The notes under the pieces: generated by a model | What the model was told of the DNA's origin: nothing | The model's database searches: none | Seen by the model: only the letters and a program-made list of their open reading frames with translations | Assembly (NCBI GenBank): GCA_041673345.1 | Contig: JBAYXX010000006.1 | Location: 5,357 to 69,356, forward strand | DNA length: 64,000 bases | Direction of reading: 5' to 3' | DNA from: Kiritimatiellia bacterium | Lineage (GTDB): Bacteria > Verrucomicrobiota > Kiritimatiellia > RFP12 > UBA1067 | Made by a program: the position numbers and the translations under genes | Shown: piece after piece, positions 1-64,000 of the stretch | How positions within the stretch are numbered: the stretch's first letter is position 1 | How the letters are laid out: every line of letters starts with the position of its first letter

Positions 1-2
1 TC

Positions 3-1382
3 ATGGATTTTGATGATCTGCTGGTGAATGGATTGCGCCTATTGACCGAGTGCGCGGATGTGCGCGCCCTTTATCAGCAGCAGTTCCGGCATGTGCTGGT
101 GGATGAGTATCAGGACACCAACCGGCTGCAGGCCAAGATTGTTGATATTCTGGCGGCTGGGTATAGGAATGTGATGGCAGTGGGTGATGACTTCCAGTGC
201 ATCTACTCCTGGCGCGGCGCTGACTTTAAAAACATCATGAATTTTCCAGAGCGCTGGCCTGGCTGCGCCATTGTGAAACTGGAACAGAATTACCGCAGTG
301 TACCTGAGATCCTGAGTGTGGCCAATGAAAGCATCAAAGGCAACCCGGATCAGTTTCAGAAGACGTTGCGTCCCACGCGCGCTTCCAAAAACAAGCCGCA
401 AGTTTTCTTTCTGCGCGATGGCAATGAGCAGGCCGGCGGGGTGCTTTCAATGATTAACCGCTATCAGGACGATGGCTACAAGCTGCGCGATATGGTGGTT
501 CTCTACCGCGCCCACTTTCACTCCATTGAGCTGCAGCTTACACTGGGGCGCAACGGGATTCCGTACTCCATCACCTCGGGAATCAGTGTTTTTGAACAAG
601 CGCATATCAAAGATGTTCTGGCCTTGCTGCAGTTGATTATCAATCCGCGAGATTTTATCGCGTTCACGCGCCTGATATGTTTGTTGAGCGGAGTCGGCAA
701 GAAGACATCCGAGCGACTGTGGGAAAAACTGGGTCGCTCGTTCCAGTTGGCAGATCCTGTCCAACGTGCGACTCTCTTGAAAAACCTGCGGCCCGCCGCT
801 CTCCGGCAGTGGGAGGAGGTCGACACAGCCCTGGCGGATATCTACGACCGAGGTGTCGCTGAACAAGGCCGTGCAGTTATCGAGGGCTTTTGTAATGCCT
901 TTTACACAGAGTATCTCAATTTAACCTATGATAACGCCGATAAACGAGGCGAGGATATTGAAGAGCTGACCCTGCAGATTGCGAGTTCGCCCAAGCTGGA
1001 GGATTTTCTGCATGAGGTGGCATTGCTGACTAATGTGGATCATCAGTTTGATAAAGACGCACGCAGCGACGAGGACAAGATCCATCTGAGCACGATTCAC
1101 CAAGCCAAAGGGCTGGAGTGGCCGGTGGTCTTTGTTATCTGGATGGTGGAGGGGATGTTTCCCTCAGCGCGCGCGATTGGAGAGAGTGAGGATGACCGTG
1201 AGGAACGGCGGCTGTTTTATGTGGCTGTCACCCGCGCACAGAATGAGCTGGTTTTGATGTCGCCCCGCATGCGCCGTTTGTACGACGGAGGAGTTATGCC
1301 CTGCGATGTGTCACGGTTTATCAAGGAGATCCGTCCGGAACTGATGCGCACCCGGCATGGAATGCCTTACTATGAATTCTGA
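3..1382 (+). CDS. ATP-dependent DNA helicase, UvrD/PcrA/Rep family (5' partial, N-terminus lies upstream of the window)
   Basis: ORF is open from the window edge. Superfamily-1 helicase motifs are present: VDEYQDTN, VGDDFQCIYSWRGA, QNYRS, TIHQAKGLEWPVVF, RRLFYVAVTRA. Confidence 0.9.
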   Translation: MDFDDLLVNGLRLLTECADVRALYQQQFRHVLVDEYQDTNRLQAKIVDILAAGYRNVMAVGDDFQCIYSWRGADFKNIMNFPERWPGCAIVKLEQNYRSVPEILSVANESIKGNPDQFQKTLRPTRASKNKPQVFFLRDGNEQAGGVLSMINRYQDDGYKLRDMVVLYRAHFHSIELQLTLGRNGIPYSITSGISVFEQAHIKDVLALLQLIINPRDFIAFTRLICLLSGVGKKTSERLWEKLGRSFQLADPVQRATLLKNLRPAALRQWEEVDTALADIYDRGVAEQGRAVIEGFCNAFYTEYLNLTYDNADKRGEDIEELTLQIASSPKLEDFLHEVALLTNVDHQFDKDARSDEDKIHLSTIHQAKGLEWPVVFVIWMVEGMFPSARAIGESEDDREERRLFYVAVTRAQNELVLMSPRMRRLYDGGVMPCDVSRFIKEIRPELMRTRHGMPYYEF

Positions 1383-2172
1383 GCCATGGCTGAGAAGTCA
1401 GAAGTCAGGAGTCAGGAGTCAGGATCTCCGTGCGTCCGTTGATACCGACACCGATAACGCCCCAAGCTCTAGTACAAAGCAAAGCCCAGGTGATTCGTTC
1501 GCGGGCAATGTGGGAGGGGCATCCTGCCCCTCGGCAGCCTTAGAGGGGCTGGAAGCCCCTCCCACGTTGGATAGAGAAATCAGAGAAATCAGTGCCTGAC
1601 CCTAAGTGCGAGAAATCAGTGCCTGACCCTAAACAGTGCTTAAGCTACGACTAAGTGATTGAGTTATAAGATAAGCCCGCCGCGAGTTACACAGTGAAAG
1701 GCACGCCCTGGGATGTAGGGTTGCTTCTCTGAAGCAATTGCGGATGCCGGTCAGGTGTTCGCCAAAGGCGAGTCATAAGGTTTCATGATCTTTGATTGGC
1801 TCATAGAGCCAACCCTACATTTACAGCCCGAATGGAACTTGCCTTGTCGTTCGGTGTCGCTCATAGAGCGACTACTACACATGCGCTGCGCTTCGAAATG
1901 CAAGCCGTGTCGTTCGTGTAGTAGCCGCTCTATGAGCGGCATCGCTTGACGAGGATGTGCGACGATGCTGGCTGACGATTCCCCGCATGTTCCCAATCGT
2001 CGGCCTCGCAGTGCACTGCGAAAAACGATGGAATAACTCGACCAAATGACTGGAAAAGACAAGGTTCGAGACAAGGTTCGAGACAAGGATCGAGACAAGG
2101 ATCGAGACAAGGATCGAGACAAGGTTCGAGACAAGGTTCGAGATAAGGATAGCATTAATAATAGGAGCACAA
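1383..2172. repeat. Mosaic intergenic repeat block R1 (modules A, B, D plus 7-nt and 12-nt tandem tracts)
   Basis: Shares long near-identical segments with 17305-18045, 34897-35322, 41164-41670 and 56816-57874. Examples are gtgaaagg..gtagggttgcttc..ttggctcatagagccaaccctaca at 1694-1822 and cgacgatgctgg..cccaatcgtc at 1958-2002. Confidence 0.85.
2058..2153 (+). repeat. 12-nt tandem array, about 8 units of gacaagGTtcga / gacaagGAtcga
   Basis: Direct reading: eight head-to-tail units. The array ends 20 nt before the galM ATG. Confidence 0.95.
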
Positions 2173-3288
2173 ATGGATACAATTACTTTTCTTAATGGTT
2201 TTGCGCTGCTGAGCTTGATTGGCATGGCTACCTGTTGTGGCTGTTGTACAACTCCTGTAGTCAAGGTCCCGGCTTTCAGCTCAATCAACGAGTACAGTCT
2301 CATAAACTTGAATGGGGTAGAGGTGCGGTTGACCAACTATGGCGCCAGGCTCGTTTCCATCAAGGTGCCAGACCGCAATGGCAAGTTTGCTGACATCCTA
2401 CTCGGACACAACAGCGCCGAGGAGTATATCAACGCCGGGGATCGTCCGTACTTCGGCAGTGTTGTCGGACGCTATGGCAACCGGATTGCTGGAGGCAGAT
2501 TCACATTGGAGGGCAAAGAGTACACTCTTGCGACCAACAATGGTGAGAACCATCTGCATGGTGGCAACATGGGCTATGACAAGCTGGTCTGGGATGCTGC
2601 AGTCAGCAACAGCAGCGTGATCTTCTCCCTGACCTCCTATGATGGGCAGGAGGGTTATCCCGGCGAGCTGAAGATCAAGGTGACATACACCTTGACAGAA
2701 GCGAATGAGCTGAAGATCTTTTATCAGGCAACGACAGACAAGGCAACACCGATCAATCTAACCAACCACGCCTACTTTAACCTTGCTGACGAAGGCGCAC
2801 CAACCATTCTGGAGCATGAACTGATGCTCAATGCCGACACATTCACCCCAGTGGATGCAACCCTCATCCCGACCGGCGAATTTCGGCCAGTGAAAGGCAC
2901 CCCATTTGATTTCACCACTGCCAAAGCGATTGGGCGGGATATTGCGCAAAAGGACACCCAGCTCGAGTATGGCAACGGCTATGATCACAACTTTGTGCTG
3001 AACAAGGGGGTAAGCGACCTAGCATTGGCGGCAACTCTGTATGAGCCCAAGAGCGGGCGCTGTATGGAGACCTTTACTGAGGAGCCGGGAGTGCAGTTTT
3101 ACAGCGGCAACTTCCTGACCGGCTGCCTGACAGGCAAATCCGGCAAAAAGTATCCCTTTCGCAGTGGACTCTGTCTTGAGACCCAGCACTTTCCTGATAG
3201 CCCGAACCAGAAGAATTTTCCATCGACAATCCTGAGGCCCGGGGAGAAGTACCAGACCACCACAGTGTATAAGTTCTCGATCAGGTGA
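2173..3288 (+). CDS. galM: Aldose 1-epimerase (galactose mutarotase), probably exported
   Basis: 371 aa. Mutarotase signatures NGENHLHGG, LTNHAYFNL and GLCLETQHFPDSPN. Hydrophobic Cys-rich N-terminus LLSLIGMATCCGCC. SD aggag upstream of the ATG. Confidence 0.9.
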   Translation: MDTITFLNGFALLSLIGMATCCGCCTTPVVKVPAFSSINEYSLINLNGVEVRLTNYGARLVSIKVPDRNGKFADILLGHNSAEEYINAGDRPYFGSVVGRYGNRIAGGRFTLEGKEYTLATNNGENHLHGGNMGYDKLVWDAAVSNSSVIFSLTSYDGQEGYPGELKIKVTYTLTEANELKIFYQATTDKATPINLTNHAYFNLADEGAPTILEHELMLNADTFTPVDATLIPTGEFRPVKGTPFDFTTAKAIGRDIAQKDTQLEYGNGYDHNFVLNKGVSDLALAATLYEPKSGRCMETFTEEPGVQFYSGNFLTGCLTGKSGKKYPFRSGLCLETQHFPDSPNQKNFPSTILRPGEKYQTTTVYKFSIR

Positions 3289-3995
3289 GGTAACCTGTGT
3301 TTCTGTTTGATTAATTGTTCTTTCCAAAGGGCAAGACAAACATGCTGGTCCTTAAAAATATGTTGTCGACGGGCTAATCCTAATCGCCATCTTAATCTCA
3401 ATCCTTATCTCTTTAGACCGGCCACAGGCGGACGTTGTTGGATTAAGATTATGATTAGGGTTGTGATTAGGATTAGGATTAGGGTTTTCTAGGGACAGGC
3501 ACTGATTTTCTCCTAGGGCGCGCCTTTCACGAGCCTGGAGCAAAATGCCGCTCGTAGAGCGGCTACTACACCAAACGACAACCCTTACACTCCGCAATGC
3601 AGCGCATGTGTAGTAGTCGCTCTACTAGCGACATCGGCCGACGATGGTGTGCGACGATGTTGATGGACGATTGGGATCATGCGGAAAATCGTCCACCAGC
3701 ATCGTCGCCGCCATCGTAAACCGGAGGCACTGCTGACCTTAGTAGCACCGGTTTCCAACCGGACAGTCCGATTAGAAATCGGACCTACAATGAAGTACCT
3801 CAAGCTTCCAGCTTGAATGAAAATGTTTTCTGTAAGCAAGATGCTTGCACTACTCCATTATCACTTTTACAGTAACGTCTCAATAACCCGCTTCGAAACA
3901 GCCTAAAGGCTGGACAACAAGCCTTACGTAGCAGCCGTTTGTTGTTCACGCTTCAGCGTGCTCTTTGTTCTCTGACTCGTCATTGAGAATTTACC
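3289..3995. repeat. Mosaic intergenic repeat block R2
   Basis: Contains modules A (3608-3720) and C (3745-3790), the gcaagcaag..tcacttttacagtaac.tctcaataacccgctt module (3826-3900, also at 5706-5770), and the ttggaaagaacaattaat module in reverse (3302-3330). Confidence 0.85.
3374..3486. repeat. Imperfect long hairpin made of (NNAATC)n and (GATTNN)n hexamer arms
   Basis: Left arm is ctaatcctaatcgccatcttaatctcaatccttatc (3374-3409). Right arm is gattaagattatgattagggttgtgattaggattaggattaggg (3441-3484). It lies 86 nt after the galM stop. Confidence 0.85.
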
Positions 3996-4499
3996 TTAGT
4001 TAGCTTCAATGCGCTTGACCTCTGATCTCTCGGGCAGTGCTGCCAGGAGTGTTGCCACAGTCGCGGTTTGTCCGGGAACAATGAACTTTGGGTTCAACTC
4101 TGCCAGAGGCTGTAGAACAAAACGACGCAGGTGTGCGCGAGGATGCGGAAGGGTCAGATTGGAGTCAGAGCTGATGATATTGTCGAAGGTGATAATATCA
4201 ATGTCAATGGTTCGCGGCTGATTGGGTGTTTGTCTGACTCGTAGGAGCTGCTCTTCAATTTGATGCACGGCATTTGAAAACTGCTGGGAGGTGAGTTCGG
4301 TTTCAATGATTAACACCGCATTGATAAAGGCCTTGTTTCGGTGCTCGGCGGCAACCTCTACCGGCTCGCTTTCATACAGCGATGAACAGCGTTTCAGCTT
4401 TGTTTTAGGCAGAGCGGCCAGGGCTTGCACGGCTTGGGCGAGCCAGCCTTTGCGGTCACCGAGATTGCTGCCAATTGAGAGAATTGCGGTGTGTGGCAT
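3996..4499 (-). CDS. folK: 2-amino-4-hydroxy-6-hydroxymethyldihydropteridine diphosphokinase (HPPK)
   Basis: 167 aa. HPPK motifs SIGSNLGDR, RTIDIDII and LTLPHPRAHLRRFVL. Confidence 0.9.
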   Translation of the reverse strand: MPHTAILSIGSNLGDRKGWLAQAVQALAALPKTKLKRCSSLYESEPVEVAAEHRNKAFINAVLIIETELTSQQFSNAVHQIEEQLLRVRQTPNQPRTIDIDIITFDNIISSDSNLTLPHPRAHLRRFVLQPLAELNPKFIVPGQTATVATLLAALPERSEVKRIEAN

Positions 4500-4801
4500 T
4501 GCTTTGCTCTGTAAATGACTGTCTATAACTTGATCACCTGGTTATGGTTCGTCTCTGCAACTCGGGGGCGCATCTGTGAATTGGTGCATATTACCGGATA
4601 ACCTTCGAAGTCACTGTTGTCCACCGCATAGCGGAGGACATACTTATATTGCAACCAAAGTAAATCCGCCGTTACACGGTGGATTATTGCGCCGATTCGC
4701 AGGTGCGCCCGGATGGCGGTAATACCTTGTCTCGAACCTTGTCTCTTTCGCCCATCCCAGATCATCGCTGCTTGATTAGGATTACGATTAACAGTTAACA
4801 A

Positions 4802-5611
4802 TTAGATAGCCTCAAACCCGAGCACATGCCGCATGGTATAGATGCCCGGGTGGCGGCTGGCAAGCCAGATGGCAGCGCGCAGGGCTCCTTTGGCAAAGGC
4901 TTTACGTGAGACGGCTTTGTGGGTGATTTCGACACGCTCCTCATCGGCCACAAACATTACAGTATGGTCGCCCACCACCGAACCGCCGCGCAGAGCGTGG
5001 ATCGCGATCTCACCCGAGGGGCGCTCGCCGGTGATACCCTCACGTCCGTAGCAGACCACCTCTGAGAGGTTGACCTCGCGCCCCTGCGCCACTGCCTCAG
5101 CCAGCCCCAGAGCGGTTCCGCTGGGAGCATCCTTCTTGTGTTTGTGGTGCATCTCGACGATCTCGGCATCATAGTCATCCCCCAAAACAGAGGCTGATCG
5201 GCGCACCAGCTCCAGCAATAGGTTGATTCCCAAACTCATGTTGGGCGCCCAGACCACTGCGATATGCGCGGATGCGTCCACAACCGACTGCTTCTCCTGC
5301 TCAGTGAGCCCTGTGGTTCCAAGAACATAACCCTGCTTAAACCTCCGTGCATTGGCTAGGTTGGCCGTGACACAGGTGTGGAAGGTGAAGTCAATGATTA
5401 CCTCCGCACTCTCCGGCCACTCCGTGGTATACGTCAAGGTGCCTGGCACTGCGTCGGAGCTGATATTGGTAAACGCCTTAACAGTTTGGCCAACGGCGGG
5501 GTGGTCAACACGTTCGCAGGCCGCGACAATTTCACAACCGCTGACCGCTCCCGCGCACTCCAGCAGGTTGTATCCCATCCGTCCAGCGGCACCTAGTATA
5601 GCGATTTTCAT
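4802..5611 (-). CDS. dapB: 4-hydroxy-tetrahydrodipicolinate reductase
   Basis: MKIAILGAAGRMG dinucleotide fold and EMHHKHKKDAPSGTA motif. I moved the start to ATG 5611 because the sequence from 5619 upward is a dispersed repeat that also occurs reversed at 45155-45230. Confidence 0.9.
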   Translation of the reverse strand: MKIAILGAAGRMGYNLLECAGAVSGCEIVAACERVDHPAVGQTVKAFTNISSDAVPGTLTYTTEWPESAEVIIDFTFHTCVTANLANARRFKQGYVLGTTGLTEQEKQSVVDASAHIAVVWAPNMSLGINLLLELVRRSASVLGDDYDAEIVEMHHKHKKDAPSGTALGLAEAVAQGREVNLSEVVCYGREGITGERPSGEIAIHALRGGSVVGDHTVMFVADEERVEITHKAVSRKAFAKGALRAAIWLASRHPGIYTMRHVLGFEAI

Positions 5612-5954
5612 AGTTTTTCCTTTAGTTGCTATTCTCTCAACTCCGTCACAAAACAAGAAGTTCAGATAGCCATTTTCATAAGTTGTTGAGTGAAAATATT
5701 CTTTGCAAGCAAGCAGCTTGCACTATTTCACTATCACTTTTACAGTAACTTCTCAATAACCCGCTTTGAAGCAGCCTTCCGTCTTCGCGCTTCGCAACTA
5801 CGCCGAACACGGAAAGCCTGTACTACAAACTTCGTTTCCCCAAACGCATAGCGTTTGTTACTAAAGCAGCGGGCTCATAATCACAAACTTTTCAGTGAGG
5901 GCAAAGACCTTTCACACATCACACAAACTCATTTGGTTGCGGCGACTAGCTGCT
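5612..5954. repeat. Mosaic intergenic repeat block R4
   Basis: 5619-5692 matches the reverse complement of 45155-45230. 5706-5770 matches 3826-3900. 5837-5878 (ccaaacgcatagcgtttgttactaaagcagcgggctc) matches 21228-21270 and the reverse of 45080-45120. Confidence 0.85.
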
Positions 5955-6824
5955 TTAGAGCAGTCCAGCACTTTGCAGGGCGCACGAGAGTTTTTGGCGA
6001 TCCTCTGAGGCGAGTTTGCAGAGTGGCAGGCGGTAAATTTCGTGGATCTTACCCATCATAGCCAACGCCGATTTCACAGGGATCGGGTTGGTATCAATAA
6101 AAAGGGTGGCAAACAGCGGGTAGTTAGCACGATGCAGCTCCAATGCTTTAACGAAATCGCCATCCAGCGCGAGCCGCACCATACGGGACACTGCTTGCGG
6201 TATGATGTTAGCTGCCACGCTTATCACACCGGCGGCGCCGACACTGAGCATAGGGAGCGCCAAGCTGTCATCACCCGAGACAACGGTGATGTCACAGATA
6301 TTACGGATCGCGCTGACGCGCTCCACGCTGCCGCCCGCCTCTTTTACAGCCACGATTTTGGGATGGCTTGCCAGACGCTGAATCACGCTGAGGGGAATCT
6401 CCCGGGAAGTCCGCCCCGGGACATTGTAAAGAACCACAGGCACGCCCAGATCAGCGATGGCTGTAAAGTGCTGATAAAGCCCCTCCGCGTTAGGCTTGTT
6501 ATAGTATGGGGTCACCTGCAACGTGGCATCAACACCCATGCCCAGCAGCTCTTGAGTGAGCGAGATGGCTTCACTGGTTGAGTTTGCACCAGTGCCTGCG
6601 ATGATCTGCACTTTGCCAGCGGCAGCTTCAACTGTGGTGGCGATCACTTTCAGGTGTTCATCGACCTCAAGTGTGGGTGATTCACCAGTGGTGCCAACAG
6701 GGACGAGGCCTTCGACTCCATTTTCAACCTGCCACTGGACGAGTTGCCGCAGTGCGCCGTAATCAACACTCTGGTCTTGGTTAAACGGGGTTACGATCGC
6801 TGTGTATGTTCCTGATAAAGTCAT
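5955..6824 (-). CDS. dapA: 4-hydroxy-tetrahydrodipicolinate synthase
   Basis: DapA pattern VPVGTTGES, YNVPGRT and VAVKEAGG (Schiff-base Lys region). Internal ATG 6824 (MTLSGTYTAIVTPF) gives the typical length. Confidence 0.9.
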   Translation of the reverse strand: MTLSGTYTAIVTPFNQDQSVDYGALRQLVQWQVENGVEGLVPVGTTGESPTLEVDEHLKVIATTVEAAAGKVQIIAGTGANSTSEAISLTQELLGMGVDATLQVTPYYNKPNAEGLYQHFTAIADLGVPVVLYNVPGRTSREIPLSVIQRLASHPKIVAVKEAGGSVERVSAIRNICDITVVSGDDSLALPMLSVGAAGVISVAANIIPQAVSRMVRLALDGDFVKALELHRANYPLFATLFIDTNPIPVKSALAMMGKIHEIYRLPLCKLASEDRQKLSCALQSAGLL

Positions 6825-6974
6825 AAGAATCCTTGTGTTTTGCCTTGTATTATGGGCTAAAACGTGTGTTAAGGTCAACAATAAAGGGTTCTATGCCGCA
6901 GTTACTATTATTTCGCTTTGCATCAGGCCGCCCAAGATAGTATGATAAACGTTATTAATTAAGAAAGATTTCCA

Positions 6975-7301
6975 ATGAAGATATGTCCTTATTGCGCTGA
7001 AGAAATTCAGGATGCTGCAATTAAATGCAAGCACTGTGGTGAATTTCTGGATGAACGCGCCCAGCCAGCCTTGCCCGACAACACGATACCGTGGTACTAC
7101 CGCACAACTTTTATTGTGATCGCTCTCTGCTGTGTCGGCCCGCTGGCCCTGCCGCTGCTATGGTTATGCCCGCAGGCCTCACAGGTTGCTAAAGCTGTTT
7201 GGACAGCCATCATTCTTATCATAACCTATGTCTCCATCATCGCTATGGGTAAACTTGTAGGAACCATCGAACAGTTTTACCAGCAGATGAACGCATTTTA
7301 A
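6975..7301 (+). CDS. Small membrane protein with an N-terminal zinc ribbon (hypothetical)
   Basis: 108 aa. CPYC..CKHC zinc ribbon followed by two hydrophobic helices. Confidence 0.6.
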   Translation: MKICPYCAEEIQDAAIKCKHCGEFLDERAQPALPDNTIPWYYRTTFIVIALCCVGPLALPLLWLCPQASQVAKAVWTAIILIITYVSIIAMGKLVGTIEQFYQQMNAF

Positions 7302-7329
7302 TTTTACAATTTACAGAAAGGACACGCCG

Positions 7330-8442
7330 TTGCACAACATAGAAATAGTCGCGACACCAAATAGACTTCAAGAGGTTACCAACCTGATTCTTCAAACCTC
7401 AGCCGTGGCTGTTGACACTGAATTCTTCTGGGAAAGAACATTCTACCCAATTTTAGGGCTGGTGCAGCTGGCCACTGCTGATGGTGCCTGCTGGTTGGTT
7501 GATACTGTTAAGATTCCGGATATCAGCGCGCTAGCGCAGCTGCTGGAGTGTGAGAGAGTCACCAAAGTTCTGCACGATGCGCCGCAAGATCTCGGCATTT
7601 TGGCACAGGCCACCAATGCGTCGCCGCGCCAAATTTTTGACACCCGAGTCGCGGCTGGCTTCGCGGGCTTTGAGTCAACCTGCTCCCTGCAATCCCTATT
7701 GCGTGAGACCCTCAAGGTCGAAATATCAAAAGATGAGACGCGCTCCAACTGGCTCCATCGTCCGCTCAACGAAAACCAGGTGCGCTATGCTGCGGACGAT
7801 GTTTTACACCTGCTGCCGCTCAGAGAGCACCTGATCCGGTCCTGTTCCAGCGACACTGTGCGTGAGTGGCTGGAAGAGGAGTGCATACAGTTGAACAACC
7901 CGAATGTCTATCAGGAACGTGACCCACGTATGATGTATCTGCGAGTCAAAGGCAACTCGCGCCTGAACGCACGCCAGCTCGCCGTCCTGCGGGAGATCAC
8001 AGCGTGGCGCGAAGAGGTGGCCCACCAGCGTGACTGGCCGCGCGGCCATGTGTTACGTGATTCGCTACTAATTGATATAGCGTACCTGACCCCCTCCGAT
8101 GTTGCGACTTTAATGGATTTGCCGGGTTTTCCGCAGAGAATGCCAGCCGAAGTGGTGGCCGCCCTGCTGGATGCCGTGGAAACCGGCACTGAGCTGCCTG
8201 ATAAGCTGTGCCCGCAGCCAGACGAAATCACATTTGCCACCCGCCGTTCGTTCCAATCCCGCGCCAAACGATTACTCGACCAAATCCGCCAAAGGTGCGC
8301 CCAACATGGGATTGACCCCGCACTCGTAGCCTCCCGCTCTGATGTGGAGTCTTTACTCGTGTGCGATCATGCCGACAGGCGGCCGCACCGCCTGACACAA
8401 GGGTGGCGTAAGATAATGCTGGAGGGTCTGGATTATAACTAA
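7330..8442 (+). CDS. rnd: Ribonuclease D
   Basis: DEDD exonuclease motifs AVDTEF, HDAPQDL and YAADDVLHL, plus an HRDC-like C-terminal half. TTG start as given in the track. Confidence 0.85.
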   Translation: MHNIEIVATPNRLQEVTNLILQTSAVAVDTEFFWERTFYPILGLVQLATADGACWLVDTVKIPDISALAQLLECERVTKVLHDAPQDLGILAQATNASPRQIFDTRVAAGFAGFESTCSLQSLLRETLKVEISKDETRSNWLHRPLNENQVRYAADDVLHLLPLREHLIRSCSSDTVREWLEEECIQLNNPNVYQERDPRMMYLRVKGNSRLNARQLAVLREITAWREEVAHQRDWPRGHVLRDSLLIDIAYLTPSDVATLMDLPGFPQRMPAEVVAALLDAVETGTELPDKLCPQPDEITFATRRSFQSRAKRLLDQIRQRCAQHGIDPALVASRSDVESLLVCDHADRRPHRLTQGWRKIMLEGLDYN

Positions 8443-8522
8443 GGCATAAGAGGTGGAAGAGTCTCTGCGCTCCGTGGTTAAAAATCAGCAGAGCGCACCC
8501 TCTTAGCACACAGCAAAGCCGT

Positions 8523-9377
8523 TTACGCGCGGCCTTTGGCGCACAGGAAATCAAAACCGCCGCGGATTTTATCCAAGGTGTTAGGATCAGCTTCGCTCTC
8601 AACAATATACCATTCGAGCACATCTTTTTCCACCGCCACAAAAAGGCTGTCCCAATCAACGCCCTTGACACCCTCGGGCACCTGACCGAGAATCCCAGGA
8701 CCAGGATAGACCTCTTTGGCGTGTAGGGTTCGGCTGCGATTAGGATATTTGGCGAGCCAGAAGACCGGGTCCTCGCCTGCCGCCACCACATGTCCGACAT
8801 CCATCTGTGTGCAAACCAGCGGCGAGGCGTTGTCGTAGATCAGCTCCCACATGCACTTGCCATCTGGGTACTTATCCTTGAATTCATGCTGATGGTTGTG
8901 GTAGCCGACGTACATGCCAGACTCCTTCGCGGTTTCAGCGGCCACCGAAAGTTCAGCTGCAATCTTTTTACATCCATCTGCGGTTTTAGGTCGCCCGACA
9001 TGCGGCACCATCAGATATTTATTGCCAATGGCGCAGTTGTAATCAATGGTCTCCTGAATTTTATCCGGCGTCAGGGTGCCCATGCCAGTGTGTGTGCCGC
9101 AGGCCAGCAGGCCGTGATCATCGAGCAACTGCCGCAGCTCTTTAGCGCTCTTGCCATAGTAGCCGGCAAACTCAACACCTGCATAGCCGATCGTTTTGAT
9201 CCCAGTCAGCGCTCCTGGCAGATCTTTTTTACAGTATCCGCGGATGGAGTACAACTGAACACCCACCTGGGGTTTACGCTTGCCAGGGATCAACATGCCC
9301 GCCCGCGCCAGCGCGGGGAAGGCTGCGACAGCCGTGGCCCCTGCTTTGATAAAATTACGACGTGAGAAAATTTTCAT
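8523..9377 (-). CDS. Sugar phosphate isomerase/epimerase (xylose isomerase-like TIM barrel), TAT-exported
   Basis: Twin-arginine signal RRNFIKAGATAVAAFPALARA. GYAGVEF, HNHQHEF and DVGH metal-site pattern. Confidence 0.75.
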   Translation of the reverse strand: MKIFSRRNFIKAGATAVAAFPALARAGMLIPGKRKPQVGVQLYSIRGYCKKDLPGALTGIKTIGYAGVEFAGYYGKSAKELRQLLDDHGLLACGTHTGMGTLTPDKIQETIDYNCAIGNKYLMVPHVGRPKTADGCKKIAAELSVAAETAKESGMYVGYHNHQHEFKDKYPDGKCMWELIYDNASPLVCTQMDVGHVVAAGEDPVFWLAKYPNRSRTLHAKEVYPGPGILGQVPEGVKGVDWDSLFVAVEKDVLEWYIVESEADPNTLDKIRGGFDFLCAKGRA

Positions 9378-9982
9378 AGGTCAGCTTTCCTTTCAATGGA
9401 GGGTGGGTAATTCATAATAAAAAACTACAATTGATCGTTATTATTGCATAAAGATGGATAGGTTGGAAAGGTTTAACGGGAAATTCTAAAGTTTGAGAGT
9501 GAAGAGTTGGCACCTCAGGCGCGGGAGCGAAAAGCGCGTGCCAATCGGTTGCATTACGAGCCGCAGCTGTAGGGCGCGGGCCTTGACCGCGCCAGCGAAC
9601 GAAAGTTTAGCGCAACACGAGCCGAAACGCTTGGCTATAGTCTATAAACGCGCCAACCGCGGTCACGGCCCGCGGCTACAGTGCTGCGCAAAAGCGTAGG
9701 TCCGGTTTCCAACCGGACCTACTGGAGTTTGGCTTCGCCATCGGTTGACGATAGCGGCGACGATGCTGGTCGACGAGCCCCCGCATGATCCCAATCGTCC
9801 ACCAACATCGCTTGCCACGCCGAACGACTGGAAGGCGGGCCGCACAGCATCGTCGGCCGATGCCGCTCAACGAGCGGCATATGTCGCTCGCAGAGCGACT
9901 ACTATATTAGAGTTAGACGATTCCGCAGATAGACAACTTTTTGGAAAGAACAATTAATTGTTTTTTCTAGTCGCCTAAGGGC
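9378..9982. repeat. Mosaic intergenic repeat block R5
   Basis: Module C at 9697-9722 and module A reversed at 9740-9900. gcagctgtagggcgcgggcc (9563-9595) and ccgcggtcacggcccgcggctacagtgctgcgca (9657-9692) recur at 57496-57530 and 57590-57625. gacaactttttggaaagaacaattaat at 9933-9958. Confidence 0.85.
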
Positions 9983-11305
9983 CTAAATGCAGCTTTCACC
10001 TGTCACCCCCCGACTGGCAAGAGCGCCGATAAGCACGGCCTTGTGCAGAGCTGGCTGGGCGGTAAGGTTGAAGTCGCAACGTTCACCACTGCTGATAGCG
10101 CGCAAAAAGCGTGCAGGCGCGGTGACAGAACGCGATGGTGGCACTGTGAGTGAGTTCCATAGAGCATGGCGCTCGAAATCGATCATGCGCGGCGAGCCAA
10201 TAAACCCCAGGTAGTGCTGCTGACAGGCCGTGCCAGCAACCAGCCAAGTGCCGCGCTCGCCGACCAGCAACACACCAGAGCCAGGCAAACGTCCCAAAGT
10301 GGCGCGCGCCTGTTGCAGAAGGTCATCGACTGGCAATGCGCCGCCGTCGTACCAGAAAAGCTCGACTCGGTCTCTCTGAATTGCAGAGTTGCAAACCCAG
10401 CGCAGAGTGGTGGATTGCGGATAGCTGACATCAGTACCGCCGCGGAAATTGAGTCGTGTAACGCTCTTAGGCACACTCAATTCAAGCGTGGCGAAAGGGA
10501 AGCTCAGCAACTGGCAGCCAGCATCCCCGAGCGTGCCGCCACCAAAGTCGCACCAACCACGCCAATTAAACTTATGATAGACAAAGCGCTTGTAGGGACG
10601 GGGCTGGGCACCTGCGAGCCACAGGTCCCAAGCCAGGCCAGCGGGCACGGGGTCGCTGCCACTAGGCGGCACCCCGCCCTGCGGCCAGATCGGTCCGTTG
10701 CTCCAGATGTGCACCTGCGAGATTTTGCCGATCACCCCAGTTGCCATCCCAGCCCGGCCGCGCAGTGCTGGCTCACAATCGATGTTCAACTCACCGCAGA
10801 AGAGATGGCGGCGGGCACGGTGTACCGCTCCCTCCAGAGTGGCCAGCTCCTGCAATGTGTGTGTAACTGGAGTTTCGAGATAGAGGTGGCAGCCTGCCTG
10901 CAAAGCACGCAGGGCCTGCATGGCATGGCCGTGGTCAGGGGTCGCGATCACGGCGCCATCCAGGGTGCCAAGGGTGTCGAACATAACCCGGTAATCCTGG
11001 AAGGTCTGCAGATCAGGAAATCGCGGGGCGAGCAGCTCACGGGCAGTGCTCAACTCGCGCTCATCTACATCACATATCGCAGCAATCAGCGCCCCTGACG
11101 CACTGAAATAACGCAGCAGAGGTGCGCCCGCACCGCCCACACCAACCAAAGCCAATCGCGGCGGCGCAGTAGACATGGGCGCAGCGAAAGCGCGGCGCAC
11201 AGGTTTTGTGCGAATAAGAGAGGCGCAGCCGCCAGTGGCGGCTGCGCCCGCGCTCGCAAGCGCTAATTTCATGAAATCGCGACGGTTGTTATTCTCGGTG
11301 TTCAT
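9983..11305 (-). CDS. Gfo/Idh/MocA-family oxidoreductase, TAT-exported
   Basis: 440 aa. NRRDFMKLALASAGAAATGG signal. LALVGVGGAG Rossmann start, ATPDHGH, and an ETPV (EKP-like) motif. Confidence 0.8.
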   Translation of the reverse strand: MNTENNNRRDFMKLALASAGAAATGGCASLIRTKPVRRAFAAPMSTAPPRLALVGVGGAGAPLLRYFSASGALIAAICDVDERELSTARELLAPRFPDLQTFQDYRVMFDTLGTLDGAVIATPDHGHAMQALRALQAGCHLYLETPVTHTLQELATLEGAVHRARRHLFCGELNIDCEPALRGRAGMATGVIGKISQVHIWSNGPIWPQGGVPPSGSDPVPAGLAWDLWLAGAQPRPYKRFVYHKFNWRGWCDFGGGTLGDAGCQLLSFPFATLELSVPKSVTRLNFRGGTDVSYPQSTTLRWVCNSAIQRDRVELFWYDGGALPVDDLLQQARATLGRLPGSGVLLVGERGTWLVAGTACQQHYLGFIGSPRMIDFERHALWNSLTVPPSRSVTAPARFLRAISSGERCDFNLTAQPALHKAVLIGALASRGVTGESCI

Positions 11306-11321
11306 AGCGGGAATGATACAG

Positions 11322-12011
11322 TTAAAGGCATTTCTCCAAGCGGTCTGCCTCAGCCAGCGAGCGGTTCATGTGATCGCGCTCATCAAGCCCCACACGGCGG
11401 ATGAGATCGCCGAGACTCTTCTGACGCGGGTAGTACTTAAACCAGATGGAATCGACCTCCAGCGTGTCAAACTCGGGATGTTCCTGCGCGAAGAGCATAT
11501 ACTCGTGTTCAGCATGCGATTCAAAGGCGGCGTTCATTCTGAATGACCAGATTGGCTTGATCCAGTACATGATGCGAGTTATGTAAAAGTAGACAAAGGT
11601 CATGTGACGCGGCAGCAGCCAGTGTTTAAACCAGTTAAGCTTGATCTGCTGCTGCTGGCAGAGATCAGCCCACAAAAGCATGTGCCACTGCTCATTGTCC
11701 TGCGCCTCGCGGCCCATCTCAATGTGACGCAGAGCGTCCTTGACTTTTTGTGGGTTACCCAGCTTGGTGGAGCAATGCCAGAGCGAGAGCAGCTTGTAGG
11801 CGCCGTTCTCCCAAGCCCAATAGGGATAGCGAGCCAGAATCTCCAGCACAAGCACCTTGGGCAGGGAGCGCCCCTTGCCATAGAGCAAGTCAAAGGTCAG
11901 GAACATGATCTTGAGGGGCAGGTTGGCTGGTAGGCGCGGAGTTGTCAGAGTTTTTTTCTGTTCGACTTTCAGATCCAGCTCTTTGCCCATGGTGTAGATG
12001 TCAGCAATCAT
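11322..12011 (-). CDS. Alternative-oxidase-like di-iron carboxylate protein (AOX/PTOX family)
   Basis: 229 aa with the four-helix E...ExxH...E...ExxH pattern: LEILARYP, EAQDNEQWHML, FESHAEHEY, LDERDHMNRS. Confidence 0.6.
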   Translation of the reverse strand: MIADIYTMGKELDLKVEQKKTLTTPRLPANLPLKIMFLTFDLLYGKGRSLPKVLVLEILARYPYWAWENGAYKLLSLWHCSTKLGNPQKVKDALRHIEMGREAQDNEQWHMLLWADLCQQQQIKLNWFKHWLLPRHMTFVYFYITRIMYWIKPIWSFRMNAAFESHAEHEYMLFAQEHPEFDTLEVDSIWFKYYPRQKSLGDLIRRVGLDERDHMNRSLAEADRLEKCL

Positions 12012-12043
12012 TGTGTGATCTCTCTAAATGCATAATTTTTTTA

Positions 12044-15000
12044 TCAAATCTCCATCTTATTCACTTTAATGCTTACTGGATGTCCGTTGAGATCAATGGG
12101 ATCGTTTTCAACTGCGGCAAACTCCAGCCTCTCGCAGAGTGTCTCGGATCGGATATACTCCTGATGCGCTTGGACTGCGGCAACCACGTCTGCGTCACCA
12201 TCGATTGTGAGCGCGATACGCTGCGTCACCTCAAACCCGGCATCCTTGCGCAACCCTTGCACTCGACTGACAAACTCGCGCGCCAGACCCTCTTCCACCA
12301 GCGCGGGCGTCAGGGCGGTCTCAATCCCTACCAGCACATCTCCATAGGATGCGACCACCATGCCTGGCTTGGGCGAACGTTGCACCACCACCTCGTGCGG
12401 TGCCAGCTCAACGCTTTGATCACCCGCCATGAAGGTTATCGAATCCCCGGCGGCCAGCATGGCGGCATCCTGCGAAGCGAGCGCGGCAATTGCGGCTGCC
12501 ACCTGCTTCATCCCTTTGCCAAAACGCGGACCAAGCGCGCGGAAATCGGCCTTGACCGAAACTTCGGCCATGGCGGTCTCATCGCTACCATAAACCACAC
12601 GCTTGATATTAAGTTCATCTGTAATCAGATCCTCGTAGCCATCCAGCAGCGCTTTAATCTCAGAGTTGGAGGAGACCACATGCATGGTCGCGAGCGGCTG
12701 ACGCACCTTGAGGTCATTCTCCAGCCGCAACTGACGGCCCAGGCGCACAACGCTCTGCACTAGCTCCATGCTGCGCTCCAGCTTTTCATCGCGCGCCGCG
12801 CTGTTGGCCAGCGGAAAATCACAGAGATGCACTGATTCCGGCATCCCTTCACCCTTGAGATTGCGGTAGATGCTCTCGCTGATAAAGGGGGTGAAAGGCG
12901 CGGCCACCTTGCTCAGCTGCACCAGGACATAGCGCAGGGTGCGATAGGCGTGCATTTTGTCGTCGTCATTCTGCGACTTCCAGAAGCGGCGGCGACTGCG
13001 CCGAATATACCAGTTGGTCAGATCCTCGACAAAGTTGACAAAGGGGCGCACTGAACGCTGCAGATCATAGAGATCCATGGCGTCCGTGACCTCGGCAATC
13101 AGCGTCTCCAGCGAGCTGACAATCCAGCGGTCCAGCACATTATCGCCTGAGGGGCGCGACATAACACTCTCTTCAAAGCCGTCCACATTGGCGTAGGTAA
13201 CAAAGAAGCTGTAGGCATTCCACCATGGAATCAAGAGTTCGCGCAGAATCTGCTTGACCCCGCTCTCCGAAAAACGCAGGTTTTCCGCGCGCACCACGGG
13301 CGAGTAGACCATATACAGGCGCAGGGCATCCGCGCCATACTCTTCCAGAATATGGATCGGATCAGGGTAGTTCTTAAGACGTTTGGACATTTTCTTGCCG
13401 TCCTCCGCCAGAACCATGCCGTTCACAACCACGTTTTTAAAGGGCGACTTGTCAAAGAGACAGGTTCCCAAGATCATCAGCGTATAAAACCAGCCGCGGG
13501 TCTGATCAAGCCCCTCGGCAATGAAATCAGCGGGAAAGAAACTTGATTCATCGCCCTCGCGCTTGAAAGGGTAGTGCTGCTGGGCATAGGGCATGGCGCC
13601 TGACTCAAACCAGCAGTCCAGCACCTCCGGGGTGCGGTAGTAGCGCTTACCATCACGCTGGATGACAATCTTATCCACAAAGTGTTTGTGTAAATCCGTG
13701 GCGCGTACCCCCGAAAGCTGCTCCAGCTCCTCGACTGAACCCACACAGATCATATCAGATGGATCATCCTCGTTGATCCAGATCGGAATACAGGAGCCCC
13801 AGAAACGGTTGCGGCTGATATTCCAGTCGCGCGCATCCTTGAGCCAGTTACCAAAACGCTTTTCGCCCACATAGGGCGGCATCCAGTGTACACGATCATT
13901 ATTCGCCACCAGCCGGTCGTGCAGATCCTCAACCTTCACATACCAGGCCTCAATGGCGCGGTAGATCAACGGCGTGTCAGTGCGGTCGCAAAAGGGATAG
14001 CTATGCACAATCGTCGACTGATGAATCAGCTTCTTCTGATCTTTCAGCCAGCGGATCAGATCTTTATCGCAATCCTTGCAAAAACGCCCGGCATACTCCG
14101 GCAGCTGAACAGTGAAGTTGCAGGAGGAGTCCAGCGGATCAGCAATCAGCTCCAACCCGCCCTCGCGGCAGACCCTGAAATCATCCTCACCATAAGCAGG
14201 TGCCATATGCACCAAACCCGTGCCGTCCTCGGTGCTGACAAATCCGTCATTCAAAACCTGAAACGCGCCGTCCTTTGCATACTTAGCAAAATGAGGGAAG
14301 ATCGGCTCATAATGCCACCCCTTGAGGTCAATGCCTTTGAGCTGCGCCACGACCTCGCAGCCAGCGCCATCCTTATAATAAACATCCAACCGGTCAGCGG
14401 CGATCACATAGCAGTGCCCCTCCTCCAAGTCGCGAACCACAACATATTCGATCTCCGGGCCAGCGCAGATCCCAAGGTTCCCGGGCAGGGTCCAGGGCGT
14501 GGTGGTCCAAATCAGGAGAAAGGTATCACCCCAGGCCGGGTCAGCACCGCTCAACACCTTAGCCCCGACCGTGATTGCAGGATCCTGCACATCCTTATAG
14601 TTATTGCCCGCCTCAAAGTTACTCAAAGGCGTGCTCAGCATCCAACTGTAGGGCATAATCCGATAGGATTTATAGACGCGTCCCTGATTCCAGAGCTGCT
14701 TGAAGACCCACCAGATACTCTCCATATAGTCGGTATCCATGGTTTTATAGTCGTTGTCAAAATCCACCCAGCGCCCCATGCGGGTAACGGTTCTGCGCCA
14801 CTCGGAGACATAGGTCAGCACCATCGAGCGGCACTGCTCGTTAAACTTATCGATTCCCAGCTCATTGATCTCATAGGCACCGCTGATGCCCAGTGCCTCC
14901 TGCGCCAGCGCTTCAATCGGCAGACCATGACAGTCCCAGCCGAAGCGGCGTTCAACGTGGTATCCGCGCATGGTCTCGTAGCGAGGAACAATATCCTTGA

Positions 15001-15190
15001 TCGTGCCGGCCAGCAGGTGGCCGTAGTGCGGCAGGCCAGTGGCGAATGGAGGGCCGTCGTAGAAAACATACGGCTTGGCATCCGCATTGCGCTCCAGGCT
15101 TTTCTTAAAAGTGTCATTCTTCTCCCAGAAATTCAGAACATCTTGTTCCATGGCGGGAAAATTGGTTTTATTTGAAACTGGCTGATACAT
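12044..15190 (-). CDS. ileS: Isoleucine--tRNA ligase (type 2 architecture)
   Basis: HYGH (HIGH) and KMSKR motifs. About 1050 aa with no C-terminal CxxC zinc knuckles. I prefer ATG 15190 (purine-rich agagag upstream) over the track GTG at 15214. Confidence 0.95.
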   Translation of the reverse strand: MYQPVSNKTNFPAMEQDVLNFWEKNDTFKKSLERNADAKPYVFYDGPPFATGLPHYGHLLAGTIKDIVPRYETMRGYHVERRFGWDCHGLPIEALAQEALGISGAYEINELGIDKFNEQCRSMVLTYVSEWRRTVTRMGRWVDFDNDYKTMDTDYMESIWWVFKQLWNQGRVYKSYRIMPYSWMLSTPLSNFEAGNNYKDVQDPAITVGAKVLSGADPAWGDTFLLIWTTTPWTLPGNLGICAGPEIEYVVVRDLEEGHCYVIAADRLDVYYKDGAGCEVVAQLKGIDLKGWHYEPIFPHFAKYAKDGAFQVLNDGFVSTEDGTGLVHMAPAYGEDDFRVCREGGLELIADPLDSSCNFTVQLPEYAGRFCKDCDKDLIRWLKDQKKLIHQSTIVHSYPFCDRTDTPLIYRAIEAWYVKVEDLHDRLVANNDRVHWMPPYVGEKRFGNWLKDARDWNISRNRFWGSCIPIWINEDDPSDMICVGSVEELEQLSGVRATDLHKHFVDKIVIQRDGKRYYRTPEVLDCWFESGAMPYAQQHYPFKREGDESSFFPADFIAEGLDQTRGWFYTLMILGTCLFDKSPFKNVVVNGMVLAEDGKKMSKRLKNYPDPIHILEEYGADALRLYMVYSPVVRAENLRFSESGVKQILRELLIPWWNAYSFFVTYANVDGFEESVMSRPSGDNVLDRWIVSSLETLIAEVTDAMDLYDLQRSVRPFVNFVEDLTNWYIRRSRRRFWKSQNDDDKMHAYRTLRYVLVQLSKVAAPFTPFISESIYRNLKGEGMPESVHLCDFPLANSAARDEKLERSMELVQSVVRLGRQLRLENDLKVRQPLATMHVVSSNSEIKALLDGYEDLITDELNIKRVVYGSDETAMAEVSVKADFRALGPRFGKGMKQVAAAIAALASQDAAMLAAGDSITFMAGDQSVELAPHEVVVQRSPKPGMVVASYGDVLVGIETALTPALVEEGLAREFVSRVQGLRKDAGFEVTQRIALTIDGDADVVAAVQAHQEYIRSETLCERLEFAAVENDPIDLNGHPVSIKVNKMEI

Positions 15191-15343
15191 GGCAACGATC
15201 TCTCTTTTAGGCACAAATTATCTAAATTGAATTATTCATTATACAAAAAAACTGTGCTGTTCCGCAAGAGCGAGGGAATGTTTCTCAACGGGCTTCAATA
15301 TGGGCAACAGCGAAGAATCTGTGGAACAGGATTAGGATTAAGA

Positions 15344-16087
15344 CTAATCTTTAGGCTCCTTGCCGCCATTGGCTGCTGCCCACTGACCCTGTCGCGCCAC
15401 GCCCATGAGGATCGAGACATCATCATCTGAATAAACGCCACGGGAAAAAATCCGCTGAATGCCCTGCATCATGTGGTCAGCTTTGTCCTCTTTCATAAAT
15501 CCAATCTCCAACAGCATGTTGCGCCACATATCAGTCAGCTGAAGCTTACGGGCGGCAACTGCCGGATCAGATTTCTCAATCGGCGGCTGATACTCTCCGG
15601 TTGCACTGAAAAGCTCGTAGGCGCAAAGCAGCACCGCCTGGGAGAGGTTAATAGACTCATAGCCAGTATCGACAGGAATGCGCAGCAGATGGGTGCAGCA
15701 GGCGATCTCCTCGTTGGTCAGCCCTTTATCTTCACGTCCGAAGGCCACCGCGACTTTACCATGCGCAGCCATCTCCAGCAGCGCGGGAGCCAACTCGCGC
15801 GGCGTCTTGACATGCTGACGGTACAACCCACTGCGGACGGTTGTACCCACGACCACCGCGCACTCAGCCACCGCATCGCGAAAGCTGCTGAACTCCACCC
15901 GGTTGCGCAGCACATCCTGCGCATGCACCGCGAATCTCTCCGCCAGCTCCCAGTCACCATCCAGGTTCGGCGCAGCCAGAGCCAGGTTTTTCAGCCCCAT
16001 ATTAGCCATTGCCCGGCATACCTGACCGAGATTCCCGCAGTAAAGCGTTCCAACCAGCACAATCTTAATGTTATCTAATACACTCAT
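15344..16087 (-). CDS. trmJ: SpoU/TrmH-class RNA 2'-O-methyltransferase (TrmJ-like)
   Basis: IKIVLVGTLYCGNLGQVCRAMANMG start and LRIPV..SINLSQAV knot region. Internal ATG 16087 gives a typical N-terminus. Confidence 0.75.
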   Translation of the reverse strand: MSVLDNIKIVLVGTLYCGNLGQVCRAMANMGLKNLALAAPNLDGDWELAERFAVHAQDVLRNRVEFSSFRDAVAECAVVVGTTVRSGLYRQHVKTPRELAPALLEMAAHGKVAVAFGREDKGLTNEEIACCTHLLRIPVDTGYESINLSQAVLLCAYELFSATGEYQPPIEKSDPAVAARKLQLTDMWRNMLLEIGFMKEDKADHMMQGIQRIFSRGVYSDDDVSILMGVARQGQWAAANGGKEPKD

Positions 16088-16134
16088 CTTCCAAAACCCA
16101 AAATCTGTAATATGAAATCCAAAACCCAAAATAT

Positions 16135-17304
16135 TTACCCCTGGCTTCCCCGTTTGATCGAGTTCTTACCCAATTTATCACGTATCAGGTCAACAGTACG
16201 ACTTAAACACTCATGTTTCTCGCGCTTTTTTTCCTCATCATCAAAGAGCGAGAGTTGCTCAACCCGGCTTGTGGTCAGGTTTGTGACACCCACTCCAATC
16301 AGCCGTACTGGCTCGGAGATGGTCAGGTTATCAAAAAGTCCCAGGGCCAGCTCCCGTATCGAGAAATCATCATAAACCGCACTCTTGAACTGCGCCTGCC
16401 GCGTGATGGTGGTGAAATCTGACCAGCGGATCTTGATTCGACCCACAGAGGCCATGTAGCCTTGCGCCCGCAAACGGGAGCCAACATCATCGCAAAGATC
16501 CTTTAGGACAGCACAAAGCACCTCAAGCTCCAGAACATCCTCTAAAAAGGTATGCTCGCGTGAGATGCTCTTCTCTGGCACCGCTGATTCAACCTCACGT
16601 AAATCACGCCCAAAAGCCAGATTAAGCAGGTGTGCCGTAAAATTATCGCCCAACAAATGGATCAGGTGGTCAGGATTGGCTCGCTGCAGATCAACGACTT
16701 TAAAGAATCCGGCTTGCTCCAGCTTTCTGCGTGTGACACCACCAACCCCCCACAGCTCCCCTACCGAGAGCTTGCCTAAGAATTCGATTATTTTCTGGCC
16801 GCTCTCCGGCATCATGAAAATATTATCGGGCTTCGCTTTTTCGCACCCCAGCTTGGCTAAAAATTTATTGGCAGCAATACCAATTGAGGCATTCAGCCCC
16901 ACCTCGCCTTTGATGTCGGCCCTGATTTTGGTGGCAATCTCCAGTGGTGTGCCGAACAAACGCAGGACACCAGAGATATCCAGAAAAGCCTCATCCACCG
17001 AGAGCGGCTCAACCAGCGGCGTGTAGTGACTGAAAATCGAAAAGACCTGATCCGACGCTGCTTGATAGCGACTCATATCAGGTCTGACGAATATTCCATC
17101 CGGGCACCTCCGCCAGGCTTCACGCGAGGGCATGGCGGAGCGCACCCCGTATTTCCGAGCTTCGTAGGAACAGGTGGAAACAACACCACGCTGATCCGGC
17201 GGGGAACCTACAATCACCGGCTTGCCCCGCCACTCTGGATGGTCACGCTGCTCGACTGCCGCAAAAAAGGCATCCATGTCAACATGTAATATCGAGCGTT
17301 TCAT
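16135..17304 (-). CDS. dinB: DNA polymerase IV (Y-family)
   Basis: ILHVDMDAFFAAVEQRD, SVDEAFLDISG, 389 aa. Confidence 0.9.
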   Translation of the reverse strand: MKRSILHVDMDAFFAAVEQRDHPEWRGKPVIVGSPPDQRGVVSTCSYEARKYGVRSAMPSREAWRRCPDGIFVRPDMSRYQAASDQVFSIFSHYTPLVEPLSVDEAFLDISGVLRLFGTPLEIATKIRADIKGEVGLNASIGIAANKFLAKLGCEKAKPDNIFMMPESGQKIIEFLGKLSVGELWGVGGVTRRKLEQAGFFKVVDLQRANPDHLIHLLGDNFTAHLLNLAFGRDLREVESAVPEKSISREHTFLEDVLELEVLCAVLKDLCDDVGSRLRAQGYMASVGRIKIRWSDFTTITRQAQFKSAVYDDFSIRELALGLFDNLTISEPVRLIGVGVTNLTTSRVEQLSLFDDEEKKREKHECLSRTVDLIRDKLGKNSIKRGSQG

Positions 17305-18045
17305 AATCTACCATAGTCTGTCGAGGCTTGGGCGCATTTGCGCCGGCCGCTTGACCTGCAAGCTTCATCAAAGTTGAAACTGTAGAGTTGGCGGCACCTG
17401 TCCGGCGTAGTTCCGCCATGCCGCGGCGTAGCGGCGTAGCCCCGCTTGCAGGCGAAGCCGGGTTGCGCGCGAAGCTAGACTGCGGGACGAAGGCGGATGA
17501 GCCAAACAAAGATTATGAAAACCCATGGTGCGCCTTTGACGAACAGCCAGCCGGTGTTCGCTAATTGCTTCAGAGAAGCAACCCTACACCCTTGTAGGTG
17601 CTTTTCACATGCCTGTTGCAAAATGCCGCTCACAGAGCGGCTACTACACCGAACGATAATCCTTGCATTCCGCAGTGTACCGCATGTGTAGTAGTCGCTC
17701 TATGAGCGACATCGGCCGACGATGCTGTGCGACGATGCTGGTGGACGATTGGGATCATGCGAGATCATGCGGGAACTCGTCCGCCAACATCGTCGCCGCT
17801 ATCGTCAATCAAAGGCGCAGCTGACCTTTGTAGGTCCGGTTTCCAACCGGACGTGTCCGATTGGAAATCGGACCTACGTTTTTGTGCAAGACAAACATGT
17901 TGGTACTTAAAAACATGTTGTCGGGGACCAATCTTAATCTTAGTCTTAATCCCAATCCTTATCTATCCATCCATCCTAGATCAACGTTTTTTGATTAGGA
18001 TTATGATTAAGATTGTGATTAAGAACCCTAAGTGCGGATCTAGAT
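17305..18045. repeat. Mosaic intergenic repeat block R6 (near full-length composite: modules K, B, A, C and a GATTNN hairpin)
   Basis: 17305-17880 is colinear with the reverse complement of 41164-41670, with indels. Hexamer hairpin arms at 17929-17963 and 17993-18023. Confidence 0.9.
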
Positions 18046-18615
18046 CTACTCTGTTGGCTGAGTCTTCTTGGGTTGCGGCGCGGTGTAGCCTTTGAGGGTG
18101 CTCTTGACTGGTTTTGGCGCAAGCAAGCATCCCAGAACACGCCCCATAATCCGCGGAGCCTGCTCCACGACGACCTCTTCGCCAAGCTTCTCGATCACAC
18201 CTTTGACCACCTCCATGCCCAATTCTTTATGGGCATTTTCCCGTCCGCGATACTGGAGCGTCAGCTTGACTTTATGCCCCTCTTCAAGGAAAGACCTGAT
18301 TTGGCGTATTTTTGTTTCAAGGTCATTTGTGTCAACACTGGCATGGAATTTTATCTCCTTTACCAGAGTTATTTTCTGATTCTTGCGGGCCAGCTTACGC
18401 TTCATTCCCTCTTCATAGCGGAATTTGCCATAATCCATAATTTTACAAACTGGGGGATCTGCGTTTGGTGAAACCTCTACTAAATCGAGTCCCTTCGCTT
18501 GAGCGCCACGCTGTGCTTCACGTGTCTGCATAACGCCCAGCATCTCACCATTTTCATCGATGACGCGAACCTTAGGAACTCTAATTTTAAAATTTACCCG
18601 TGTGTATGATGCGAT
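18046..18615 (-). CDS. infC: Translation initiation factor IF-3, starting at a non-canonical ATC codon
   Basis: The track ORF starts at an internal Met. The reading frame stays open upstream and encodes IASYTRVNFKIRVPKVRVIDENGEMLGV, a typical IF-3 N-domain. ATC at 18615-18613 lies 6 nt after ggagg. Confidence 0.85.
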   Translation of the reverse strand: MASYTRVNFKIRVPKVRVIDENGEMLGVMQTREAQRGAQAKGLDLVEVSPNADPPVCKIMDYGKFRYEEGMKRKLARKNQKITLVKEIKFHASVDTNDLETKIRQIRSFLEEGHKVKLTLQYRGRENAHKELGMEVVKGVIEKLGEEVVVEQAPRIMGRVLGCLLAPKPVKSTLKGYTAPQPKKTQPTE

Positions 18616-18714
18616 AAAACACCTCCTATGTTAGCCGCCTAAGCAGCTTCGTTCTTACTCTTTTTGCCATAATCTCTAACACTCGTTAGAGACAAAAATT
18701 ATTTGCAACCCCTG

Positions 18715-20448
18715 CTAAGCCTTGATCGCCTCTTGCATACGCGCAATAAATTGGTCAACGCTCATCGCCCCTTCATCACCGCTTTCGCGGCTACGCACCG
18801 AGACCACGCCTTCATCCACATCCCGTTGACCGACAATCAGCATAAAAGGGATCTTAGCCAGTTGACCTTTGCGTATCTTGGCCCCAAGTTTCTCGTTATC
18901 CGCATCAACGGAAACGCGTATCTCAGCGTCCCGCAGCTTCAATTCAACTGCACGTGCGTAGTCGAGAAATTTTTCCGAGATAGGCAATATCCGTACCTGC
19001 TCCGGTGCCAGCCAGGGCGGGAAGGCACCAGCATAATGCTCAATCAGGATACCGAAGAAACGCTCCAAACTTCCTAGCAAGGCGCGATGCACCATATAAG
19101 GCTGATGCTCTTTGTTATCCTCACCGGTATAGGTCAGATCAAATCGCTCTGGCAGATTAAAGTCAAACTGCACTGTGCTGAGCTGCCAGGGGCGCCCCAG
19201 CGCATCTTTGATCTTTAAATCGATCTTGGGTCCATAAAAGGCGCCGCCCCCCTCATCCACCGTATATGGGATGGATTCAGCCTGCAATGCGGCCTCCAGT
19301 GAGCGGGTCGCCTGCTCCCAACGTTCCAGCGGCCCCACCGCCTTCTCGGGGCGGGTTGATAAATACGCTGTGACATCGTTGAATCCAAACCGCCCCAGAA
19401 TACGCAGGGCGAATTTTACTGTGCTGCGGACCTCGTCCTCAATCTGCTCTGGGGTGCAAAAAATATGCGCGTCATCCTGCGTGAAGCCCCGAACACGCAA
19501 CAAGCCATGACGCACACCCTCTTTCTCATAGCGGTAGACTGTTCCCAGCTCCGCCCAGCGCAGCGGCAGGTCACGGTAGGAGTAGCGTCGTGTCTTATAA
19601 ATTTGAATATGGAAGGGACAATTCATGGGGCGCACGTAATATTCATCAACCCTGCCATGCGTTTCCTCCCCCTCGGCCACTTTCATGCTGGGAAACATGC
19701 CCTCGCGGTAAAAGCCAAGATGCCCGGAGGTCTCCCAGAGCTGTGCCTTGCCTACGTGGGGGGTGAAAATCATCTCATAACCAGCGCGGAAGTGCTCTCT
19801 ACGCCAAAAGTCTTCAATCTGAATCCGGATGCGCGCGCCTTTCGGATGCCAGTGCGCCAGTCCTGGGCCGACCTCTTCGCTGATGCTGTAAAGCTCCAGC
19901 TCTTTGCCGAGCCGACGATGATCGCGCTTTTTGGCCTCTTCAATCTGCTGCAGCCGCTCTTTGAGAGCCTCAAAGGAGATATCGGCCATGCCGTAAAGGC
20001 GTTGAAGCATCGGATTATTTTCATCACCTCGGAAATAGGAGCCAGCGACCGAGATCAGCTTGACAGCACCGATATCTGAGCTTTTCGCCACATGCGGACC
20101 ACGGCACAGATCCACAAACTCTCCGCAGCGGTAGAGCGATATAACCTCATCTTCCGGAATGTCGCCTAGGCGCTCCAGTTTATAGGGTTGCTCTTTGAAG
20201 AGTTCACAGGCCTTATCGCGGGTCATCTCAAGCCGTTCAAAAGGCAGGGCAGCACTGATAAGCTTCCGTATCTCCTTTTCGATGCGTTTAAAATCGTCTG
20301 GCGAGAGCCTGTGATCTAGATCAAAATCATAGTAAAAACCATCCTCAGTTGAGGGGCCAATGTCCAATTTAACATTGTCAAAAAGCTTACAAACAGCTGC
20401 TGCCATCACATGCGCCGCGCTGTGGCGCATTATTTCCATTGAATACAC
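18715..20448 (-). CDS. thrS: Threonine--tRNA ligase (short form without the N-terminal TGS domain)
   Basis: Class II aaRS. RHSAAHVMA editing-domain motif at residue 8, FTQDDAHIF, QLSTVQFDFNLPERF. 577 aa; GTG start 5 nt after ggagg. Confidence 0.9.
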   Translation of the reverse strand: MYSMEIMRHSAAHVMAAAVCKLFDNVKLDIGPSTEDGFYYDFDLDHRLSPDDFKRIEKEIRKLISAALPFERLEMTRDKACELFKEQPYKLERLGDIPEDEVISLYRCGEFVDLCRGPHVAKSSDIGAVKLISVAGSYFRGDENNPMLQRLYGMADISFEALKERLQQIEEAKKRDHRRLGKELELYSISEEVGPGLAHWHPKGARIRIQIEDFWRREHFRAGYEMIFTPHVGKAQLWETSGHLGFYREGMFPSMKVAEGEETHGRVDEYYVRPMNCPFHIQIYKTRRYSYRDLPLRWAELGTVYRYEKEGVRHGLLRVRGFTQDDAHIFCTPEQIEDEVRSTVKFALRILGRFGFNDVTAYLSTRPEKAVGPLERWEQATRSLEAALQAESIPYTVDEGGGAFYGPKIDLKIKDALGRPWQLSTVQFDFNLPERFDLTYTGEDNKEHQPYMVHRALLGSLERFFGILIEHYAGAFPPWLAPEQVRILPISEKFLDYARAVELKLRDAEIRVSVDADNEKLGAKIRKGQLAKIPFMLIVGQRDVDEGVVSVRSRESGDEGAMSVDQFIARMQEAIKA

Positions 20449-21354
20449 TCAAGCCTCCAAAAAGGATAATCTAATAAAAACACTCGAAAATCACAGGTCG
20501 AGATGGTTATAGAGTACATGTATTAAGGCCTGATTGTCAAGGGGATTGAGCGGCAATCTTAAACTCTGTTGAATTGTAATATGAAATGCGACAACACATT
20601 GGAGAAAGGAAAAGCCACATGGAACAGCTGAATATTAGCACAAGCCAAAAAGTTGTTTCTCGAACGTTTATAGGCGTTTAGTGTAGTAGTCGCTCTATGA
20701 GAGATAAAAAAATTGGTTGCGGCTTTGCCGCGCTAGACCCTCTGTGGCTAATTTTTTTAACGCGTATACACGTTCCGAATAATAAATGAGGGTATGACAG
20801 ACGCTCTCTCCGACAAAGTTCAAGACAAAGTTCGTGCCAAAGCTGACCTATTGCCCGGGGTCGGGGTCGCTATCGGAATCGGTATCGAAAAACGCGTAAA
20901 AACGACCCCGATGCCGACTCCGACCCCGACTCCGAGTGGCATGGCAGCACCTATCCACGCCGCATTCTCAATTTTTCATCTGCCAGGGAAATATCCTAAG
21001 GAGAGATGGGGAGTTGTCAAGCACAATGAAGTTTGTCGCATTTAACGTTGCAATCCCACCAGCAGCCCTCGGATCCGGGGCCGAAATCGGAGTCAACATC
21101 GGGTAATGCCTACCACATTTTACCCATCAAGCTCCCGGCGCAGCATCGCCGTAACCACCTTTCAACACCGGGGAGTTCGCTGCGTTATTTTGAGGTAAAA
21201 ATCCTAGAGGCGAACCTCTTAAACTCATTCCCAAAAACGCATAGCGTTTGTTACTAAAGCAGCGGGCTCTCAACCATGCAACTCTTAATAAGGGCGCAGA
21301 ACTTTCGCACACTGCACAAACTCAATTTAGTTGTAACGGAACGCTGCTTTAGCG
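20449..21354. repeat. Mosaic intergenic repeat block R7
   Basis: gtgtagtagtcgctctatgag at 20684-20704. Inverted (tcgNNN)n arms at 20857-20888 and 20903-20935. tttgtcgcatttaacgttgcaatcc at 21033-21060. Module ccaaacgcatagcgtttgttactaaagcagcgggctc at 21228-21270. Confidence 0.8.
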
Positions 21355-22755
21355 TTAAACATTCTCAAAGCGGTCACCAGGTGCGGGCGCGTCGACGTTC
21401 TGAACTCCGTGTTGTCGTACCAACGTTTGCATGGCGGTCACTTTGTCGAGCTCGCCATGAATGGCGAACACATGCGAAAGGTTATCTTTGACACCGTCAA
21501 ACCAGTGCATCAAAGCGGTACGGTCAGCATGCGCTGAGAGGGCGTTAATCGTATGCACGCGCGCATTCAAGGAATACTCTTCACCGAAGATTTTGAGTGG
21601 GTTGACCCTGTTCACAATCCTGCGTCCCAGGGTATGCTCCGCCTGATACCCCACAATCAAAACAATGTTACGGGGATCGCCGACAGCATGTTTAAGATGA
21701 TGAACAACCCGCCCGCCTTCGCACATGCCAGAGGCGGAGATAATCACCAGCGGGCCCTTGACATCATTCAAAGCACGCGACTCATCAGCTGTTTTCAAAA
21801 ACCGAAGATCAGGGAATTTCATAGGATCCTGACCTTGCCGCAGGATATCAGAGGCTTCGTCATCGTAGCACTCACGATGCTTGGCGTAGATTTTAGTTGC
21901 ATTGAGCGACAAAGGACTGTCAACGTAAACAGGCGTGGGCGGCATACGTCCCTCGTCGTGAAGCCGATTAAAATAGTAGAGAATCTGCTGAGTGCGCCCC
22001 ACACTGAAAGCAGGTATGATCAACCGCGAATGCTGCTGGTGAATATCTTCAATAAACCCCTTTAAGCGCCCTTTTACATCCTCATGCGAGGGGTGATCCC
22101 TGTCAGCGTAAGTACTCTCAATCAAAAGGATATCCGCCCCTTGCGGCATGTCGTAATTTTTAAGGATCGGCTGATCCGGCTGCCCCAAATCACCAGTAAA
22201 TAAAAGGCGGCGACTCCTTGAACCGGACTCTTTGACATCCAGTTGGGTCAGTGCGGAACCAAGGATATGGCCCGCTGTATGAAACACAAAAGAGACACCC
22301 TCCCCAAGATCAACCTGCCGTTTGAGAGGCTCGGGTTGAAATTGCTTCATAATGCGAATCACATCCTGCTCTTCGTAGAGCGGCTCAAAAAGGTTTTTAC
22401 CCAATTGCGCCCGCTTTTTATTCACATACTCAAGATCACGGTTTTGGAGGTAGGCCGAGTCACGCAGCAGAATTTCACATAAATCGCGCGTAGCTGGCGT
22501 GCAGTAGACCTTGCCCTTAAACCCATTGCGAGCCAAGGTCGGCAGATTGCCGCAATGGTCAATATGCGCATGCGAAAGGATCACCGCGTCAATGGTGCGC
22601 GGGTCGATCGCCATATCCCTGTTTTTATGAAAAGCCTCTTTGCGGTGGCCTTGGTAGAGTCCACAGTCCAGCAGGATGCGCAACCCGTTGGCTTCAATCA
22701 GATGCATTGAACCAGTGGTGGTTTGCGCGGCTCCATGAAAATTGATATTGATCAT
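21355..22755 (-). CDS. MBL-fold beta-CASP ribonuclease (RNA-metabolising metallo-beta-lactamase)
   Basis: SHAHIDHCG (HxHxDH) motif and a beta-CASP plus RNA-specificity C-terminal region. Start set at ATG 22755 (MININFHGAAQTTTGS) with gaggaa SD. The 61 upstream codons in the track look non-coding. Confidence 0.85.
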   Translation of the reverse strand: MININFHGAAQTTTGSMHLIEANGLRILLDCGLYQGHRKEAFHKNRDMAIDPRTIDAVILSHAHIDHCGNLPTLARNGFKGKVYCTPATRDLCEILLRDSAYLQNRDLEYVNKKRAQLGKNLFEPLYEEQDVIRIMKQFQPEPLKRQVDLGEGVSFVFHTAGHILGSALTQLDVKESGSRSRRLLFTGDLGQPDQPILKNYDMPQGADILLIESTYADRDHPSHEDVKGRLKGFIEDIHQQHSRLIIPAFSVGRTQQILYYFNRLHDEGRMPPTPVYVDSPLSLNATKIYAKHRECYDDEASDILRQGQDPMKFPDLRFLKTADESRALNDVKGPLVIISASGMCEGGRVVHHLKHAVGDPRNIVLIVGYQAEHTLGRRIVNRVNPLKIFGEEYSLNARVHTINALSAHADRTALMHWFDGVKDNLSHVFAIHGELDKVTAMQTLVRQHGVQNVDAPAPGDRFENV

Positions 22756-22955
22756 ATAAATTCCTCTCTCTTTTTCACATATCACATCGAAACAATTTGG
22801 TTGCCTGTCTGTGCATAGTACGCAGCCAGGCAACAAAAAACTGTCGCAGGTTAAATGCTTATTCGTTATGGAGATTAATATTATCGCAAAAAAATTAATT
22901 AAAGAAGAGTAAAATTTTGAAGGCAGACAACTGCACAATATGATATATTTATCTT

Positions 22956-23894
22956 ATGTTTAAGAAACACATACTGCGAATGGCGGCAACATGCCTAGCA
23001 GCCTTGACAGCGTCGGCTGGAATTACAACCCGGAGCGAGAGCTACACGCCGCCACCGTTCTCTCGCTACGCGCCAATCCTGGAGCGAATGCCTTTTGGGG
23101 CGCTGCCGGAAAAATTCGGACAAACGCTTGATTCAAACGTGGACAAACAGGAGTTATTGATCAAAGCGGAGCAACAGAAACTGGCGAGCCGCGTCAACAT
23201 GTCGGCGGTTAATGTTACCCCGCAGGGAGCAACCGCAATTGGCTTCACCGATCTTTCAGTCAAGCCGCCAGTGAGCTATTACCTGCTGGTTGGCTCTGAA
23301 GCCGGAGGCTGGAAGGTGAATAGTGCCGATTACGAGGCAGAGACCGCTGAAATAGAGAAAGATGGCGTTAGCGTCTCGCTCCAGCTTAACAAAGGCATGG
23401 GTGAAACTCCGGGTGCCCCCGCTGCCCCTTCAAAAAACACACCTGCTAACCCAATACTGGCCGCTCAGAGGAGCCCTGTAACTCCCACACCGCAAGGTGT
23501 TGTAAAAACCACCTCCCCGCGCCCTCCAGCCGGCAGCGCAGCTCCATCCGTCTCAGCGGCAACGATCCGCGATAAACTGCGCGCTGCGCAGGCGGCGCAG
23601 GCGACGCAACAAGAAGCGAACAGCGGCAACGAGAGTGGTGCCCGTTCCTACATGGAGCGTCTGAGGGAGCGTAAAATTGAACAGGCTAAGGCGTTGGAAA
23701 TGGCGCAAAGCACTCAGCGTCAGCAGCTTGAGAAGCTGGCCCGCGAGGTGGCCAGCAAAGAGATTGAGAAGCAAGCGGCAATTGCCGAAGAGACCGCGCT
23801 GGAGCGGGAGCTGGTTCTGGAAGAAGAGCGCCTTCAAAAAGAGGAGGCGAATCGTCTTGAAAAGCAGGCGGAGAAAGAGACACCGGCACCTTGA
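22956..23894 (+). CDS. Secreted hypothetical protein with a Pro/Ala-rich linker and a charged coiled-coil C-terminus
   Basis: Signal-like N-terminus MAATCLAALTASAG. C-terminal EKQAAIAEETALERELVLEEERLQKEEANRLEKQAEKE. I recognise no family. Confidence 0.6.
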   Translation: MFKKHILRMAATCLAALTASAGITTRSESYTPPPFSRYAPILERMPFGALPEKFGQTLDSNVDKQELLIKAEQQKLASRVNMSAVNVTPQGATAIGFTDLSVKPPVSYYLLVGSEAGGWKVNSADYEAETAEIEKDGVSVSLQLNKGMGETPGAPAAPSKNTPANPILAAQRSPVTPTPQGVVKTTSPRPPAGSAAPSVSAATIRDKLRAAQAAQATQQEANSGNESGARSYMERLRERKIEQAKALEMAQSTQRQQLEKLAREVASKEIEKQAAIAEETALERELVLEEERLQKEEANRLEKQAEKETPAP

Positions 23895-24568
23895 ACGAAC
23901 TAATTTTCACCCGCACCGCTGATCTTGTCGGCACTGATGCCCTGCATAAATTCCAAAACCGCAGCGTGATTATTTTCGGAATCGGAGGTGTCGGAAGTTT
24001 CTGCGTGGAGGCCCTTGCCCGTGCTGGAATAGGCAGCCTGACTCTGGTCGACCGGGATCTGATTGAGGTAAGCAATATCAACCGTCAACTGACGGCTTTG
24101 CACAGCACTGTAGGCCGCCCAAAAGTGGATGTAATGGCCGAACGCATCAAGGACATCAACCCGCAAGCGCGCATAGAAAAACAACAGACCTTCTATCTGC
24201 CGGAAAACAGCACTCAATTTAATCTTGCGGATTACAGCTACGTAATCGATGCGGTTGACACAGTGGCCGCAAAAATCGGATTGGCTCTCCAGTGCCAAAA
24301 CCTGAAAGTGCCGCTGATCAGCTGCATGGGTGCGGGCAACAAGCTGGATCCACTCCAATTCCAGGTAGCAGATATATATGCAACCTCCATCTGCCCGCTC
24401 TGCAAAGTTATGCGCAAGGAGCTCAAACAACGCGGAGTCACAGCACTAAAAGTTGTCTACTCTCAGGAGGAGCCGGTAAAACGCAGTCGCACACCAGGCA
24501 GCATTTCCTTTGTACCGTCGGTTGCCGGATTAATTATGGCGGGCGAGGTGATTAAAGAGTTGCTTTAG
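23891..24568 (+). CDS. tcdA: tRNA threonylcarbamoyladenosine dehydratase (ThiF/E1-like)
   Basis: FGIGGVGSFCVEALARAGIGSLTLVDRDLIEVSNINRQ. TTG start overlaps the upstream stop. Confidence 0.8.
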   Translation: MNELIFTRTADLVGTDALHKFQNRSVIIFGIGGVGSFCVEALARAGIGSLTLVDRDLIEVSNINRQLTALHSTVGRPKVDVMAERIKDINPQARIEKQQTFYLPENSTQFNLADYSYVIDAVDTVAAKIGLALQCQNLKVPLISCMGAGNKLDPLQFQVADIYATSICPLCKVMRKELKQRGVTALKVVYSQEEPVKRSRTPGSISFVPSVAGLIMAGEVIKELL

Positions 24569-24673
24569 TCACTCTTCTTCGCGCATTTACGCAATGGACA
24601 AATTTTCCTATTTTGGTACTCTATTGATGTGCCCGGCATCAGCCGATGAAAAAAACACATAAAGGAATATTCC

Positions 24674-25705
24674 ATGCAACGAGCACTAATCACAGGCATC
24701 ACAGGTCAGGACGGATCTTACCTGACCGAACTTCTGCTGCAAAAAGGCTACGAAATCCACGGCATCATCCGCCGCTCATCCAGTTTTAACACCCAGCGGA
24801 TCGATCACCTCTATCAAGACCCCCATATTATGGGCACCCGCCTCTTTCTACACTACGGCGATCTCGCTGATGCCGGGCGACTGGCCAAGCTGATCTACGA
24901 GATTCAGCCCAATGAAGTCTATCACCTAGGCGCTCAGAGTCATGTGCGTGTCTCATTTGATATTCCTGAGTACACCGCTGACGTGGTAGCACTGGGCACC
25001 ATCCGGCTGCTGGAGGCGATCCGTGAAACCGGCATGAAACAGAAAATTCGCTTCTATCAGGCCTCCTCCTCCGAACTCTACGGCAAGGTAGCGGAAACCC
25101 CACAGCGCGAGTCAACCCCCTTCCATCCCCGCTCCCCTTACGCGGTGGCCAAACTTTACGCCTACTGGGCAACAGTCAACTACCGTGAAGCCTACAATAT
25201 GCACGCCAGCAACGGCATCCTGTTCAACCACGAGTCACCGCGCCGCGGCCCCACATTTGTAACCCGTAAAATCACCATGGCAGCTGCCCGCATCAAGGTG
25301 GGGCTGCAGAACGCGCTCTATCTCGGCAACTTGGATGCCCGGCGCGACTGGGGCTTTGCTGGCGACTACGTGGAGGCCATGTGGCGCATTGTACAGCAGG
25401 AACGTGCCGACGATTTTGTGATTGCCACTGGCGAGACACATAGCGTCCGCGAGTTCTGCGAGGAAGCTTTTGCCCTGCTGGACTTGGACTGGAAAGAGTA
25501 TGTCAAACATGACCCCCGCTACAACCGCCCCAGCGAGGTTGACTTGCTGCTGGGCGACCCCTCCAAGGCACGTGCAACGCTGGGATGGGAGCCCAAAGTC
25601 TCCTTCAAAGAGCTGACCCGTATGATGGTGGAAGCAGATATGAATCATGCCCGTCAAGAGCTGGCCGTGCAGCTTAACGGAGGCACCATTGAGAGTGCCG
25701 AGTGA
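24674..25705 (+). CDS. gmd: GDP-mannose 4,6-dehydratase
   Basis: [26 protein letters not shown] (YxxxK), 343 aa. Confidence 0.92.
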
Positions 25706-25784
25706 CATTGGAAGTGATGGGGCGGGCGACTCTTTCCCACAGTTCGGGGTCGCGAATGCGTGCAAAGTTCATGAAAGCATTACA

Positions 25785-26720
25785 GTGAAAATTACAGATA
25801 AAATTTATGTTGCCGGCCATCGCGGCATGGTAGGCTCAGCCCTGCTGCGGGCACTCAAACAGCGCGGGCTGCCAGAGCCCATCACAGCCACCCATAGGGA
25901 GGTTGATCTCATACAGCAAGCGGCCACCGCCCGCTTTCTCGCAACTCACCGGCCAGATGCCATTATCATCGCCGCAGCCCGCGTGGGAGGGATTGAGGCC
26001 AACCGCACAGCACGCGGTATGTTTCTCTACGAAAACCTGATGATTGCCACTAACATCATACATGCCGCGCAGCAGCTCAAGATCCCGCGCGTACTCTTCC
26101 TTGGAAGCACCTGCATCTATCCGCGTATGGCACCGCAGCCGATCCCTGAAAGCGCCCTGCTCACCTCCGAGCTGGAACCAACCAACGAGGGCTATGCCCT
26201 CGCCAAAATCGCGGGCTTGAAGCTCTGTCAGTATTACAGGGAAGAGTCTGGCCTCTGCTATCACTCAGCCATGCCGACCAACCTCTACGGACCGGGCGAC
26301 AACTACCATCCGCAAAACTCGCATGTCCTGCCTGCGCTGATCCGCAGATTTGAAGAGGCCCGCCTTGCGAACAGCCCCGCCGTCACCCTCTGGGGGAGTG
26401 GCACCCCGCTACGCGAGTTCCTGCATGTGGATGACCTGGCCCAGGCGTTGCTTTTCCTGCTCGCACTGGAAAATCCACCGGACGTGGTCAATGTCGGCTC
26501 CAGCGAGGAGTGCTCCATCCGCGAGCTGGCGATGATGATAAAAGAGGCCTCCGGCTGCCATGCCGAACTTAAATTTGACCCCTCCATGCCCGATGGCACA
26601 CCACGTAAACTCTGCGACACCACCTTGATTCGTCAACTCGGCTGGAAACCCCAGATATCATTACGCGATGGCATCGCCGCCACCATCAAGGATTACCGCG
26701 AAACAAAAGCGCGAGGTTAA
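25785..26720 (+). CDS. fcl: GDP-L-fucose synthase
   Basis: [13 protein letters not shown] and [11 protein letters not shown] 25785 gives 311 aa and removes the 59-nt overlap with gmd implied by the track ORF. Confidence 0.9.
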
Positions 26721-26751
26721 AGGTTGAAATGGTTGAATCACTTGATTTGTT

Positions 26752-29226
26752 TTATGACCCGACTACCTCATACCAACCTTGGCCTTCACCGGTAAAGGTT
26801 GCCTTGTCGCAGCTGATGTCATCGCTTTTGACTGTGATCCCACTGCCGCAAATGACCATCGGCCGCGTTTTGAAAGGCAGTGAAAAAATCACTGTCTCCC
26901 CGGCTGAAGCAAAACCGTTCAATCTGCGCTCCATCCTCTTATTCGGCCGCGAATCATAGGTGTAAAGTCCAAGGATGACGACAGGGGCTTTGGTCGCTGT
27001 GAGTTTTACCGTGTGTAACCCGAACCCAAGATTGAGAATACCTTTTCTGTTTTCGATATAACAATTTTTTTTCGCTATATCGACAAAAGGCACATTTGCG
27101 GGCTGAAGAAGTTTTTCAGCGCCGTCGACAAAAATGCTTATCTCACCGCCTTGTAAGCGGTCGACATAGGCTACGGAAATATCTGTGCAGACAACATCGA
27201 CCTCAATATGTTCACCTGGGTTCAGTACGACTTGCCGATTACCATAGGGCGCGCCCCACTCAGATTTAAATTCGGTCACCGGTGCCGTGTTTTTCCATAG
27301 TTTATTGTCTACCTGAAAATAACGCCTGTCTGGACATATCTTTGAATCAACCGCAACCAGCACCGCGTCCTGTCCCTCGATTTCCAGGATATGCCGCTCG
27401 CCAAGGCTGCAATTACCGTGTCTGAAGGAGGAATTCCTGATATTTCTGCTCTGGATAGAGCTTTGCCTTGAAGGTTGTTTCTTCCCATCTACCACAAAGA
27501 ACGTGGCGGCTGCTTTCGTGTCAAATTTCGCCCAGCAGTTTAGCGCGGTGTCCTCAAAGATAAACCTTGCCCCTTGAACTCGTGGACTCTTCTCATCAAA
27601 GGTCAGCATCGCTCCTTCCCACCCGTAAGTGTTTTTGTGAGCGCGTTCCGGCAGCTGTAATTGGGCGATGCCCGGCATGATCGGATCCCAGCACTCAAAG
27701 GCTTTTTCTATTTGTTTGAACCACAGGTAATGGGCCGCTGCCTGAGGATGCCCGTCAGAGGGTATTAGCGCTAGCTTATTGCACCATCTGGTGACATCGT
27801 CCCCCACTTTACCATAGTCAAGATACGGTATCTGATAGCAAAGCGAAAGCGCCATCAGATCGCCGGGGTTAGGTGTGTATCCTCCATTATTTTGAAACTG
27901 GCAAAAAAGAAACTCAGTATTCGGATGATGCCGTTGTATCCAGCGGATCATGCCCTCAAAGACCGCCACTTCGTCGGGCGTATCCGTTTTTTCGTTTGCG
28001 CCGCTGCCGAAAATCACGAGGTCAGGGGCAGGCCCCTGAGGCCGCGTAAAAAGATCGGGGTAAAGCCCGTCCCACTGTGTCCCGGTTTTATGGCCGGTCA
28101 TTCCTTCAGAAGGCGGCAAAGACAGGGAAAAATATTCTTTCAATCCTGAATGCGCCTCACCCACGCAGGAGCCGTCACACGCCATGAACGTCAGGCATAT
28201 TTTGCTTGCGGGGAGATTGAACTTTGTCATGAGTTCTAATTTCAATCTGCCGCCGTAACTGAAAAAGTGATTCCACCAGCCGAAATGGCCATCAAGGTCG
28301 GGTCGGTTGATTTTGGAAGCATCAAACAAACGTTCAGAAAGCGGTTTTTTGAAATCCGGTGAGGCGGGGTCTTCATTATAAAGATACATCGGCGGATTGG
28401 CGCTTCCCCTGTCGATGCTTGACCCCATAATCATGATATGAAGGGTTTCGCCTTTCCAAAGTTTCTGAATCGTCCTCGGAATGTTTCGATAATAAGCGAC
28501 CATAGGACGGGCAGGCGGAAGGTTTTTAAGCGCTGAATCTGATTTCGAAAGGCAGGGCGCGTAGACCCAGACCGAACTGTCCTTTGACGTATTCTCGAAT
28601 TCGACGCACACGCCTGTTGTATTGACGCCCTTAGCCGGTGAATCCCCCCCGGCCATCATGCCGATAATCTCCGCGGCATTAATCTTCAGTTCGATCGTGC
28701 CTGTTTTGTCGGATGTTGTGTCGTAGGATTTTGCGACAACCAGTTCGCCTCGCGACTGTTTTTGAAAGGTCCTTTTATCGGAGTACCCAAAATCGCCAGG
28801 TGCCCAGGTGCCGTCCTCGCTGTCCAGTTTCAACAGCTTTATGGAAGCCTTGAGCGCCCCCGGGGCATCCTGATAGCCATCTGCGGAAAGACTTAACTTT
28901 TCGCCGTGGGCAAGGCTTGCTTCGGGAAGAGTGAAAAACTGTTTGAATTTCTTGCCTGGCGCTATCGACACCATGTTATGCACCGAGTTCAACGGCCTGA
29001 TTTTCGGATCGACATGAGACTCACGGGTTACGGTGATGTCCTGCCATGCATCCGTGTTCCAAAACGCTACATTATTAAACGTGTAGCTGTTTGCATTGCC
29101 GTCGCGGTGATTAACGAAAGCGTGAAACTCAAAATCAGAATTCTGTAAAAGATTCCCTCTTACGCCCCCCCAAGACAACCCCGTTAAAATCATTGCCGTG
29201 GAGAAAAATATTAAGCGATTAAACAT
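26752..29226 (-). CDS. Large secreted hypothetical protein, possibly with an SGNH/GDSL-like hydrolase core
   Basis: 824 aa. Signal peptide MFNRLIFFSTAMILTGLSWG. Weak SGNH-like blocks IMIMGSSIDRG, VIFGSGANEKTD and SDGHP. The assignment is tentative. Confidence 0.55.
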   Translation of the reverse strand: MFNRLIFFSTAMILTGLSWGGVRGNLLQNSDFEFHAFVNHRDGNANSYTFNNVAFWNTDAWQDITVTRESHVDPKIRPLNSVHNMVSIAPGKKFKQFFTLPEASLAHGEKLSLSADGYQDAPGALKASIKLLKLDSEDGTWAPGDFGYSDKRTFQKQSRGELVVAKSYDTTSDKTGTIELKINAAEIIGMMAGGDSPAKGVNTTGVCVEFENTSKDSSVWVYAPCLSKSDSALKNLPPARPMVAYYRNIPRTIQKLWKGETLHIMIMGSSIDRGSANPPMYLYNEDPASPDFKKPLSERLFDASKINRPDLDGHFGWWNHFFSYGGRLKLELMTKFNLPASKICLTFMACDGSCVGEAHSGLKEYFSLSLPPSEGMTGHKTGTQWDGLYPDLFTRPQGPAPDLVIFGSGANEKTDTPDEVAVFEGMIRWIQRHHPNTEFLFCQFQNNGGYTPNPGDLMALSLCYQIPYLDYGKVGDDVTRWCNKLALIPSDGHPQAAAHYLWFKQIEKAFECWDPIMPGIAQLQLPERAHKNTYGWEGAMLTFDEKSPRVQGARFIFEDTALNCWAKFDTKAAATFFVVDGKKQPSRQSSIQSRNIRNSSFRHGNCSLGERHILEIEGQDAVLVAVDSKICPDRRYFQVDNKLWKNTAPVTEFKSEWGAPYGNRQVVLNPGEHIEVDVVCTDISVAYVDRLQGGEISIFVDGAEKLLQPANVPFVDIAKKNCYIENRKGILNLGFGLHTVKLTATKAPVVILGLYTYDSRPNKRMERRLNGFASAGETVIFSLPFKTRPMVICGSGITVKSDDISCDKATFTGEGQGWYEVVGS

Positions 29227-29437
29227 GTGAAAACTCCTTACCTTTACCTTTTTTAACTGCCCATACAGGCACTCCGAACGAATCTCTTTCTCAAATAAAA
29301 TTTAAGCTTACTGCCTTTGCCGATCAGCGTCAATCATAATTACAGGCGTATTTCACTTACAATGTGTTGTCGCATTTTATATCACAATTCTGCATACTTA
29401 ATTGCGTTTGGTTCGTATTTACGCTAATATATGCACT

Positions 29438-30172
29438 ATGAACGAAATTATAAACAATGAAATTGCGAATCATGAAAACCAGGTTGAAAAAAAACCGGGT
29501 GATGGTCAGGCGCGGTTTTCGTTGATTGAAGTTCGGGTGCTGGGTTGTTTGATTGAGAAGGATATCTCCACCCCGGAGTACTATCCGCTGACCTTGAATT
29601 CGTTGGTTGCAGCGTGTAATCAGAAATCCAATCGCGATCCTGCGATGCTGTTGGATGACAAGACAGTTGTCCGAACGCTCGAAGATTTACGCTACAACCA
29701 GCAAATCGTGCGGCAGATCTCCTCCACTGGCTCCCGTGTGCCAAAATACAAGCACATGGTGCCCGACCATTGGGGATTTACACTGCCGGAGCTGGCTGTT
29801 ATGTGCGAACTTTTCCTGCGTGGCCCGCAGACCGCTGGCCAGCTCCGCACCCGCGCCGCCCGCCTGCATGCCTTTACCTCCATTGAGGAGGTCGAAGCCA
29901 CACTGGCGGCACTGGTCACATGGGAGGATGGCCCGTTTGTGGTGCAACTGCCGCGTGAGACTGGCTGTCGTGAGCAGCGTTGGGCCCACCTGCTCTCCGG
30001 TGAACCTGCAGTTGATTCAGTAGTGAGCGAGGTCCGCCCCGAGCCCGCCCGGCTTATTGTCCAAGCCGAGAATGAGCGGATTACCGCGCTCGAAACAGAT
30101 GTGGCTGCCTTGCGCAAAGGGTTTGATCAATTGCTCACTGAATTCGCGGCTTTCCGGCACCAGTTTGACTAA
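29438..30172 (+). CDS. YceH/DUF480-family protein
   Basis: FSLIEVRVLGCLIEKDISTPEYYPLTLNSLVAACNQKSNRDP is the DUF480 signature. I prefer ATG 29438 over the track TTG. Confidence 0.8.
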   Translation: MNEIINNEIANHENQVEKKPGDGQARFSLIEVRVLGCLIEKDISTPEYYPLTLNSLVAACNQKSNRDPAMLLDDKTVVRTLEDLRYNQQIVRQISSTGSRVPKYKHMVPDHWGFTLPELAVMCELFLRGPQTAGQLRTRAARLHAFTSIEEVEATLAALVTWEDGPFVVQLPRETGCREQRWAHLLSGEPAVDSVVSEVRPEPARLIVQAENERITALETDVAALRKGFDQLLTEFAAFRHQFD

Positions 30173-30333
30173 AGCAGCTTTCCACACTGCTTTAGAAGTA
30201 AAGTAAGCATCTTGCTTGCTATGAAATTTTCAGTGAAGTTGGGGCTGTTTTAAAGTATGATTTTTATGCAGTTATAAAATGTCTCCGCCTCCTGCTTGAA
30301 CTTCTATGTGTGAAAGGGTAAAATACCAAAGAT

Positions 30334-31107
30334 ATGGAAACTATTAAACGCAAGATATTACTGGTCGATGATGACCAGAGCCTGCTGGAGACCCTGAGCG
30401 ATTTTCTCATTTTCGAGGGTTTTGATGTGCTTTGTTCGCCCAGCGGTGAGGATGCCTTGATCAAATTGCGCTCCTTTCAGCCAGATCTGATCATTTTGGA
30501 CATGGGGATGCCGGGTATGGGCGGCAAGGGTTTTCTAGACCGTATCACCAATCCCGATGGCAGTACTTCGGCCCCGGTTCTGGTTTTGACCGCCCGCTCA
30601 ACCATGGCGGAGTATTTTGCTGATAAGATGATCGCGTCATTCATGTCAAAGCCCTGTGATCCCGCAGATTTGTTGATGGAGGTCGGACGGATCATAATTC
30701 AGTTTGGCAGCCCTAAGAGTGCGGCTAGCACTAAAATGGTACGCAAACTGGTGGTGGCAGAGCCTGATGCGGCACTGCAGCATCAGCTGCAGGGCGAGTT
30801 AATGGCTGCGGGCTTTCATGTGGTCGCGGTTTCCAACGGGCTGGAAGCTCTGGAGAAAGCGATTGAGATCAAGCCGGACGCGGTTGTGATGCGTCTGGAA
30901 CTTCCTAAGATGAGTGCCAACGAGGTGCTCGGCATGCTCCGGCGACTGCCCGGGACCGCTGATGTGTCCGGGATTGTCTATGGCGTTACGCTGCCGGGGG
31001 TCGAATTGGATTATGTGGCAAAGCTCACGGTGCCGCAGAGTTGTCTGGTCAGTGATCTGAATGTCGATGCTATCGTAGATCGTGTGATGAACATCACCGG
31101 AGCATGA
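30334..31107 (+). CDS. Stand-alone response regulator with tandem receiver domains (canonical REC plus pseudo-receiver)
   Basis: REC1 has DD, the phospho-acceptor D in DLIILDMGMP, the T in LTARS and the K in SKP. REC2 has R at the acceptor position (DAVVMRLELP). No output domain. Confidence 0.8.
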   Translation: METIKRKILLVDDDQSLLETLSDFLIFEGFDVLCSPSGEDALIKLRSFQPDLIILDMGMPGMGGKGFLDRITNPDGSTSAPVLVLTARSTMAEYFADKMIASFMSKPCDPADLLMEVGRIIIQFGSPKSAASTKMVRKLVVAEPDAALQHQLQGELMAAGFHVVAVSNGLEALEKAIEIKPDAVVMRLELPKMSANEVLGMLRRLPGTADVSGIVYGVTLPGVELDYVAKLTVPQSCLVSDLNVDAIVDRVMNITGA

Positions 31108-31563
31108 TTGATGCGTTGCCCCAAGTGTGACAAGAATGACGACAAGGTGCTTGACAGCCGGGCCGCCCGTGATGATAAGGCGATCCGCCGGCGTCGGCAA
31201 TGTCTGGTTTGCGACCATCGTTTCACCACCTATGAGGAAATTGTGCGTGATGAGCTGAAGGTCTTAAAGCGGGACGGACGGCTGGAAACTTTTGATCGTA
31301 TCAAGCTGGAACGCGGTTTGATGCGCGCCTGCGAAAAACGTCCTGTGACCACTGATCAAATTCATGATCTGCTGGATCAGATCATTAAAAGTTTTGGTGA
31401 CCGCGCGGAGATTACCGTGGATGAAATCGGCGAGACCGCTCTAAAACAACTCCATTTGATTGACGAGGTGGCTTACATCAGGTTTGCATCTGTTTATCGT
31501 CGGTTTGAGGATGTGAGTGAGTTTATTAAGGCGATCAAAGAGATTGCGCAAAATCAAGGATAG
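31108..31563 (+). CDS. nrdR: Transcriptional repressor NrdR
   Basis: Zn ribbon CPKC..CLVC followed by an ATP-cone. 151 aa. Confidence 0.95.
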   Translation: MMRCPKCDKNDDKVLDSRAARDDKAIRRRRQCLVCDHRFTTYEEIVRDELKVLKRDGRLETFDRIKLERGLMRACEKRPVTTDQIHDLLDQIIKSFGDRAEITVDEIGETALKQLHLIDEVAYIRFASVYRRFEDVSEFIKAIKEIAQNQG

Positions 31564-31565
31564 CG

Positions 31566-31889
31566 ATGTACAAGCTGACCGTCTATATTCCGGCAACGCA
31601 TTTGGAGCAGGTCAAGGATGCACTCTTCGCGGCCGGTGCCGGACAATATCAAAACTATGACCGCTGCTGCTGGCAGGTGTGTGGTGAGGGGCAGTTCAGG
31701 CCGCTCCCTGGCAGCCAGCCTTTTCTAGGGGAGGAGCTGCAAGAGGAACGCCTGCCGGAGTATCGCGTCGAGATGCTCTGCGCGGATGATCTGATTCAAG
31801 CGGTCGCAATAGCTCTCAAAGCAGCTCACCCCTACGAAGAGCCTGCCTATGATTTTGTTAAAATAATTCGGCTATGCCCAATTATCTGA
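31566..31889 (+). CDS. Small PII-like protein of the YqfO/Nif3-associated family (COG3323-like)
   Basis: MYKLTVYIPATHLEQVKDALFAAGAG..GQFRPLPGSQPF..YRVEMLC..HPYEEPAYD matches my memory of this ~100-aa family. Confidence 0.65.
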   Translation: MYKLTVYIPATHLEQVKDALFAAGAGQYQNYDRCCWQVCGEGQFRPLPGSQPFLGEELQEERLPEYRVEMLCADDLIQAVAIALKAAHPYEEPAYDFVKIIRLCPII

Positions 31890-32536
31890 TTCCGCTGTGC
31901 GGAATAGCAGTGTCCCGCCCTGAAATATGTTGTCACTTTTTGGAACAAACAATTAACTGTTCGTTTGCGTCCCATAAGGGGCTGCTTGGCGATTGCGTTT
32001 TGAAAATCAACCTGAAAGATGGCTACTGTGTTTCCTGCGGTCGCGAAAGCGGTGTGCTTTATCGCAGCTGTCCATATTGTGGCGAACGGGTCTGGCACCC
32101 TTTGTGGCGCCGCTTAGCCAAGGGCTATACTCTGTTCATTCTGCCATTGCTACTGGCAACAACGGCTCTAGTTAATCCAGCCAGTTGGTCTTCTTTTTGG
32201 GAACTCTGCTGTAATGGCGTGTGGCTGTGGCAGGGGGTTCTGGGGGTTTCGATAGGCCTGCTGTTGATGCCCAGAGATGACAAACGGCTGATCTTGACAT
32301 CTTCCAAGGAACATCTCCTCTGGCTGCTGAACTCCTTGGCAGCCTCAGTGCTTCTGTTGCTGTGCGCTGTGGTTTCAACACGTCCCCTTCGTTCAAACGT
32401 CTCGCTGGACGCAGCAGATTGGCTGTTGGTGGCAACCTGTTGGAGCAGTGCCCTGCTGATCCCGCTTGCTCTTAACTCAGGGTGGTGGCGGGTAATACTG
32501 GCCGCTTTGATTGTGCTGGCTTTACTTCTGATATGA
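31874..32536 (+). CDS. Membrane protein with an N-terminal zinc ribbon (hypothetical)
   Basis: CVSCG..CPYCG ribbon, then four hydrophobic helices. The start is uncertain: ATG 31874 overlaps the upstream gene, and TTG 32000 is also possible. Confidence 0.5.
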   Translation: MPNYLIPLCGIAVSRPEICCHFLEQTINCSFASHKGLLGDCVLKINLKDGYCVSCGRESGVLYRSCPYCGERVWHPLWRRLAKGYTLFILPLLLATTALVNPASWSSFWELCCNGVWLWQGVLGVSIGLLLMPRDDKRLILTSSKEHLLWLLNSLAASVLLLLCAVVSTRPLRSNVSLDAADWLLVATCWSSALLIPLALNSGWWRVILAALIVLALLLI

Positions 32537-32574
32537 GTCCTCTGATGCTTTTTACCCTCAAGGCGTGACCATTT

Positions 32575-32654
32575 AATGGTCACGCAAACCAATGGTCACG
32601 CAAACCAATGGTCACGCAAACCAATGGTCACGCAAACCAATGGACGCGTAAACC
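32575..32654 (+). repeat. 16-nt tandem array, 5 units of aatggtcacgcaaacc (last unit degenerate)
   Basis: Direct reading. Preceded by the 19-nt palindrome gtgaccatttaatggtcac (32565-32583). Confidence 0.95.
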
Positions 32655-32690
32655 AACCCAAAATCGCAGTTTTTTGCACAAATCTAAAAA

Positions 32691-32737
32691 ACACTACATT
32701 TAGTGTTTGAAAAATTACGCACAACAATATATAGTTG
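32691..32737 (+). promoter_or_regulatory. Two NrdR boxes upstream of nrdD
   Basis: acactacatttagtgt (32691-32706) and caacaatatatagttg (32722-32737) fit the 16-nt palindromic NrdR-box consensus acaCwAtATaTwGtgt. Their starts are 31 nt apart (three helical turns), and box 2 ends 54 nt before the nrdD ATG. Confidence 0.8.
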
Positions 32738-32790
32738 ATACTTGTTTTGTAAGAGTTGCTTTGGTTTAGTTTTTTAACAGGAGGTTTGTG

Positions 32791-34896
32791 ATGGAAAATA
32801 TGGTTCAGCCCGATCTGATTTTACGTATAAAAAAGCGCGATGGCCGCGAAGAAGCTTTTGATCTGAAAAAAATTGTTCAAGCTGTCAGAACCGCAGGTGA
32901 GGCCACTGGAGAGTTTGGCTCGGATGAGGCTCGCAAGCTGAGCATCAAAGTAATGTCGCTGATTCAAGCATTATACGATACGCTGGAAATCACTGTTGAA
33001 AGTGTGCAGGATATTGTTGAGGAGGTGCTGCTAACCTCCCCTTACCGGAAAACAGCCAAAGCCTACATTATCTACCGCGATCAACACGCCCGGATGCGTG
33101 AGATGGTCAAAAAGGCCGATGTTGATTTGATCGACAGCTACCTTGCCCGCGCGGATTGGCGCGTCAAAGAAAATTCGAATATGGCCTATTCGCTGCAAGG
33201 TTTGAACAACTATATCTCCAGTGAAATCAGCAAAGTTTACTGGCTCAACAAAATCTACCCGACTGAGGTGCGTGAGGCGCATGACAGTGGCGCACTCCAC
33301 CTTCATGACCTTGGTCTGCTCAGTGTCTACTGCGTGGGCTGGGACTTGCAGGATCTGCTGCGCAGCGGGTTCAAGGGTGTTGCGGGCAAGGCCGAGAGTC
33401 TGCCTGCCAAGCATTTCAGGACTGCGCTGGGCCAGATTGTCAATTTCTTCTACACCCTGCAGGGCGAAGCCGCCGGCGCACAGGCTTTTTCCAGCTTTGA
33501 CACCTTGCTGGCGCCTTTTGTGCGTTACGATAATCTCTCTTATAAAGAGGTGCAGCAGGCGCTGCAGGAGTTTGTCTTCAACGTGAATGTGCCTACCCGG
33601 GTCGGTTTCCAGACCCCATTCACGAATATCACGATGGATCTGATCGCACCTGCCACGATTGCCAATGAGAATGTTGTGATCGGCGGACGGGATATGCCGG
33701 AGACCTACGCGGATTTCCAAGTCGAGATGGATATGATCAACAACGCCTTTCTGGAGGTCATGACCCAGGGCGATGCCAAAGGACGCGTTTTTACCTTCCC
33801 GATCCCAACCTACAATGTCTCCAAAGATTTCGACTGGGAACGTCCTGGGCTGGAGAAGCTCTGGGAGGTCACCGCGAAATACGGAATCCCATACTTCGCT
33901 AATTTTGTGAACTCGGATATGAGCCCGGATGATGCCCGTTCCATGTGCTGCCGGCTGCGGCTGGACACCCGTGAGTTGATTAAACGTGGTGGAGGTCTCT
34001 TTGGGGCCAACCCGCAGACTGGATCGATCGGCGTGGTCACCATCAACATGCCGCGTCTGGGCTATCTGGCCGAGGATGAGGGCGAGTTTATCGCACGTCT
34101 CGACAGTCTGATGACCATTGCCCGCAACAGCCTGGAGATCAAGCGTAAGGTGCTGGAGCAGTTCACCAAGCAGGAGCTTTACCCTTACACCAGCTTCTAT
34201 CTGCGCCAGGTGTATCAGCGCTTTGAAAAATTCTGGCAGAATCACTTCTCGACCATTGGTCTGGTTGGCTTGAATGAGGCGTGCCTCAACCTCTTTGGCA
34301 AAGATATTGGAACGCCTGAGGGCCAAGCCTTTGGCCTGCGGGTTATGGATTTTATGCGTGAACGACTGGTGGATTTCCAGGAAGAGAGCGGCAATTTCTA
34401 CAATCTGGAGGCAACTCCGGCTGAGGGCACCACCTACCGCCTGGCGCGTCTGGACAAAAAATATTATCCCGCCATTATCTCCGCTGGCACCGATGGCGAG
34501 CCTTTCTACTCAAACTCCACCCAGCTTCCAGTCAACTACAGCAGCGATATCATGCAGGTGCTGGACCTGCAGGATGAGATTCAGACCAAGTATACTGGCG
34601 GCACAGTGGTACATACCTTTATCGGCGAGGCGGTCAGCGATCCTCTGGCAGTCAAGGCCTTTGTGAAGATGGTCTGCACCAATTACCGTCTGCCCTATTT
34701 CACGATCACCCCGACCTTCAGCGTCTGCGAGGAGCACGGCTACCTCAAAGGCGAGCAGCGCTCCTGTCCCACCTGTAATCGCAAAACCGAGGTTTACTCC
34801 AGGGTTGTCGGCTATATACGTCCTGTGGAACAGTGGAACGAGGGCAAGCAGCATGAGTTCGAACGGCGCAAGACTTACAGCCTGACACCTGCTTAG
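32791..34896 (+). CDS. nrdD: Anaerobic ribonucleoside-triphosphate reductase (class III)
   Basis: N-terminal ATP-cone (ILRIKKRDGREEAFD), C-terminal CPTC zinc site and glycyl-radical motif SRVVGYIRP. aggagg SD. Confidence 0.95.
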   Translation: MENMVQPDLILRIKKRDGREEAFDLKKIVQAVRTAGEATGEFGSDEARKLSIKVMSLIQALYDTLEITVESVQDIVEEVLLTSPYRKTAKAYIIYRDQHARMREMVKKADVDLIDSYLARADWRVKENSNMAYSLQGLNNYISSEISKVYWLNKIYPTEVREAHDSGALHLHDLGLLSVYCVGWDLQDLLRSGFKGVAGKAESLPAKHFRTALGQIVNFFYTLQGEAAGAQAFSSFDTLLAPFVRYDNLSYKEVQQALQEFVFNVNVPTRVGFQTPFTNITMDLIAPATIANENVVIGGRDMPETYADFQVEMDMINNAFLEVMTQGDAKGRVFTFPIPTYNVSKDFDWERPGLEKLWEVTAKYGIPYFANFVNSDMSPDDARSMCCRLRLDTRELIKRGGGLFGANPQTGSIGVVTINMPRLGYLAEDEGEFIARLDSLMTIARNSLEIKRKVLEQFTKQELYPYTSFYLRQVYQRFEKFWQNHFSTIGLVGLNEACLNLFGKDIGTPEGQAFGLRVMDFMRERLVDFQEESGNFYNLEATPAEGTTYRLARLDKKYYPAIISAGTDGEPFYSNSTQLPVNYSSDIMQVLDLQDEIQTKYTGGTVVHTFIGEAVSDPLAVKAFVKMVCTNYRLPYFTITPTFSVCEEHGYLKGEQRSCPTCNRKTEVYSRVVGYIRPVEQWNEGKQHEFERRKTYSLTPA

Positions 34897-35322
34897 TTTG
34901 AAGGTCAAACGCACCCGACCCCGAGTTGCATAGTGAAAGGTACACCGTGGGGTGTAGGGTTGCTTCTGCCTTGTCCGCCGTAGCCTTGGCGAAGGAGGAA
35001 GAAGCAATTGCGGATACTGGGCAGGTATTCGCCAAAGACGCCCCATGGGATTTCATGATCTTTGATTGGCTCTTCCGTCTTCGTCCCGCAAGCGGAACTA
35101 CGCCGGACAAGCACCGCCAACCCTACACTTTCAACCATAATGAAGTTTGCTTTGTCATTCGGTGTAGTCGCCGCTTTACGAGCGGCGTCGGTTGACGATG
35201 ATGTGCGACGATGCTGGTTGATGATTAAAGCCCACTTTCAGTTATACGTGAGCAGTAATGTTTTACAAACAAAAATCGAAGTTATGGGCAAGGTTCGAGG
35301 CAAGGTTTAAGAAAGGTAGATT
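34897..35322. repeat. Mosaic intergenic repeat block R8, inserted between nrdD and nrdG
   Basis: Module B with an internal insertion (34933-35135), module A fragment (35160-35225), and ggcaaggttcgaggcaaggtt (35287-35307). Confidence 0.85.
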
Positions 35323-35946
35323 ATGAAGATTGCTGGAATGGTGCCATTGAGTTTATGTGATTATCCCGGTCACATCGCGGCGGTTGTATTTACCCAGGGT
35401 TGCAACTTTAAGTGCCCGTTTTGTCACAATGGACACCTGATTCCTGAGAGCTCTGAGGGTGCGGAAATACTGGAGGAGTCCTCGATTTTCGCCTTGCTGG
35501 CAGAGCGCTGTGCAAAGCTTCAGGGGGTGGTGGTGAGTGGCGGGGAGCCGACTTTGCAACCTGATCTTGCTGATTTTTTGCAGCGCGTTAAGGCGCTGGG
35601 CCTGAAAACTAAACTCGACACCAACGGCGCCCGGCCTGCAGTACTCAGTGATCTGCTAAACCAAGGCCTACTGGACTTTGTGGCCATGGACATTAAAGCG
35701 CCTTGGTGTAAATATGAGGCGCTTGCCGGTGTCCTCTGTGATGTGGCCGCGTTGCAGCAGAGTGTTAATCTGATAGCCAGTGCTGGTATTGAACATCAGT
35801 TCCGAACAACGCAGGTGCATCATCTGCTGAACTCAGAGGATTACGCTGAGATAAAGCACCAGATCCCCAATGGTAGTCAGCATGTCTGGCAGGAGTACCG
35901 ACCTGTGTGTAAGTTAGATGTAACCGCTCAGAATTCAGGCTTCTGA
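35323..35946 (+). CDS. nrdG: Anaerobic ribonucleotide reductase activating protein (radical SAM)
   Basis: CDYPGHIAAVVFTQGCNFKCPFCHN (CxxxCxxC cluster). Confidence 0.9.
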   Translation: MKIAGMVPLSLCDYPGHIAAVVFTQGCNFKCPFCHNGHLIPESSEGAEILEESSIFALLAERCAKLQGVVVSGGEPTLQPDLADFLQRVKALGLKTKLDTNGARPAVLSDLLNQGLLDFVAMDIKAPWCKYEALAGVLCDVAALQQSVNLIASAGIEHQFRTTQVHHLLNSEDYAEIKHQIPNGSQHVWQEYRPVCKLDVTAQNSGF

Positions 35947-36089
35947 CCCCTGAGTAGTTACAGTTAGATTTATAATTCAGCCCATGCGATCTTATTCTTT
36001 TTGTGCGTGTAATTTACTTGGTTCACCGCTATTATGTGGTGTTGGGCGATGTTGCCGAGTTTAACGTTTTCGCAAGGAGTTAATAAACG

Positions 36090-37388
36090 ATGAAAATTAC
36101 GATTGTTGGGTCGGGTTACGTTGGTTTAGTTGCTGGTGCCTGCTTTGCTGAGTTGGGGAATGATGTGATCTGCCTGGATGTTGATGTCGAGAAGGTTGAA
36201 GCTTTGAAGACGGGCGTTGTCCCGATCTATGAGCCGGGGCTGGATGAACTGATCGTCCGCAGCCATAGAGAGGGTCGGCTCCAGTTTACAGTTGATAAGC
36301 GCAAGGCGATTCAATTTGCCGAGATTATCTTTATTGCGGTTGGAACTCCGATGGGCGAGAACTATGAGGCTGACCTGCGTGATGTCAGAGCGGTTGCTGC
36401 GGATATCGGCACGCACATGCAGGAGTATAAGGTTGTTGTTAACAAGAGTACCGTTCCAGTGGGAACAGCGGCGATGGTCAAGGCGATTATTAAGCAGAGC
36501 CAGCCAACGGACATTGAGGTGGATGTTGTCTCTAACCCCGAATTTTTACGGGAGGGGGCGGCAATCAAAGACTTTATGTTGCCAGACCGAGTTGTGGTTG
36601 GGAGCGACTCTGAGCGGGCTGAGGATATTATGCGGAGGCTCTATCAGCCGCTTGTCCGCATTGATCATCCGATGGTCGTCACCGATATCAAGAGCGCGGA
36701 GTTGATCAAATATGCGGCCAATGCGATGCTGGCCACCCGCATCAGTTTTATGAATGAACTCTCGCACCTGGCCGAGGCCGTGGGTGCCGATATCAAGAAA
36801 GTCGCGCTCGGTATGGGGCTGGATAAGCGCATTGGCTCGCGCTTTCTGCAGGCCGGCGTGGGCTATGGAGGCAGCTGTTTTCCGAAAGATGTGCAGGCTT
36901 TGATTCACACCATGAAAGAAAGCGGGTGCCACTCCCGAATTCTGAATGCCGTTGAAGAGGTGAATAATGACCAAAAACTCTCGTTGATACCCAAGGTTGA
37001 GCGTTTGGTTGGCGATTTGGCTGGAAAAAAAATAGCGGTCTGGGGGTTGGCGTTTAAACCCAAAACCGATGACATCCGTAACTCACCGGCGCTGCAGATG
37101 ATTGCCGAGATGCAGCGGCGTGGTGCGGTGATCGCCGCTTTTGACCCGGTTGCCGAGAGCAACTGCCGCAGGGAGGGGGTTGCGGTTGAGTATGTCCAGA
37201 AACCTTTGGATGCGCTTGTGGATGCGGACTGTCTTGTTCTGATAACAGAGTGGGATGTGTTCAGAGGATTGGACCGGGCGGAGATGAAACGCTTGATGAA
37301 GAGCCCCAATATCGCTGATGGCCGTAATGTCTATGATCAGGGTGAGATGCGCTCGCTAGGCTTTAATTACCTCAGCGTCGGGCGTTAA
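36090..37388 (+). CDS. ugd: UDP-glucose 6-dehydrogenase
   Basis: MKITIVGSGYVGLVAGACFAELGNDVICLDVD, GGSCFPKD catalytic Cys region, 432 aa. Confidence 0.92.
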   Translation: MKITIVGSGYVGLVAGACFAELGNDVICLDVDVEKVEALKTGVVPIYEPGLDELIVRSHREGRLQFTVDKRKAIQFAEIIFIAVGTPMGENYEADLRDVRAVAADIGTHMQEYKVVVNKSTVPVGTAAMVKAIIKQSQPTDIEVDVVSNPEFLREGAAIKDFMLPDRVVVGSDSERAEDIMRRLYQPLVRIDHPMVVTDIKSAELIKYAANAMLATRISFMNELSHLAEAVGADIKKVALGMGLDKRIGSRFLQAGVGYGGSCFPKDVQALIHTMKESGCHSRILNAVEEVNNDQKLSLIPKVERLVGDLAGKKIAVWGLAFKPKTDDIRNSPALQMIAEMQRRGAVIAAFDPVAESNCRREGVAVEYVQKPLDALVDADCLVLITEWDVFRGLDRAEMKRLMKSPNIADGRNVYDQGEMRSLGFNYLSVGR

Positions 37389-37410
37389 TCTTCGGGTGTT
37401 AATCTTCGGG

Positions 37411-37439
37411 TTGACAAATTTCAGCAGAAGTAGCATAAT
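37411..37439 (+). promoter_or_regulatory. Sigma-70-type promoter (TTGACA - 17 nt - CATAAT)
   Basis: TTGACA at 37411-37416, a 17-nt spacer, and CATAAT at 37434-37439. Confidence 0.7.
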
Positions 37440-37469
37440 TTTGAACTTCGACGGTGAAACAGTCCGTCA

Positions 37470-37612
37470 GATCGGAATAATAAACGGAAGTCCGTGAGAT
37501 TCGGACGCGGTCGCGCCACTGTAAAAAGCTACGACCTCCCAGATACCATGCATCAGCAGAAGGTGGGAGGAAGGTTTGAAGCTCTAAGCCAGGAGACGTG
37601 TTATTCGGATAC
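37470..37612 (+). promoter_or_regulatory. Cobalamin (B12) riboswitch aptamer
   Basis: ggaagtccgtgagattcggacgcggtcgc then GCCACTG (37515-37521), gggaggaagg, and the B12-box-like aagccaggagacgtg (37586-37600). P1-like pairing between ggaataa (37474-37480) and ttattc (37601-37606). Confidence 0.8.
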
Positions 37613-37669
37613 TGCAAGATTCCTCCGCGGGATATGAGGATCAGGAGTATTGAGACATTGTTTCATATT

Positions 37670-37710
37670 GCTTCGGATTCCATATGAGAACTCCGAAGTT
37701 TTTTGTTTTT
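37670..37710 (+). terminator. Intrinsic terminator (riboswitch expression platform)
   Basis: gcttcggattc / gaactccgaag stem followed by ttttttgttttt. Confidence 0.75.
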
Positions 37711-37757
37711 AAGGTTCCGCCCTAACACCAACATAACCAAGGTAAAGGCATGGAGCT

Positions 37758-39017
37758 ATGAAAGCAAATACTATCGCACTAACACTGACCCTTCTGAGCG
37801 CATCCGCTCTCTATCTCGACGCGGCACCAACGCCCGGCAAACCCACTTACATCATCCAGGAGCTGGATAACTCTGCGGGAACATTCACAACCTACGGCGG
37901 TTTGACCAAGAATGGCGATGTTCTTTACTACGGCAACTATGACACAGTGAGGCAGTATGACCTGGCAGGGGCGACCAACTCGGTTTACGCAACCACAGTG
38001 GGCAATGCCGACACTAAAGGGCTGGCTAAGATTGGTTCAACCCTGTATATGGCGTTGGACACATCCTATAATGCTCCCTATCCCTCAAGTCTCGGCACAG
38101 TTGACCCAGCCACTGGTTTCACTGCAACTCTGGTGAGCGGTAAAGAGCAGGGTGAGACAACCTACTCGATCTATGACGCAACGCTCAACAACGGCGAGTA
38201 TTATTTTGTCGCGGCCCCTGGAACCATTAACACTAACAGTCAGTCGGGTGCAACTGGCACCCGCATCTATCGCTATAATAACGCTGATCCGAGTGCTCCG
38301 GTTGAAATCGCCAACATCGGCGGCTCCTCCGGCGGCATTGCCTTCGACACTGCGGGCAACCTTTACTATGCGTCGCAGAACTGGGGTCAAGGCATCCTGA
38401 GATTTAATGCCGTAAATGTCGCGCGCGGTGGGCTGACCGCAGCCGACGGCGCAACTGTGGCGGATGTTACCGCAGGTTATCTTGGATTTTTGCCTGACGG
38501 CCATTTGGTCGCCACAACCGGCTGGGGTGTCAGCTTGGATGTTTTCGATATCAACACTGGTGCCAAGCGCAGAACAATTGCCACTGTTCCATCCGACTGG
38601 TCTGAATCAATTGGCAAATTTGTGGTCGATGGCACCACGCTCTATGTCGCCCATACCGACTGGAACGCGTATACTGGCAATCTCTATGCGATTAACCTTA
38701 TTGAGCCCGCAGGCTATGCGAGTTGGGTCACGGACAATTTTCCCGTCACCTACCCCGGTGATGACGTTGACAGCGATGGCGATGGCTCCGCCAACTACGC
38801 TGAGTTCGTGGCCGGTACATCGCCAACCGACAAATTGGATGTGTTCACCATAAATATCGAGATGACCGATGACCTGCCAACCCTGAGCTGGACTCCCGAC
38901 AAAGTTGCTGGCCGCAGCTACACGCTGCAAGGGCGCGAATCTCTTGCAGCCGGAGGCTGGGGCGCTACGAATGCCAACTCGCGCTTTTTCCGAGTTAAGG
39001 TCCAGTTGAGTCAGTAA
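37758..39017 (+). CDS. Secreted beta-propeller-like protein (NHL/SGL-type repeats) with a Ca-binding D-x-D-G-D-G motif and a C-terminal FxRxxV module
   Basis: Signal peptide MKANTIALTLTLLSASALYLDA. Repeats such as GIAFDTAGNLYYASQNWGQGILRF. C-terminus DVDSDGDGSANYAEFVAGTSP...SRFFRVKVQL. First gene after the B12 riboswitch. Confidence 0.7.
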   Translation: MKANTIALTLTLLSASALYLDAAPTPGKPTYIIQELDNSAGTFTTYGGLTKNGDVLYYGNYDTVRQYDLAGATNSVYATTVGNADTKGLAKIGSTLYMALDTSYNAPYPSSLGTVDPATGFTATLVSGKEQGETTYSIYDATLNNGEYYFVAAPGTINTNSQSGATGTRIYRYNNADPSAPVEIANIGGSSGGIAFDTAGNLYYASQNWGQGILRFNAVNVARGGLTAADGATVADVTAGYLGFLPDGHLVATTGWGVSLDVFDINTGAKRRTIATVPSDWSESIGKFVVDGTTLYVAHTDWNAYTGNLYAINLIEPAGYASWVTDNFPVTYPGDDVDSDGDGSANYAEFVAGTSPTDKLDVFTINIEMTDDLPTLSWTPDKVAGRSYTLQGRESLAAGGWGATNANSRFFRVKVQLSQ

Positions 39018-39042
39018 CAGAGTCAGGGGCGGTAAGCAATTA

Positions 39043-39083
39043 ACCAGGTCACTAAGTCACCAGGTCACCGAGTCACCAGGTCA
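39043..39083 (+). repeat. 8-nt tandem tract (GTCACNNN, about 5 units)
   Basis: accaggtcactaagtcaccaggtcaccgagtcaccaggtca. Ends 24 nt before the receptor ATG. Confidence 0.9.
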
Positions 39084-39107
39084 AAAAAACAGCTTACCGC
39101 CAAGCCC

Positions 39108-41163
39108 ATGAGAAAAACTACGAAAATGCGAATAAAAACAAAGATACTGGCGACCACTGCCTTCGCTTTACTCGCGCTAACAACTGCTCGGTATTGCGCC
39201 GCGCAGAGCAATATCGTGGTGGTGGTCACCGCCTCGCGCCTTGACTCGCTGGCCCAGGATGTGATGCAGGTGGCTGGCGATGTCTCCGTGATCAACCGCG
39301 AGGGCATCGAACGCTCGCGCGCCCACAGTGTCCCTGAACTGCTGCGTTCGCATGGCAATGTTGTTATGCGCTCATCGACCGGCAAAGGCAACACCGGCGA
39401 GCTTGCCATGCGGGGGTTTGGTGAGAACAGCGGCCTCAGAGTGCTGGTGGTTGTTGACGGGCAGACCATGAATCGCTCGGATATGGGGGTCCAGGATTGG
39501 CAGCAGATCCCCCTTGATGAGATTGAAAATATTGAAATCCTGCGAGGCGGTCAGAGCGTGCTCTATGGCAACCACGCCCTCTCCGGTGTGATCAAGATTA
39601 CCACAAAAAAAAGGGGGCGAGGATCGTACCAAGCTCAAGGCCTCAGCTGGCAGCTATGGCTTTCAAGAGTATGGGGCTACCCATCAGGGTTCAATCGACG
39701 CTCTCAGCTACGATGCCGGCCTCAGCTACCAGCGCGATGAAGGCTATCGTAAGAACTCACTCTCCTGGAGCAAGAACGCCAACGCCAGCCTGAGTTATGA
39801 TATCACCGGCGAAGATACCCTGACCTTTCGTTTCTCCGGTGGCGAAAATTACTACCAGCTGCCCGGACCGCTGACCTACGAGCAATACAAGAAAAGTCCC
39901 AAGAAATCAAGCAACCGAGGCGACCAGGATGCGCACACTGATAGCGGCTTGATTACCTCGCTCTACGAAGCGGAGCGCGACTGGGGCAAGATGCAGCTCA
40001 ACGCTGGTCTTAACATGCGCAACATCGACTGGGAGATGAGCGGCATGCACGGCTGGAACCAGCAGCGGGGATACTCCCTCTCGCCCAAAATTATGTATGG
40101 CGATGAGGACGACTATTCAATTAGCGGCGGGATTGACCTGCTCTACGACACGCTGGATTTCACAGGCCAGAACAATGTGAAGATTAACTATGCTGAACTC
40201 AATCGTCTGACCACCGGTCCATTTCTGCTGGCCAAGAAAAAGTTCTTTGATGCCCTCACATTCAGCGCTGGGGCGCGCTATGAGCGGGCGCGCACAGATG
40301 GCAAAAACCTGCAATACAACAAGGCGGATATGATCGAAGTGCTTGAACCGCCCTATCCCTGGTTAGATCCCATCCCCAATCCCGACTACCCAGCTCAGCC
40401 AATTAAAGAGGCCTCCTTTGATGACTCGTTTTATAAAGAGGGGTGGTCGTACGAGGCTGCCATACTGTGGGAGGTAACCGAGAACTTCAGCCTCTGGTGT
40501 CGCTACAACCGGGTCTACCGCTACCCAGCTCTTGACGAAAGCGCCTCCTACCAGGGCTATCCCCTCGAACACCCTCTCAATGCTGGCCTTGAGCCTGAGA
40601 CCGGCGATAATTTCGAGGTTGGCGGCAAGCTGCGCTGTGGCTCTTGGAGCGGTTCGGCCACGCTCTTCTATCTGATGATGGATGATGAGATCTCCTATGA
40701 TGATCAAAAAAAATTGAACACCAACATTGGCGAGACCGAGCGGCTTGGCTCAGATCTGCAACTCGCGTTTGAACGTGATATCTATGGCGCATCCTGTATG
40801 ACCGAGCTGGTTGCCGCGAAATTCCGCGATGGGGCTAACAAAGGCGAGCATGTGCCGCTGGTCCCTGATGCGCATGGGGTTGTCACGCTCTGGGTGGAGC
40901 CGCTTGCGGATTTTCGCTTAACTGGCAACTATACCTGGGTTGTAACCCAGTATCAGGGTGGTGACTTTAGTAACAAAATGCGCAAAATTGATGGGTATGG
41001 ACTCTTCGGAGTGCGCGCTGACCTGACTTTGATGGATCATCTCGGGCTCTTTGTAAAGGTCGATAACCTGCTTGACCAAGCTTACGCCAGCTCCGCCTAC
41101 ACTGGTGCCTGGTATCCCGGCATGGGGCGCGCACTCTATGGCGGCCTGACCTTGGAGTTTTAA
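39108..41163 (+). pseudogene. TonB-dependent outer-membrane receptor (BtuB-like by context), reading frame broken by one extra base in an A8G5 run
   Basis: Track ORFs 39108-39740 (signal, TonB box [10 protein letters not shown], plug domain) and 39949-41163 (barrel, terminal GGLTLEF) form one protein if one nt is skipped at 39605-39617. The +1 frame then reads [48 protein letters not shown] straight into the second ORF. Confidence 0.85.
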
Positions 41164-41670
41164 TGGCGCGGAGTGAAGAAGTGCGCGAGTGCGTAAGTGC
41201 GATAGTGCGCGAATGAAAAGGTCGCGCCGTTGGCGTGGGGCAAAGTAGGTCCGATTTCCAATCGGACATCTCCGGTTGGAAACCGGAGCTATAGAAGTCG
41301 CCTTCGCCTTCGGTTTACGATAGCGGCGACGATGCTGGTTGACGAGCCCCCGCACGATCCCAATCGTCCAGCAACATCGTCGCACAGCATCGTCGGCGTG
41401 TTATGATTTAGTTCGTGAAAGGCGCGCCCTGAGGTGTAGGGTTGCTTCTACGAAGCAATTTGAGGGTGCCGGGCGGCTGTTCGTCAAAGGCGCGCCAAGG
41501 GATTTCATAATCTTTGCTTGGCTCATAGAGCCAACCCTACAGTTTCAACTTGGATGAAGCTTGCAGGTAGTGCGACAGGCGCAAATGCGCCAAAGGCTAC
41601 AGGCAATAACTCGACAGACAACTTTTTGGAAAGAACAATTAATAGATGTAAAAAAAGAATAGGAGCAACA
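41164..41670. repeat. Mosaic intergenic repeat block R9 (reverse-oriented copy of R6)
   Basis: 8-nt tract NAGTGCGN x4 (41171-41215), module C (41236-41285), module A reversed (41290-41400), module B (41415-41550), and gacaactttttggaaagaacaattaat (41618-41645). Confidence 0.9.
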
Positions 41671-43404
41671 ATGAAATTTTTTATATTGCTGACCTTTATG
41701 TGGGCGATATCGCTTTCAGCTGCTCAGCTGCCAGCACCGGGCACAGCAGGCTTGCCAATTCCATTTGCCAAAGCCGCAGGGCAGGCTGGCAGCACTGCGA
41801 TCCACATGAACTCACCGCGCTTTGTCGGCTGGGCTGATGGTTATATTGATCTCTCGTATGGCAGCTCTGTGGCCCCTGTGTGGAAAACCCCGGCCAAGGC
41901 GTTGGGCAAAGCTAAGGGCACAACCACCGATATCGTCTGCCTTGGGAGCGGAGGGCGCATTACTCTGACCTTTTCAACCCCGATTGCCAATGGAGCGGGG
42001 TTTGATTTCGCTGTTTTCGAAAACGCCTTTGACGACAACTTTCTGGAGCTAGCCTGGGTAGAGGTTTCCTCTGATGGGATTCATTTCTGCCGTTTCCCAA
42101 ACTATTACGTTGGCAAACTTCCAGTTGGCGGCGGCAGTGGTCATGATCCGAGAGATATCTACGGCCTCGCGTCAAAATACAAACAGGGGTATGGCACTCC
42201 GTTTGATCTGCAGGAGCTGCGGGACGCTTACGACACGATTCTCAGTAAAAAAGCCAATTTTCTCAGCAAAGCGTATCAAAAATCCATCACCGATAATTTC
42301 CCTTATCTTGACCTAAATAATATCGGCTATGTTAGAATAATCGATATTATCGGTGATGGTAGCGCTATTGATGCCACTGGGCTCAGACCAATTTATGATC
42401 CATACCCCACCACTGGCAGCGCCGGGTTTGATCTGGACGCAATAGGGGTCATCAATCAGCGTCAGACTCCTAATCTCCTATCGCAGCAGATCACCTTCGC
42501 ACCGCTCCCGCACCAGCGACTTGACACTGGCTCTATCAACCTGAGCGCCACCAGTAGCAGCGGCTTGCCAGTTGCATTTACGGTTACGGAGGGGCCGGCC
42601 TTGCTTACGGGTGCCGCCCTCGCTTTCACTGGCAGCGGTAGTGTGGTTGTGACCGCATCCCAGCCCGGCGACGCGAGCTACGCCCCGGCAGCCAATGTTG
42701 TCCACTCGTTTGTGATTGCGGAGCACACGCAGCATATCTACCTCGCACCTGTCCCTAATTTACTGGCAAACCCGACCTTCCAGTTGTATGCTGCCAGTAG
42801 CCGTGGTCTACCTGTCAGTGTCGAGGTTTTTGATGGTGCCGCTGATGACAGGACTAACAATTATAACCGACTGACAGTCAGCAGCACTGGTTTCGGCAGC
42901 TCCGGTGTCAAGATAGTCACACTGCGGGCCTTTCAAAATGGTGACGCAATAACAGCGCCCGCTGAAGATGTATTTATGCAGGTCAAGGTTATCAATTCAC
43001 GCTCAGCTGATGCGCCTCAGAGCTTTGCTGCCTGGTGCGATGTTCATCAGATTGCGGTCAATCGTACGGCGGATAACGATGGTGATGGCTTCAACAACTT
43101 TGATGAGTTCATGGCTGGCACCAGCCCAGTGCGCCAGGAGGAAAAACCGGATATTGTTTTCACTGTCGAGCCAAGTGCGCCGGAGCAGCGGCGGGCATTG
43201 GTCAAGCTGCGCATTTGCCGCAGGGCAACCGCCACATTGAAATTTCAGCACTGCGAGAGCCTGAATGAGGGGTGGCATGAGGTTATACCGAACATCAAAG
43301 CGTTGACCTATGCGGAGGAGTCAGGCACAGAGTACGTCGAACTTGAGCTGGAGCTAAACGCCGATGCCTCCGCTGGTTTTTATCGGGCATTATATGTGGA
43401 GTAG
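41671..43404 (+). CDS. Secreted hypothetical protein with two Ig-like repeats, a D-N-D-G-D-G Ca-binding motif and a C-terminal FYRALYV module
   Basis: Start set at ATG 41671 (MKFFILLTFMWAISLSAAQ signal, aggag SD), because the 51 upstream track codons lie in repeat R9. Internal repeats ..GLPVAFTVTEGPA.. and ..GLPVSVEVFDGAA... C-terminus NDGDGFNNFDEFMAGTSP. Confidence 0.7.
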   Translation: MKFFILLTFMWAISLSAAQLPAPGTAGLPIPFAKAAGQAGSTAIHMNSPRFVGWADGYIDLSYGSSVAPVWKTPAKALGKAKGTTTDIVCLGSGGRITLTFSTPIANGAGFDFAVFENAFDDNFLELAWVEVSSDGIHFCRFPNYYVGKLPVGGGSGHDPRDIYGLASKYKQGYGTPFDLQELRDAYDTILSKKANFLSKAYQKSITDNFPYLDLNNIGYVRIIDIIGDGSAIDATGLRPIYDPYPTTGSAGFDLDAIGVINQRQTPNLLSQQITFAPLPHQRLDTGSINLSATSSSGLPVAFTVTEGPALLTGAALAFTGSGSVVVTASQPGDASYAPAANVVHSFVIAEHTQHIYLAPVPNLLANPTFQLYAASSRGLPVSVEVFDGAADDRTNNYNRLTVSSTGFGSSGVKIVTLRAFQNGDAITAPAEDVFMQVKVINSRSADAPQSFAAWCDVHQIAVNRTADNDGDGFNNFDEFMAGTSPVRQEEKPDIVFTVEPSAPEQRRALVKLRICRRATATLKFQHCESLNEGWHEVIPNIKALTYAEESGTEYVELELELNADASAGFYRALYVE

Positions 43405-43630
43405 GATTGTCTGTTGTAGCTTGACTAGTATTTTATGATTTAGTTTGTGAAGAGTGCGCCCTGGGAGCTGGATTGCAACGTAAATGCGACAAACGTCATT
43501 ATGCTTGACAACCTTTTTAAGATCAATGTACAGGGTTTATAGAAATAATATTGCTCTGCGTACTCTACCGGCTCTGCGAGGGCAAATTCAGCTGTTCAAT
43601 TTTTCTGATTAACTCTATAATGTGCGCTAA

Positions 43631-45076
43631 ATGAGTGAAGAAAAAAATATAAAGTCAAGAGTAGTGGCAATTGTCGGGCGCCCGAACGTTGGCAAATCGG
43701 CGATTTTTAACCGGATTGCAGGTAAGCGGATTGCTATTGTACATGATGAGAGCGGTGTGACCCGCGACCGTCTGATGCAGGAGGTCAGCTGGAGTGATCA
43801 GCGATTTTCGCTGATCGACACCGGTGGCGTGGCGCTGCGCGACGGCGAGAGCCAGCGCGACAAGATTGAATCGGGTATCCGCACGCAGGTCGACATTGCA
43901 CTGGGTGATGCTGCAGCTGTGATCCTTGTAGTGGATGTGCAGCAGGGGGTGCATTCGCTGGATGAGGAGGTGGCCGACATTGTCCGCAAGCGCGGGGTTC
44001 CCTGCGTGGTGGCGGTCAATAAATGCGATCTGCCTGAGCATGATGATGGCGCTGAGGAGTTCGCCCGTTTAGGATTCGCCTACTTTCCGGTGGCAGCGCA
44101 GCACAACCGCGGCATGGGCGATCTGATGAGCGAAATTCTACCGTTACTGCCACAGGTTGAGAATGAGACCGAGACGATCCCTTTGAAGGTCGCAGTGGTC
44201 GGCCGCCCCAATGCCGGCAAATCCTCCTATATCAACCGTTTGCTGCGCAATGAGCGCGTGATTGTCTCAGATGTCGCCGGCACTACTCGGGATTCAATTG
44301 AGGTGCCTTTCACGATCGGCAAGGGGGGCCAGGCGCGCCATTACACCTTTGTTGACACAGCTGGGATGCGCAACCGACACAAAGTGGATAGCTCAGTTGA
44401 GCGTTTCAGCCTTTTCCGGGCTGAGAAGAGTGTTGAGGAGGCGGATGTAGTGGTGCTGGTGATGGACCCTGATTTCGGTCCGACCAGTCGTGACAAGCAT
44501 ATTGCATCGCTGATTCAGAAGCATGAGAAAGGCTGCCTGATCATCATGAATAAATGGGATCTGGCCGACGCAAAAGGGATCACGCAGACCCAGGCTGAGC
44601 CAGCGATCCGCCAGATGATGAGCTTCATGGATCACTGTCCGATTGTGTTCACATCCACGGTCAGTGGTCTGAATGTGCGCAAGAGCATTGAGGTGATTGA
44701 CATTGTATCCGCCAACATCCGGGTGGAGCTGCCGACAGGTATGCTCAACCGCACTATCAAAGAGGCGATGGCACGTGTGAGCGCTCCCCGCCGCGGCGGT
44801 AAGGGGCTCAAGGTTTACTATGCGGTGCAGGTGGGAAAAGCACCGATTAGAATTCGTCTCTTTGTGAACAACAAGAAGTTGATGCCCAAGCAGTATCAGG
44901 ATTTTTTGATTCGCTCACTACGCGAACGCTTTGGTCTGGAAGGGGCACCGGTGATCCTGCTGCTCAAAGAGCGCGCGCGACCTGATCTACATGAGCGCTT
45001 GCGCGACAAAGCCGCTCAAGCTCAAATCGACATGAAAGATGAGATCCCGCCAGAGTATCTGGACGACGGAGATTGA
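43631..45076 (+). CDS. der: Ribosome-biogenesis GTPase Der (EngA)
   Basis: Two G domains (GRPNVGKS twice, DTGG/DTAG, NKCD/NKWD) and a KH-like domain, with an extended charged C-terminal tail. Confidence 0.92.
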   Translation: MSEEKNIKSRVVAIVGRPNVGKSAIFNRIAGKRIAIVHDESGVTRDRLMQEVSWSDQRFSLIDTGGVALRDGESQRDKIESGIRTQVDIALGDAAAVILVVDVQQGVHSLDEEVADIVRKRGVPCVVAVNKCDLPEHDDGAEEFARLGFAYFPVAAQHNRGMGDLMSEILPLLPQVENETETIPLKVAVVGRPNAGKSSYINRLLRNERVIVSDVAGTTRDSIEVPFTIGKGGQARHYTFVDTAGMRNRHKVDSSVERFSLFRAEKSVEEADVVVLVMDPDFGPTSRDKHIASLIQKHEKGCLIIMNKWDLADAKGITQTQAEPAIRQMMSFMDHCPIVFTSTVSGLNVRKSIEVIDIVSANIRVELPTGMLNRTIKEAMARVSAPRRGGKGLKVYYAVQVGKAPIRIRLFVNNKKLMPKQYQDFLIRSLRERFGLEGAPVILLLKERARPDLHERLRDKAAQAQIDMKDEIPPEYLDDGD

Positions 45077-45293
45077 TAAGTTCAGAGCCCGCTGCTTTAG
45101 TAACAAACGTTACGCGTTTGGGAAAATGCCTTTAAATGCCACTTTAATCTCTTTCAATCAACAACTTATGACGACGACTGTCTGAACTTCTTGTTTTTTA
45201 CGACAGGAGTTGAGAGAATAGCAACTAAAGTTCAAGAGTTTTAAAGCGGCTTTCCGATTCCCTTATCGCCCTGTTTGGTTTATAGTGATCTAC
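45077..45293. repeat. Mosaic intergenic repeat block R10
   Basis: 45080-45120 is the reverse of ccaaacgc.tagcgtttgttactaaagcagcgggctc. 45155-45230 is the reverse of 5619-5692. Confidence 0.85.
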
Positions 45294-46457
45294 ATGAATC
45301 GGATTGCATACAATGCGATGGTGCTCAAGGAACCTTACTCTGGAGTGGAGGTGACAGTGCATCAATTAGCTGCGGCGCTGGCGGAGTTTGGCACTCTGCC
45401 GATGGATTTCTATTTACCCGAAAATCATCGCTCAATCCCGGAATCTCCGCACATTACGCTGCGCCGCTCCGCAGCTGGTGCGCACTCCCGCCTTATGCGC
45501 ATTATGTGGGAGCAACTTGTACTGCCGTTTAAATTGGCGCACAGCGGTGCCCAGCTGCTGCATGCCCCCGCTTATGTCGCGCCAGTGGCAGCGCCCTGTC
45601 CGGTTGTACTGACAGTGCATGACCTACATGTGATAACCCACCCGCAGTTTTGCACAGCAAGTAATCGTTTGCATTACAGCCTGATGATCCCGCCTTCCAT
45701 CCGCAAAGCCGCCGCAGTCATCGCTTTCTCGGACTACACAAAAAGCATCATCCAAAAGCGCTTCCCTGATGCCGCGAAAAAGATAACAGTCATTCCGCCC
45801 GGGATCTCCCCGCTCTTCAAACGTCACACGCAATCTGCGGATAGCGAGCGAGTTCGCCATAAATATAGACTTCCCGCCTCGTTTCTGCTGTTTGTCGGTG
45901 ATCTTACCGAGCGCAAAAACATTCAGGGTGTAATCAGCGCTTTTGGAATAGTGCAGACCAAGAGGCCGAATCTACACCTGATCCTAGCCGGTGCCGTTGA
46001 CCGTAAAACTGCGACCACGCTCGACACCCAGATCCGCCAATATGGTTTGGCGCAGCGGATCAGCCGCATTGGATATGTTGAGACGCGCGAGCTGCCGTTT
46101 TTATACTCCATGGCACAGGTCTTTGTTTTCCCCTCCCATGATGAGGGCTTTGGAGTGCCACCACTGGAGGCGATGGCTTGCGGCTGCCCGGTGGTCTGCT
46201 CAGGCGGGGCCCCTGTGGAGATCTGCGGCGAGGCGGTTGTGGCCTGTGAGCCGCACGACCTTTCATCCATAGCCAACGCTGTTACCCTGCTACTGGACCA
46301 ACCGCAGTTTCGGCAGGGAAAGATTGACGCGGGATATAAGAGGGCTGCTGAATTCACCTGGCAGCGGGCCGCCCTGCGGGTTGAGGCAGTCTATCGAGCG
46401 GTTCTAGCTAAATCCCGTTCGGAAAGCCTTTCGAACGGCAGGCATTTAGGCAGTTAG
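45294..46457 (+). CDS. Glycosyltransferase family 4 (GT-B fold)
   Basis: FVFPSHDEGFGVPPLEAMACGCPVVCS. ATG 45294 lies just inside the track GTG start. Confidence 0.85.
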   Translation: MNRIAYNAMVLKEPYSGVEVTVHQLAAALAEFGTLPMDFYLPENHRSIPESPHITLRRSAAGAHSRLMRIMWEQLVLPFKLAHSGAQLLHAPAYVAPVAAPCPVVLTVHDLHVITHPQFCTASNRLHYSLMIPPSIRKAAAVIAFSDYTKSIIQKRFPDAAKKITVIPPGISPLFKRHTQSADSERVRHKYRLPASFLLFVGDLTERKNIQGVISAFGIVQTKRPNLHLILAGAVDRKTATTLDTQIRQYGLAQRISRIGYVETRELPFLYSMAQVFVFPSHDEGFGVPPLEAMACGCPVVCSGGAPVEICGEAVVACEPHDLSSIANAVTLLLDQPQFRQGKIDAGYKRAAEFTWQRAALRVEAVYRAVLAKSRSESLSNGRHLGS

Positions 46458-46595
46458 GTGTTTAGATTTGTACAATCAGCGAAAAAAGTGAGAAACAGGG
46501 AAAAAGTTTAAAGAGCTGTCGGATCAACTTAAACTTGCCAATTCTGCCATCTTGGAAATAAGTTCAATGCGTACTGATAACGAGTAAGCCTTAAA

Positions 46596-47537
46596 TTAAG
46601 GCCTAGTGCCCTGTTTCGCTAAGGACACTGTTTTTCTATCAGTCAGACCGTTCGTTTTCCGCCAGTCACTCGGTGCATATCCAGTTCGGCACTTAAAAAA
46701 TCTAGTAAAATAGAAGACCGAGGAAAATCCCGTTTCCGAGGCAATCTGAGTGATTGTCATCTCGGTCTGCTGTAATAATCCCTTGGCCCGATTGACTCTG
46801 ATTTCAAGAACATAGGCATGCGGCGCATAGCCGGTCTCTTCCTTAAACGCTTTTCGGAATGCGGAATATCCCATTCCAACCACATCGCAAATGTGTTGTG
46901 GCTCAATGTCTTCTGAAGCATGCTCCGACAACCAGCTACGGGCAAGGGCAATTTTCGACAGAGTGACCTGTTCTCTGATCGGAGCCATTTTACTGACAAA
47001 AACTACCAAACGGGATATGAGGGCGATAATATCCGAAGCCAGAAGCGGTGCGGCATTAGCGGAAACCTCTTTATACCTTTTGATAATGCTCTGCATAAGC
47101 CGATTGATCTCCGGCGTTGCAGCACCCCGCAACACTGGCGAGAACGGCAAAAAAAATGTCTGCATCAAATGTTTGGCATAGTCTCCGTCAAAGCCCACCC
47201 AGCACTCATTCCAACCACAAGCGTAGTCGGGCCTAAACCGGTGCCACTCACCCGGAAATAAAACAAATATATCGCCCGCTTCCAACTCCAGAAGTCCGGC
47301 CGAAGCGGTTTCAATCGCACCACGCCCCTGTGTTACAGCTAAAAATTGATACTCTGAAAAAATACGCCCCCTCTCCCATGTAAACAGGTAGGAGTCCGGG
47401 TGATGTTGAGGCGGATAATCTGTCCGTGGAGGAATCACAGTATATCCCACATTAATTGCCCGCACCCCCCAGACCCGCGCATTCTTGTCAGGCGGGTGAT
47501 AAAGTGCAAGGTGGCGTCTAAATCTCAACTTCTTCAT
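46596..47537 (-). CDS. AraC-family transcriptional regulator (cupin sensor plus HTH)
   Basis: C-terminal ITQIASETGFSSVFYFTRFFKCRTGYAPSDWR. I prefer the internal ATG 47537 (MKKLRFRRH). Divergent from the 1306-aa protein gene. Confidence 0.85.
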   Translation of the reverse strand: MKKLRFRRHLALYHPPDKNARVWGVRAINVGYTVIPPRTDYPPQHHPDSYLFTWERGRIFSEYQFLAVTQGRGAIETASAGLLELEAGDIFVLFPGEWHRFRPDYACGWNECWVGFDGDYAKHLMQTFFLPFSPVLRGAATPEINRLMQSIIKRYKEVSANAAPLLASDIIALISRLVVFVSKMAPIREQVTLSKIALARSWLSEHASEDIEPQHICDVVGMGYSAFRKAFKEETGYAPHAYVLEIRVNRAKGLLQQTEMTITQIASETGFSSVFYFTRFFKCRTGYAPSDWRKTNGLTDRKTVSLAKQGTRP

Positions 47538-47691
47538 GATTAAGAGTATAAAGATACCAACCGAATAAAACGACAATAAAAATCAAAAGGTGCAAAAGAA
47601 ATATCAAAAGGTGTATGGCGTTGTGATAGCAACTGTGGTTAACTCAAGACAACTCAACTAAGAGTTATGCAATCAATGAGAGGATGGTTAA

Positions 47692-50600
47692 ATGAACAAA
47701 ATTAATAAATCCAAATTGTTTATGTTTAAATCACTTGTATGGTCGACAATAACTCTGTTATCTGCCTTCACTGAACTACTGCCTGCAGGAGCAGGCGTGC
47801 CGGTTGGCGCGTCGACTTTGATTGACACGCCAGACTACAGCGACACGTTTACGGTCAATACAGCCAGCCGTCCCGGCATTTACCACCACACAAGCCCGGA
47901 TGCGGTGGATGCCTATTATAACGTTGAAAGCGGTTCACCCACCGCGCAGTGGCATCCGACTCAGAACTTCAGCTTCAATACCGATATAAATGTACAACCG
48001 GAATACCCCGGAAATAGCGGCAACACCGGTGCCGCGACCGGCATGGCCCAGACCGGCCGCAAAAATGTCAACTTCGCTTATGGTCTGCGGGATAATTTTG
48101 TTATTCAGATGGATGCCACTTTCAAGGGAGCAGCCTACATTAAACTCGGTGCCTATGCCAAGGTCGGTGATCAAAACGGAACAGCTGGCAGCCTGGTTGC
48201 CCACTTCCGACGTGGATCAATCAGCCTGATGTCAACCTCTGAAGCAGCAACAGGGTTTACCACTGGCATTGATGCCGACGACACCTCCTGGCACAACTTC
48301 GCGGTTGAATTCAATAAAAGCGCTAATATAATTTCTTTCTTTGTCGATGAAACCTGTAAAGGAACCCTTGACCTGACAACCTTTGGAGGCGGTGCTTATC
48401 AGAACTACTCCAACGGAGCAGTCGGCGCGGGAGTGGAATCATATATAGGCTGGTTCGACAACTTTCAGGTCGGTAAGCCTAAGAGGCAACCACTGATTGA
48501 CATTCACCAAACAATAAAAATGAACGTGAGCAGTAACGATTCGATCACAACGTTGATGAATGCCGGACGAATGATTAAACAGGGCCCAGGCACCCTGAGC
48601 ATCACCAATGCCCACATGTACAAAGGCGCCGTAGAGGTCGCTGACGGAACACTGGAAATCGGAACAGGTACAAGCGATCTTCCCCCTGCTCTGAGGTCCG
48701 GCCTGGCCTTCTGGGTGGATGCCAACCGCAATGTTGAAGTCAACGGTGATGTGGTAACCTGCTGGCATGATGTGCGTGAAGGCAACGACGACAAGGCTTA
48801 CCCCGCGGCACGCCGCTTTGTGTCAACCAACAATATCGCCGATCCCGCTCCGACATGGGTGCAGGGAGGCGATGATGTCTCCGGCCTCAAACTCGTTGAC
48901 TTCGGTGCCTACGGCGGCGGTAGGTGGCTGCAGTGGCAGGATGCTTCCAGCAACCGTCTGAGTATAGCTAACATTCGCACTCTCTTCATAGTCATCTCCT
49001 GCACCAACGGCACCGGTTTTCTGCTGGGCGACTGGGACAACACCAGCACCAATCTCAACGCAGGCACCCACGATTTTCATGTGGGAGGCGGAACCTACAT
49101 ACACACTGGCAACCCTGCGGGTACAGCGCTGAAAGACGTACCCTGGTGGGATCCCGCCGCCGCAATAGCGGTTCGCAACGGACAGACCTTTATCAACGGG
49201 GAGTTTATCTATGGAGTAGAACAAAAGGTCTCTTCAACTGGAGAGCTGATGTCACTGGTAACAACCGGCAATGCTCAGGCCTCGAACTTCGGTAACAATC
49301 GCAACCACAAAGCGAGTCAAGGCATTGAGAGTGTAAAGATCAACCGCCAAGGTGGCGGACGAATTGGCGAGGTGCTGATCTACACCTCCCTTCTCTCTGA
49401 AAGCCAGCGGCTTCAGGTGGAATCCTACCTGATGAAAAAATGGTTTGGGCAGGGCCTTGGCACACTCCGTATCGCCGAAAACGCGACGGCAGCACTAAAT
49501 GCCGATGGAACAAACAACCTAGCAAGCGCAGCCATCTCCGGCATCGGCACACTGAATGTGCAGGGCACTGCCTCCCTCTCAGTTGCCGGGATGGCCAATC
49601 CGCTCCTTCCACCTGTACGCCTTGACACCGGTGCAGCTATAGACAGCGGCATCCTGTTCCGGCGTACAGACCAGCCCTATATCCTGGAAGGCGGGTCCGT
49701 CTATGAAATCTCGAACGGAACGGTCTCACGGCAGGCATTTGGAGACGAAACACACATTGAAAAGAGCGGCAACGGTACACTGGCCGCCACATCAATTACA
49801 GAGGGTGTCCAGAGGGTGGAGGTCAAAGCAGGCACCCTGCGTTTCTCCCCGCCACTACCCGACAAAGGAACTCTGACGAATGCATTGGAAAATGCCAGCT
49901 TCGAGACATATACCACCATCGGCGCAGGCGGTGATTCCAACTGGGGCTACACTCCAACAGGAACAGGCTGGACCATCACGGGAGATCTTTCCTCCAGTAA
50001 CGATGCCGAATGGTACGGTGCCGGAGTGGCCAGATGCTCTTCAGTCACACCCTGGTGTTCTACACAACCAGCACCTGATGGCGACTGGTGCATCTTCTTG
50101 AAACGTGCCGGAGAAATAGAACGGACCTTTATTGTGCCTGTTTCCGGGCGCTATGAGATTTCTTTCTACACCTCCGCCCGGCCGGGCAAAATCCACCACC
50201 TGTATCAGGTGATAGTTAACTCAACTGATGTCATCGGGAGTATACGTACCAGAAAAACAGAATTCAAACGAGTTACCTGCATAACACCTCTGCTCACAGC
50301 CGGCACCCATACGCTCTGCTTCAAAGGAGAATACGGAAGCGTCGACCGCGCTTCAAATATCGACGCCATCGAAATTAAGCTGCGTGACGAAATGGATTAT
50401 GTGACAATTCCCAATGCCGACTTTGAGTATCCGGCGATCCTTGATGGTAATCGTTACGCATTCAATCCCGCTGCAGCCGGCTGGAATTTCGTTACCGATC
50501 CGGCAGTTACCAACAGCGGCATCACAAGCAGCGGTACTACCTGGTACTATACCCAGATAGAAAATGGAGGCCAGGCCGCTTTTTTGCATCGGACAGGCGG

Positions 50601-51612
50601 AATGTCCACCTCTGTCACATTTCCTGAACCGGGGTGCTACTGTCTCTCTTTTCTAGCTGCCGCACGGGTTGCTGACCAGGGAAACTCGTTCGGTTGGTTC
50701 TACGAACATGATTTCGAGGTAAAACTTGACGACACTCCTGCAGCATACCTGCAGACTCGGAGTGCCGCTTTCAAAAAACATTCCTTTATCCTGCCGGTCA
50801 TTAAAGAGGGGGATCCGCTGACTCAGACACTTTCTTTCACCGGCTTAAATTCCAAAGGTGGTGACCGAGCAACACTCATTGACGAGGTGAGCATCTACCG
50901 TATGCCCGCGCTTGCCAACCCTGGTTTTGAAACCATCGCCACGCTGTCAAATAGCACCTGGGAGGCAGGTATCACAAATGCGGGATGGAATTTCTGCATC
51001 GGTGTGGCCGAGCGCAACCAAAGCGGGATCGCTAAGTCAGGTTCAGAGTGGGGTAATACAACACCTGAGGGCAGCTACAACGCCTTCCTGCAGATGACAG
51101 CCACCATCAGCCAGACCATCACCTTCGATACTGCGGGAACCTATGAGTTCTCCTTTCTGGCTGCTGGAAGGTCTCAGAAGTCAAACTCCCTCAACCATGA
51201 CTTTTATGTCACATTTAACGGGATCGAAGTGGGGCATGTCCGCACAGCGGACGGTACCTTTCGCCGTTATACACTCCGCCTGCCCCGCGTAAAAGCCGAT
51301 ACCCCTTATGTTTTGGCTTTCGAAGGCATCAACCAAGGCGACACCATTGATCGCGCATCATTCATTGACTCGGTTATGCTGACGAAAGTTACTGAGCCCG
51401 AGTTCAATCCCGCCGCATTTGCCCAGACAGAGATCACCCTCTCCGCAGGCACCTCACTGGAACTCGACTATGACGGTTTACTCACTATGGAACGTGTGAC
51501 CTATGATGGCCGGTCATACACAGGGGTGCTGTCAGAGGAAAATACACCCTTTATTCAGGGCACCGGAACCCTCTATACCGCCCCTACGGGAACACTCTTA
51601 CTACTAAAATAA
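47692..51612 (+). CDS. Giant secreted/surface protein: LamG-like region, autotransporter-associated beta-strand repeats, and three ~180-aa sugar-binding-like repeats
   Basis: 1306 aa, signal-like N-terminus. GPGTLSITNAHMYKGAVEVADGTLEIGTG is typical of PATR repeats. Three modules begin NASFETY.., NADFEYP.. and NPGFETI.., each containing GWN/GWT and DRAS..D. Confidence 0.7.
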   Translation: MNKINKSKLFMFKSLVWSTITLLSAFTELLPAGAGVPVGASTLIDTPDYSDTFTVNTASRPGIYHHTSPDAVDAYYNVESGSPTAQWHPTQNFSFNTDINVQPEYPGNSGNTGAATGMAQTGRKNVNFAYGLRDNFVIQMDATFKGAAYIKLGAYAKVGDQNGTAGSLVAHFRRGSISLMSTSEAATGFTTGIDADDTSWHNFAVEFNKSANIISFFVDETCKGTLDLTTFGGGAYQNYSNGAVGAGVESYIGWFDNFQVGKPKRQPLIDIHQTIKMNVSSNDSITTLMNAGRMIKQGPGTLSITNAHMYKGAVEVADGTLEIGTGTSDLPPALRSGLAFWVDANRNVEVNGDVVTCWHDVREGNDDKAYPAARRFVSTNNIADPAPTWVQGGDDVSGLKLVDFGAYGGGRWLQWQDASSNRLSIANIRTLFIVISCTNGTGFLLGDWDNTSTNLNAGTHDFHVGGGTYIHTGNPAGTALKDVPWWDPAAAIAVRNGQTFINGEFIYGVEQKVSSTGELMSLVTTGNAQASNFGNNRNHKASQGIESVKINRQGGGRIGEVLIYTSLLSESQRLQVESYLMKKWFGQGLGTLRIAENATAALNADGTNNLASAAISGIGTLNVQGTASLSVAGMANPLLPPVRLDTGAAIDSGILFRRTDQPYILEGGSVYEISNGTVSRQAFGDETHIEKSGNGTLAATSITEGVQRVEVKAGTLRFSPPLPDKGTLTNALENASFETYTTIGAGGDSNWGYTPTGTGWTITGDLSSSNDAEWYGAGVARCSSVTPWCSTQPAPDGDWCIFLKRAGEIERTFIVPVSGRYEISFYTSARPGKIHHLYQVIVNSTDVIGSIRTRKTEFKRVTCITPLLTAGTHTLCFKGEYGSVDRASNIDAIEIKLRDEMDYVTIPNADFEYPAILDGNRYAFNPAAAGWNFVTDPAVTNSGITSSGTTWYYTQIENGGQAAFLHRTGGMSTSVTFPEPGCYCLSFLAAARVADQGNSFGWFYEHDFEVKLDDTPAAYLQTRSAAFKKHSFILPVIKEGDPLTQTLSFTGLNSKGGDRATLIDEVSIYRMPALANPGFETIATLSNSTWEAGITNAGWNFCIGVAERNQSGIAKSGSEWGNTTPEGSYNAFLQMTATISQTITFDTAGTYEFSFLAAGRSQKSNSLNHDFYVTFNGIEVGHVRTADGTFRRYTLRLPRVKADTPYVLAFEGINQGDTIDRASFIDSVMLTKVTEPEFNPAAFAQTEITLSAGTSLELDYDGLLTMERVTYDGRSYTGVLSEENTPFIQGTGTLYTAPTGTLLLLK

Positions 51613-51631
51613 TCCTATCGATGCAGTTTAC

Positions 51632-53938
51632 ATGAAATCTCTTTTATCAAAAACACTTGTATTATTTGTTATTCTTCCATTGATAACATTGTCTCAAAGT
51701 CAATTTCAGGATGCGCAATGGTTACGCGACCCACGTTTTGCAAATGAACCGATACTGGGAATATTTGATGTTCATAAGAAAAAAAGTAAAGATGCGAAAC
51801 TCAAAAACATACACACTTATTTTCGCAAATCTTTCAATCTGATCCAGACCCCGAAAAAAGCCGTCCTGCGTTTCACCGCTGATGATTATGCAAAAATCTT
51901 TCTGAATGGAAAATTCATAATACAAGGGCCTGAGCCAGCCTACCCTTTTGCGCACCCATATTACGATATTGATGTCACAGAACACCTGCAGATCGGAGAA
52001 AACGTACTTGCAGCACACACTTACTATCACGGTCTGGCTACAAGGGCATTCAACTCCGCTGATAATCGGAGCGGGTTTGTTGCACATATGAGATTGACAG
52101 CTGACGACCTTTCCGAGCAAGGCATTATAACGGATAAATCATGGCGGTGCTTCGCATCATGCACATACCCGTCAGATAAGGTTTTCGGGTATAAAACGCA
52201 ATTCAACGAGAACATAAACCTTAATCTCGAACCAATAAACTGGAAAAAACCGGGCTTCAATGACTCAGAGTGGTCCGAACCGCTGACAGGATTTCAGGAC
52301 CACACATTTATTGCTGCAATTACAGCCCCCTTACAGCATACAATTGCCGTCCCCGTAGTTTTAAAGCAGAGTGCTTTAAACCGGTGGTTTGCCGACATGG
52401 GCACAGAGGTAGTGGGCCATACACAAATCATTCTCGATGGACACTCGGGTGATACCGTAACCGTATGGCACGGGGAAGAACTTTCAGCACCGGATGTTGT
52501 CAGACACAAAATGCGCTGCTACTGTGATTATGCCGACCAGATCACACTGACCGACGGAAGCAATCACATTAACTTCTATGATTACCGCGCATTTCGCTAT
52601 ATCGAAATCATCGGGACAACAAACCGTCCCGTCATTCAGGTTGATGTCCGGCATTACCCGTTTGACTGGTCCGCCAGCGACTGTCGATCCTCTGACAACA
52701 CTCTGGACAGGATATGGGAAATCTCCAAACGGGGAGTGCAGATGGGATGTCAGGGAATCATCGTGGACTGCCCCTCCAGAGAGAAAGGACAATATACAGG
52801 CGATACATTTATGACAGCTGTCTCTCAGCTCCTTCTGACGGGTGATCCCTCTCTGACCCGTAAGGCGATTATTGATTTCCAGCAGACTCAGCGATTTGAT
52901 CCCGGTATGTTGTGCGTGGCTCCTGGTGGATTCTGGCAGGAGATTGCGGAGTGGTCCCTTGTCTGGCCGCAGATGCTGCTATACCACTATCAGACAACAG
53001 GCGATAAAAAGCTCGTCACAGAGATGATAGAGGCAGAAGCCCTGGACAAACTTATAGGTTATTTTGAAAATCTGGAACGTGACGACGGGTTGCTGCACAA
53101 TGTCAACCGACACAAATGGGTGCTGGTCGATTGGCCCGCTAATCTGTGCGAGGGATATGATTACAAAAAGACAAAGAACGGTGTCAATACTGTAGTCAAC
53201 GCATTTTATTACGGGGCATTAGTTTCAGCCGCAGAATTAATGCGTGTGGCTGAACAATCGGACTTGAAATACATAAATAAAGCCGAAAAACTGAAGTCTT
53301 CCTTCAATGCCATTCTGCTAGACTCTGCAACTGGTTTGTATATTGACGGACTCCATGAAGATGGAACCCGCTCATCTAAAAAGAGCCTCCATGCAAATGG
53401 CTTTCCTCTCTATTTCGGATTAGTTTCCGAAACAAACCTGACCGAAGTTGTCAACCTGATCCGTGCTCAGCGCCTCAACTGCGGAATTTACGGAGCTTCT
53501 TATTTCATCGCAGGCCTATTTCAAAACGGACAGGCTGACCTCGCCTATGAACTGCTGACCTGTAAAGATTCACGTTCCTGGAATCAGATGCTGAAGGAGG
53601 GAGCCACAACCACATTTGAAGCCTGGGGTGCGGATCAAAAAAAGAATACAAGTCTCTGTCATCCGGCAGGAGGAATGCCGGTATGGCTTATCATTAGGCA
53701 TCTGCTGGGGCTGGCTCCCGCTGAAGCGGGTTTCACTTCCCTGCGGGTTGCCCCGAATATTCCTGAAGCACTGGATTCCATTAAAATACGCTTCCCTACC
53801 GTTGCCGGCACAATCTCGGCGCAGTATATTAAAGGCCAGGCATATTATTTATCTGTACCAGAGCAAATAAATGTTTTAGATGAAACACCCACAAATATTG
53901 CATTAAAAATTGTTTCATCTCTAACTGAAACAGATTAA
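51632..53938 (+). CDS. Glycoside hydrolase family 78 (alpha-L-rhamnosidase-like)
   Basis: 768 aa with signal peptide. GIIVDCPSREKGQYTGDTFM corresponds to the GH78 DCPxRxExxGWxGD region. Six-hairpin C-terminal half. Confidence 0.75.
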   Translation: MKSLLSKTLVLFVILPLITLSQSQFQDAQWLRDPRFANEPILGIFDVHKKKSKDAKLKNIHTYFRKSFNLIQTPKKAVLRFTADDYAKIFLNGKFIIQGPEPAYPFAHPYYDIDVTEHLQIGENVLAAHTYYHGLATRAFNSADNRSGFVAHMRLTADDLSEQGIITDKSWRCFASCTYPSDKVFGYKTQFNENINLNLEPINWKKPGFNDSEWSEPLTGFQDHTFIAAITAPLQHTIAVPVVLKQSALNRWFADMGTEVVGHTQIILDGHSGDTVTVWHGEELSAPDVVRHKMRCYCDYADQITLTDGSNHINFYDYRAFRYIEIIGTTNRPVIQVDVRHYPFDWSASDCRSSDNTLDRIWEISKRGVQMGCQGIIVDCPSREKGQYTGDTFMTAVSQLLLTGDPSLTRKAIIDFQQTQRFDPGMLCVAPGGFWQEIAEWSLVWPQMLLYHYQTTGDKKLVTEMIEAEALDKLIGYFENLERDDGLLHNVNRHKWVLVDWPANLCEGYDYKKTKNGVNTVVNAFYYGALVSAAELMRVAEQSDLKYINKAEKLKSSFNAILLDSATGLYIDGLHEDGTRSSKKSLHANGFPLYFGLVSETNLTEVVNLIRAQRLNCGIYGASYFIAGLFQNGQADLAYELLTCKDSRSWNQMLKEGATTTFEAWGADQKKNTSLCHPAGGMPVWLIIRHLLGLAPAEAGFTSLRVAPNIPEALDSIKIRFPTVAGTISAQYIKGQAYYLSVPEQINVLDETPTNIALKIVSSLTETD

Positions 53939-53945
53939 GGAACGA

Positions 53946-54160
53946 GGTCAGAAACAAAGAACCTACCAGGTGATCGTAGTCAGCACACCGGAATTACTGG
54001 CAGCCGGAGAGGGTGATCTCTGGGATAGCGGAAAAGTCAGTTCCGATCAAACTCTACATATTGTCTATGCTGGTTCCACTCTGAAATCGCGTCAGCAGTG
54101 CCACTGAAAAGTCCGCGTTTGGAATAAAGACGACCGTCCCTCCCACTGGAGCTCTCCTTA
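53946..54160 (+). pseudogene. Fragment of a second GH78 rhamnosidase (N-terminal domain piece with an in-frame TGA)
   Basis: Translates to YQVIVVSTPELLAAGEGDLWDSGKVSSDQTLHIVYAGSTLKSRQQCH*KVRVWNKDDRPSHWS, the conserved Bac_rhamnosid_N stretch. It has no start codon, TGA at 54105-54107 replaces the conserved Trp, and similarity is lost after about 54160. Confidence 0.7.
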
Positions 54161-54261
54161 TAGTAGGTCTGAAGTTATAAACAGGCTGGAGCGGCGGGCC
54201 ACCAAAAGCTCCAAGGCTCAGCCTGTTAATAACTTCGCTGGCAAAAATTTGCTTCAAGCAG

Positions 54262-54852
54262 GTATATTGTGTACGATTTTAAAAGACACGCATCGACCGG
54301 GGACGAACCCGCCTGTCTGATTCACGAAATCTAAACGCAGATTTTCGCCCCGGCCGAGGCGCTTTAACACCAAACAAATACTCTGGATGCATATTTACAA
54401 TGAATCTACTATAAGGATTTCGACGTGTTAAAGCTAGCGTGTTTTTCATGAAACACAAAAAAAGGAGTGCTACGATGAACATGAATGATTCTATTTTGGT
54501 GGGCCTTGACTGGGCAGACAAGAAGCATGATATCTGTTGGCGCGACATCGACACAGGAGAGACTCAAATAAAGGTCCTTAAACACAGACCTGAACTGATC
54601 AACGAGTGGGTCTGTAACCTGATATCAAGGTATCCGGGAAAGCGTATAGCAGTCTGCTTGGAACAAACTCGAGGGCCTGTCGTCTACGCTTTGATGGGAT
54701 ACGACGCAGTCGATATTTACCCTGTTAACCCGTCGACTATGTCGGACTACAGAAAGGCTTTCAGCCCAAGTGATGCAAAGGATGATCCAGGGGATGCGGC
54801 TTTGATGCTTGAGTTGCTTGAACGTCACCCTGAATCTTTAAAGTTATTGGAT
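54262..54852 (+). mobile_element. IS110-family element remnant: about 210-nt structured 5' non-coding end plus a truncated DEDD recombinase (first ~126 aa only)
   Basis: From ATG 54475: MNMNDSILVGLDWADKKHDICW..IAVCLEQTRGP..DIYPVNPSTMSDYRKAFSPSDAKDDPGDAALMLELL is the IS110 N-terminal DEDD domain. Similarity ends near 54852 and the C-terminal Transposase_20 domain is absent. Confidence 0.8.
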
Positions 54853-54982
54853 GCTTTCCCCTGTCAACGCTTCGCTATCCCCTCGCGGAAGATCAACGCA
54901 TCTGCCTATGCGGCCACGCAGGCAGGCCTGCCTGTGTGCCAGCACAGGCAAAGTGATGTTCTCCCATTTTTTGTTGGCCGAA

Positions 54983-55198
54983 CTATTTTTTCCGATAAAC
55001 ATCTTTACGGTCTTGAATTCTCAGAATTAGAACGGAGTCATCAATAATTACAAAAATCACACAATACTCACCAACTCGGTACTTACGCATACCTGCAAAG
55101 GAACCGCTGAGCACAGGAAAACGCTGCGGGGTATGAACAAGATCCTTATCAATCTTATCCATGATCCTTTTTGCATTATCCTTGCTGATGCGGTCAAT
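54983..55198 (-). pseudogene. RelE/ParE-family toxin remnant (5'-degraded)
   Basis: Minus-strand translation IDRISKDNAKRIMDKIDKDLVHTPQRFPVLSGSFAGMRKYRVGEYCVIFVIIDDSVLILRIQDRKDVYRKK*. There is no in-frame start upstream of the core: a stop lies 10 codons upstream, and a frameshifted ATG ORF (MSEGRLKILFAKNHN*) sits at 55241. Confidence 0.6.
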
Positions 55199-55916
55199 TG
55201 TGATTTTTGGCGAACAATATTTTTAACCGGCCTTCACTCATCCAGTCACCACTTTAAAAGCACACACAAGTGCCTTGACTCTTCAACTGGGCTTCAACTA
55301 AAATTCAACCGTATTAAAGAAAGCGTTTTTCCATCAAGTAACGCTTATTCGGATCTACTAAAAACGCCTGTGCGACATGCAACTACATGTACTGCTCAGT
55401 CTGTTCGTACCTAGAAAATTTAAAGCGCAGAGTCCCGTGTTAAAATTGCAAGTCATGTTTTAAGAGTGATCTTATGATAAGGGTATTTCAAGCGATTAGC
55501 GACCCTGCGTAGCAGGGATGAAATACCCTTATCCTTTTGCGGAGATTCGCGGGCAAAAAACTCTGTGCCTTTGTGAGAGATCAAAAACGTACATAAAAAA
55601 CAAGAAATTGAATGATAGTAGTACAGTGTCCACCCAATCCACCTTTGCGTTCAAGTAAAACCGCACCCAAGCCCGACTCCCGACACGAGACCCGCGACTC
55701 GTTGACTCGGCACAGCCACAAAGCACTGGCATCAGACGGCTTCCAGCCTGTGCAGCAGCAGCCGAGCTAGCGTAGCAATGCGAAGGCACTCTCCCCAGTT
55801 CATCTTTTCAGTGCCCGTCCGTGTGAGTTCGTGCGAGTCCGTGCGAGTTCGTGACCGTCTGTGTTTGTCCGTGTTGCTAACACGCTTCGAAATTCCGATC
55901 AGGCGCATCGGCTTTG

Positions 55917-56249
55917 TTAGAATTCCCCTTCAGGGGTACGGTTCAGGATCACGTCCATATCGTACTTTCCCCGCACCCTCACACAAAACGCGAATCGATG
56001 CACCTGCTGCTCCTCCTCAATGAAACGCGCGTACTTCTTCTTTGCTTTGGCCAAGACGTACCCGGAGTAGATGGCCTCATCAGGGAACGAGGCCGTGGGA
56101 GCATAGTTATATCTGAGTGTCCATGCCTCATCACCGGACACGAAGCAGTGCCGATAGAGCTGTTCGCCGAGCAGTTCGTCCAGAACGGCTCCAACTTTAC
56201 TCCGGATTTTCATCTGCACGAAATCCTTGTACATCTTTTCAGTCATCAT
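55917..56249 (-). CDS. Hypothetical protein (110 aa), family not recognised
   Basis: Intact ORF with ggagac 5 nt upstream of ATGATG. It is embedded among TA and IS remnants. Confidence 0.45.
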   Translation of the reverse strand: MMTEKMYKDFVQMKIRSKVGAVLDELLGEQLYRHCFVSGDEAWTLRYNYAPTASFPDEAIYSGYVLAKAKKKYARFIEEEQQVHRFAFCVRVRGKYDMDVILNRTPEGEF

Positions 56250-56528
56250 GTCTCCATTCTAACAATATTATAAACCGGCCTTCAAGCATAATGGCCCTTG
56301 CACGAAAAAATGACAAGTTTGCCCTCATCAATCATCATTCGCCGACCGCGTCCGCCGGAGACACATCGTGCGAAGGCGGAAAGCGGATGGATCTCTCTGG
56401 CGAAGGACTTATCATTCGCCAGGGTGCCTCCTTCTTCATGTGTTTCCTGTTAGTTGACGTCTTGCCCGGCATACGTCAGAACTCACCGATTCGCCAAAGT
56501 GCGATTCGGTAGCCACTTGTTCGCTTAA

Positions 56529-56815
56529 TCATACAATTTCGAAACGGAGCTGTTTTCCCAACGCCTTGGCAAAACTCTCAAGTGTCGACAACTTGATATC
56601 CTCCTTAAATAGTCTTTCTTACGTCCTTCAGCAATTACAATGGCTTGCTGGGGTACCTTCTGCGTTTTCTTTCCTTAACTGGACATTGGATAATCAACAG
56701 GCAAGCCTACCGCACGCTGAAGCGCAAAATTCCCAGAGGGATGCTCCAAACATCCTTAAGACGCAGCTCGGAGAGGTCAGCACCGCGCAAGGCGTGCTTT
56801 TTTAGAAACAGCATA
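56529..56815 (-). pseudogene. XRE-family HTH antitoxin remnant (multiple frameshifts)
   Basis: The C-terminal frame reads DIKLSTLESFAKALGKQLRFEIV*, a typical XRE antitoxin tail. Upstream pieces TQKVPQQAIVIAEGRKKDYL and LSELRLKD lie in other frames. Confidence 0.45.
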
Positions 56816-57874
56816 ATCTCGTCAACAGACAGTTGAAGATAACGGCGGCGATGCTGGTGGATGAGCTCCCGCATGATCCCAATCGTTCACCAACCTCGTC
56901 GCACAGTATCGGCGGCCGTTGTTTGCCTAGGATTGTGGTTCAGCCCGTGAAAGGTGGGCCCTGGGGTGTAGGGTTGCTTCTATGAAGCAATTAGTTGACA
57001 TCAGGTGTTTGTTTGCCAAAGGCACACCATAGGATTTCATGATCTTTGTTTGGCTCATAGAGCCAACCCTACAGTTTCAACCAGGATGAAGCTTACCAAT
57101 CGCGAGCAAGCCTTGCCGTTCGTGTAGTAGCCGCTCTACTTGTCGGGCATAGTTCCGCCATGCCACGGCGTAGCCCCGCTTGCGGACGAAGCCGGGTTGC
57201 GGGACGACGCCTGTAGAGCGGCATTGGTTGACGATGATGTGCGACTAGTGACACGTCACTAGAAAAAGTCGAAGTTATAGGCAAGTCCGCCGCGCGGCTA
57301 CGCCGCGAAAAAACGATGAGGTAACTCGACAAAATGGGCAGGTTATGGGCAACGTGGGAGGGGCATCCTGCCCCTCGGCAGCCTCAGAGGGGCTGGAAGC
57401 CCCTCCCACGTTAGATAGTGAAATCAGTGTCTGTCCCTAAGTCGTCACTGCAGTGCGTGCCGTAGGGACGCGCCAGCCGAGTGATTAGCAGGTCGAAGCT
57501 GTAGGGCGCGGGCCGTGAACGCGCCGGCGGGTAAAAGTGTGGTGCTTCGTGAGTCGGAACGCTTGACGATTGGTCATAAAAGCACCACCCCGCGGTCACG
57601 GCCCGCGGCTACAGTGCTGCGCAGGACGTAGGTCCGATTTCCAATCGGACATGTCCGGTTGGAAACCGGACCTACAGACGTTCATCGCCGCTATCGTCAA
57701 CCGGAGGCCTGGCCTCGCTGGACAAGGATTGCGATTAAGATTGTGATTAGGATGTGCATCCCTCCTAATCGTAATCCTAATCGCAATCCTAATCAAACAA
57801 CGGTGGTTTTCAGTTATGTGCGACTAGTGACACGTCACTAGAAAAAGTCGAAGCTACAGGCAAGCCCGCCGCAT
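56816..57874. repeat. Mosaic intergenic repeat block R11 (largest; modules A, B, K, D, I, J, C, a GATTNN hairpin and a 55-nt direct repeat pair)
   Basis: Module coordinates are given in the findings. 55-nt direct repeats at 57237-57291 and 57816-57870. Hexamer hairpin at 57727-57794. Confidence 0.9.
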
Positions 57875-57925
57875 ATGAACATCGTAGATTCTTCCGGTTG
57901 GTTGGAGTACTTCTCGAAAAATTAA
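57875..57925 (+). pseudogene. VapC (PIN-domain) toxin N-terminal fragment
   Basis: ATG then MNIVDSSGWLEYFSKN*, the characteristic VapC start, terminated after 16 codons. A possible C-terminal piece (HRFILKTDIYSQ*) lies about 100 nt downstream. Confidence 0.5.
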
Positions 57926-58082
57926 TAAAATTTCAGAAACAGTGCGCTTGTTTTTGCAAACAACTCCGCCATATGAGCCTGCGCAAGCAACACCGTTTCA
58001 TCCTCAAGACGGACATCTATTCTCAATAACCAGTCAGAACAAGGTCGTTTGCCCGGTGCGTTCTGACGCTGATTGCATCTGA

Positions 58083-58220
58083 TTGGAGGTTGGCGACAAA
58101 CTCAATTTTCTATTACGTGATGATGGAGTGCTTGAGTTAGTTCCAATCAAACAACCAGCATCGCGTCTGAAAGGCATGCGCACACCTCCGAAAAAAGCTG
58201 TTTGCTCTCAACTGAGCGCA
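58083..58220 (+). pseudogene. AbrB/SpoVT-type antitoxin fragment
   Basis: LEVGDKLNFLLRDDGVLELVPIKQPASRLKGM resembles the second half of a SpoVT/AbrB swapped-hairpin domain. An in-frame TGA lies immediately upstream, and the 3' end runs into the convergent Clp gene. Confidence 0.45.
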
Positions 58221-58222
58221 AC

Positions 58223-60589
58223 TTATTCGAAATTGAGTGCAATACCGTCATTTTCTACGACGCAACGTATGCGGCAAGAATCTCTCTTTGATTGAGCTGC
58301 AAGCAAATTGGCCAGCGGCATCTCGATATAACGCTGGATAACCCTGGTCAACTCTCTTGCCCCAAACTCGGCATTGAAACCTTCCGTACACAGGAATTCA
58401 ATCACTTTTTTATCGTATGTCAACGTCACATTGTGCTTCTCTTTTAAAGACAAGGCCAGCATCTCCATCCGTTTCTCAGCGATCTGCTCAACCACTTTAA
58501 TGTCAAGCTGCTCAAAAACAATAACTTCGTCAATCCTGTTGATCATCTCCGGCCTGAAATATTTTTTCAAACCGTCATTTTCTCTTGCAGAACGTGCTGA
58601 GCCATCGGGCGTATTTGCTGCGTTGAATCCCAACGGCTTGCGCTTGGCCGACGGCTCCACCCCAAGATTGGATGTCATGATAAAAATAGCATTTTTTGCA
58701 TCAACGCACCGTCCTTTGGCATCTGTTACGCGTCCATCGTCAAATACTTGGAGAAACAGATCGGCCACTTGAGGATGCGCCTTTTCAATCTCATCTAAAA
58801 GCACAATGGAGTACGGCGCTCTCCGCAAAGCCCCGGTCAGCTGCCCCTCTTCATCGTGTCCGATATAACCTGGCGGTGAGCCGATCAAACGTGCCACATT
58901 GTGCTTTTCCATGTACTCCGACATGTCAAGCCGGATCATGGACTTTTCAGAACCAAAGAGCGCATCCGCGAGAGCCCGCGCCAGCTCGGTCTTACCAACC
59001 CCGGAAGGCCCCATGAAGAGGAATACTCCCAGCGGTCCCCGACGATCAAGCAATGCAGCCTGAGCCAACATAAGCCGATCACACACACTCTTGATTGCAA
59101 CATCCTGCCCAATCACGCGCAGTGCAAGACGATGGCTTAGCCCCTCCATCCTGGAGTTAGAGTCTCTTCGCAACTCATTCGCGATCAGCTCTACAGGTAT
59201 CCCCGTTTTCTCGGACAAGACAGCTGCCACATTTTTTTTGGATACAAGACCACACTCTAAATTCGACTTGTCTCCTTGAATACTCAGACCGGGAATACAG
59301 AGCTGAGCGCAGGCTCGGTCAATCAAATCAATCGCTTTATCAGGCAACCGATGATCTGCATCAAAACGTATTGAAAGATCGACGGCCGCCTCCATCGCGG
59401 CACCCGCAATTGTAACCCCATGATGTTTTTCGAATCTATCTCGCAAGCCCTCAAGAATCTGAAGCGTCTCATCACGACTTGGTTCAGGCACAACGATCTT
59501 CTCGAACCTCCGTGCCAATGCCGGATCTTTCTCGATATGCTTGCGATACTCATCCAGCGTTGTCGCCCCAATACATGCAATTTCCCCGCGTACGAGGACT
59601 GGCTTCAGTAGATTAGCGGCGTCCATGCCACCTTGACGGTCACCTGCTCCAACCAGCATGTGGATCTCATCTATGAAAACAATTAGATCCGGCATTGCCT
59701 TAATCTCTTCCAGCAATCCTTTCATGCGCTCTTCAAACTCACCCCGATACTTGGTCCCTGCCACCAATGCCCCGACACTCAGTTCTATCAGGCGCTTTCC
59801 ATTGAGTACTTTACCGTCCTTACCCTGTGCGATCCTTTGGGCAAGCGCCTCCACAATTGCAGTCTTACCAACCCCCGGCTCACCGATCAGCAGCGGATTA
59901 TTCTTCTTACTTCGCGCCAGGGTCTGGATCACCTGCAAGATCTCTTTGCGGCGCCCAATCACAGGCGGCAATCTTCCCGCCTGCGCCTCAGCGGTTAGAT
60001 CCCGTCCGAACCTTTCGAGCAGCGACTCTGATTGCGCAACTTCCGGGTCATCCGCCTTGGCAGCTGGCAAATTGGGTTTGTCACGCCCGCGCTGACCGAC
60101 AAATGCCCTCATCTTGGCTAAGTCAACACCCTCATCACGCAACACGGAGCATACAAGCGAGGCATCATCAGCGATCAAGGCAACAAACAGCGACCGGGCG
60201 GTCACGGAAGTTTCTTTCAGGGTAACCGCGATATTCTCGGCATCGCAAAAGACCTTCTTGGTCAGCTCAGCACGATGAATCACGCCCTCTCGCTCGGACA
60301 CCCATTCAAACACGCCTTTGCCAAGTTTACCCCTGACAGCCCGCCGCAGTTTGGCAGGGCTTATGCCCGCATCTTCAACCGCGTCAGGACCCGATCGCAA
60401 CTCAGCGGCAAGCGCCTCGACATCCACACCCCGCCCACGCAGCTCTTCCAGCGCCTGGTTGCCTGTGAAATCCTTTCCCCGCATAGCCGCCTCGAACAGA
60501 TGTTCCGGCTCGATCTTCTCATGATGTGACGCAATTGCTTCCTTGACTGCCATGCTCCACAACACATTTACTGCCAATGACAATTTCAT
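58223..60589 (-). CDS. ClpA/ClpC-type double AAA+ unfoldase (Clp_N repeats, D1, D2, no coiled-coil M-domain)
   Basis: 788 aa. Walker A/B in D1: [15 protein letters not shown] and [13 protein letters not shown]. Walker A/B in D2: [15 protein letters not shown] and [12 protein letters not shown]1 runs directly into D2 after [20 protein letters not shown] sits at the position of the ClpP-docking loop. Confidence 0.85.
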
Positions 60590-60605
60590 CTGTTAACTCC
60601 CTCAC

Positions 60606-61376
60606 TCATAACCCCAAATTCCACACCACAGCCGTCACATTATCCGGCGCACCGTACTCTACCGCCAGGCTCACCAACTTACGGCAAGCATCCTCCGGAC
60701 GGTCCTGCTCCAACAACGTTGCCGCAATCTCGCCATCTTTAACAACACCCCACAAGCCATCTGTACAGAGCAACAGCCTGTCCCCATCTTTGATTCCTAT
60801 TGTTTGCAACCCGCAATACACATCCCCCGGCATTCCCACAAACCGCGTCAGTTGCCCGCGTGCCGGATGCTTCTCCGCCTCTTCTTCCGTGATCTCGCCG
60901 CTACGCACCAGCAGCGCCACAATCGAATGGTCCGCAGTCAACTTTCGTAACCTGCCGCCCCGTAATAGATACGCCCGGCTGTCGCCCTGGTGGGCTACAT
61001 GGAGAACCTCGCCACACTGCCAGGCCGCAACCATTGTCGTGCCCATGCCCTTGCGTTTTGGATCATCCTCACTCACCCGCAGAATCTCCCGGCTGACCGC
61101 CAAAACCGTTTCGCGTAATAACCGCCGCGCCGAGCGCCGCTTCGGAACCACACCAGCCACTCCCTTCCGCAAAAACTCCGGCAAGCACTCTGTAGCCATC
61201 TGCGCCGCCTCTGCGCCCGCAGGTCGACCACCCATGCCATCGGCAACCACAACAAGCCGGAGCAACTCATCAGCCATCCACGCATCCTGGTTATCGGCCC
61301 GGATACACCCCCTGTCGCTAATCCCGGCGACATCAAAGGGAGTTGCAAATACACTCTGTTGCTGCGTTACGTTCAT
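60606..61376 (-). CDS. PP2C-family Ser/Thr protein phosphatase
   Basis: GISDRGCIRADNQDA, VVADGMGG, GTTMV, HQGDSRAYL, LLLCTDGLW, DNVTAVV. The start overlaps the kinase stop (ATGA). Confidence 0.88.
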   Translation of the reverse strand: MNVTQQQSVFATPFDVAGISDRGCIRADNQDAWMADELLRLVVVADGMGGRPAGAEAAQMATECLPEFLRKGVAGVVPKRRSARRLLRETVLAVSREILRVSEDDPKRKGMGTTMVAAWQCGEVLHVAHQGDSRAYLLRGGRLRKLTADHSIVALLVRSGEITEEEAEKHPARGQLTRFVGMPGDVYCGLQTIGIKDGDRLLLCTDGLWGVVKDGEIAATLLEQDRPEDACRKLVSLAVEYGAPDNVTAVVWNLGL

Positions 61377-62752
61377 ACGCTGATATTCCTCATTGCATCC
61401 AGCATCTCCTGAGCACTTTGATAGCGATCTTTCGGCATCGACTGGATCGCTCGGTCGATCACCCCTGCAAGTGCCATCGGGATCTGCGGATCACGTTTGC
61501 GGATTGGAATAATCTCCCCTCGCAAGACCACCTCCATCGGGTCGGCACCACGCGGGAAATCCCGTGGCAATTTACCTGTCAGCAGATTATACGCAGTCGC
61601 CCCGAAGCTCCAGACATCCGTCACAGGTTTCACATACTTAAAATTCGTGATCTGTTCCTTAGGCATGAATACCGGCGTGCCCGCAAAGGCACCAGTCACC
61701 GTCATCCCGCTGAAACCCGCCTTGTCAAAGTTTTTAGCCAGTCCGAGATCGGAAATTTTTGATACAGGCCTTTCCGGTTTCCCTGTCAGTAAAATATTCG
61801 CAGGTTTCAGGTCTCGATGTACAATCCCCTGCGAGTGAGCGTAAGCCAACCCTTCCAGAGCCTGCCGAAGGATAGGCAAAGCAGCTTTAGCGGAGAGCTT
61901 GCCCCCATGCGCAGCCATATAATCGGATAAACTCCCGCCGGGACAATATTCCATTACAAAATAAAACGCGCCCCCCGCCGAACCCGACGAGATCAACGAC
62001 ACAATGTTATCGTGTCTGAGCGCCTCAAGCAGCTTCACCTCCTGTGTAAATTTGAGCCGTGAAGGTTCATCCACCGCCACCCTTGAAAGCATAACCTTGA
62101 TTGCAACAAGATGGCCATCCACTTCACGCTCAGCCAGATAAACCGCGCCAAAGCCGCCAATGCCCAACCGCCTGCCGATCCTGTAGCCAGCCACCGCAGG
62201 TTTGTCGCCTTTCGCTTTCGGTGTGCCACCTGCCTTTGCCGCCTGCTCCTTGGCCAGCAGCTCCAGCAACGCCGCCGCTGGATCAATCTGAATGCTCTGG
62301 CGACACGCAAGGCAGATGTACGCACCACCTCTGCGTCCGCCAGCCTCATCCCCGACATCCTTGCCGCAGCGCGAGCAGCACAACGGACCTTTGGCAGCCG
62401 CTGCGATAATCTTGACAGCCAGTTTTGTCTGCCCAACCGCAAGCGTATCTCCATCCTTCAGATCCACCTCGGCATACTTCCGCTGCTGGCCCTGCTCCGG
62501 TGTCTCACCCTTCTCACGGCTCCCGATCTTCTTTCCGTTTACATGCGTTCCATTCAGGCTCCCGAAATCCTTGATCCGGGCATCCGGCGGATTCACCTCC
62601 ACAATGAAATGTCGCCGCGAAACCTGCCCGTCATCCCACAGACAACAGTGGCACTCCGCAGCTCGCCCGAAAATGAACGTATCATGCTCGATAAAGTCGA
62701 ACGCTTTACCTTTCATCGGCCCTGAGGTCACACGCAAACTGACTGAATTCAT
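61373..62752 (-). CDS. Ser/Thr protein kinase with an N-terminal FHA domain and a central CxxC..CxxC zinc ribbon
   Basis: FHA: FIFGRAAECHCCLWDDGQVSRRHF..GSLNGTHVNGKKI. Ribbon: CSRCG..CLACR. Kinase: GIGGFGAVYLA, VAIKVM, HRDLKPANIL, SDLGLAK. Confidence 0.88.
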   Translation of the reverse strand: MNSVSLRVTSGPMKGKAFDFIEHDTFIFGRAAECHCCLWDDGQVSRRHFIVEVNPPDARIKDFGSLNGTHVNGKKIGSREKGETPEQGQQRKYAEVDLKDGDTLAVGQTKLAVKIIAAAAKGPLCCSRCGKDVGDEAGGRRGGAYICLACRQSIQIDPAAALLELLAKEQAAKAGGTPKAKGDKPAVAGYRIGRRLGIGGFGAVYLAEREVDGHLVAIKVMLSRVAVDEPSRLKFTQEVKLLEALRHDNIVSLISSGSAGGAFYFVMEYCPGGSLSDYMAAHGGKLSAKAALPILRQALEGLAYAHSQGIVHRDLKPANILLTGKPERPVSKISDLGLAKNFDKAGFSGMTVTGAFAGTPVFMPKEQITNFKYVKPVTDVWSFGATAYNLLTGKLPRDFPRGADPMEVVLRGEIIPIRKRDPQIPMALAGVIDRAIQSMPKDRYQSAQEMLDAMRNISV

Positions 62753-62850
62753 GACAGCACTCCTTCTCTGGATAGAAATTGTTCGATATGTTGACAGGCA
62801 TCCAACGCCTGACGGAACGCGCCCGGGTCCACATAGGCCCTTTTTTTCAT
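62749..62850 (-). pseudogene. 33-codon stub of an AbiEii-type nucleotidyltransferase toxin gene
   Basis: MKKRAYVDPGAFRQALDACQHIEQFLSREGVLS*. The D-P-x-A-F-R-Q-A-L-(D/E) opening matches my recollection of AbiEii N-termini. Its ATG overlaps the AbiEi stop (ATGA) and its TGA overlaps the kinase ATG (ATGA). Confidence 0.55.
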
Positions 62851-63440
62851 TTTCGTCTCCAGGCTGTCATGAGGTTCTTGAGTTCCACGCATTGCGGATG
62901 CCGTTCGAATTCGGCAAGGGTGATCAGCCCGGAATCGAGCCCCTGTCCCAGCGCCTGCCGCAGATGCTCCTTTGAGACCGAGGCATCTGCCAGCAGATCA
63001 GCCACCGCCCTCAGCGGACGTGTCACTCGGTAGCCGCGCCGTTCCTCACAATCTTCATGCGCAAGGTAGCCCCGGTGAAGCACGAGAATGTCTGGTATCG
63101 GAGCATTGCGACGAAAGCTCAGAGGAACCGTCATGTGAAGTTGTTTCGGCATCAGGTCGGAAAGCTCGAAAAGCGCCAGTGCGGTCTGATGCGAATAAAC
63201 GCCCTGCGGCACGCCCTGCCGATTGCGCGACCACAGCGTCCAAAGAACATACTGCGCGTCGTCTGACATCGGGAACCTCACAAGACGATAAATGCCCCTG
63301 TATTCCCGCTGCCAGCTCCCGGCTTTGCGGTGATAAACATGGCTGGATGTCGGATAGCCGCACGCCACCGCCTGTGCAGCCGTAAAAAAACCCTGCTGCC
63401 GCTCGGCGATCATATAGAGCTTATCTTCTTTTCGTGTCAT
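62847..63440 (-). CDS. AbiEi-family (type IV TA antitoxin-like) wHTH transcriptional regulator
   Basis: KLYMIAERQQGFFTAAQAVACGYPTSSHVYHRKAGSWQREYRGIYRLVRFP is the AbiEi_4 N-terminal wHTH pattern. Start set at ATG 63440. Confidence 0.75.
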   Translation of the reverse strand: MTRKEDKLYMIAERQQGFFTAAQAVACGYPTSSHVYHRKAGSWQREYRGIYRLVRFPMSDDAQYVLWTLWSRNRQGVPQGVYSHQTALALFELSDLMPKQLHMTVPLSFRRNAPIPDILVLHRGYLAHEDCEERRGYRVTRPLRAVADLLADASVSKEHLRQALGQGLDSGLITLAEFERHPQCVELKNLMTAWRRK

Positions 63441-63554
63441 AGTTCCCCGTTTCAGATATGCACACATAGTACATTATTTATAGCTTTTGTGCAATACCTC
63501 AACGAATCGTCTTCATCCGCCCACTAAATAAGTCAAAAGCAAACGCCAGTCGTG

Positions 63555-64000
63555 TTACAATACACCGTCGAGATTCGCCTGCGCCCATCTCATCACATTT
63601 TGCAAATCCGAACGCCCCGTGCGTTCGCTCTCAGCGCTTACCCCGGCGAAGGCGGCTTGCGCACGTTGGCAGTCGGCAAAAGAAAGGGACCCCATGCCGT
63701 GTAAAATCACGGCGCGGTAGAGTTCGTTCTTCATCATATCACCGAATAGGTCGCTGCGCCCTTCCTGCTCCACCAGCCGCCGAAGAATCACAATATTTTG
63801 GTCGCACAGCGCCACAGATCCGAGATTGTCGCCCAAAGCTCTGAATGCGACAGCCTTGTTCATGTAAACCATAGCCAAATCATAGGCCAGTTCGCAACGG
63901 CCTTCCTGATTGACCAACCGCTCCAGAATCGTAGTCGCATAATCAAAGAGCGCCACCGCTCCACGATTGTCGCCCAAAGCACTAGCTGCGACAGCCTTGT
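63555..64000 (-). CDS. Tetratricopeptide-repeat protein, C-terminal part only (gene continues past the window end)
   Basis: Repeating ~40-aa units: ..AVALFDYATTILERLVNQEGRCELAYDLAMVYMNKAVAFRALGDN.. and ..SVALCDQNIVILRRLVEQEGRSDL... The ORF is open to position 64000. Confidence 0.7.
   Translation of the reverse strand, partial: KAVAASALGDNRGAVALFDYATTILERLVNQEGRCELAYDLAMVYMNKAVAFRALGDNLGSVALCDQNIVILRRLVEQEGRSDLFGDMMKNELYRAVILHGMGSLSFADCQRAQAAFAGVSAESERTGRSDLQNVMRWAQANLDGVL

Follow-up and report, generated by a model that had tools for sequence, protein, structure and literature searches.

REP elements tagged with GTAG have been reported in PVC bacteria, where GTGG variants and heterodimers also occur and REPs may be clustered or lie within palindromes (PMC3733652), among them the families GTAG-18 to -20 of Opitutus terrae and GTAG-20/-21 of Rhodopirellula baltica (Di Nocera et al. 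2013, PMC3733652). As defined there, GTAG REPs are stem-loops of 20-40 nt with a 6-13 bp stem and a short loop, present in many copies; they carry unpaired GTAG, or its GTGG and GTRG variants, at a single end, frequently form inverted head-to-head (HH) or tail-to-tail (TT) dimers, often heterodimers, with few tandem arrangements, and are extragenic, lying chiefly in co-directional or convergent gaps (PMC3733652). Here we describe the repeats of a 64,000-nt stretch of DNA (the window) from a Kiritimatiellia bacterium of the PVC group, which are new members of this known REP/REPIN kind, arranged in a BIME-like mosaic. Four of the defining features, namely the stem-loop, the tag at one end, the inverted dimers and the type of gap, are found in them.

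With the PVC elements they share the unpaired GTAG/GTGG tag, a 6-9 bp stem and short loop, HH and TT dimers, heterodimers, several families per genome, co-directional or convergent gaps and REPs nested within palindromes. They differ in their stem and loop sequences, which are new (GTAGGTCCG and TTTCCAA are both absent from the supplementary files of PMC3733652), in the co-occurrence of at least eight families at a local density of about 10%, and in that no cognate REPtron was found for the window families. Moreover, the Kiritimatiellae were outside the survey of PMC3733652, and our literature search found no paper tying GTAG-tagged REP/REPIN elements to this group.

The REPIN-RAYT systems of Pseudomonas and Enterobacteria (Bertels & Rainey 2011; Nunvar 2010) also have inverted doublets that form a long hairpin, a high copy number, a 5' GT[AG]G tag and a single-copy Y1 transposase family in the lineage. 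However, the RAYT is there flanked by its own REPINs, whereas here it was seen only with another REP family (loci L157 and L187). Like the BIMEs of E. coli, the clusters are extragenic and combine REPs of alternating orientation with short conserved motifs in recurring patterns. A BIME combines a single REP family (types Y, Z1, Z2) with a defined set of linker motifs, whereas in the window many REP families of unrelated sequence occur together with untagged palindromes and with nested insertions; its sequences have no relationship to those of E. coli BIMEs, so the likeness is one of architecture only. The dRS3/RS arrays of Neisseria, with their Correia elements, are likewise large intergenic mosaics of interleaved families in variable order, but dRS3, which serves phages as an integration site, is of the CGTC-tagged class, while the window elements are GTAG-tagged.

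Repeat clusters of the window

The repeat pattern is real and unusually dense. Self-BLAST of the window gave 132 non-self HSPs, in both orientations, with 76-98% identity and E down to 1e-79. They cover 4.5 kb (7.1% of the window), or 6.1 kb (9.5%) after including about 320 kb of sister-genome loci, which agrees with the figure of roughly a tenth put forward by a sequence-only reading of this DNA. That reading had described ten long gaps filled with a BIME-like mosaic of palindromic modules. Indeed, repeats are present in ten of these ten gaps, which hold all the major blocks; the modules are extragenic and vary in order, orientation and completeness, and we recovered A, B, C and K at the positions given for them. 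The claim that the same modules build all ten gaps has to be restricted, because gaps 5612-5954, 20449-21354 and 45077-45293 mostly share another set, made of a terminator-like 3' module (T) and module F. The block at 41164-41670 is the reverse of 17305-17880, as proposed, except for the K insertion and the D doublet, and the partial B at 43436-43472 corresponds to the B left lead without its hairpin.

Beyond the earlier list, there are small blocks at 4613-4791, 39020-39101 and 55415-55625 and a third, short copy of K. One block does lie between nrdD and nrdG, and dapA-dapB is a second repeat-bearing gap between functionally linked genes. Every large cluster occupies a co-directional or convergent gap; no repeats are present in the three divergent gaps that we checked (6882-6974, 22939-22955 and 47577-47691). 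The elements are as follows.

1503-2150, no strand: cluster in the gap between uvrD and the aldose epimerase gene
1510-1565: G doublet, GTGG-tagged
1715-1818: B doublet
1856-1940: D doublet
1958-2002: module A, partial
2057-2148: tandem array of a 12-mer
3319-3997, no strand: cluster in the convergent epimerase gene/folK gap, which also holds a GATTAGG-type palindromic array and the untagged hairpin TCAAGCTTCCAGCTTGA
3547-3632: D doublet
3631-3721: module A
3742-3788: C doublet
3831-3853: F unit
4613-4791, no strand: small block in the folK/dapB gap
5615-5971, no strand: cluster in the dapB/dapA gap
5686-5777: F-type module, with its unit at 5704-5726
5836-5876, sense to dapA: T module, terminator-like
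9530-9994, no strand: cluster of E doublet, C unit, module A and D-type pair
9569-9679: E doublet
9696-9718: single C unit
9736-9810: module A, reversed
About 9860-9905: D-type hairpin pair, with a family match only for the unit at 9883-9905 (tag ATAG)
17324-18024, no strand: largest mosaic, in the dinB/infC gap, with a reversed B whose right hairpin is split by a long K element
17396-17496: the long K element
17565-17587: B left unit
17625-17710: D doublet
17709-17810: module A
17830-17877: C doublet
17886-18024: GATTAAG-type palindromic array
20556-21353, no strand: sparser cluster in the gap between thrS and the beta-CASP RNase gene
20683-20705: one D unit, degenerate
21219-21290, sense to the beta-CASP RNase gene: T module
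34914-35229, no strand: cluster in the nrdD/nrdG gap, with a B doublet whose loops are both split by small inserts
34969-34999: small insert in the B doublet
35075-35116: short K, in the same B doublet
35164-35186: D unit, followed by a partial module A
41165-41643, no strand: cluster, reverse of the 17305 mosaic minus K and D
41245-41292: C doublet
41313-41400: module A, reversed
41436-41540: B doublet
45080-45231, plus strand: T module block 3' of der
45080-45119: T module, 4 nt past the stop codon of der; the module after it is also present at 5620-5695
54439-55047: IS110-type transposase fragment
56832-57872, no strand: 1-kb mosaic ahead of clpB
56832-56922: module A, reversed, first in the mosaic
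56968-57072: B doublet
57122-57230: D unit split by a long K
57237-57293: 57-nt module, second copy at 57816-57872
57354-57409: G doublet
57501-57612: E doublet
57628-57675: C doublet
57609-57679, plus strand: tRNA-Gly(tcc) call of ARAGORN on this C doublet, a false positive
57725-57794: palindromic array

Tagged hairpins and their doublets

The basic unit has 20-25 nt and consists of an unpaired GT[AG]G tag and a perfect stem of 6-8 bp that ends in a loop of 2-5 nt. Among the 30 hairpin cores found in at least three copies, 15 have GT[AG]G on one fixed side (for example, in 55 of 58 and 48 of 53 copies) and almost never on the other, whereas we estimate the chance expectation at about 5% per side. 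The same tag is common to at least eight families with unrelated stems (C, D, B-left/right, G, E, F, K and others). Since the tag is unpaired and the units form inverted doublets, about half of the repeated cores belong to the GTAG-tagged REP/REPIN superfamily, and the earlier view that the modules fit no known family, which had overlooked both the tag and the doublets, does not hold. Tolerating up to three substitutions, 38 units of the window match a family (C, D, B-left/right, G, E, F and J), as do over 200 units in the loci of the genome scan. Roughly half of the repeated hairpins are untagged, as is module A; besides such palindromes, the tagged families are accompanied by short tandem arrays and the sense-oriented, terminator-like 3' module. 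Module A was considered as a member of the CGTC-tagged class and discarded on its anatomy, with arms of about 20-30 bp as opposed to an 8-9 bp stem and a 4-5 nt loop.

Most units stand in inverted doublets, which fold as long hairpins, and much better than shuffled sequences (z from -3.4 to -6.6). Dimers of D are TT, and those of B, G and E are HH. Adjacent C units form 38 pairs, 33 of them head-to-head, with spacers of 3-4 nt, and five in tandem; 32 of the 38 join both stem types. These doublets are themselves terminal inverted repeats, a structure that the sequence-only reading had not seen. The variable stem pair of family C covaries, being A..T in 56 and G..C in 50 of the 106 units, with no uncompensated case. 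The C doublet called as a tRNA-Gly was rejected as such because ARAGORN makes the same call on another doublet (L040), the genuine tRNA-Gly(TCC) in L031 differs in its anticodon stem, and Rfam has no tRNA match there.

Nesting, composites and turnover

K is a small GTAG hairpin and occupies the apex in each of three distinct host hairpins. Within D it is inserted at CTC-TA^N-GAG with no duplication, and the absence of target duplications noted earlier holds for the nested insertions of K. At 34955-35128 both loops of B are interrupted. Composites of about 280-590 nt, in the order B-D-A-C and with conserved linkers, recur as whole units. That they are copied whole is a point against transposition by a RAYT, as they could spread by recombination instead.

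The clusters turn over between close genomes. A 392-nt composite (3476-3867) has 94% identity to a copy in sister-genome locus L014, whose flanks share nothing with the window. At sister-genome locus L058 the flanks are 97% identical to those of the window and the module content is different, with one breakpoint falling within a REP loop. Both cases are compatible with transposition and also with recombination. The window is syntenic with the Kiritimatiellae MAG STCSWMC_123, and its REP families recur there and in metagenomes; family C occupies at least 45 loci in this MAG, and family D at least 115 metagenome loci. Family C is unchanged across MAGs of 49-63% GC.

Candidate transposases

The window was said to contain no transposase. 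No Y1 gene was found in it, as this statement implies, but it does carry the IS110-type fragment at 54439-55047, for which we found no link to the repeats. A transposase flanked by GTAG families C, D, B, G, E, F or K was found neither in the window nor in about 1.25 Mb of related loci. An unbiased search of these loci for ORFs of 100 aa or more, bracketed by inverted GTAG units of one family with a distance of 350-1600 nt between them, gave one match, with no recognisable protein, and the E. coli RayT query had no matches among the ORFs of the loci.

RAYT-type genes are present in the lineage. The clearest one, in L157, scores 86.8 bits with the NCBIfam model REP_Tyr_transpos (cut-off 80) and has its own REP arrays on both sides; the related contig on which it lies also has C, D and J units, and L187 shows the same RAYT-REP pairing. 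The REP family flanking this type of RAYT is absent from the window, for which reason it was rejected as partner of the window families. This also speaks against a RAYT, as do the lack of a Y1 gene in the window and of an ORF flanked by its GTAG families in the 1.25 Mb, and the untagged half of the repeated hairpins. A motif scan found two further Y1 (Y1_Tnp) genes, both in sister-genome loci. The gene in L037 was discarded, being frameshifted, flanked by TIRs (GGGGTCAG...) and not by REPs, and part of a multicopy IS-like family; the window's REPs are absent from the flanks of its relatives. The gene in L026 encodes a Y1 fusion that is conserved in Kiritimatiellae/Pontiella at an identity of about 50%; its additional C-terminal domain is conserved across Kiritimatiellae. 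The gene is 670 nt from a C doublet, but was set aside as it lies among ordinary genes without flanking REPs, as it does in three other genomes. A PDB sequence search with the whole protein gave no significant match.

Origin of the clusters

It is likely that the blocks are clusters of REP-type elements, mobilised non-autonomously by a RAYT-type Y1/HUH transposase encoded elsewhere in the genome. In favour of this are the shared tag, the doublets with their covarying stem pair, the location of the clusters, the nesting, the turnover and wide spread, the RAYT-type genes of the lineage and the fact that GTAG REPs, those of PVC bacteria included, have all these traits (PMC3733652). The tagged units would be non-autonomous single-strand DNA elements, which this tyrosine transposase, acting in trans, would cut and rejoin via hairpin and tag. 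New copies would prefer sites downstream of genes and the single-stranded apex of existing hairpins, and such insertions would result in nested, mosaic, BIME-like clusters, from which whole composites of about 300-600 nt would then be copied or converted as units. A RAYT would thus be the enzyme that moves the GTAG families, which may still be mobile.

Other origins must be taken into account. The repeats could be mainly RNA or regulatory elements selected by the host (terminators, mRNA 3' stabilisers or protein-binding sites), kept by function and spread by recombination without a transposase. The clusters occupy positions 3' of genes and are absent from divergent promoter gaps, the family C stem pair covaries perfectly, composites are copied as units, and most of the 19 copies of the T module, which terminates in a hairpin and a T-run, are sense-oriented 4-100 nt past long ORFs. 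However, the Rfam search proposed for these modules gave no match in the repeats even at E = 0.1 (gathering threshold and E <= 0.1), its sole hit being a cobalamin riboswitch. Terminator-like sites are not clearly enriched (26 against 18.8 +/- 5 expected) and T-tails are missing from most REPs, so that a role as intrinsic terminators was rejected. Moreover, the doublets are palindromic and present in both orientations, and a strand-fixed GTAG tag on unrelated stems, together with nesting in loops, fits an enzyme recognition site better than many RNA functions. We consider this origin unlikely, although the repeats may plausibly have a secondary influence on mRNA 3' ends. Highly implausible is their derivation as MITEs, i.e. 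deletion derivatives of one or a few ordinary DDE insertion sequences that would move in cut-and-paste fashion and have TIRs and target-site duplications. Doublets and module A are indeed inverted-repeat elements of MITE size, and the window has the IS110-family fragment, which is DEDD and not classical DDE; but comparison of filled with empty sites shows no target duplications where K is nested, neither the window nor the 1.25 Mb of loci yielded a complete IS whose ends match, and IS ends leave unexplained 20-25 nt hairpins with one unpaired tag on unrelated stems.

The tagged hairpins might also be mobile through an enzyme other than a classical REP-flanked RAYT, such as the Y1 with the conserved C-terminal domain or an IS110-type hairpin-targeting recombinase. 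The failure to find a RAYT flanked by GTAG REPs, the conservation of the Y1 fusion and its position near a C doublet, and the IS110 fragment would favour it. Nevertheless, a classical REPtron may have been missed, as the sample covered only a part of any genome, the Y1 fusion gene lacks REPs at its sides in three further genomes, and nothing ties the IS110 remnant to the modules, which makes this very doubtful. A more specific and speculative variant, to which we give a small chance, is an unrecognised enzyme, with no REP-flanked RAYT, that inserts GTAG hairpins specifically into hairpin apexes ("hairpin-in-hairpin"), the same Y1 being one candidate; in that case the constancy of family C would point to a partnership that is old and conserved, or to a function for the host.

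The repeats, for which we prefer mobilisation by a RAYT-type transposase, open no new class of element. The catalogue of GTAG-tagged REP/REPIN elements now reaches the Kiritimatiellae, with a striking case in which at least eight tagged families coexist, insertions are nested and the local density is about 10%, and such a genome could be a natural test bed for the coexistence of several REP families and transposases. In practical terms, the clusters break metagenome assemblies, inflate the number of spurious intergenic ORFs and give rise to false tRNA calls, as that of ARAGORN at 57609-57679.

Extent and placement of the repeats

The palindromic repeats of the window are of the known GTAG-tagged REP/REPIN kind, that is, short hairpin units with a tag on one side, occurring singly or as inverted doublets. 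They constitute new sequence families, in a class of bacteria not examined before; their diversity and density are unusual, and they are nested. The window (52% G+C) is a portion of a metagenome-assembled contig (ENA ERZ27250894 k141_85040), and its self-BLAST gave 132 non-self HSPs in both orientations, with 76-98% identity and E-values down to 1e-79, covering 4.5 kb (7.1% of the window). When the database was enlarged by ~320 kb of the syntenic sister genome, Kiritimatiellae MAG STCSWMC_123, the cover rose to 6.1 kb (9.5%). The two genomes are closely related, with 58078-62731 being 97% identical to the sister locus L058 and the uvrD fragment 89% identical to L002. The source of the window is therefore a member of the Kiritimatiellae, in the PVC group.

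The sequence-only reading had described mosaic, BIME-like modules filling ten intergenic gaps. The repeats themselves were confirmed and the description is apt: every large block found by BLAST lies inside those gaps, and the positions proposed for modules A, B, C and K were reproduced. The gap at 34897-35322 does lie between nrdD and nrdG according to Pfam, which also places 5612-5954 between dapB and dapA. The partial B at 43436-43472 consists of the left lead of B and lacks its hairpin; 41164-41670 is colinear with 17305-17880 in reverse, except for a K insertion and a D doublet. Modules are indeed shared among the gaps, but 5612-5954, 20449-21354 and 45077-45293 mainly share another module, GAGCCCGCTGCTTTAGTAACAAACGCTATGCGTTTTTGGG, so that the ten gaps form two partly separate sets. 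Smaller blocks and perfect tandem arrays were also found.

Smaller repeat blocks (BLAST), perfect tandem arrays and copies of the GAGCCCGCTGCTTTAGTAACAAACGCTATGCGTTTTTGGG module
4613-4791, repeat block
39020-39101, repeat block
55415-55625, repeat block
2057-2148, 12-mer x7.7, upstream of the aldose epimerase start at 2173
32575-32656, 16-mer x5.1, upstream of the nrdD start at 32788
39043-39083, 16-mer x2.6
5836-5876 (-), GAGCCCGCTGCTTTAGTAACAAACGCTATGCGTTTTTGGG module
21219-21290 (-), GAGCCCGCTGCTTTAGTAACAAACGCTATGCGTTTTTGGG module
45080-45119 (+), GAGCCCGCTGCTTTAGTAACAAACGCTATGCGTTTTTGGG module

Anatomy of the tagged hairpins

In many modules the central hairpin has an unpaired GTAG or GTGG in front of it on one side.

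Tagged units of the repeat families seen in the window
Family C: GTAG-GTCCG(G/A)TT-TCC-AA(C/T)CGGAC
Family D: GTAG-TAG(C/T)CGCTC-NNN-GAGCG(G/A)C
B-left: GTAG-GGTTGCTTC-NNN-GAAGCAA
B-right: GTAG-GGTTGGCTC-NNN-GAGCCAA
Family G: GTGG-GAGGGGC-(TTCCA/ATCCT)-GCCCCTC
Family E: GTAG-GGCGCGGGCC..., with partner GTAG-CCGCGGGCC...
Family F: GTAG-TGCAAGCA-TCT-TGCTTGCA
Family K: GGCGTAG-TTCCGC-TT-GCGGGAC

Among the 30 perfect hairpin cores present at least three times in the window and the loci from the genome scans, half (15) show GT[AG]G consistently on the same side (55 of 58 copies in one example, 48 of 53 in another) and almost never on the opposite side; by chance the tag is estimated to occur at ~5% per side. 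Inverted doublets have their tags outside in families C, B, G and E and inside in D, and folding into long hairpins is far more favourable for them than for shuffled sequence (z -3.4 to -6.6). In family C one stem pair varies among the 106 units as A..T (56) or G..C (50), with no uncompensated case. Its units form 33 head-to-head doublets with spacers of 3-4 nt, which together with five tandem pairs make 38 adjacent pairs, 32 of them joining both stem types.

The same features define the GTAG-tagged REPs, which are known in the PVC bacteria Opitutus terrae, Rhodopirellula baltica and Planctomyces, one family of O. terrae being mostly GTGG (Di Nocera et al. 2013, PMC3733652). These REPs likewise occur as several families per genome, in head-to-head and tail-to-tail dimers, heterodimers and clusters, favour co-directional and convergent gaps, and may be inserted in palindromes (PMC3733652). 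The specific REP sequences of the window do not appear in the supplementary text of that work, and our literature search found no paper connecting Kiritimatiellae with REPs. Rfam gave no match in the repeats, even at E <= 0.1; elsewhere in the window it identified a cobalamin riboswitch (RF00174, 61.9 bits) at 37440-37615 (+), upstream of the gene at 37758-39017.

Nesting, mosaicism and turnover

K is a small tagged hairpin, ~37 nt in its short form and ~71 nt in its long form, the latter holding a second tagged hairpin within the first. Its position is in every case the apex of a host hairpin, namely B-right, D or a third host seen in loci L009 and L056. In D the junction reads CTC-TA^N-GAG, and no duplication was found there. 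In the nrdD-nrdG gap, small inserts split both loops of the B doublet.

Module order and orientation differ among clusters: relative to D-A-C, B is reversed at 17305 and forward at 1694, and the gap at 56816 runs A(reversed)-B-D. The D-A-C order recurs at 3522-3788 and 17600-17877 with 83% identity. Moreover, the 392-nt composite at 3476-3867 has a sister-genome copy of 94% identity in L014, with flanks that share no sequence with those in the window, and a composite of ~590 nt matches L030 at 75% identity. Thus, blocks are also copied as units. At the orthologous locus of 56273-58300, L058, the flanks are 94-97% identical and the module content is different: a gene fragment stands in place of module A and the left part of B, the right breakpoint falling in the B-right hairpin loop, and the module at 57816-57872 is replaced together with its surroundings.

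Untagged modules and possible roles

Module A carries no tag; it is a ~90-nt palindrome whose arms measure 20-30 bp. Short tandem or palindromic arrays (GATTAGG type, 12-mers and 16-mers) are also present. The GAGCCCGCTGCTTTAGTAACAAACGCTATGCGTTTTTGGG module has 19 copies in the window and related loci, most of them sense-oriented and 4-100 nt past a long ORF, and its 3' end is a hairpin followed by a T-run; we interpret it as a recurrent 3' module resembling a terminator. Overall, there is no clear enrichment of terminator-like sites (26 found against 18.8 +/- 5 expected) and T-tails are missing from most REPs, so that a general terminator role is unsupported, this module excepted. Effects on mRNA stability are possible in the nrdD-nrdG and dapA-dapB gaps.

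Spread of the families

In a scan taking one genome per species, the module C half-site GTAGGTCCGRTTTCCAAYCGGAC was found at no fewer than 57 loci, at least 45 of them in MAG STCSWMC_123. Scanning metagenomes for family D yielded at least 115 loci. Exact copies of the 23-nt C-type REP were also found in MAGs that have 60-63% G+C and are labelled Victivallales, Planctomycetia and Acidobacteriota (loci L008, L018, L022, L032, L035, L036, L040, L047, L048, L052 and L053), from which the other families of the window are absent. Old conservation, horizontal spread or mis-binning could each account for this distribution of family C.

Two points concern annotation. ARAGORN predicts a tRNA-Gly(tcc) at 57609-57679, which is in fact a C doublet with a loop, TTTCCAA, that resembles an anticodon loop. 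Another C-type doublet (L040, 2416-2487) receives the identical prediction, and a true tRNA-Gly in L031 has a stem unlike that of the C doublet. In such genomes, C-type doublets give rise to false tRNA annotations. On metagenome contigs, D-type REPs also form head-to-tail tandem arrays (L087, 200-397, 35-nt period; L083, 13566-14014, period ~107 nt), which repeat finders could mistake for CRISPR-like arrays.

Candidate transposases

Five queries and profiles revealed no Y1 gene in the window. An IS110-family transposase fragment, a truncated ORF, lies at 54439-55047 (+) (Pfam DEDD_Tnp_IS110, E = 1e-13) within ~2.9 kb without long ORFs (53939-56815); this stretch, which adjoins the largest repeat mosaic, looks like decayed mobile DNA.

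Mobilisation of the window families in trans by a Y1 transposase is the best-supported mechanism, albeit an inferred one. Transposases of the Y1 type act on the template of the lagging strand. Two Y1_Tnp genes were found in the sister genome. That in L037 is frameshifted, has a C doublet 25-90 nt away and is bounded by a perfect 26-nt TIR, GGGGTCAGCCC..., consistent with the published GGGGWSAS 'TIRYT' motif; its relatives lie mostly on ~1-kb contigs, which suggests a multicopy IS-like element. The other, L026 818-1762 (-), encodes a Y1 transposase-like domain plus a C-terminal region of ~150 aa. Its relatives (P0121-P0240) share ~50% identity across Kiritimatiellae and Pontiella among ordinary genes, no REPs flank the gene, and a PDB sequence search with the protein gave no significant match. 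The L026 coding sequence itself contains a GTAG hairpin (1362-1387).

A REP-associated transposase (RAYT) was recovered in L157, a locus from the family D metagenome scan, scoring 86.8 bits against a curated NCBIfam cut-off of 80. Arrays of its own REP, GGGAGCGCCRACGTCCYCGTYGGC, lie on both sides, and C, D and J units are found on the same contig. The GGGAGCGCCRACGTCCYCGTYGGC family is not in the window. The pairing is repeated in another organism (L187). The lineage thus does possess REP-RAYT biology. An unbiased search of ~1.25 Mb for ORFs between inverted GTAG units of one family gave nothing convincing. The L157-type RAYT family is widespread, with more than 2600 relatives at E < 1e-10, and two members (L185, 2501-3241; L186, 2501-3253) lie between hsdS and hsdM in type I restriction-modification loci.

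Follow-up and report, generated by a model that had tools for sequence, protein, structure and literature searches.

Several vitamin B12 binders have been described in Bacteroides, including DUF4465/BtuJ, BtuH, BtuG, and BtuK1 (PMC13398666, PMC8941943, PMC10404256, PMC13616437). In the Btu loci of Bacteroides thetaiotaomicron, in which BtuB is accompanied by the surface proteins BtuG, BtuH, BtuJ, and BtuK, a cobalamin riboswitch controls a BtuB-type receptor and secreted accessory proteins, and these accessories include a beta-propeller as well as a BtuH-type domain that sits on Ig-like domains. Descriptions of the BtuH domain, represented by BtuH1, BtuH2 (7BIZ), and the H-domain of BtuG1 (8BLW), have been limited to gut Bacteroidota and three Firmicutes.

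We analyzed a 64-kb stretch of DNA (the window) from a landfill Kiritimatiellae bacterium, in which a cobalamin riboswitch and a terminator-type expression platform are followed, in this order, by ORF1, a BtuB-like TonB-dependent receptor, and ORF4 (Table 1); the regulated genes are not btuFCD, as the original prediction had held. This locus is probably a B12-repressed outer-membrane corrinoid-acquisition operon that works by the mechanism proposed below. While corrinoid uptake is a known kind of locus, the accessory protein families found here are new, and both ORF1 and ORF4 may bind corrinoids. The locus shares the overall plan of the B. thetaiotaomicron Btu loci but differs in belonging to Kiritimatiellota/PVC, in the lack of lipoprotein signals (with PEP-CTERM or a TSP3/beta-sandwich module as anchors), in a propeller gene that precedes the receptor, and in a BtuH-like domain that is highly divergent and N-terminal rather than C-terminal.

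Table 1. Features of the locus, in positions of the window.
Feature	Position	Strand	Details
Putative sigma-70-like promoter	37411-37439	+	TTGACA-17 nt-CATAAT; 11/12 matches
Cobalamin riboswitch aptamer (RF00174)	37440-37615	+	Rfam; model positions 1-189 (full)
GCCACTG motif	37515-37521	+	GCCACUG in RNA; read directly in sequence
B12 box	37586-37600	+	aagccaggagacgtg; read directly in sequence
Terminator-like hairpin (expression platform)	37670-37710	+	GCUUCGGA...UCCGAAG, then U-run
ORF1	37758-39017	+	419 aa; Sec signal peptide; six-bladed beta-propeller
Tandem octamer block	39043-39083		ACCAGGTC, 5 copies; between ORF1 and receptor
BtuB-like TonB-dependent receptor	39108-41163	+	Plug + 22-strand-barrel type; frameshifted
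Intergenic insertion	41164-41670		507 nt; dispersed repeat modules with hairpins
ORF4	41671-43404	+	577 aa; Sec signal peptide; BtuH-like domain; Ig-like domains

Results and Discussion

The leader carries a cobalamin riboswitch

The original prediction of a cobalamin riboswitch was confirmed by Rfam, as RF00174 matched the leader with 61.9 bits (E 6.8e-13; gathering score, 31.5 bits); the two sequence motifs on which the prediction had drawn, GCCACTG and the B12-box-like element, are both present. This is the sole Rfam match across the window, and the pairing of riboswitch and genes recurs in dozens of unrelated genomes, so that a chance linkage is unlikely. The near-consensus promoter that had been proposed is the best promoter-like site within 37300-43700 and runs up to the start of the Rfam match. 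The proposed terminator likewise holds up as a hairpin followed by a U-run (-12.2 kcal/mol; z -3.2 versus shuffles), and UUCGGA at 37604-37609 provides an alternative partner for its 3' arm. The leader would follow OFF-switch logic, in which plentiful intracellular coenzyme B12 would be bound by the aptamer, allowing the terminator to form and ending transcription before ORF1, while scarce B12 would let the operon be read through.

ORF1 is a six-bladed propeller protein of a riboswitch-linked family

ORF1 consists of a signal peptide, a propeller (residues ~30-315), and a C-terminal module, also present in ORF4, that comprises a TSP3-like DxDGDG motif and a small beta-sandwich (~320-419). The propeller recognized in the original prediction is reproduced by an AlphaFold model with six blades and 24 strands (pLDDT >90 over the propeller). 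Also in agreement with that prediction, ORF1 had no Pfam or NCBIfam family match and belongs to a small family that neither database models, and it is not detectably homologous to BtuG or DUF5074: hhalign against BtuG gave 3%, PF16819 had no match in ORF1, and the propeller has six blades rather than seven.

A cobalamin-clan riboswitch was found by Rfam directly upstream of the gene, on the same strand and 47-444 nt away, in 10/10 loci of ORF1 homologues, and 15 of the 17 ORF1-family loci have a same-strand riboswitch of the cobalamin clan, with none detectable at the other two. Linked homologues include members that are only 30-35% identical. The original prediction had staked its case on such linkage for homologues of both secreted proteins, and it was found for both (see below for ORF4). 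Both the ORF1 family and the family of the ORF4 N-terminal domain (N-domain) show linkage to cobalamin riboswitches in many genomes, and in most loci the two are adjacent or fused to one another. The arrangement of propeller, receptor, and N-domain also occurs in a culturable relative, the CP036201 strain.

A canonical layout in the PVC (Planctomycetes-Verrucomicrobia-Chlamydiae) group places a riboswitch, DUF4465, the receptor, and the N-domain in succession, and the propeller takes the position of DUF4465. DUF4465 (BtuJ) is present in 56 of 80 N-domain-family loci but in 0/17 propeller loci (hypergeometric P for zero overlap, 0.008 to 0.0003). Like DUF4465/BtuJ of these sister loci (PF14717; including D5EK51 of Coraliomargarita), ORF1 is a secreted protein encoded by the first gene behind the riboswitch, beside the receptor; unlike this jellyroll, it is a propeller, and neither ORF1 nor ORF4 has sequence kinship with it (no Pfam match; hhalign 0.2%). 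A BtuH-type domain is adjacent or fused in 14 of the 17 propeller loci, including two propeller-plus-N-domain fusions (P0163 and P0167), both with a riboswitch at the locus, which parallel the propeller-plus-H-domain fusion of BtuG1. At some loci, the N-domain beside the propeller is replaced by clear BtuH-like proteins (L083, L089, and L090; hhalign 97.5%, E 7e-12, 180 columns) or by a related BtuH-like protein (L087). The idea of an independent solution to B12 capture in another phylum is strengthened by the occupation of the DUF4465/BtuJ slot without co-occurrence and by the fusion to ORF4-type domains, and ORF1 is a strong candidate for a new corrinoid-capture component.

The ORF4 N-domain shows remote similarity to BtuH

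ORF4 proved to be a secreted protein with Ig-like domains, as anticipated; its BtuH-like domain (residues ~30-267; nt 41758-42477) is followed by two Ig-like domains, the TSP3-like motif, and the C-terminal beta-sandwich (structure model pLDDT, 87.7). The further suggestion that ORF4 belongs to no known family did not stand, as its N-terminal 240 residues define a multi-phylum family with >3000 homologues in >514 species, distributed over PVC, Proteobacteria, Desulfobacterota, Myxococcota, and Spirochaetota. Cobalamin riboswitches were detected at 57 of the 80 loci of this family, with 61/61 matches on the strand of the gene and 0 on the other strand, and Rfam concurs at every locus checked by both methods; about half of the 23 loci without a detectable riboswitch are cut short on the upstream side.

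[quoted passage not shown] Its top PDB match among 177,635 sequences was the BtuG1 H-domain (8BLW_B; hhalign 87.4%, score 45.7, compared to a mean of 14 and a maximum of 24 in 400 shuffles), and a broader BtuH-like profile gave 94.5% (E 7.9e-8, 94 columns). When a BtuH-like HMM was run over ~7000 locus ORFs, the 40 best matches listed were, apart from the members of the HMM themselves and an additional BtuH-like ORF (L014), all N-domain ORFs. The core blocks SLG-GG-ITL-F-x-I-N-x-G-DF-x-V-x-N, E-x-x-VEVS, and LD-x-I-x-YVRI are common to the N-domain and BtuH domains and follow one another in both in this order, and the two are similar in size (~240-255 aa). Both occur in three architectures, as a single domain, combined with Ig domains, or following a propeller, and both have a riboswitch/BtuB context. 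Only profiles detect this likeness (hhalign 87-94%), and confidence in it is confined to the first ~100 residues; since neither 7BIZ nor 8BLW was among the 50 best Foldseek PDB matches of the full ORF4 model, the kinship rests on these profiles, mainly over that N-terminal part.

Proposed mechanism and alternative readings

Under low B12, Sec signal peptides would export ORF1 and ORF4 for display outside the outer membrane, where the shared TSP3-like calcium motif and beta-sandwich may anchor them in place of the PEP-CTERM anchors that most homologues carry. ORF4 would capture corrinoids with its BtuH-like domain, which an Ig-like stalk supports, and the propeller would act together with this domain, either binding corrinoid itself or handing it to the receptor, through which import would be driven by TonB energy. 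ORF1 would hence fill the DUF4465/BtuJ slot of sister loci as well as the role that BtuG has beside BtuH in Bacteroides.

It is unlikely, in our assessment, that ORF1 is an accessory that serves the receptor or the BtuH-like protein as a lid, scaffold, or docking partner, with B12 bound only by the BtuH-like domain. The nearly constant pairing or fusion of the propeller with BtuH-type domains would fit such a role, as would the finding that BtuK2, the propeller of a Bacteroides B12 locus, binds no cobamides (PMC13616437), and no binding-site residues were identifiable in the propeller. However, the propeller stands alone behind the riboswitch in L085, has only a BtuF-like companion in L088, and excludes the binder DUF4465, a pattern more in keeping with a binder having been replaced than with a scaffold having been added. 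A role as a secreted SGL/SMP30/DFPase-type enzyme that releases or remodels corrinoids or their carriers, rather than binding them, is suggested by overall fold, as the best Foldseek matches were six-bladed propellers of the PF08450 class, namely SGL/SMP30 (with gluconolactonase and other lactonases), luciferin-regenerating enzyme (LRE), and DFPase, as well as strictosidine synthase (TM 0.6-0.7, up to 0.70 as target TM; E 1e-10 to 1e-8). This role is nevertheless improbable, since identity to these enzymes is just 11-16%, no Pfam match, SGL included, reaches threshold, the invariant residues of the family are concentrated in a single blade motif that is characteristic of NHL/SGL structural repeats, and ORF1, unlike these enzymes, is secreted and riboswitch-regulated amid genes that are entirely for transport and binding proteins.

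With regard to the receptor, homology was borne out (Plug, 8.9e-24; barrel, 1.3e-32), and the best full-length NCBIfam model for the read-through protein is TonB-B12 (TIGR01779), although its 174.7 bits fall below the BtuB equivalog cut-off of 599.7. Because heme and siderophore subfamily models score as well as BtuB over the barrel half, import of a non-corrinoid (cobalt, heme, or another tetrapyrrole), with the riboswitch only coordinating it with B12 status, was considered; it is highly improbable in view of the full-length match, of partner families that comprise the experimentally B12-binding DUF4465 (PMC13398666) and BtuH-like domains, and of btuFCD adjoining the propeller locus in L083 and, within a divergent exbBD-tonB-btuFDC cluster, in L084. 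The receptor is not the single ORF originally described; one extra base in an A8 run (39605-39612; A7 in a 90-95% identical relative and in the closest MAG) splits it by a +1 frameshift into 39108-39740 (frame 0) and 39949-41163 (frame 1), so that the uptake system of this genome may have been switched off, may be in decay, or may undergo phase variation. We doubt, while giving it real weight, that the locus is a remnant with a pseudogene receptor, an uncoupled ORF4, and no working uptake. The A8 version is reproduced exactly by an independent 414-nt contig from a landfill metagenome run, and the 507-nt insertion parts ORF4 from the receptor, whereas this gap is ~1-95 nt in related loci; ORF4 is thus possibly uncoupled and its riboswitch control here not assured. 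By contrast, both secreted proteins have intact reading frames, with identities of 79% (ORF1) and 86% (ORF4) to their counterparts in the nearest MAG, and the receptor, this single base aside, reads through cleanly for 684 aa. Contig depth is only ~3x, and the A8 tract might reflect phase variation or a shared error in the reads.

The repeat block noted between the receptor and ORF4 is dispersed, with at least seven further copies in the window (1694-2001, 3310-3788, 9701-9958, 17324-17880, 34933-35226, 56832-57094, and 57628-57708), and holds a weak promoter-like site at 41611-41639. The octamer block upstream of the receptor has very high depth in metagenome data and is flanked by many different sequences, which marks it as a repeat outside the proposed mechanism.

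Regulation and layout of the locus

A cobalamin riboswitch had been predicted upstream of the secreted propeller gene ORF1, and Rfam bears this out with a match to RF00174 that lies above the gathering score of 31.5 and covers the whole aptamer (see the table). The two sequence hallmarks cited for it, GCCACTG (37515-37521) and a B12-box-like element (37586-37600), are present on direct reading, and the aptamer is the sole RNA family that Rfam matched in the 64-kb window. A 14-mer tandem array adjoins the riboswitch promoter at its -35 box. A run search found no RNA-seq runs holding the locus.

The TonB-dependent receptor predicted between ORF1 and ORF4 is present with both its Plug and barrel domains, but the original prediction overlooked that its frame is split: one additional base in an A8 run (39605-39612) breaks the reading frame in two. 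The read-through protein scores 174.7 bits vs the cut-off of 599.7 bits for the NCBIfam BtuB equivalog (TIGR01779/NF007926), which is nevertheless its top-scoring model. The homopolymer is A7 in a relative that is 90-95% identical and also in the closest MAG. In a landfill metagenome run, an independent 414-nt contig is identical to the A8 version of the window. The low-depth reads themselves thus probably contain the frameshift, which may mark a pseudogene, phase variation through strand slippage or an error that the reads have in common.

The repeat block reported between the receptor and ORF4 is real, being a copy of a dispersed, modular repeat with hairpin-forming arms and at least seven further copies in the window. 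The corresponding gap between the receptor and ORF4 homologues in related genomes is about 1-95 nt, and the repeat copy probably accounts for the assembly break found there in the nearest MAG. Tandem arrays with units of 7-16 nt also lie directly 3' of many stop codons (39043-39083, 41180-41212, 37378-37411, 32575-32656, 2057-2148 and others), and tandem-array blocks show very high depth and many differing flanks in metagenomes. The locus is flanked upstream by nrdD/nrdG and a UDP-glucose dehydrogenase gene and downstream by der and genes for a GT4 glycosyltransferase and an AraC regulator; the remaining window genes are ordinary housekeeping genes, including tRNA synthetases and ClpB, and Pfam and NCBIfam searches found no further B12 genes in the 64-kb window. 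The nearest relatives of the locus proteins are in Kiritimatiellae MAGs, and window DNA was detected in landfill and wastewater metagenomes.

Features of the locus (window coordinates) and prepilin-type genes of homologous loci (coordinates within each locus)
Feature	Position	Strand	Details
Sigma-70-like promoter, TTGACA-17-CATAAT	37411-37439	+	11/12 matches, top site of the region; aptamer starts directly after
Cobalamin riboswitch aptamer, RF00174 (clan CL00101)	37440-37615	+	Rfam 61.9 bits, E 6.8e-13, model positions 1-189 of 189
Terminator-like hairpin and U-run	37670-37710	+	-12.2 kcal/mol, z -3.2
ORF1	37758-39017	+	419 aa, Sec signal peptide
C-terminal module of ORF1	38715-39014		shared with ORF4
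TonB-dependent receptor	39108-41163	+	Plug PF07715 8.9e-24, beta-barrel PF00593 1.3e-32
Dispersed intergenic repeat	41164-41670		between receptor and ORF4; one of at least 8 copies in 64 kb
Other copies of the repeat	1694-2001, 3310-3788, 9701-9958, 17324-17880, 34933-35226, 56832-57094, 57628-57708
ORF4	41671-43404	+	577 aa; model pLDDT 87.7
C-terminal module of ORF4	43030-43401		shared with ORF1
Prepilin-type layout loci	L083 10047-10934, L086 10699-11586, L087 10140-11003, L089 10033-10875, L090 8067-8996, L091 2343-3359, L092 2267-3118

ORF1 belongs to a small family of six-bladed propellers

The AlphaFold model of ORF1 is confident for residues 30-315 (pLDDT mostly >90), with the last 100 residues poorly predicted, and its 24 strands indicate six blades. 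At E ~1e-10, target TM up to 0.70 and identity 11-16%, the closest PDB folds are those of six-bladed SGL/SMP30 lactonases, of luciferin-regenerating enzyme and of DFPase. No family was returned for ORF1 or ORF4 by Pfam, NCBIfam or PDB sequence searches, and the view of ORF1 as a propeller outside known families, now with six blades in the model and no Pfam or NCBIfam match, was upheld. Among specific candidates, membership in PF08450 (SGL/SMP30 lactonase) was not supported, with no Pfam match at E up to 0.01 and a likeness of fold only, nor was membership of ORF1 or ORF4 in DUF4465 (PF14717), for which neither had a Pfam match while neighbors in two homologue loci, L035 and L021, scored 4e-55 and 6e-48. 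A divergent BtuG was rejected on sequence (hhalign vs the BtuG1 G-domain, 3%; no match to PF16819, which BtuG1 itself matched as a control), in line with the predicted lack of homology. BtuG is a seven-bladed PF16819 lipoprotein, whereas ORF1 has six blades, a signal peptide without a cysteine lipobox and no PF16819 match; on the other hand, BtuG is encoded beside btuB under a B12 riboswitch, as ORF1 is in the window. Judged from these profiles, the two propellers are alike in role, not in ancestry.

A word-indexed search placed 21 proteins in the propeller family, and exhaustive searching of 1.84 billion representatives with HMMER placed 46 there at E up to 1e-30, with weaker matches representing generic NHL/SGL repeats. 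Most members terminate in a PEP-CTERM anchor, in place of which the subgroup of the window has a DxDGDG motif of TSP3-like type followed by a small beta-sandwich. ORF1 and ORF4 have this C-terminal module in common, which reads (F/Y)A-x-W, DxDGDG..N..EF.AGTSP and then the beta-sandwich, and which may serve in anchoring or sorting specific to this lineage. Variants of the family (P0142, P0145, P0154-P0162) include a tandem double propeller (P0142), FG-GAP extensions (e.g., P0018, P0154, P0160) and P0145, which at 1204 aa bears a PQQ-like propeller in addition.

The original prediction had made its reading of ORF1 depend on riboswitch linkage of homologues in other genomes, and such linkage was found: a cobalamin-clan riboswitch (RF00174, RF01482 or RF01689) lies 47-444 nt upstream on the same strand in all ten propeller loci L081-L090 by Rfam, including loci whose propellers are just 30-35% identical. 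With two further loci that encode propeller fusions, where nhmmer detected the riboswitch, it is present in 15 of the 17 propeller loci compared. An ORF4-type or BtuH-like domain is adjacent or fused in 14/17, and DUF4465 is present in none of the 17; propeller and DUF4465 are mutually exclusive (P 0.008 to 0.0003). The order riboswitch, propeller, receptor is found in four loci (the window, L081, L082 and L084), and L009 has propeller and receptor in this order without a detectable riboswitch. In L082, which lies in the complete genome CP036201, the N-domain gene (the ORF4 type) follows propeller and receptor, and in L084 a divergent exbB-exbD-tonB-btuF-btuD-btuC set (3123-7642) stands beside the propeller locus.

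Several neighbors of propeller loci deserve separate mention. CP036201 carries a His_Phos_1 (CobC-like) gene and a TP_methylase gene nearby (L082 7000-7575 and 13277-13957), and L083 encodes a fused BtuF-BtuC plus BtuD (52-2660). In seven loci, the riboswitch is followed by the propeller, by a BtuH-type protein, either separate or fused, and by a prepilin-type protein, without an adjacent TonB receptor; these pseudopilin-like proteins under B12-riboswitch control have an N_methyl, GspG-like N terminus and are about 280-340 aa long.

The N-terminal domain of ORF4 is widespread in B12 loci

The ORF4 model comprises an N-terminal mixed beta domain (~30-267; the N-domain), two Ig-like domains, as predicted, a TSP3-like motif and a C-terminal beta-sandwich. 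ORF4 had been described as a protein of no recognized family, a description that needs correcting: the N-domain is its conserved part, belongs to a family with >3000 homologues and is, by profile comparisons, a probable BtuH relative. Matches occur in >514 species (GTDB representatives) from Kiritimatiellae, Verrucomicrobiota, Planctomycetota, Desulfobacterota, Myxococcota, Spirochaetota and Beta- and Gammaproteobacteria, and mean column identity across phyla is unusually high at 47%. No Pfam or NCBIfam model covers the family.

An iterated nhmmer profile detected a cobalamin riboswitch at 57 of the 80 N-domain loci, and all 61 riboswitch matches are on the strand of the gene, with none opposite. 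Rfam and nhmmer calls were concordant in every locus tested by both, and the 23 loci without an nhmmer riboswitch, about half of which are cut off upstream and the others of which include marine Opitutales with an unchanged gene order, were still negative on Rfam recheck. Gene order is riboswitch, DUF4465, receptor and N-domain in PVC bacteria and riboswitch, N-domain (PEP-CTERM), DUF4465 (PEP-CTERM) and receptor in Betaproteobacteria. DUF4465 is the BtuJ family, for which B12 binding has been shown in several phyla, including for a Coraliomargarita protein (PMC13398666).

The N-domain as a probable relative of BtuH

A divergent DUF4465 was tried and rejected as the identity of the N-domain (hhalign 0.2%). 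A diverse N-domain profile, compared with all PDB sequences, gave a weak top match (E 0.089) to residues 435-475 of 8BLW chain B, with a second collinear block at 621-635. This chain is BtuG1 of B. thetaiotaomicron, and the matched region is its C-terminal "H-domain" (PMC10404256), a B12-binding homologue of BtuH2 (PMC10404256; PMC13616437). BtuG1 orthologues for a profile were retrieved from gut metagenomes by a 55-residue composite, a 40-residue BtuG1 fragment having found nothing in the homologue search. Against this H-domain profile the N-domain reached a probability of 87.4% by hhalign (score 45.7), compared with a mean of 14 and a maximum of 24 in 400 column shuffles and 15.7 in a reversed control; relaxed extension aligned FLELAWVEVSSDG with AEPGIVLVSKD and then LDLNNIGYVRI with VTLDKIDFVKI, in order. 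Proteins of ~300 aa with PEP-CTERM located 3' of the propeller in L083, L089 and L090 are unambiguously BtuH-like (97.5%, E 7e-12, 180 columns), and the BtuH profile broadened with these and a related L087 protein matched the N-domain at 94.5% (E 7.9e-8, 94 columns). When ~7000 ORFs were searched with the broadened profile by hmmsearch, the 40 best matches were its own members, one BtuH-like ORF of L014 and then only N-domain ORFs; the window ORF4 had an E of 3.8e-5.

Foldseek with the full ORF4 model did not place 7BIZ or 8BLW among the top 50, a list that is dominated by cadherin and Ig chains and is silent on the N-domain, and we thus rate the N-domain as a probable, not an established, remote homologue of BtuH and the H-domain. 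There is no Pfam or NCBIfam model for the H-domain, which explains why the N-domain lacks annotation. Asn, Glu and Asp residues are invariant across the N-domain family and, from motif spacing only, would correspond to Asn399, Glu406 and Glu584 of BtuH2 (PMC13616437).

Domain architectures run in parallel. BtuH domains are known as single domains (BtuH1) or follow Ig/PKD domains (BtuH2) or a propeller (BtuG1) (PMC8941943; PMC13616437). N-domains likewise are found singly with PEP-CTERM, together with Ig-like domains (ORF4) or after a six-bladed propeller. Two proteins of the last kind, P0163 (619 aa) and P0167 (603 aa), have the same domain order as the propeller-plus-H-domain of BtuG1, which points to convergent architecture in unrelated phyla.

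A model for corrinoid capture and its alternatives

Taken jointly, both families are tied across genomes to B12 riboswitches, BtuB-type receptors, DUF4465 and btuFCD, and the locus is very probably a B12-regulated corrinoid-uptake system. In the mechanism that we infer, the B12-bound aptamer would favor the terminator, such that the operon would be expressed only at B12 scarcity. ORF1 and ORF4 would be exported and held at the cell surface, where an Ig stalk would carry the BtuH-like domain of ORF4 at its tip for corrinoid binding. The propeller would either bind corrinoid in the stead of DUF4465/BtuJ or pass it on to the receptor in the manner of BtuG, and the receptor would then import it. 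Corrinoid binding by the N-domain is predicted and rather likely, while direct binding by the propeller, a candidate, has about an even chance.

The propeller could alternatively be a non-binding scaffold or lid, or ORF1 could be an enzyme with the lactonase-like fold that its closest structures share. Function might also have been lost in the source genome, as the receptor frameshift and the repeat insertion would suggest. The original capture idea is largely right for the propeller and needs correcting for ORF4 and the receptor. Tentatively, and at slightly less than even chance, we propose that the six-bladed propeller is an unrecognized corrinoid-binding or relay protein with an origin independent of the seven-bladed BtuG/BtuK and that, together with a divergent BtuH-type domain, it forms a two-part extracellular B12-capture module in PVC bacteria and beyond, which in some lineages has no adjacent receptor and has a prepilin-type protein as third conserved partner.

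Competition for vitamin B12 shapes microbial communities, and to our knowledge the machinery of extracellular B12 capture has been resolved almost solely in gut Bacteroides. A search of the literature for Kiritimatiellae or Verrucomicrobia with B12 riboswitch, DUF4465 or BtuH returned nothing relevant. Judged against the libraries and the searchable literature, two elements are new. One is a family of six-bladed propellers that belongs almost obligately to the B12 regulon; the other is the recognition that a very large and unannotated domain family, found in the B12 loci of many phyla, is probably a distant relative of BtuH. The latter points to a BtuH-type domain that is far commoner than reported, in hundreds of species of PVC bacteria, Proteobacteria, Desulfobacterota, Myxococcota and Spirochaetota. 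The genomic context of the propellers points to a small, unannotated family that is dedicated to the B12 regulon and takes the place of DUF4465, the known binder. Propeller and N-domain are directly testable candidate corrinoid-binding proteins, and both families would better annotate B12 scavenging in environmental genomes. The general arrangement, a riboswitch-controlled BtuB with surface accessory binders, is of a known kind worked out in Bacteroides (PMC6143338, PMC10404256, PMC8941943, PMC13616437).

Variant loci and possible further relatives

Marine Opitutales, Puniceicoccaceae and Coraliomargarita (L004, L006, L007, L008, L009 and L027) have the order DUF4465 or propeller, receptor and N-domain, and Rfam and nhmmer found no cobalamin riboswitch in kilobases of upstream sequence; these loci may use an unrecognized riboswitch variant or a different regulator. 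In L014, a Desulfobacula MAG, a c-di-GMP-I-GGC riboswitch (794-877), not a cobalamin riboswitch, lies directly 5' of a DUF4465 gene, with a BtuH-like ORF after it at 1721-2566. Finally, sub-threshold matches of the N-domain to NCBIfam NF033170 (Leptospira LIC_13355 family lipoprotein, an uncharacterized family) were obtained at window 41671-43401 (E 2e-4), L035 7926-8726 (1.4e-3) and L078 1200-1886 (1.8e-7), and LIC_13355 family lipoproteins may be B12-related relatives.

Follow-up and report, generated by a model that had tools for sequence, protein, structure and literature searches.

Genes and features at the locus

The window analysed here, a stretch of 64,000 nucleotides from a Kiritimatiellia bacterium, carries five minus-strand ORFs that encode, in this order, AbiEi, a stub of AbiEii, an FHA–zinc-ribbon–Hanks kinase, a PP2C phosphatase and a two-ring Clp protein (Table 1). 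A sequence-only reading had described them as translationally coupled, and direct inspection confirmed the coordinates, the three stop/start overlaps of the ATGA type and the GGGAG-containing spacer in front of the Clp gene. Considering the length of the ORFs, the strong family matches and the conserved orthologues, the five are far beyond chance. Promoter-like sites were not more numerous in the region than expected from shuffled sequence, and none was found on the minus strand between AbiEi and the start of the Clp gene; the promoter and terminator evidence for a putative single transcript across the operon is weak. The IS110 stub and toxin-antitoxin (TA) remnant reported nearby were recovered downstream of the operon as an N-terminal IS110 fragment and a ParE fragment.

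Table 1. Features in and around the operon (window positions; res, residues)
Feature	Position	Strand	Evidence or remark
IS110 N-terminal fragment	54439-55047		downstream of operon
ParE fragment	54983-55162		downstream of operon
Two-ring Clp/Hsp100 unfoldase, 788 aa	58223..60589	-	Clp_N, AAA, AAA_lid_9, AAA_2, ClpB_D2-small (Pfam/NCBIfam)
Clp parts: all-alpha N-domain (1-170), D1, no M-domain, D2	58223..60589	-	
ClpP-docking LGF tripeptide of Clp	res 653-655; 58633-58625	-	aligned to ClpC VGF
Spacer before Clp ATG	60590..60605	-	16 nt, gtgaGGGAGttaacag, GGGAG Shine-Dalgarno; read directly from sequence
PP2C-family Ser/Thr phosphatase, 256 aa	60606..61376	-	PP2C_2 5e-15; Stp1/IreP-type 2.7e-65
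FHA–Cys4 zinc ribbon–RD-type Hanks Ser/Thr kinase	61373..62752	-	Pkinase 3e-49, FHA 6.5e-12 (Pfam)
RD-type Hanks kinase domain	res 190-455; 62185-61388	-	
Cys4 zinc ribbon of kinase, C126/C129/C147/C150	62377-62303	-	
FHA domain of kinase	res 1-118; 62752-62399	-	
AbiEii toxin remnant, 33 codons	62749..62850	-	ATGA overlaps at both ends; N-terminal motif match
AbiEi (A-type) wHTH antitoxin/autoregulator, full length, 197 aa	62847..63440	-	AbiEi_4 7.8e-10; PADLOC PDLC02228 1.2e-64
Candidate sigma-70-like promoter match	63473..63502	-	TTGAGG-18-AATAAT; sole minus-strand match upstream of operon; weak
C-terminus of second kinase gene, ~146 last codons, TPR repeats	63555..64000	-	tblastn

Within the family of the FHA-kinase the kinase motifs (VAIK K219, HRDLKPxN D314/K316/N319 and D335-x-G), the activation-loop residues T351/T353, the FHA residues (G29-R30/S45-R46-x-H48/N67-G-T) and 4/4 of the zinc-ribbon cysteines are invariant; the pLDDT of its AF2 model is 76. 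The PP2C, which is the +1 partner of the FHA-kinase in most loci, scores 220 bits against the Stp1-type model NF033484 (cut-off 230). All its motifs are kept (RADNQD, DGMGG, GTT, GDSR, TDGL and DNVT) and by sequence it is catalytically intact.

The Clp protein scores under the equivalog cut-offs of ClpA, ClpB and ClpV (NCBIfam). Its best sequence match in the PDB is ClpC of B. subtilis (1e-177), with LGF opposite the VGF of ClpC, and ClpC/ClpC1 are also the best Foldseek matches of its AF2 model, in which a disordered loop (430-447) is predicted where the coiled coil would stand. The second Clp_N repeat lacks a Glu equivalent to E106 of ClpC. Invariant within the family are Walker A/B of both rings, the pore loops KYRG and GYIG, and G654/F655. 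Sequence and model together describe a ClpC-like protein with intact ATPase motifs and a conserved LGF loop that lacks the repressive M-domain. In ordinary ClpC this coiled-coil M-domain maintains an inactive resting state, and ClpC without it causes constitutive, ClpP-dependent toxicity (PMC5699869).

The TPR protein reported upstream of the operon is real, but represents only the final 146 residues of a kinase-TPR protein (STK-TPR) that is cut by the window edge. In tblastn the fragment (63558-63998) was 68% identical to residues 644-789 of the 790-residue STK-TPR of locus L096 and 63% identical to residues 683-829 of the 829-residue STK-TPR of L001, the match running to the stop codon in both, and upon clustering it grouped with the STK-TPR proteins. 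The kinase domain falls past the window edge; the orthologues combine Pkinase with TPR and share the catalytic loop G[LV][IV]HQDVKPxN. We accordingly classify STK-TPR, from its orthologues, as a non-RD 'HQD' Ser/Thr kinase and the fourth component of the module. This second kinase had been overlooked in the sequence-only reading, and so had the extent to which the family spans phyla.

The AbiE pair upstream of the triad

AbiEi is 44-51% identical to annotated plasmid AbiEi antitoxins; an alternative ATG is present at 63467, and the start at 63440 agrees with a homologue fragment in L092. The stub as a whole had no family match in Pfam, PADLOC or NCBIfam, and no further AbiEii fragments were found within the window. 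Nevertheless, the earlier assignment of the stub to AbiEii holds: the elements KRAYVDPGAFRQALDA and IEQFLSR have counterparts at the N-termini of the toxins that accompany A-type AbiEi on plasmids of Deinococcus, Simkania and Thermus ('MRYTTAAAFRRALDD...YERFLARLF' etc.), and the same 4-nt AbiEi/AbiEii overlap occurs in Deinococcus. These matches identify the stub as a true AbiEii N-terminus, and with the gene cut to 33 codons AbiE toxin activity is impossible here.

Within the clade of 80% identity and above, AbiEi lies directly upstream of the triad of FHA-kinase, PP2C and Clp in 10/11 loci, the window included. Three upstream variants can be discerned, the A-type (window) and two B-type sublineages; in L096 another gene takes the place. 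AbiEii is absent or truncated in most of these loci. An intact AbiEii of 290 aa is present between AbiEi and the triad in L092, L095 and L089, which leaves unsupported the idea of the triad as a designed stand-in at the position of the toxin. The deletions elsewhere differ (whole gene, internal or 3' part; four types in all), and the comparison indicates that AbiEii was lost at least four times independently. AbiEi-B is intact in nine loci with a dN/dS of 0.17-0.27 (around 0.2 even between toxin-less loci), as is characteristic of a gene kept intact under purifying selection. No AbiE was found in the 65%-identity clade (L002, L006) or in any of the distant Clp-kinase loci. Given the intact pairs, the varied deletions and the AbiE-free relatives, AbiEi is not a core component but the half of a neighbouring TA module that was kept. 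The deletion of AbiEii also removed the conserved 5' spacer of the triad, which is missing in the window, and therefore the triad is probably transcribed here from the AbiEi promoter. Considering this probable co-transcription and the purifying selection on AbiEi, control of the triad by AbiEi is plausible as a local trait of the window.

Conservation of the module and comparison with known systems

The sequence-only reading had put forward kinase, PP2C and Clp as a functional unit. Wherever the sequence was long enough, the triad was present in all close relatives, with an identity of 65% or more (L001/L005, L002/3, L006, L087, L088, L092-L096 and L125). The linkage of this Clp subfamily to FHA-STK persists in distant phyla, where the order of the genes is shuffled (L014, L018, L022, L044, L099, L101, L112 and L114). 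The identities of kinase and Clp co-vary (Spearman 0.90, n=19). In the reverse test, a Hanks kinase was adjacent to all eight sampled Clp homologues (47-56% identity); in 6/8 this was an STK-TPR, abutting or overlapping Clp in L153 and L160. HQD-type kinases accompany FHA-STK at close and distant loci alike, and STK-TPR is the most conserved partner within the module. The position directly upstream of the HQD kinase, which falls outside the window here, is taken in at least 11 of the relatives' loci by an ECF-like sigma gene that is divergent and scores below curated cut-offs. At many loci FHA-STK and PP2C occur, with or without a second kinase, in the absence of Clp, which was present in 3/28 loci of the 40-50% identity bin and 0/19 of the bin below 40%. 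The spread across phyla is patchy. These data support that kinase, PP2C and Clp form one conserved, co-evolving and, as predicted from their motifs, catalytically intact module.

Several described systems share part of this composition. KKP (PfkA/PfkB/PfpC of Pf prophages) likewise encodes two Hanks-type kinases, one with FHA, together with a PP2C; it follows a phosphorylation-based toxin/antitoxin logic and protects against phages (PMC11341870). In KKP, however, the PP2C precedes the two kinases, of which one has a C-terminal FHA and its partner a cold-shock domain; an AAA+ protein is lacking and the system is prophage-borne in Proteobacteria. Here, by contrast, we find an N-terminal FHA with a zinc ribbon, a non-RD HQD partner with TPR/WD40 and an integral, co-evolving ClpC-like unfoldase. 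The TerY-P triad (TerY, PP2C and Ser/Thr kinase), reportedly a defence system of Gao et al. 2020 and the 'TerY-phosphorylation triad' of the Aravind lab, is also a three-gene conflict module of kinase, PP2C and a third effector/adaptor. That third component is a vWA protein instead of a two-ring Clp, and profile searches (Pfam, PADLOC, NCBIfam) found no vWA/TerY gene here; zinc-ribbon-fused kinases with PP2C and vWA have been described (PMC7159879).

Firmicute ClpC/ClpP with McsA-McsB offers a ClpC-type unfoldase with ClpP loop, a protein kinase and a zinc-binding element, and a conceptual likeness in that the kinase marks substrates for the Clp N-domain. There the degron is phospho-arginine; the kinases here are of the Hanks Ser/Thr type and not McsB arginine kinases, CtsR is lacking, and the Clp differs from Firmicute ClpC in the missing M-domain (MecA site and resting-state element) and E106-equivalent Glu. 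ClpI, the third double-ring class of Actinomycetota, is similarly an extra, non-housekeeping Clp that is distinct from and coexists with ClpB/ClpC, with LGF in the ClpIa members and a patchy distribution. Streptomyces homologues ~40% identical to the window Clp lie directly upstream of FHA-STK genes (L022, L044). According to its description, ClpI carries an M-domain as long as that of ClpC, the Tyr at the tip of which is conserved, and lacks constant gene neighbours (PMC10149685, Jiang & Schmitz 2023), whereas the subfamily of the window Clp lacks the M-domain and is consistently kinase-linked.

In the T6SS threonine-phosphorylation pathway of PpkA/PppA/Fha1 and ClpV, an ATPase of the Clp family likewise shares its functional context with a Hanks kinase, a PP2C and an FHA reader, but the FHA is stand-alone and not fused to the kinase. 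The window Clp scores 645 bits against TssH (cut-off 885) and has the ClpP loop, which is generally absent from ClpV (PMC10149685). Structural genes of a T6SS were found neither in the window nor at any of the related loci. The STK-activated ECFs (ECF43 EcfP/PknT, EcfK/PknS; ECF59-62, 217, 267 and 283) resemble the ECF-like sigma beside a sensor kinase in the relatives, where no anti-sigma factor is evident. The sigma2.2 region of the relatives reads 'DAKDLTQ' instead of the ECF43 S/T motif, and FHA-kinase/PP2C/Clp partners are not mentioned for STK-ECFs in PMC7826278 and PMC8999054. No described system matches the module.

Genomic neighbourhoods and possible function

In the close clade the triad is flanked by AbiH, AbiEi/AbiEii and PDC-S01; the presence of AbiH in the same gap marks this as an insertion hot spot. 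PADLOC recovered SoFic beside four independent loci (down to 8e-120), Septu PtuA twice, and PDC-S04/S24/S31. TA, integrase or mobile-element genes neighbour L002, L155, L156, L158 and L159, and in L002 the module lies inside a mobile element. For the control genes of the window PADLOC gave two generic matches only; the strong matches to PD-T4-6/mad6 and DolB/PDC-M37B reflect generic kinase-domain and AAA_2-domain similarity. None of the PADLOC system models equals the module, which is unassigned there. In most cases the module is surrounded by anti-phage genes; its neighbourhood is of an accessory, defence-like kind, with neither a T6SS nor an McsB context. A role in defence is likely, as judged from gene context. 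At the same time, at least one locus, L160, lies among ordinary metabolic genes and L153 partly among housekeeping genes, Hsp70-type elements occur in L155 and at the C-terminus of the L099 kinase, and the module is essentially absent from the viral contigs, annotated phages and plasmids searched. Kinases with repeats of the TPR/WD40 kind are plentiful in the genomes of the PVC group, myxobacteria, cyanobacteria and actinobacteria, where they serve non-defence signalling.

The latter observations fit a stress-response or regulated-proteostasis module, in which an ECF-type sigma and the STK-TPR sensor would answer an envelope, proteotoxic or developmental signal, FHA-kinase and PP2C would tune the response, Clp, as a specialised unfoldase under control of the signal, would degrade or remodel specific cellular clients (phospho-degron quality control) and the Abi/TA neighbours would be unrelated passengers of a variable region. 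The sigma gene beside the HQD kinase in many relatives is a hallmark of stress-response signalling and as such speaks against defence: STK-activated ECF sigmas are established controllers of stress regulons (PMC7826278, PMC8999054), ECF43-type systems regulate polymyxin resistance and T6SS expression (PMC8999054), and the extra Clps of the ClpI type have been read as expanded quality control beside ClpB/ClpC (PMC10149685). We consider this a serious but less probable account, as defence/TA genes recur at independent loci of different phyla with a clean control, a mobile element encloses the module in L002, the distribution is patchy and HGT-like with shuffled gene order, and a ClpC with ClpP loop but without M-domain can be expected to pose a danger rather than to serve as a routine chaperone.

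Rather unlikely is that a KKP-like kinase-toxin and phosphatase-antitoxin constitute the real effector, with a Clp that does not itself kill or clear but assists, for example by degrading a phage inhibitor or the antitoxic PP2C on trigger. Labile antitoxins of classical TA systems are indeed removed by Lon/Clp, and FHA-STK and PP2C often occur without Clp; moreover, the paired Hanks kinases of KKP are toxic and restrained by a PP2C, itself a target of phage inhibition (PMC11341870). Yet the architecture differs as outlined above, and Clp is kinase-linked (8/8) even where FHA-STK and PP2C are missing, which makes Clp and STK-TPR a core pair in themselves. Least probable of all, we regard it as improbable that the system is an AbiE chimera with AbiEi as dedicated regulator/antitoxin and the triad replacing AbiEii as effector. 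The position of AbiEi in the 80% clade, the missing toxins, the selection on AbiEi-B, the ATGA coupling and the lost spacer agree with it, but three loci with intact AbiEii argue that the triad is no toxin substitute, and the unrelated deletions are typical of TA decay with the antitoxin retained. In addition, AbiE is lacking in the more distant relatives and replaced in L096, the gap is an insertion hot spot, and there is no hint that the AbiEi C-terminal domain neutralises kinase or Clp.

We favour, with roughly even confidence, a module of four proteins in which phospho-signalling controls a dedicated ClpC-type unfoldase and which became fused by deletion to the AbiEi half of an adjacent AbiE pair. 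Since Clp retains the ClpP-docking LGF loop, the phosphorylation-gated unfoldase or protease proposed earlier is the most reasonable reading, without AbiEi as a core part. KKP offers a precedent for defence by kinase-toxin and PP2C-antitoxin (PMC11341870). The AbiEi/AbiEii pair would once have been located directly upstream, the toxin gene then being deleted along with the triad spacer, so that the triad would now probably be transcribed from, and repressed through, the autoregulated AbiEi promoter. The repeat-bearing STK-TPR would sense a trigger, for which an invading phage or another mobile element is the likeliest candidate. The FHA-kinase, which would require phosphorylation of its activation loop, may be recruited to, or activated through, phosphothreonine marks, while PP2C would erase basal phosphorylation and thereby set the threshold. 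The phosphorylation state would license Clp, with host ClpP, to unfold or degrade phospho-marked targets, or alternatively confer broad activity; we infer the phosphorylation target, the reading of the phospho-mark by the Clp N-domain and the use of ClpP. The end result may be growth arrest, abortive infection or the destruction of invader proteins. The gene module itself is real, widely conserved and hitherto undescribed.

The kinase–PP2C–Clp module

The five minus-strand frames described in the sequence-only reading were all recovered, with solid domain calls (see table), and direct reading of the DNA bore out the three ATGA stop/start overlaps and the 16-nt spacer, gtgaGGGAGttaacag, in front of the Clp start. 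The IS110 and ParE fragments placed on one side of the operon are real and lie downstream of it. The TPR protein noted on the other side is present as well, but is actually the C-terminus of a second, non-RD Ser/Thr kinase with TPR repeats (STK-TPR). A plus-strand ORF antisense to PP2C (60577-61383, 268 aa) was without support and was discarded as spurious, and an Rfam scan of 54-64 kb yielded nothing credible. The gene-poor ~3 kb between the Clp stop and the IS110/ParE fragments holds a 69-nt direct repeat, the copies of which are 88% identical with an identical 36-nt core, contain the palindrome CTAGTGAC-AC-GTCACTAG and bracket three strong hairpins; the region had no Rfam match and was absent from all 163 fetched loci. 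At the far end of the window a UvrD-family helicase matched the PADLOC GajB models (1.2e-57); the match probably reflects helicases in general and not Gabija, as no GajA was seen.

Features of the operon, the surrounding window and related loci (L, loci of relatives fetched for comparison; P, proteins from such loci)
Feature	Sequence	Positions	Strand	Remarks
AbiEi	window	63440-62847	minus	alternative ATG at 63467; AbiEi_4 7.8e-10; PADLOC AbiEi 1.2e-64, residues 9-196
33-codon frame (AbiEii remnant)	window	62850-62749	minus	no family match as a whole
FHA/kinase, 459 aa	window	62752-61373	minus	Pkinase 3e-49, FHA 6.5e-12
PP2C, 256 aa	window	61376-60606	minus	PP2C_2; Stp1-type model 2.7e-65
Clp, 788 aa	window	60589-58223	minus	Clp_N, AAA, AAA_lid_9, AAA_2, ClpB_D2-small
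STK-TPR 3' end	window	63555-64000	minus	last 146 residues; kinase-TPR gene cut by window edge
69-nt direct repeat	window	57225-57293 and 57804-57872		579 nt apart
Hairpins, 26-28-nt arms	window	57351-57412, 57628-57675, 57725-57790
UvrD-family helicase	window	3-1382	plus	gene cut by window start
AbiEi-A fragment	L092	236-529		residues 1-86
ECF-like sigma (fam5)	L001	2594-3328
ECF-like sigma (fam5)	L093	1946-2710
ECF-like sigma (fam5)	L002	6152-6892
ECF-like sigma (fam5)	L157	1889-2677
670-aa protein	L093	3194-5206
Kinase-TPR-WD40	L099	1595-5530
Hsp70-family gene, 838 aa	L155	20409-22355
SoFic-type Fic	L099	6556-7674
SoFic-type Fic	L155	7162-8172
SoFic-type Fic	L156	7811-9010
SoFic-type Fic	L157	11911-13092
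P0179 (Clp homologue)	L157	9001-11577
P0237 (Clp subfamily member)	L158	9001-11937

The FHA–Zn-ribbon–kinase family comprises more than 4000 homologues and forms at least 120 clusters at 52-100% identity (about half at 65% or above), which derive mostly from PVC-group metagenomes. The neighbourhood search that had been proposed for the triad recovered kinase, PP2C and Clp, in the same order, in every relative that is at least 65% identical and has sufficient sequence on its flanks (L001/L005, L002/3, L006, L087, L088, L092-L096 and L125). In distant loci the same Clp subfamily is linked to the FHA-kinase in shuffled gene orders, as found in Dehalococcoidia (L014), Terrimicrobiaceae (L018), Streptomyces (L022, L044) and metagenomic sequences (L099, L101, L112, L114). 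The identities of kinase and Clp to the window proteins are correlated (Spearman 0.90, n=19, related loci included). Among FHA-kinase homologues of 40-50% identity a Clp was found nearby in 3 of 28 loci, and below 40% in 0 of 19; in both bins PP2C and extra kinases are commoner partners than Clp. Proteins of 780-800 aa make up the distinct subfamily of the window Clp. Eight homologues of it were sampled at 47-56% identity, from Thermodesulfobacteriota, Chloroflexota, a deltaproteobacterial MAG and unassigned MAGs or metagenomes, and each of the eight has a Hanks kinase no more than two genes away. This kinase is an STK-TPR in six of them, with the genes directly adjoining or overlapping in L153 and L160. 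Judged by this comparative evidence, kinase–PP2C–Clp is a real module: conserved, co-evolving and widespread.

The kinase keeps K219 (VAIK), HRDLKPxN, D335-x-G and the activation-loop residues T351-x-T353, which makes it an RD kinase with a predicted need for activation-loop phosphorylation. Its FHA domain (residues 1-118) retains the phosphothreonine-binding residues G29-R30, S45-R46, H48 and N67, the four Cys of its zinc ribbon are invariant in the family, and PP2C has all metal-binding motifs. In Clp the Walker A/B motifs and the pore-loop tyrosines are invariant in both rings, as apparent from the subfamily alignment. By sequence and by structure alike it matches ClpC/ClpC1 best, and its bit scores stay below the NCBIfam cut-offs (in brackets) for ClpB, 738 (1232), canonical ClpA, 689 (993), and TssH, 645 (885). 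With canonical ClpC it shares the hydrophobic-Gly-Phe loop in D2 that docks ClpP: LGF at 653-655 aligns with VGF of B. subtilis ClpC, and among 13 subfamily members G654 is invariant and F655 nearly so. Unlike canonical ClpC, however, it lacks the coiled-coil M-domain in D1 that provides the MecA site and the resting-state contacts. Only ~16 residues separate the D1 lid from the segment that follows, versus ~60 in B. subtilis ClpC; the stretch varies but stays short throughout the subfamily, and it forms a disordered loop (430-447) in the AF2 model. In ClpC the M-domain keeps the protein inactive at rest, and mutating or deleting it leads to constitutive activity and ClpP-dependent toxicity (PMC5699869). 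Given that a ClpC-like protein which has the ClpP loop but lacks the M-domain would need other control, we infer that the linked kinases and the phosphatase supply it.

A phospho-binding pocket in the Clp N-domain, based on the Glu of 'IEPEH', was considered and rejected, as the motif is general to Clp_N repeats and the Glu of the second repeat is missing. Two Clp variants deviate in architecture. P0179 carries a C-terminal zinc ribbon, 'CCECGCAIADEERSKCAWIGGMFICVKCKAKV', which closely resembles the extra ribbon, 'CCQCGVSIPEKDRDKFRWIGGTYICATCKAKI', of the planctomycete FHA-kinases P0108/P0120; a ribbon shared by both partners could point to a ligand in common or to homotypic contact. In P0237 an N-terminal nucleotide cyclase domain (PF00211) replaces Clp_N, and its gene neighbours encode STK-TPR, Phd/YefM, CopG and a PtuA/OLD-like ATPase.

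AbiE at the site upstream of the triad

The window encodes an AbiEi antitoxin with an N-terminal wHTH, and the 33-codon frame behind it is, as had been claimed, what is left of AbiEii: 'KRAYVDPGAFRQALDA' and 'IEQFLSR' in this frame match the N-termini of toxins that are paired with the window variant, A-type AbiEi, on plasmids of Deinococcus, Simkania and Thermus. The Deinococcus pair has the same 4-nt overlap. An intact PF08843 toxin is lacking, and the window contains no second AbiEii fragment. Most close relatives carry a different, B-type AbiEi according to clustering, and tblastn with the A-type protein gave no match in most of them.

Relatives that are 80% or more identical to the window proteins (80%+ clade) share the gene order ECF-like sigma, 670-aa protein, HQD kinase (the STK-TPR counterpart), AbiH, AbiEi and, in some loci, AbiEii, followed by a conserved ~74-nt spacer, FHA-kinase, PP2C, Clp and PDC-S01. 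Within this arrangement AbiEii is intact between AbiEi and the kinase in L092, L095 and L089 (290 aa, PF08843 3.7e-41), wholly absent in L088, L093 and L094, reduced to its first and last codons in L001 and to a 72-aa stub in L087; the window has A-type AbiE with 33 AbiEii codons left. Given these different states, AbiEii has been lost at least four times independently. AbiEi, on the other hand, is intact in 9 of 9 B-type loci, with a dN/dS of 0.17-0.27. In L089-L092 a 93% identical fragment of the window-type AbiEi-A lies upstream of a complete B-type pair, which indicates turnover at this site, with AbiE cassettes apparently replacing one another.

The proposal that the triad stands in the place of the toxin was not borne out, since the three loci with an intact AbiEii have the triad as well and AbiE is absent from the 65% clade and from all distant loci examined. 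We conclude that AbiE is a neighbouring TA module and does not belong to the kinase–PP2C–Clp system. An insertion of the triad into the AbiEii gene was rejected in favor of a deletion, because tblastn with three intact partner toxins finds no AbiEii remainder downstream of Clp. Remnants of the flanking genes of relatives (PDC-S01, AbiH, and families fam5 and fam7) were sought in the window and none were found. With the deletion in the window went the conserved spacer found ahead of the kinase in relatives, and the sole minus-strand sigma-70-like site of the operon region, a weak one, lies upstream of AbiEi; the promoter/terminator scan gave site counts not above shuffles and serves as weak support only. 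On these grounds the triad of the window is probably expressed from the AbiEi promoter and subject to AbiEi autorepression, which would probably represent a lineage-specific rewiring. The repeated independent deletion of AbiEii, with a selected AbiEi kept, illustrates cleanly how an antitoxin survives in nature, and the retention of AbiEi possibly also reflects co-option of the antitoxin as a regulator.

Partner kinases and further components

The STK-TPR end in the window aligns through the stop codons with genes of L096 (68% identity) and L001 (63%), and both orthologues sit upstream of the triad. The partner kinases form an orthologous group with the non-RD loop G[LV][IV]HQDVKPxN and TPR or WD40 repeats. 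These HQD kinases occur together with the FHA-kinase in loci both close and distant, whereas pairs with only Clp carry an STK-TPR of the 'RCHRD' type instead.

Upstream of the HQD kinase, at least 11 loci (those in the table and L006, L029, L034, L051, L086, L095, L108) encode fam5, a protein of ~245 aa that we identify as a divergent ECF-type sigma factor. It matches TIGR02937 over nearly the whole profile (2e-10 and 1.4e-8), just under the curated cut-off, and Sigma70_r2 was the top Pfam match in four of four representatives. Assignment to ECF43 was rejected, as sigma2.2 reads 'DAKDLTQ', without the ECF43 S/T substitution, and we therefore retain 'ECF-like'. A counterpart in the window would fall beyond base 64000. 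STK-associated ECF groups are known (PMC7826278, PMC8999054), and the arrangement of STK-activated ECF systems, a sigma gene beside a Hanks kinase without an evident anti-sigma factor, is present in the relatives of the window. The conservation of fam5 upstream of the HQD kinase suggests that a kinase-linked sigma factor of its own belongs to the wider system.

Several loci (L093, L088, L095, L011 and L018) have, between fam5 and the HQD kinase, a gene for a 670-aa protein without a match in Pfam, NCBIfam or PADLOC, of which L018 has two paralogous copies; it may be a further component of the system. The C-terminus of the L099 kinase-TPR-WD40 protein looks, by eye, like an Hsp70 substrate-binding domain, and the module cluster of L155 includes an Hsp70-family gene. 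As far as these protein similarities go, a chaperone theme is recurrent around the partner kinases.

Known systems and possible functions

The module was free of a PADLOC assignment, as anticipated, with only generic domain matches: PD-T4-6 and mad6 to the kinase domain, DolB and PDC-M37B to D2 of Clp. The PD-T4-6 match (7.5e-71) covers just the generic kinase domain (188-457), and the partner kinases match this model equally well; PD-T4-6 itself is a single-gene STK defence, a stand-alone kinase that differs from the window kinase in architecture and operon. The DolB model likewise covers only Clp residues 468-647 (8e-35), and DolA (DUF6414), which accompanies the ClpB-like DolB in Dodola, has no counterpart in the operon. 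KKP has a cold-shock-domain kinase (PfkA-like), a C-terminal FHA and the order PP2C-kinase-kinase, in contrast to the N-terminal FHA, zinc ribbon and kinase-PP2C-Clp order of the window; no cold-shock domain was found in the proteins of the window locus or its relatives. Nor was the TerY-like vWA of the TerY-P triad, where it occurs with PP2C and STK, found in the operon or related loci. In line with the sequence-only reading, structural genes of the T6SS, the phospho-switch of which (PpkA/PppA/Fha/ClpV) also combines such activities with a Clp ATPase, are lacking among the annotated window ORFs and in all related loci. The McsA/McsB/ClpC system differs by its arginine kinase and CtsR, versus a Hanks-type kinase and an M-domain-less Clp in the window, where family profile searches of the operon found neither ATP:guanido phosphotransferase nor CtsR. 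The closest named Clp class, going by its published description, is ClpI of Actinomycetota, a third, phylogenetically distinct class without conserved gene neighbours, which has a ClpC-length M-domain (Tyr tip) and, in ClpIa, LGF (PMC10149685). The window Clp shares LGF but not the M-domain, and the Streptomyces homologues of L022/L044 (~40% identity) also lack an insert of M-domain length. A search of full-text literature, restricted to open access and as such not proof of absence, gave no description of a Hanks-kinase and Clp/Hsp100 system, which agrees with the earlier statement that no defence system of this composition has been described. Based on these sequence comparisons, we rate the module as a putative phosphorylation-based conflict or signalling system with a chaperone-type effector.

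The role as a defence effector that had been proposed finds support in the gene neighbourhoods. In the close clade AbiH and AbiE precede the triad and PDC-S01 (1.5e-100) follows it, in L002 it resides inside an element with terminase, SSB, PcfJ and primase, and several other loci contain TA genes and integrases. A PADLOC survey of 162 non-module neighbours from 20 loci gave strong matches to SoFic in four loci (down to 8e-120), Septu PtuA (1.5e-54), PDC-S04/S24/S31, AbiE and AbiH, versus two generic matches (a UvrD-like helicase and a ThiF-like E1) among 40 control genes from the rest of the window. The SoFic-type proteins are encoded one to three genes from a kinase-linked Clp in four independent loci and could constitute a recurrent accessory component, or simply a defence-island neighbour. 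KKP, furthermore, sets a precedent for kinase/PP2C defence (PMC11341870). All this speaks for a role of the module in conflict. A role in stress or proteostasis signalling, on the other hand, would fit the ECF-sigma link, which is typical of stress signalling, the housekeeping neighbourhood of L160, and the searches of viral contigs, annotated phages and plasmids, in which the only matches were generic ones to the kinase domain. Considering both sides, we hold with about even confidence that the module has a putative role in defence or abortive infection, with Clp as phospho-licensed effector, and regard a stress or proteostasis role as possible but rather doubtful; the remaining variants carry smaller weights than these two.

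The most specific form of the defence reading is speculative and on balance unlikely: a new class of bacterial system for immunity or abortive infection, composed of a sensor kinase, an FHA-kinase/PP2C switch and Clp–ClpP, whose AAA+ protease is licensed by Ser/Thr phosphorylation. The non-RD kinase would detect the invader via its TPR/WD40 repeats, the FHA-kinase/PP2C pair would turn detection into a thresholded switch, and the M-domain-less ClpC-like unfoldase, docked on host ClpP, would degrade phospho-marked phage or host proteins. An ECF sigma factor of its own may be wired into such a system, which would, in one PVC lineage, have been captured under an orphan AbiEi repressor.

If true, this would give Clp proteases their first phospho-Ser/Thr degron pathway, and in no earlier defence system would the effector have been a Clp unfoldase. 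To our knowledge, phospho-arginine placed by McsB is the only established phospho-degron for Clp, and Hanks-kinase/FHA/PP2C signalling and regulated AAA+ proteolysis are fields so far unjoined in bacteria. Should the inferred working hold, the module would join the two in a directly testable phospho-Ser/Thr-controlled Clp protease, and would add a protein-unfolding effector to the anti-phage repertoire. The extra Clp unfoldases of actinomycetes, which were named recently and have no assigned function, may also gain a genomic context from it. The family, with thousands of homologues, extends over Verrucomicrobiota, Lentisphaerota, Kiritimatiellota, Planctomycetota, Acidobacteriota, Actinomycetota, Chloroflexota, Desulfobacterota and Bacillota, so that a function assigned here would provide annotation for many genes now labelled 'ATP-dependent Clp protease ATP-binding subunit' or 'protein kinase'.
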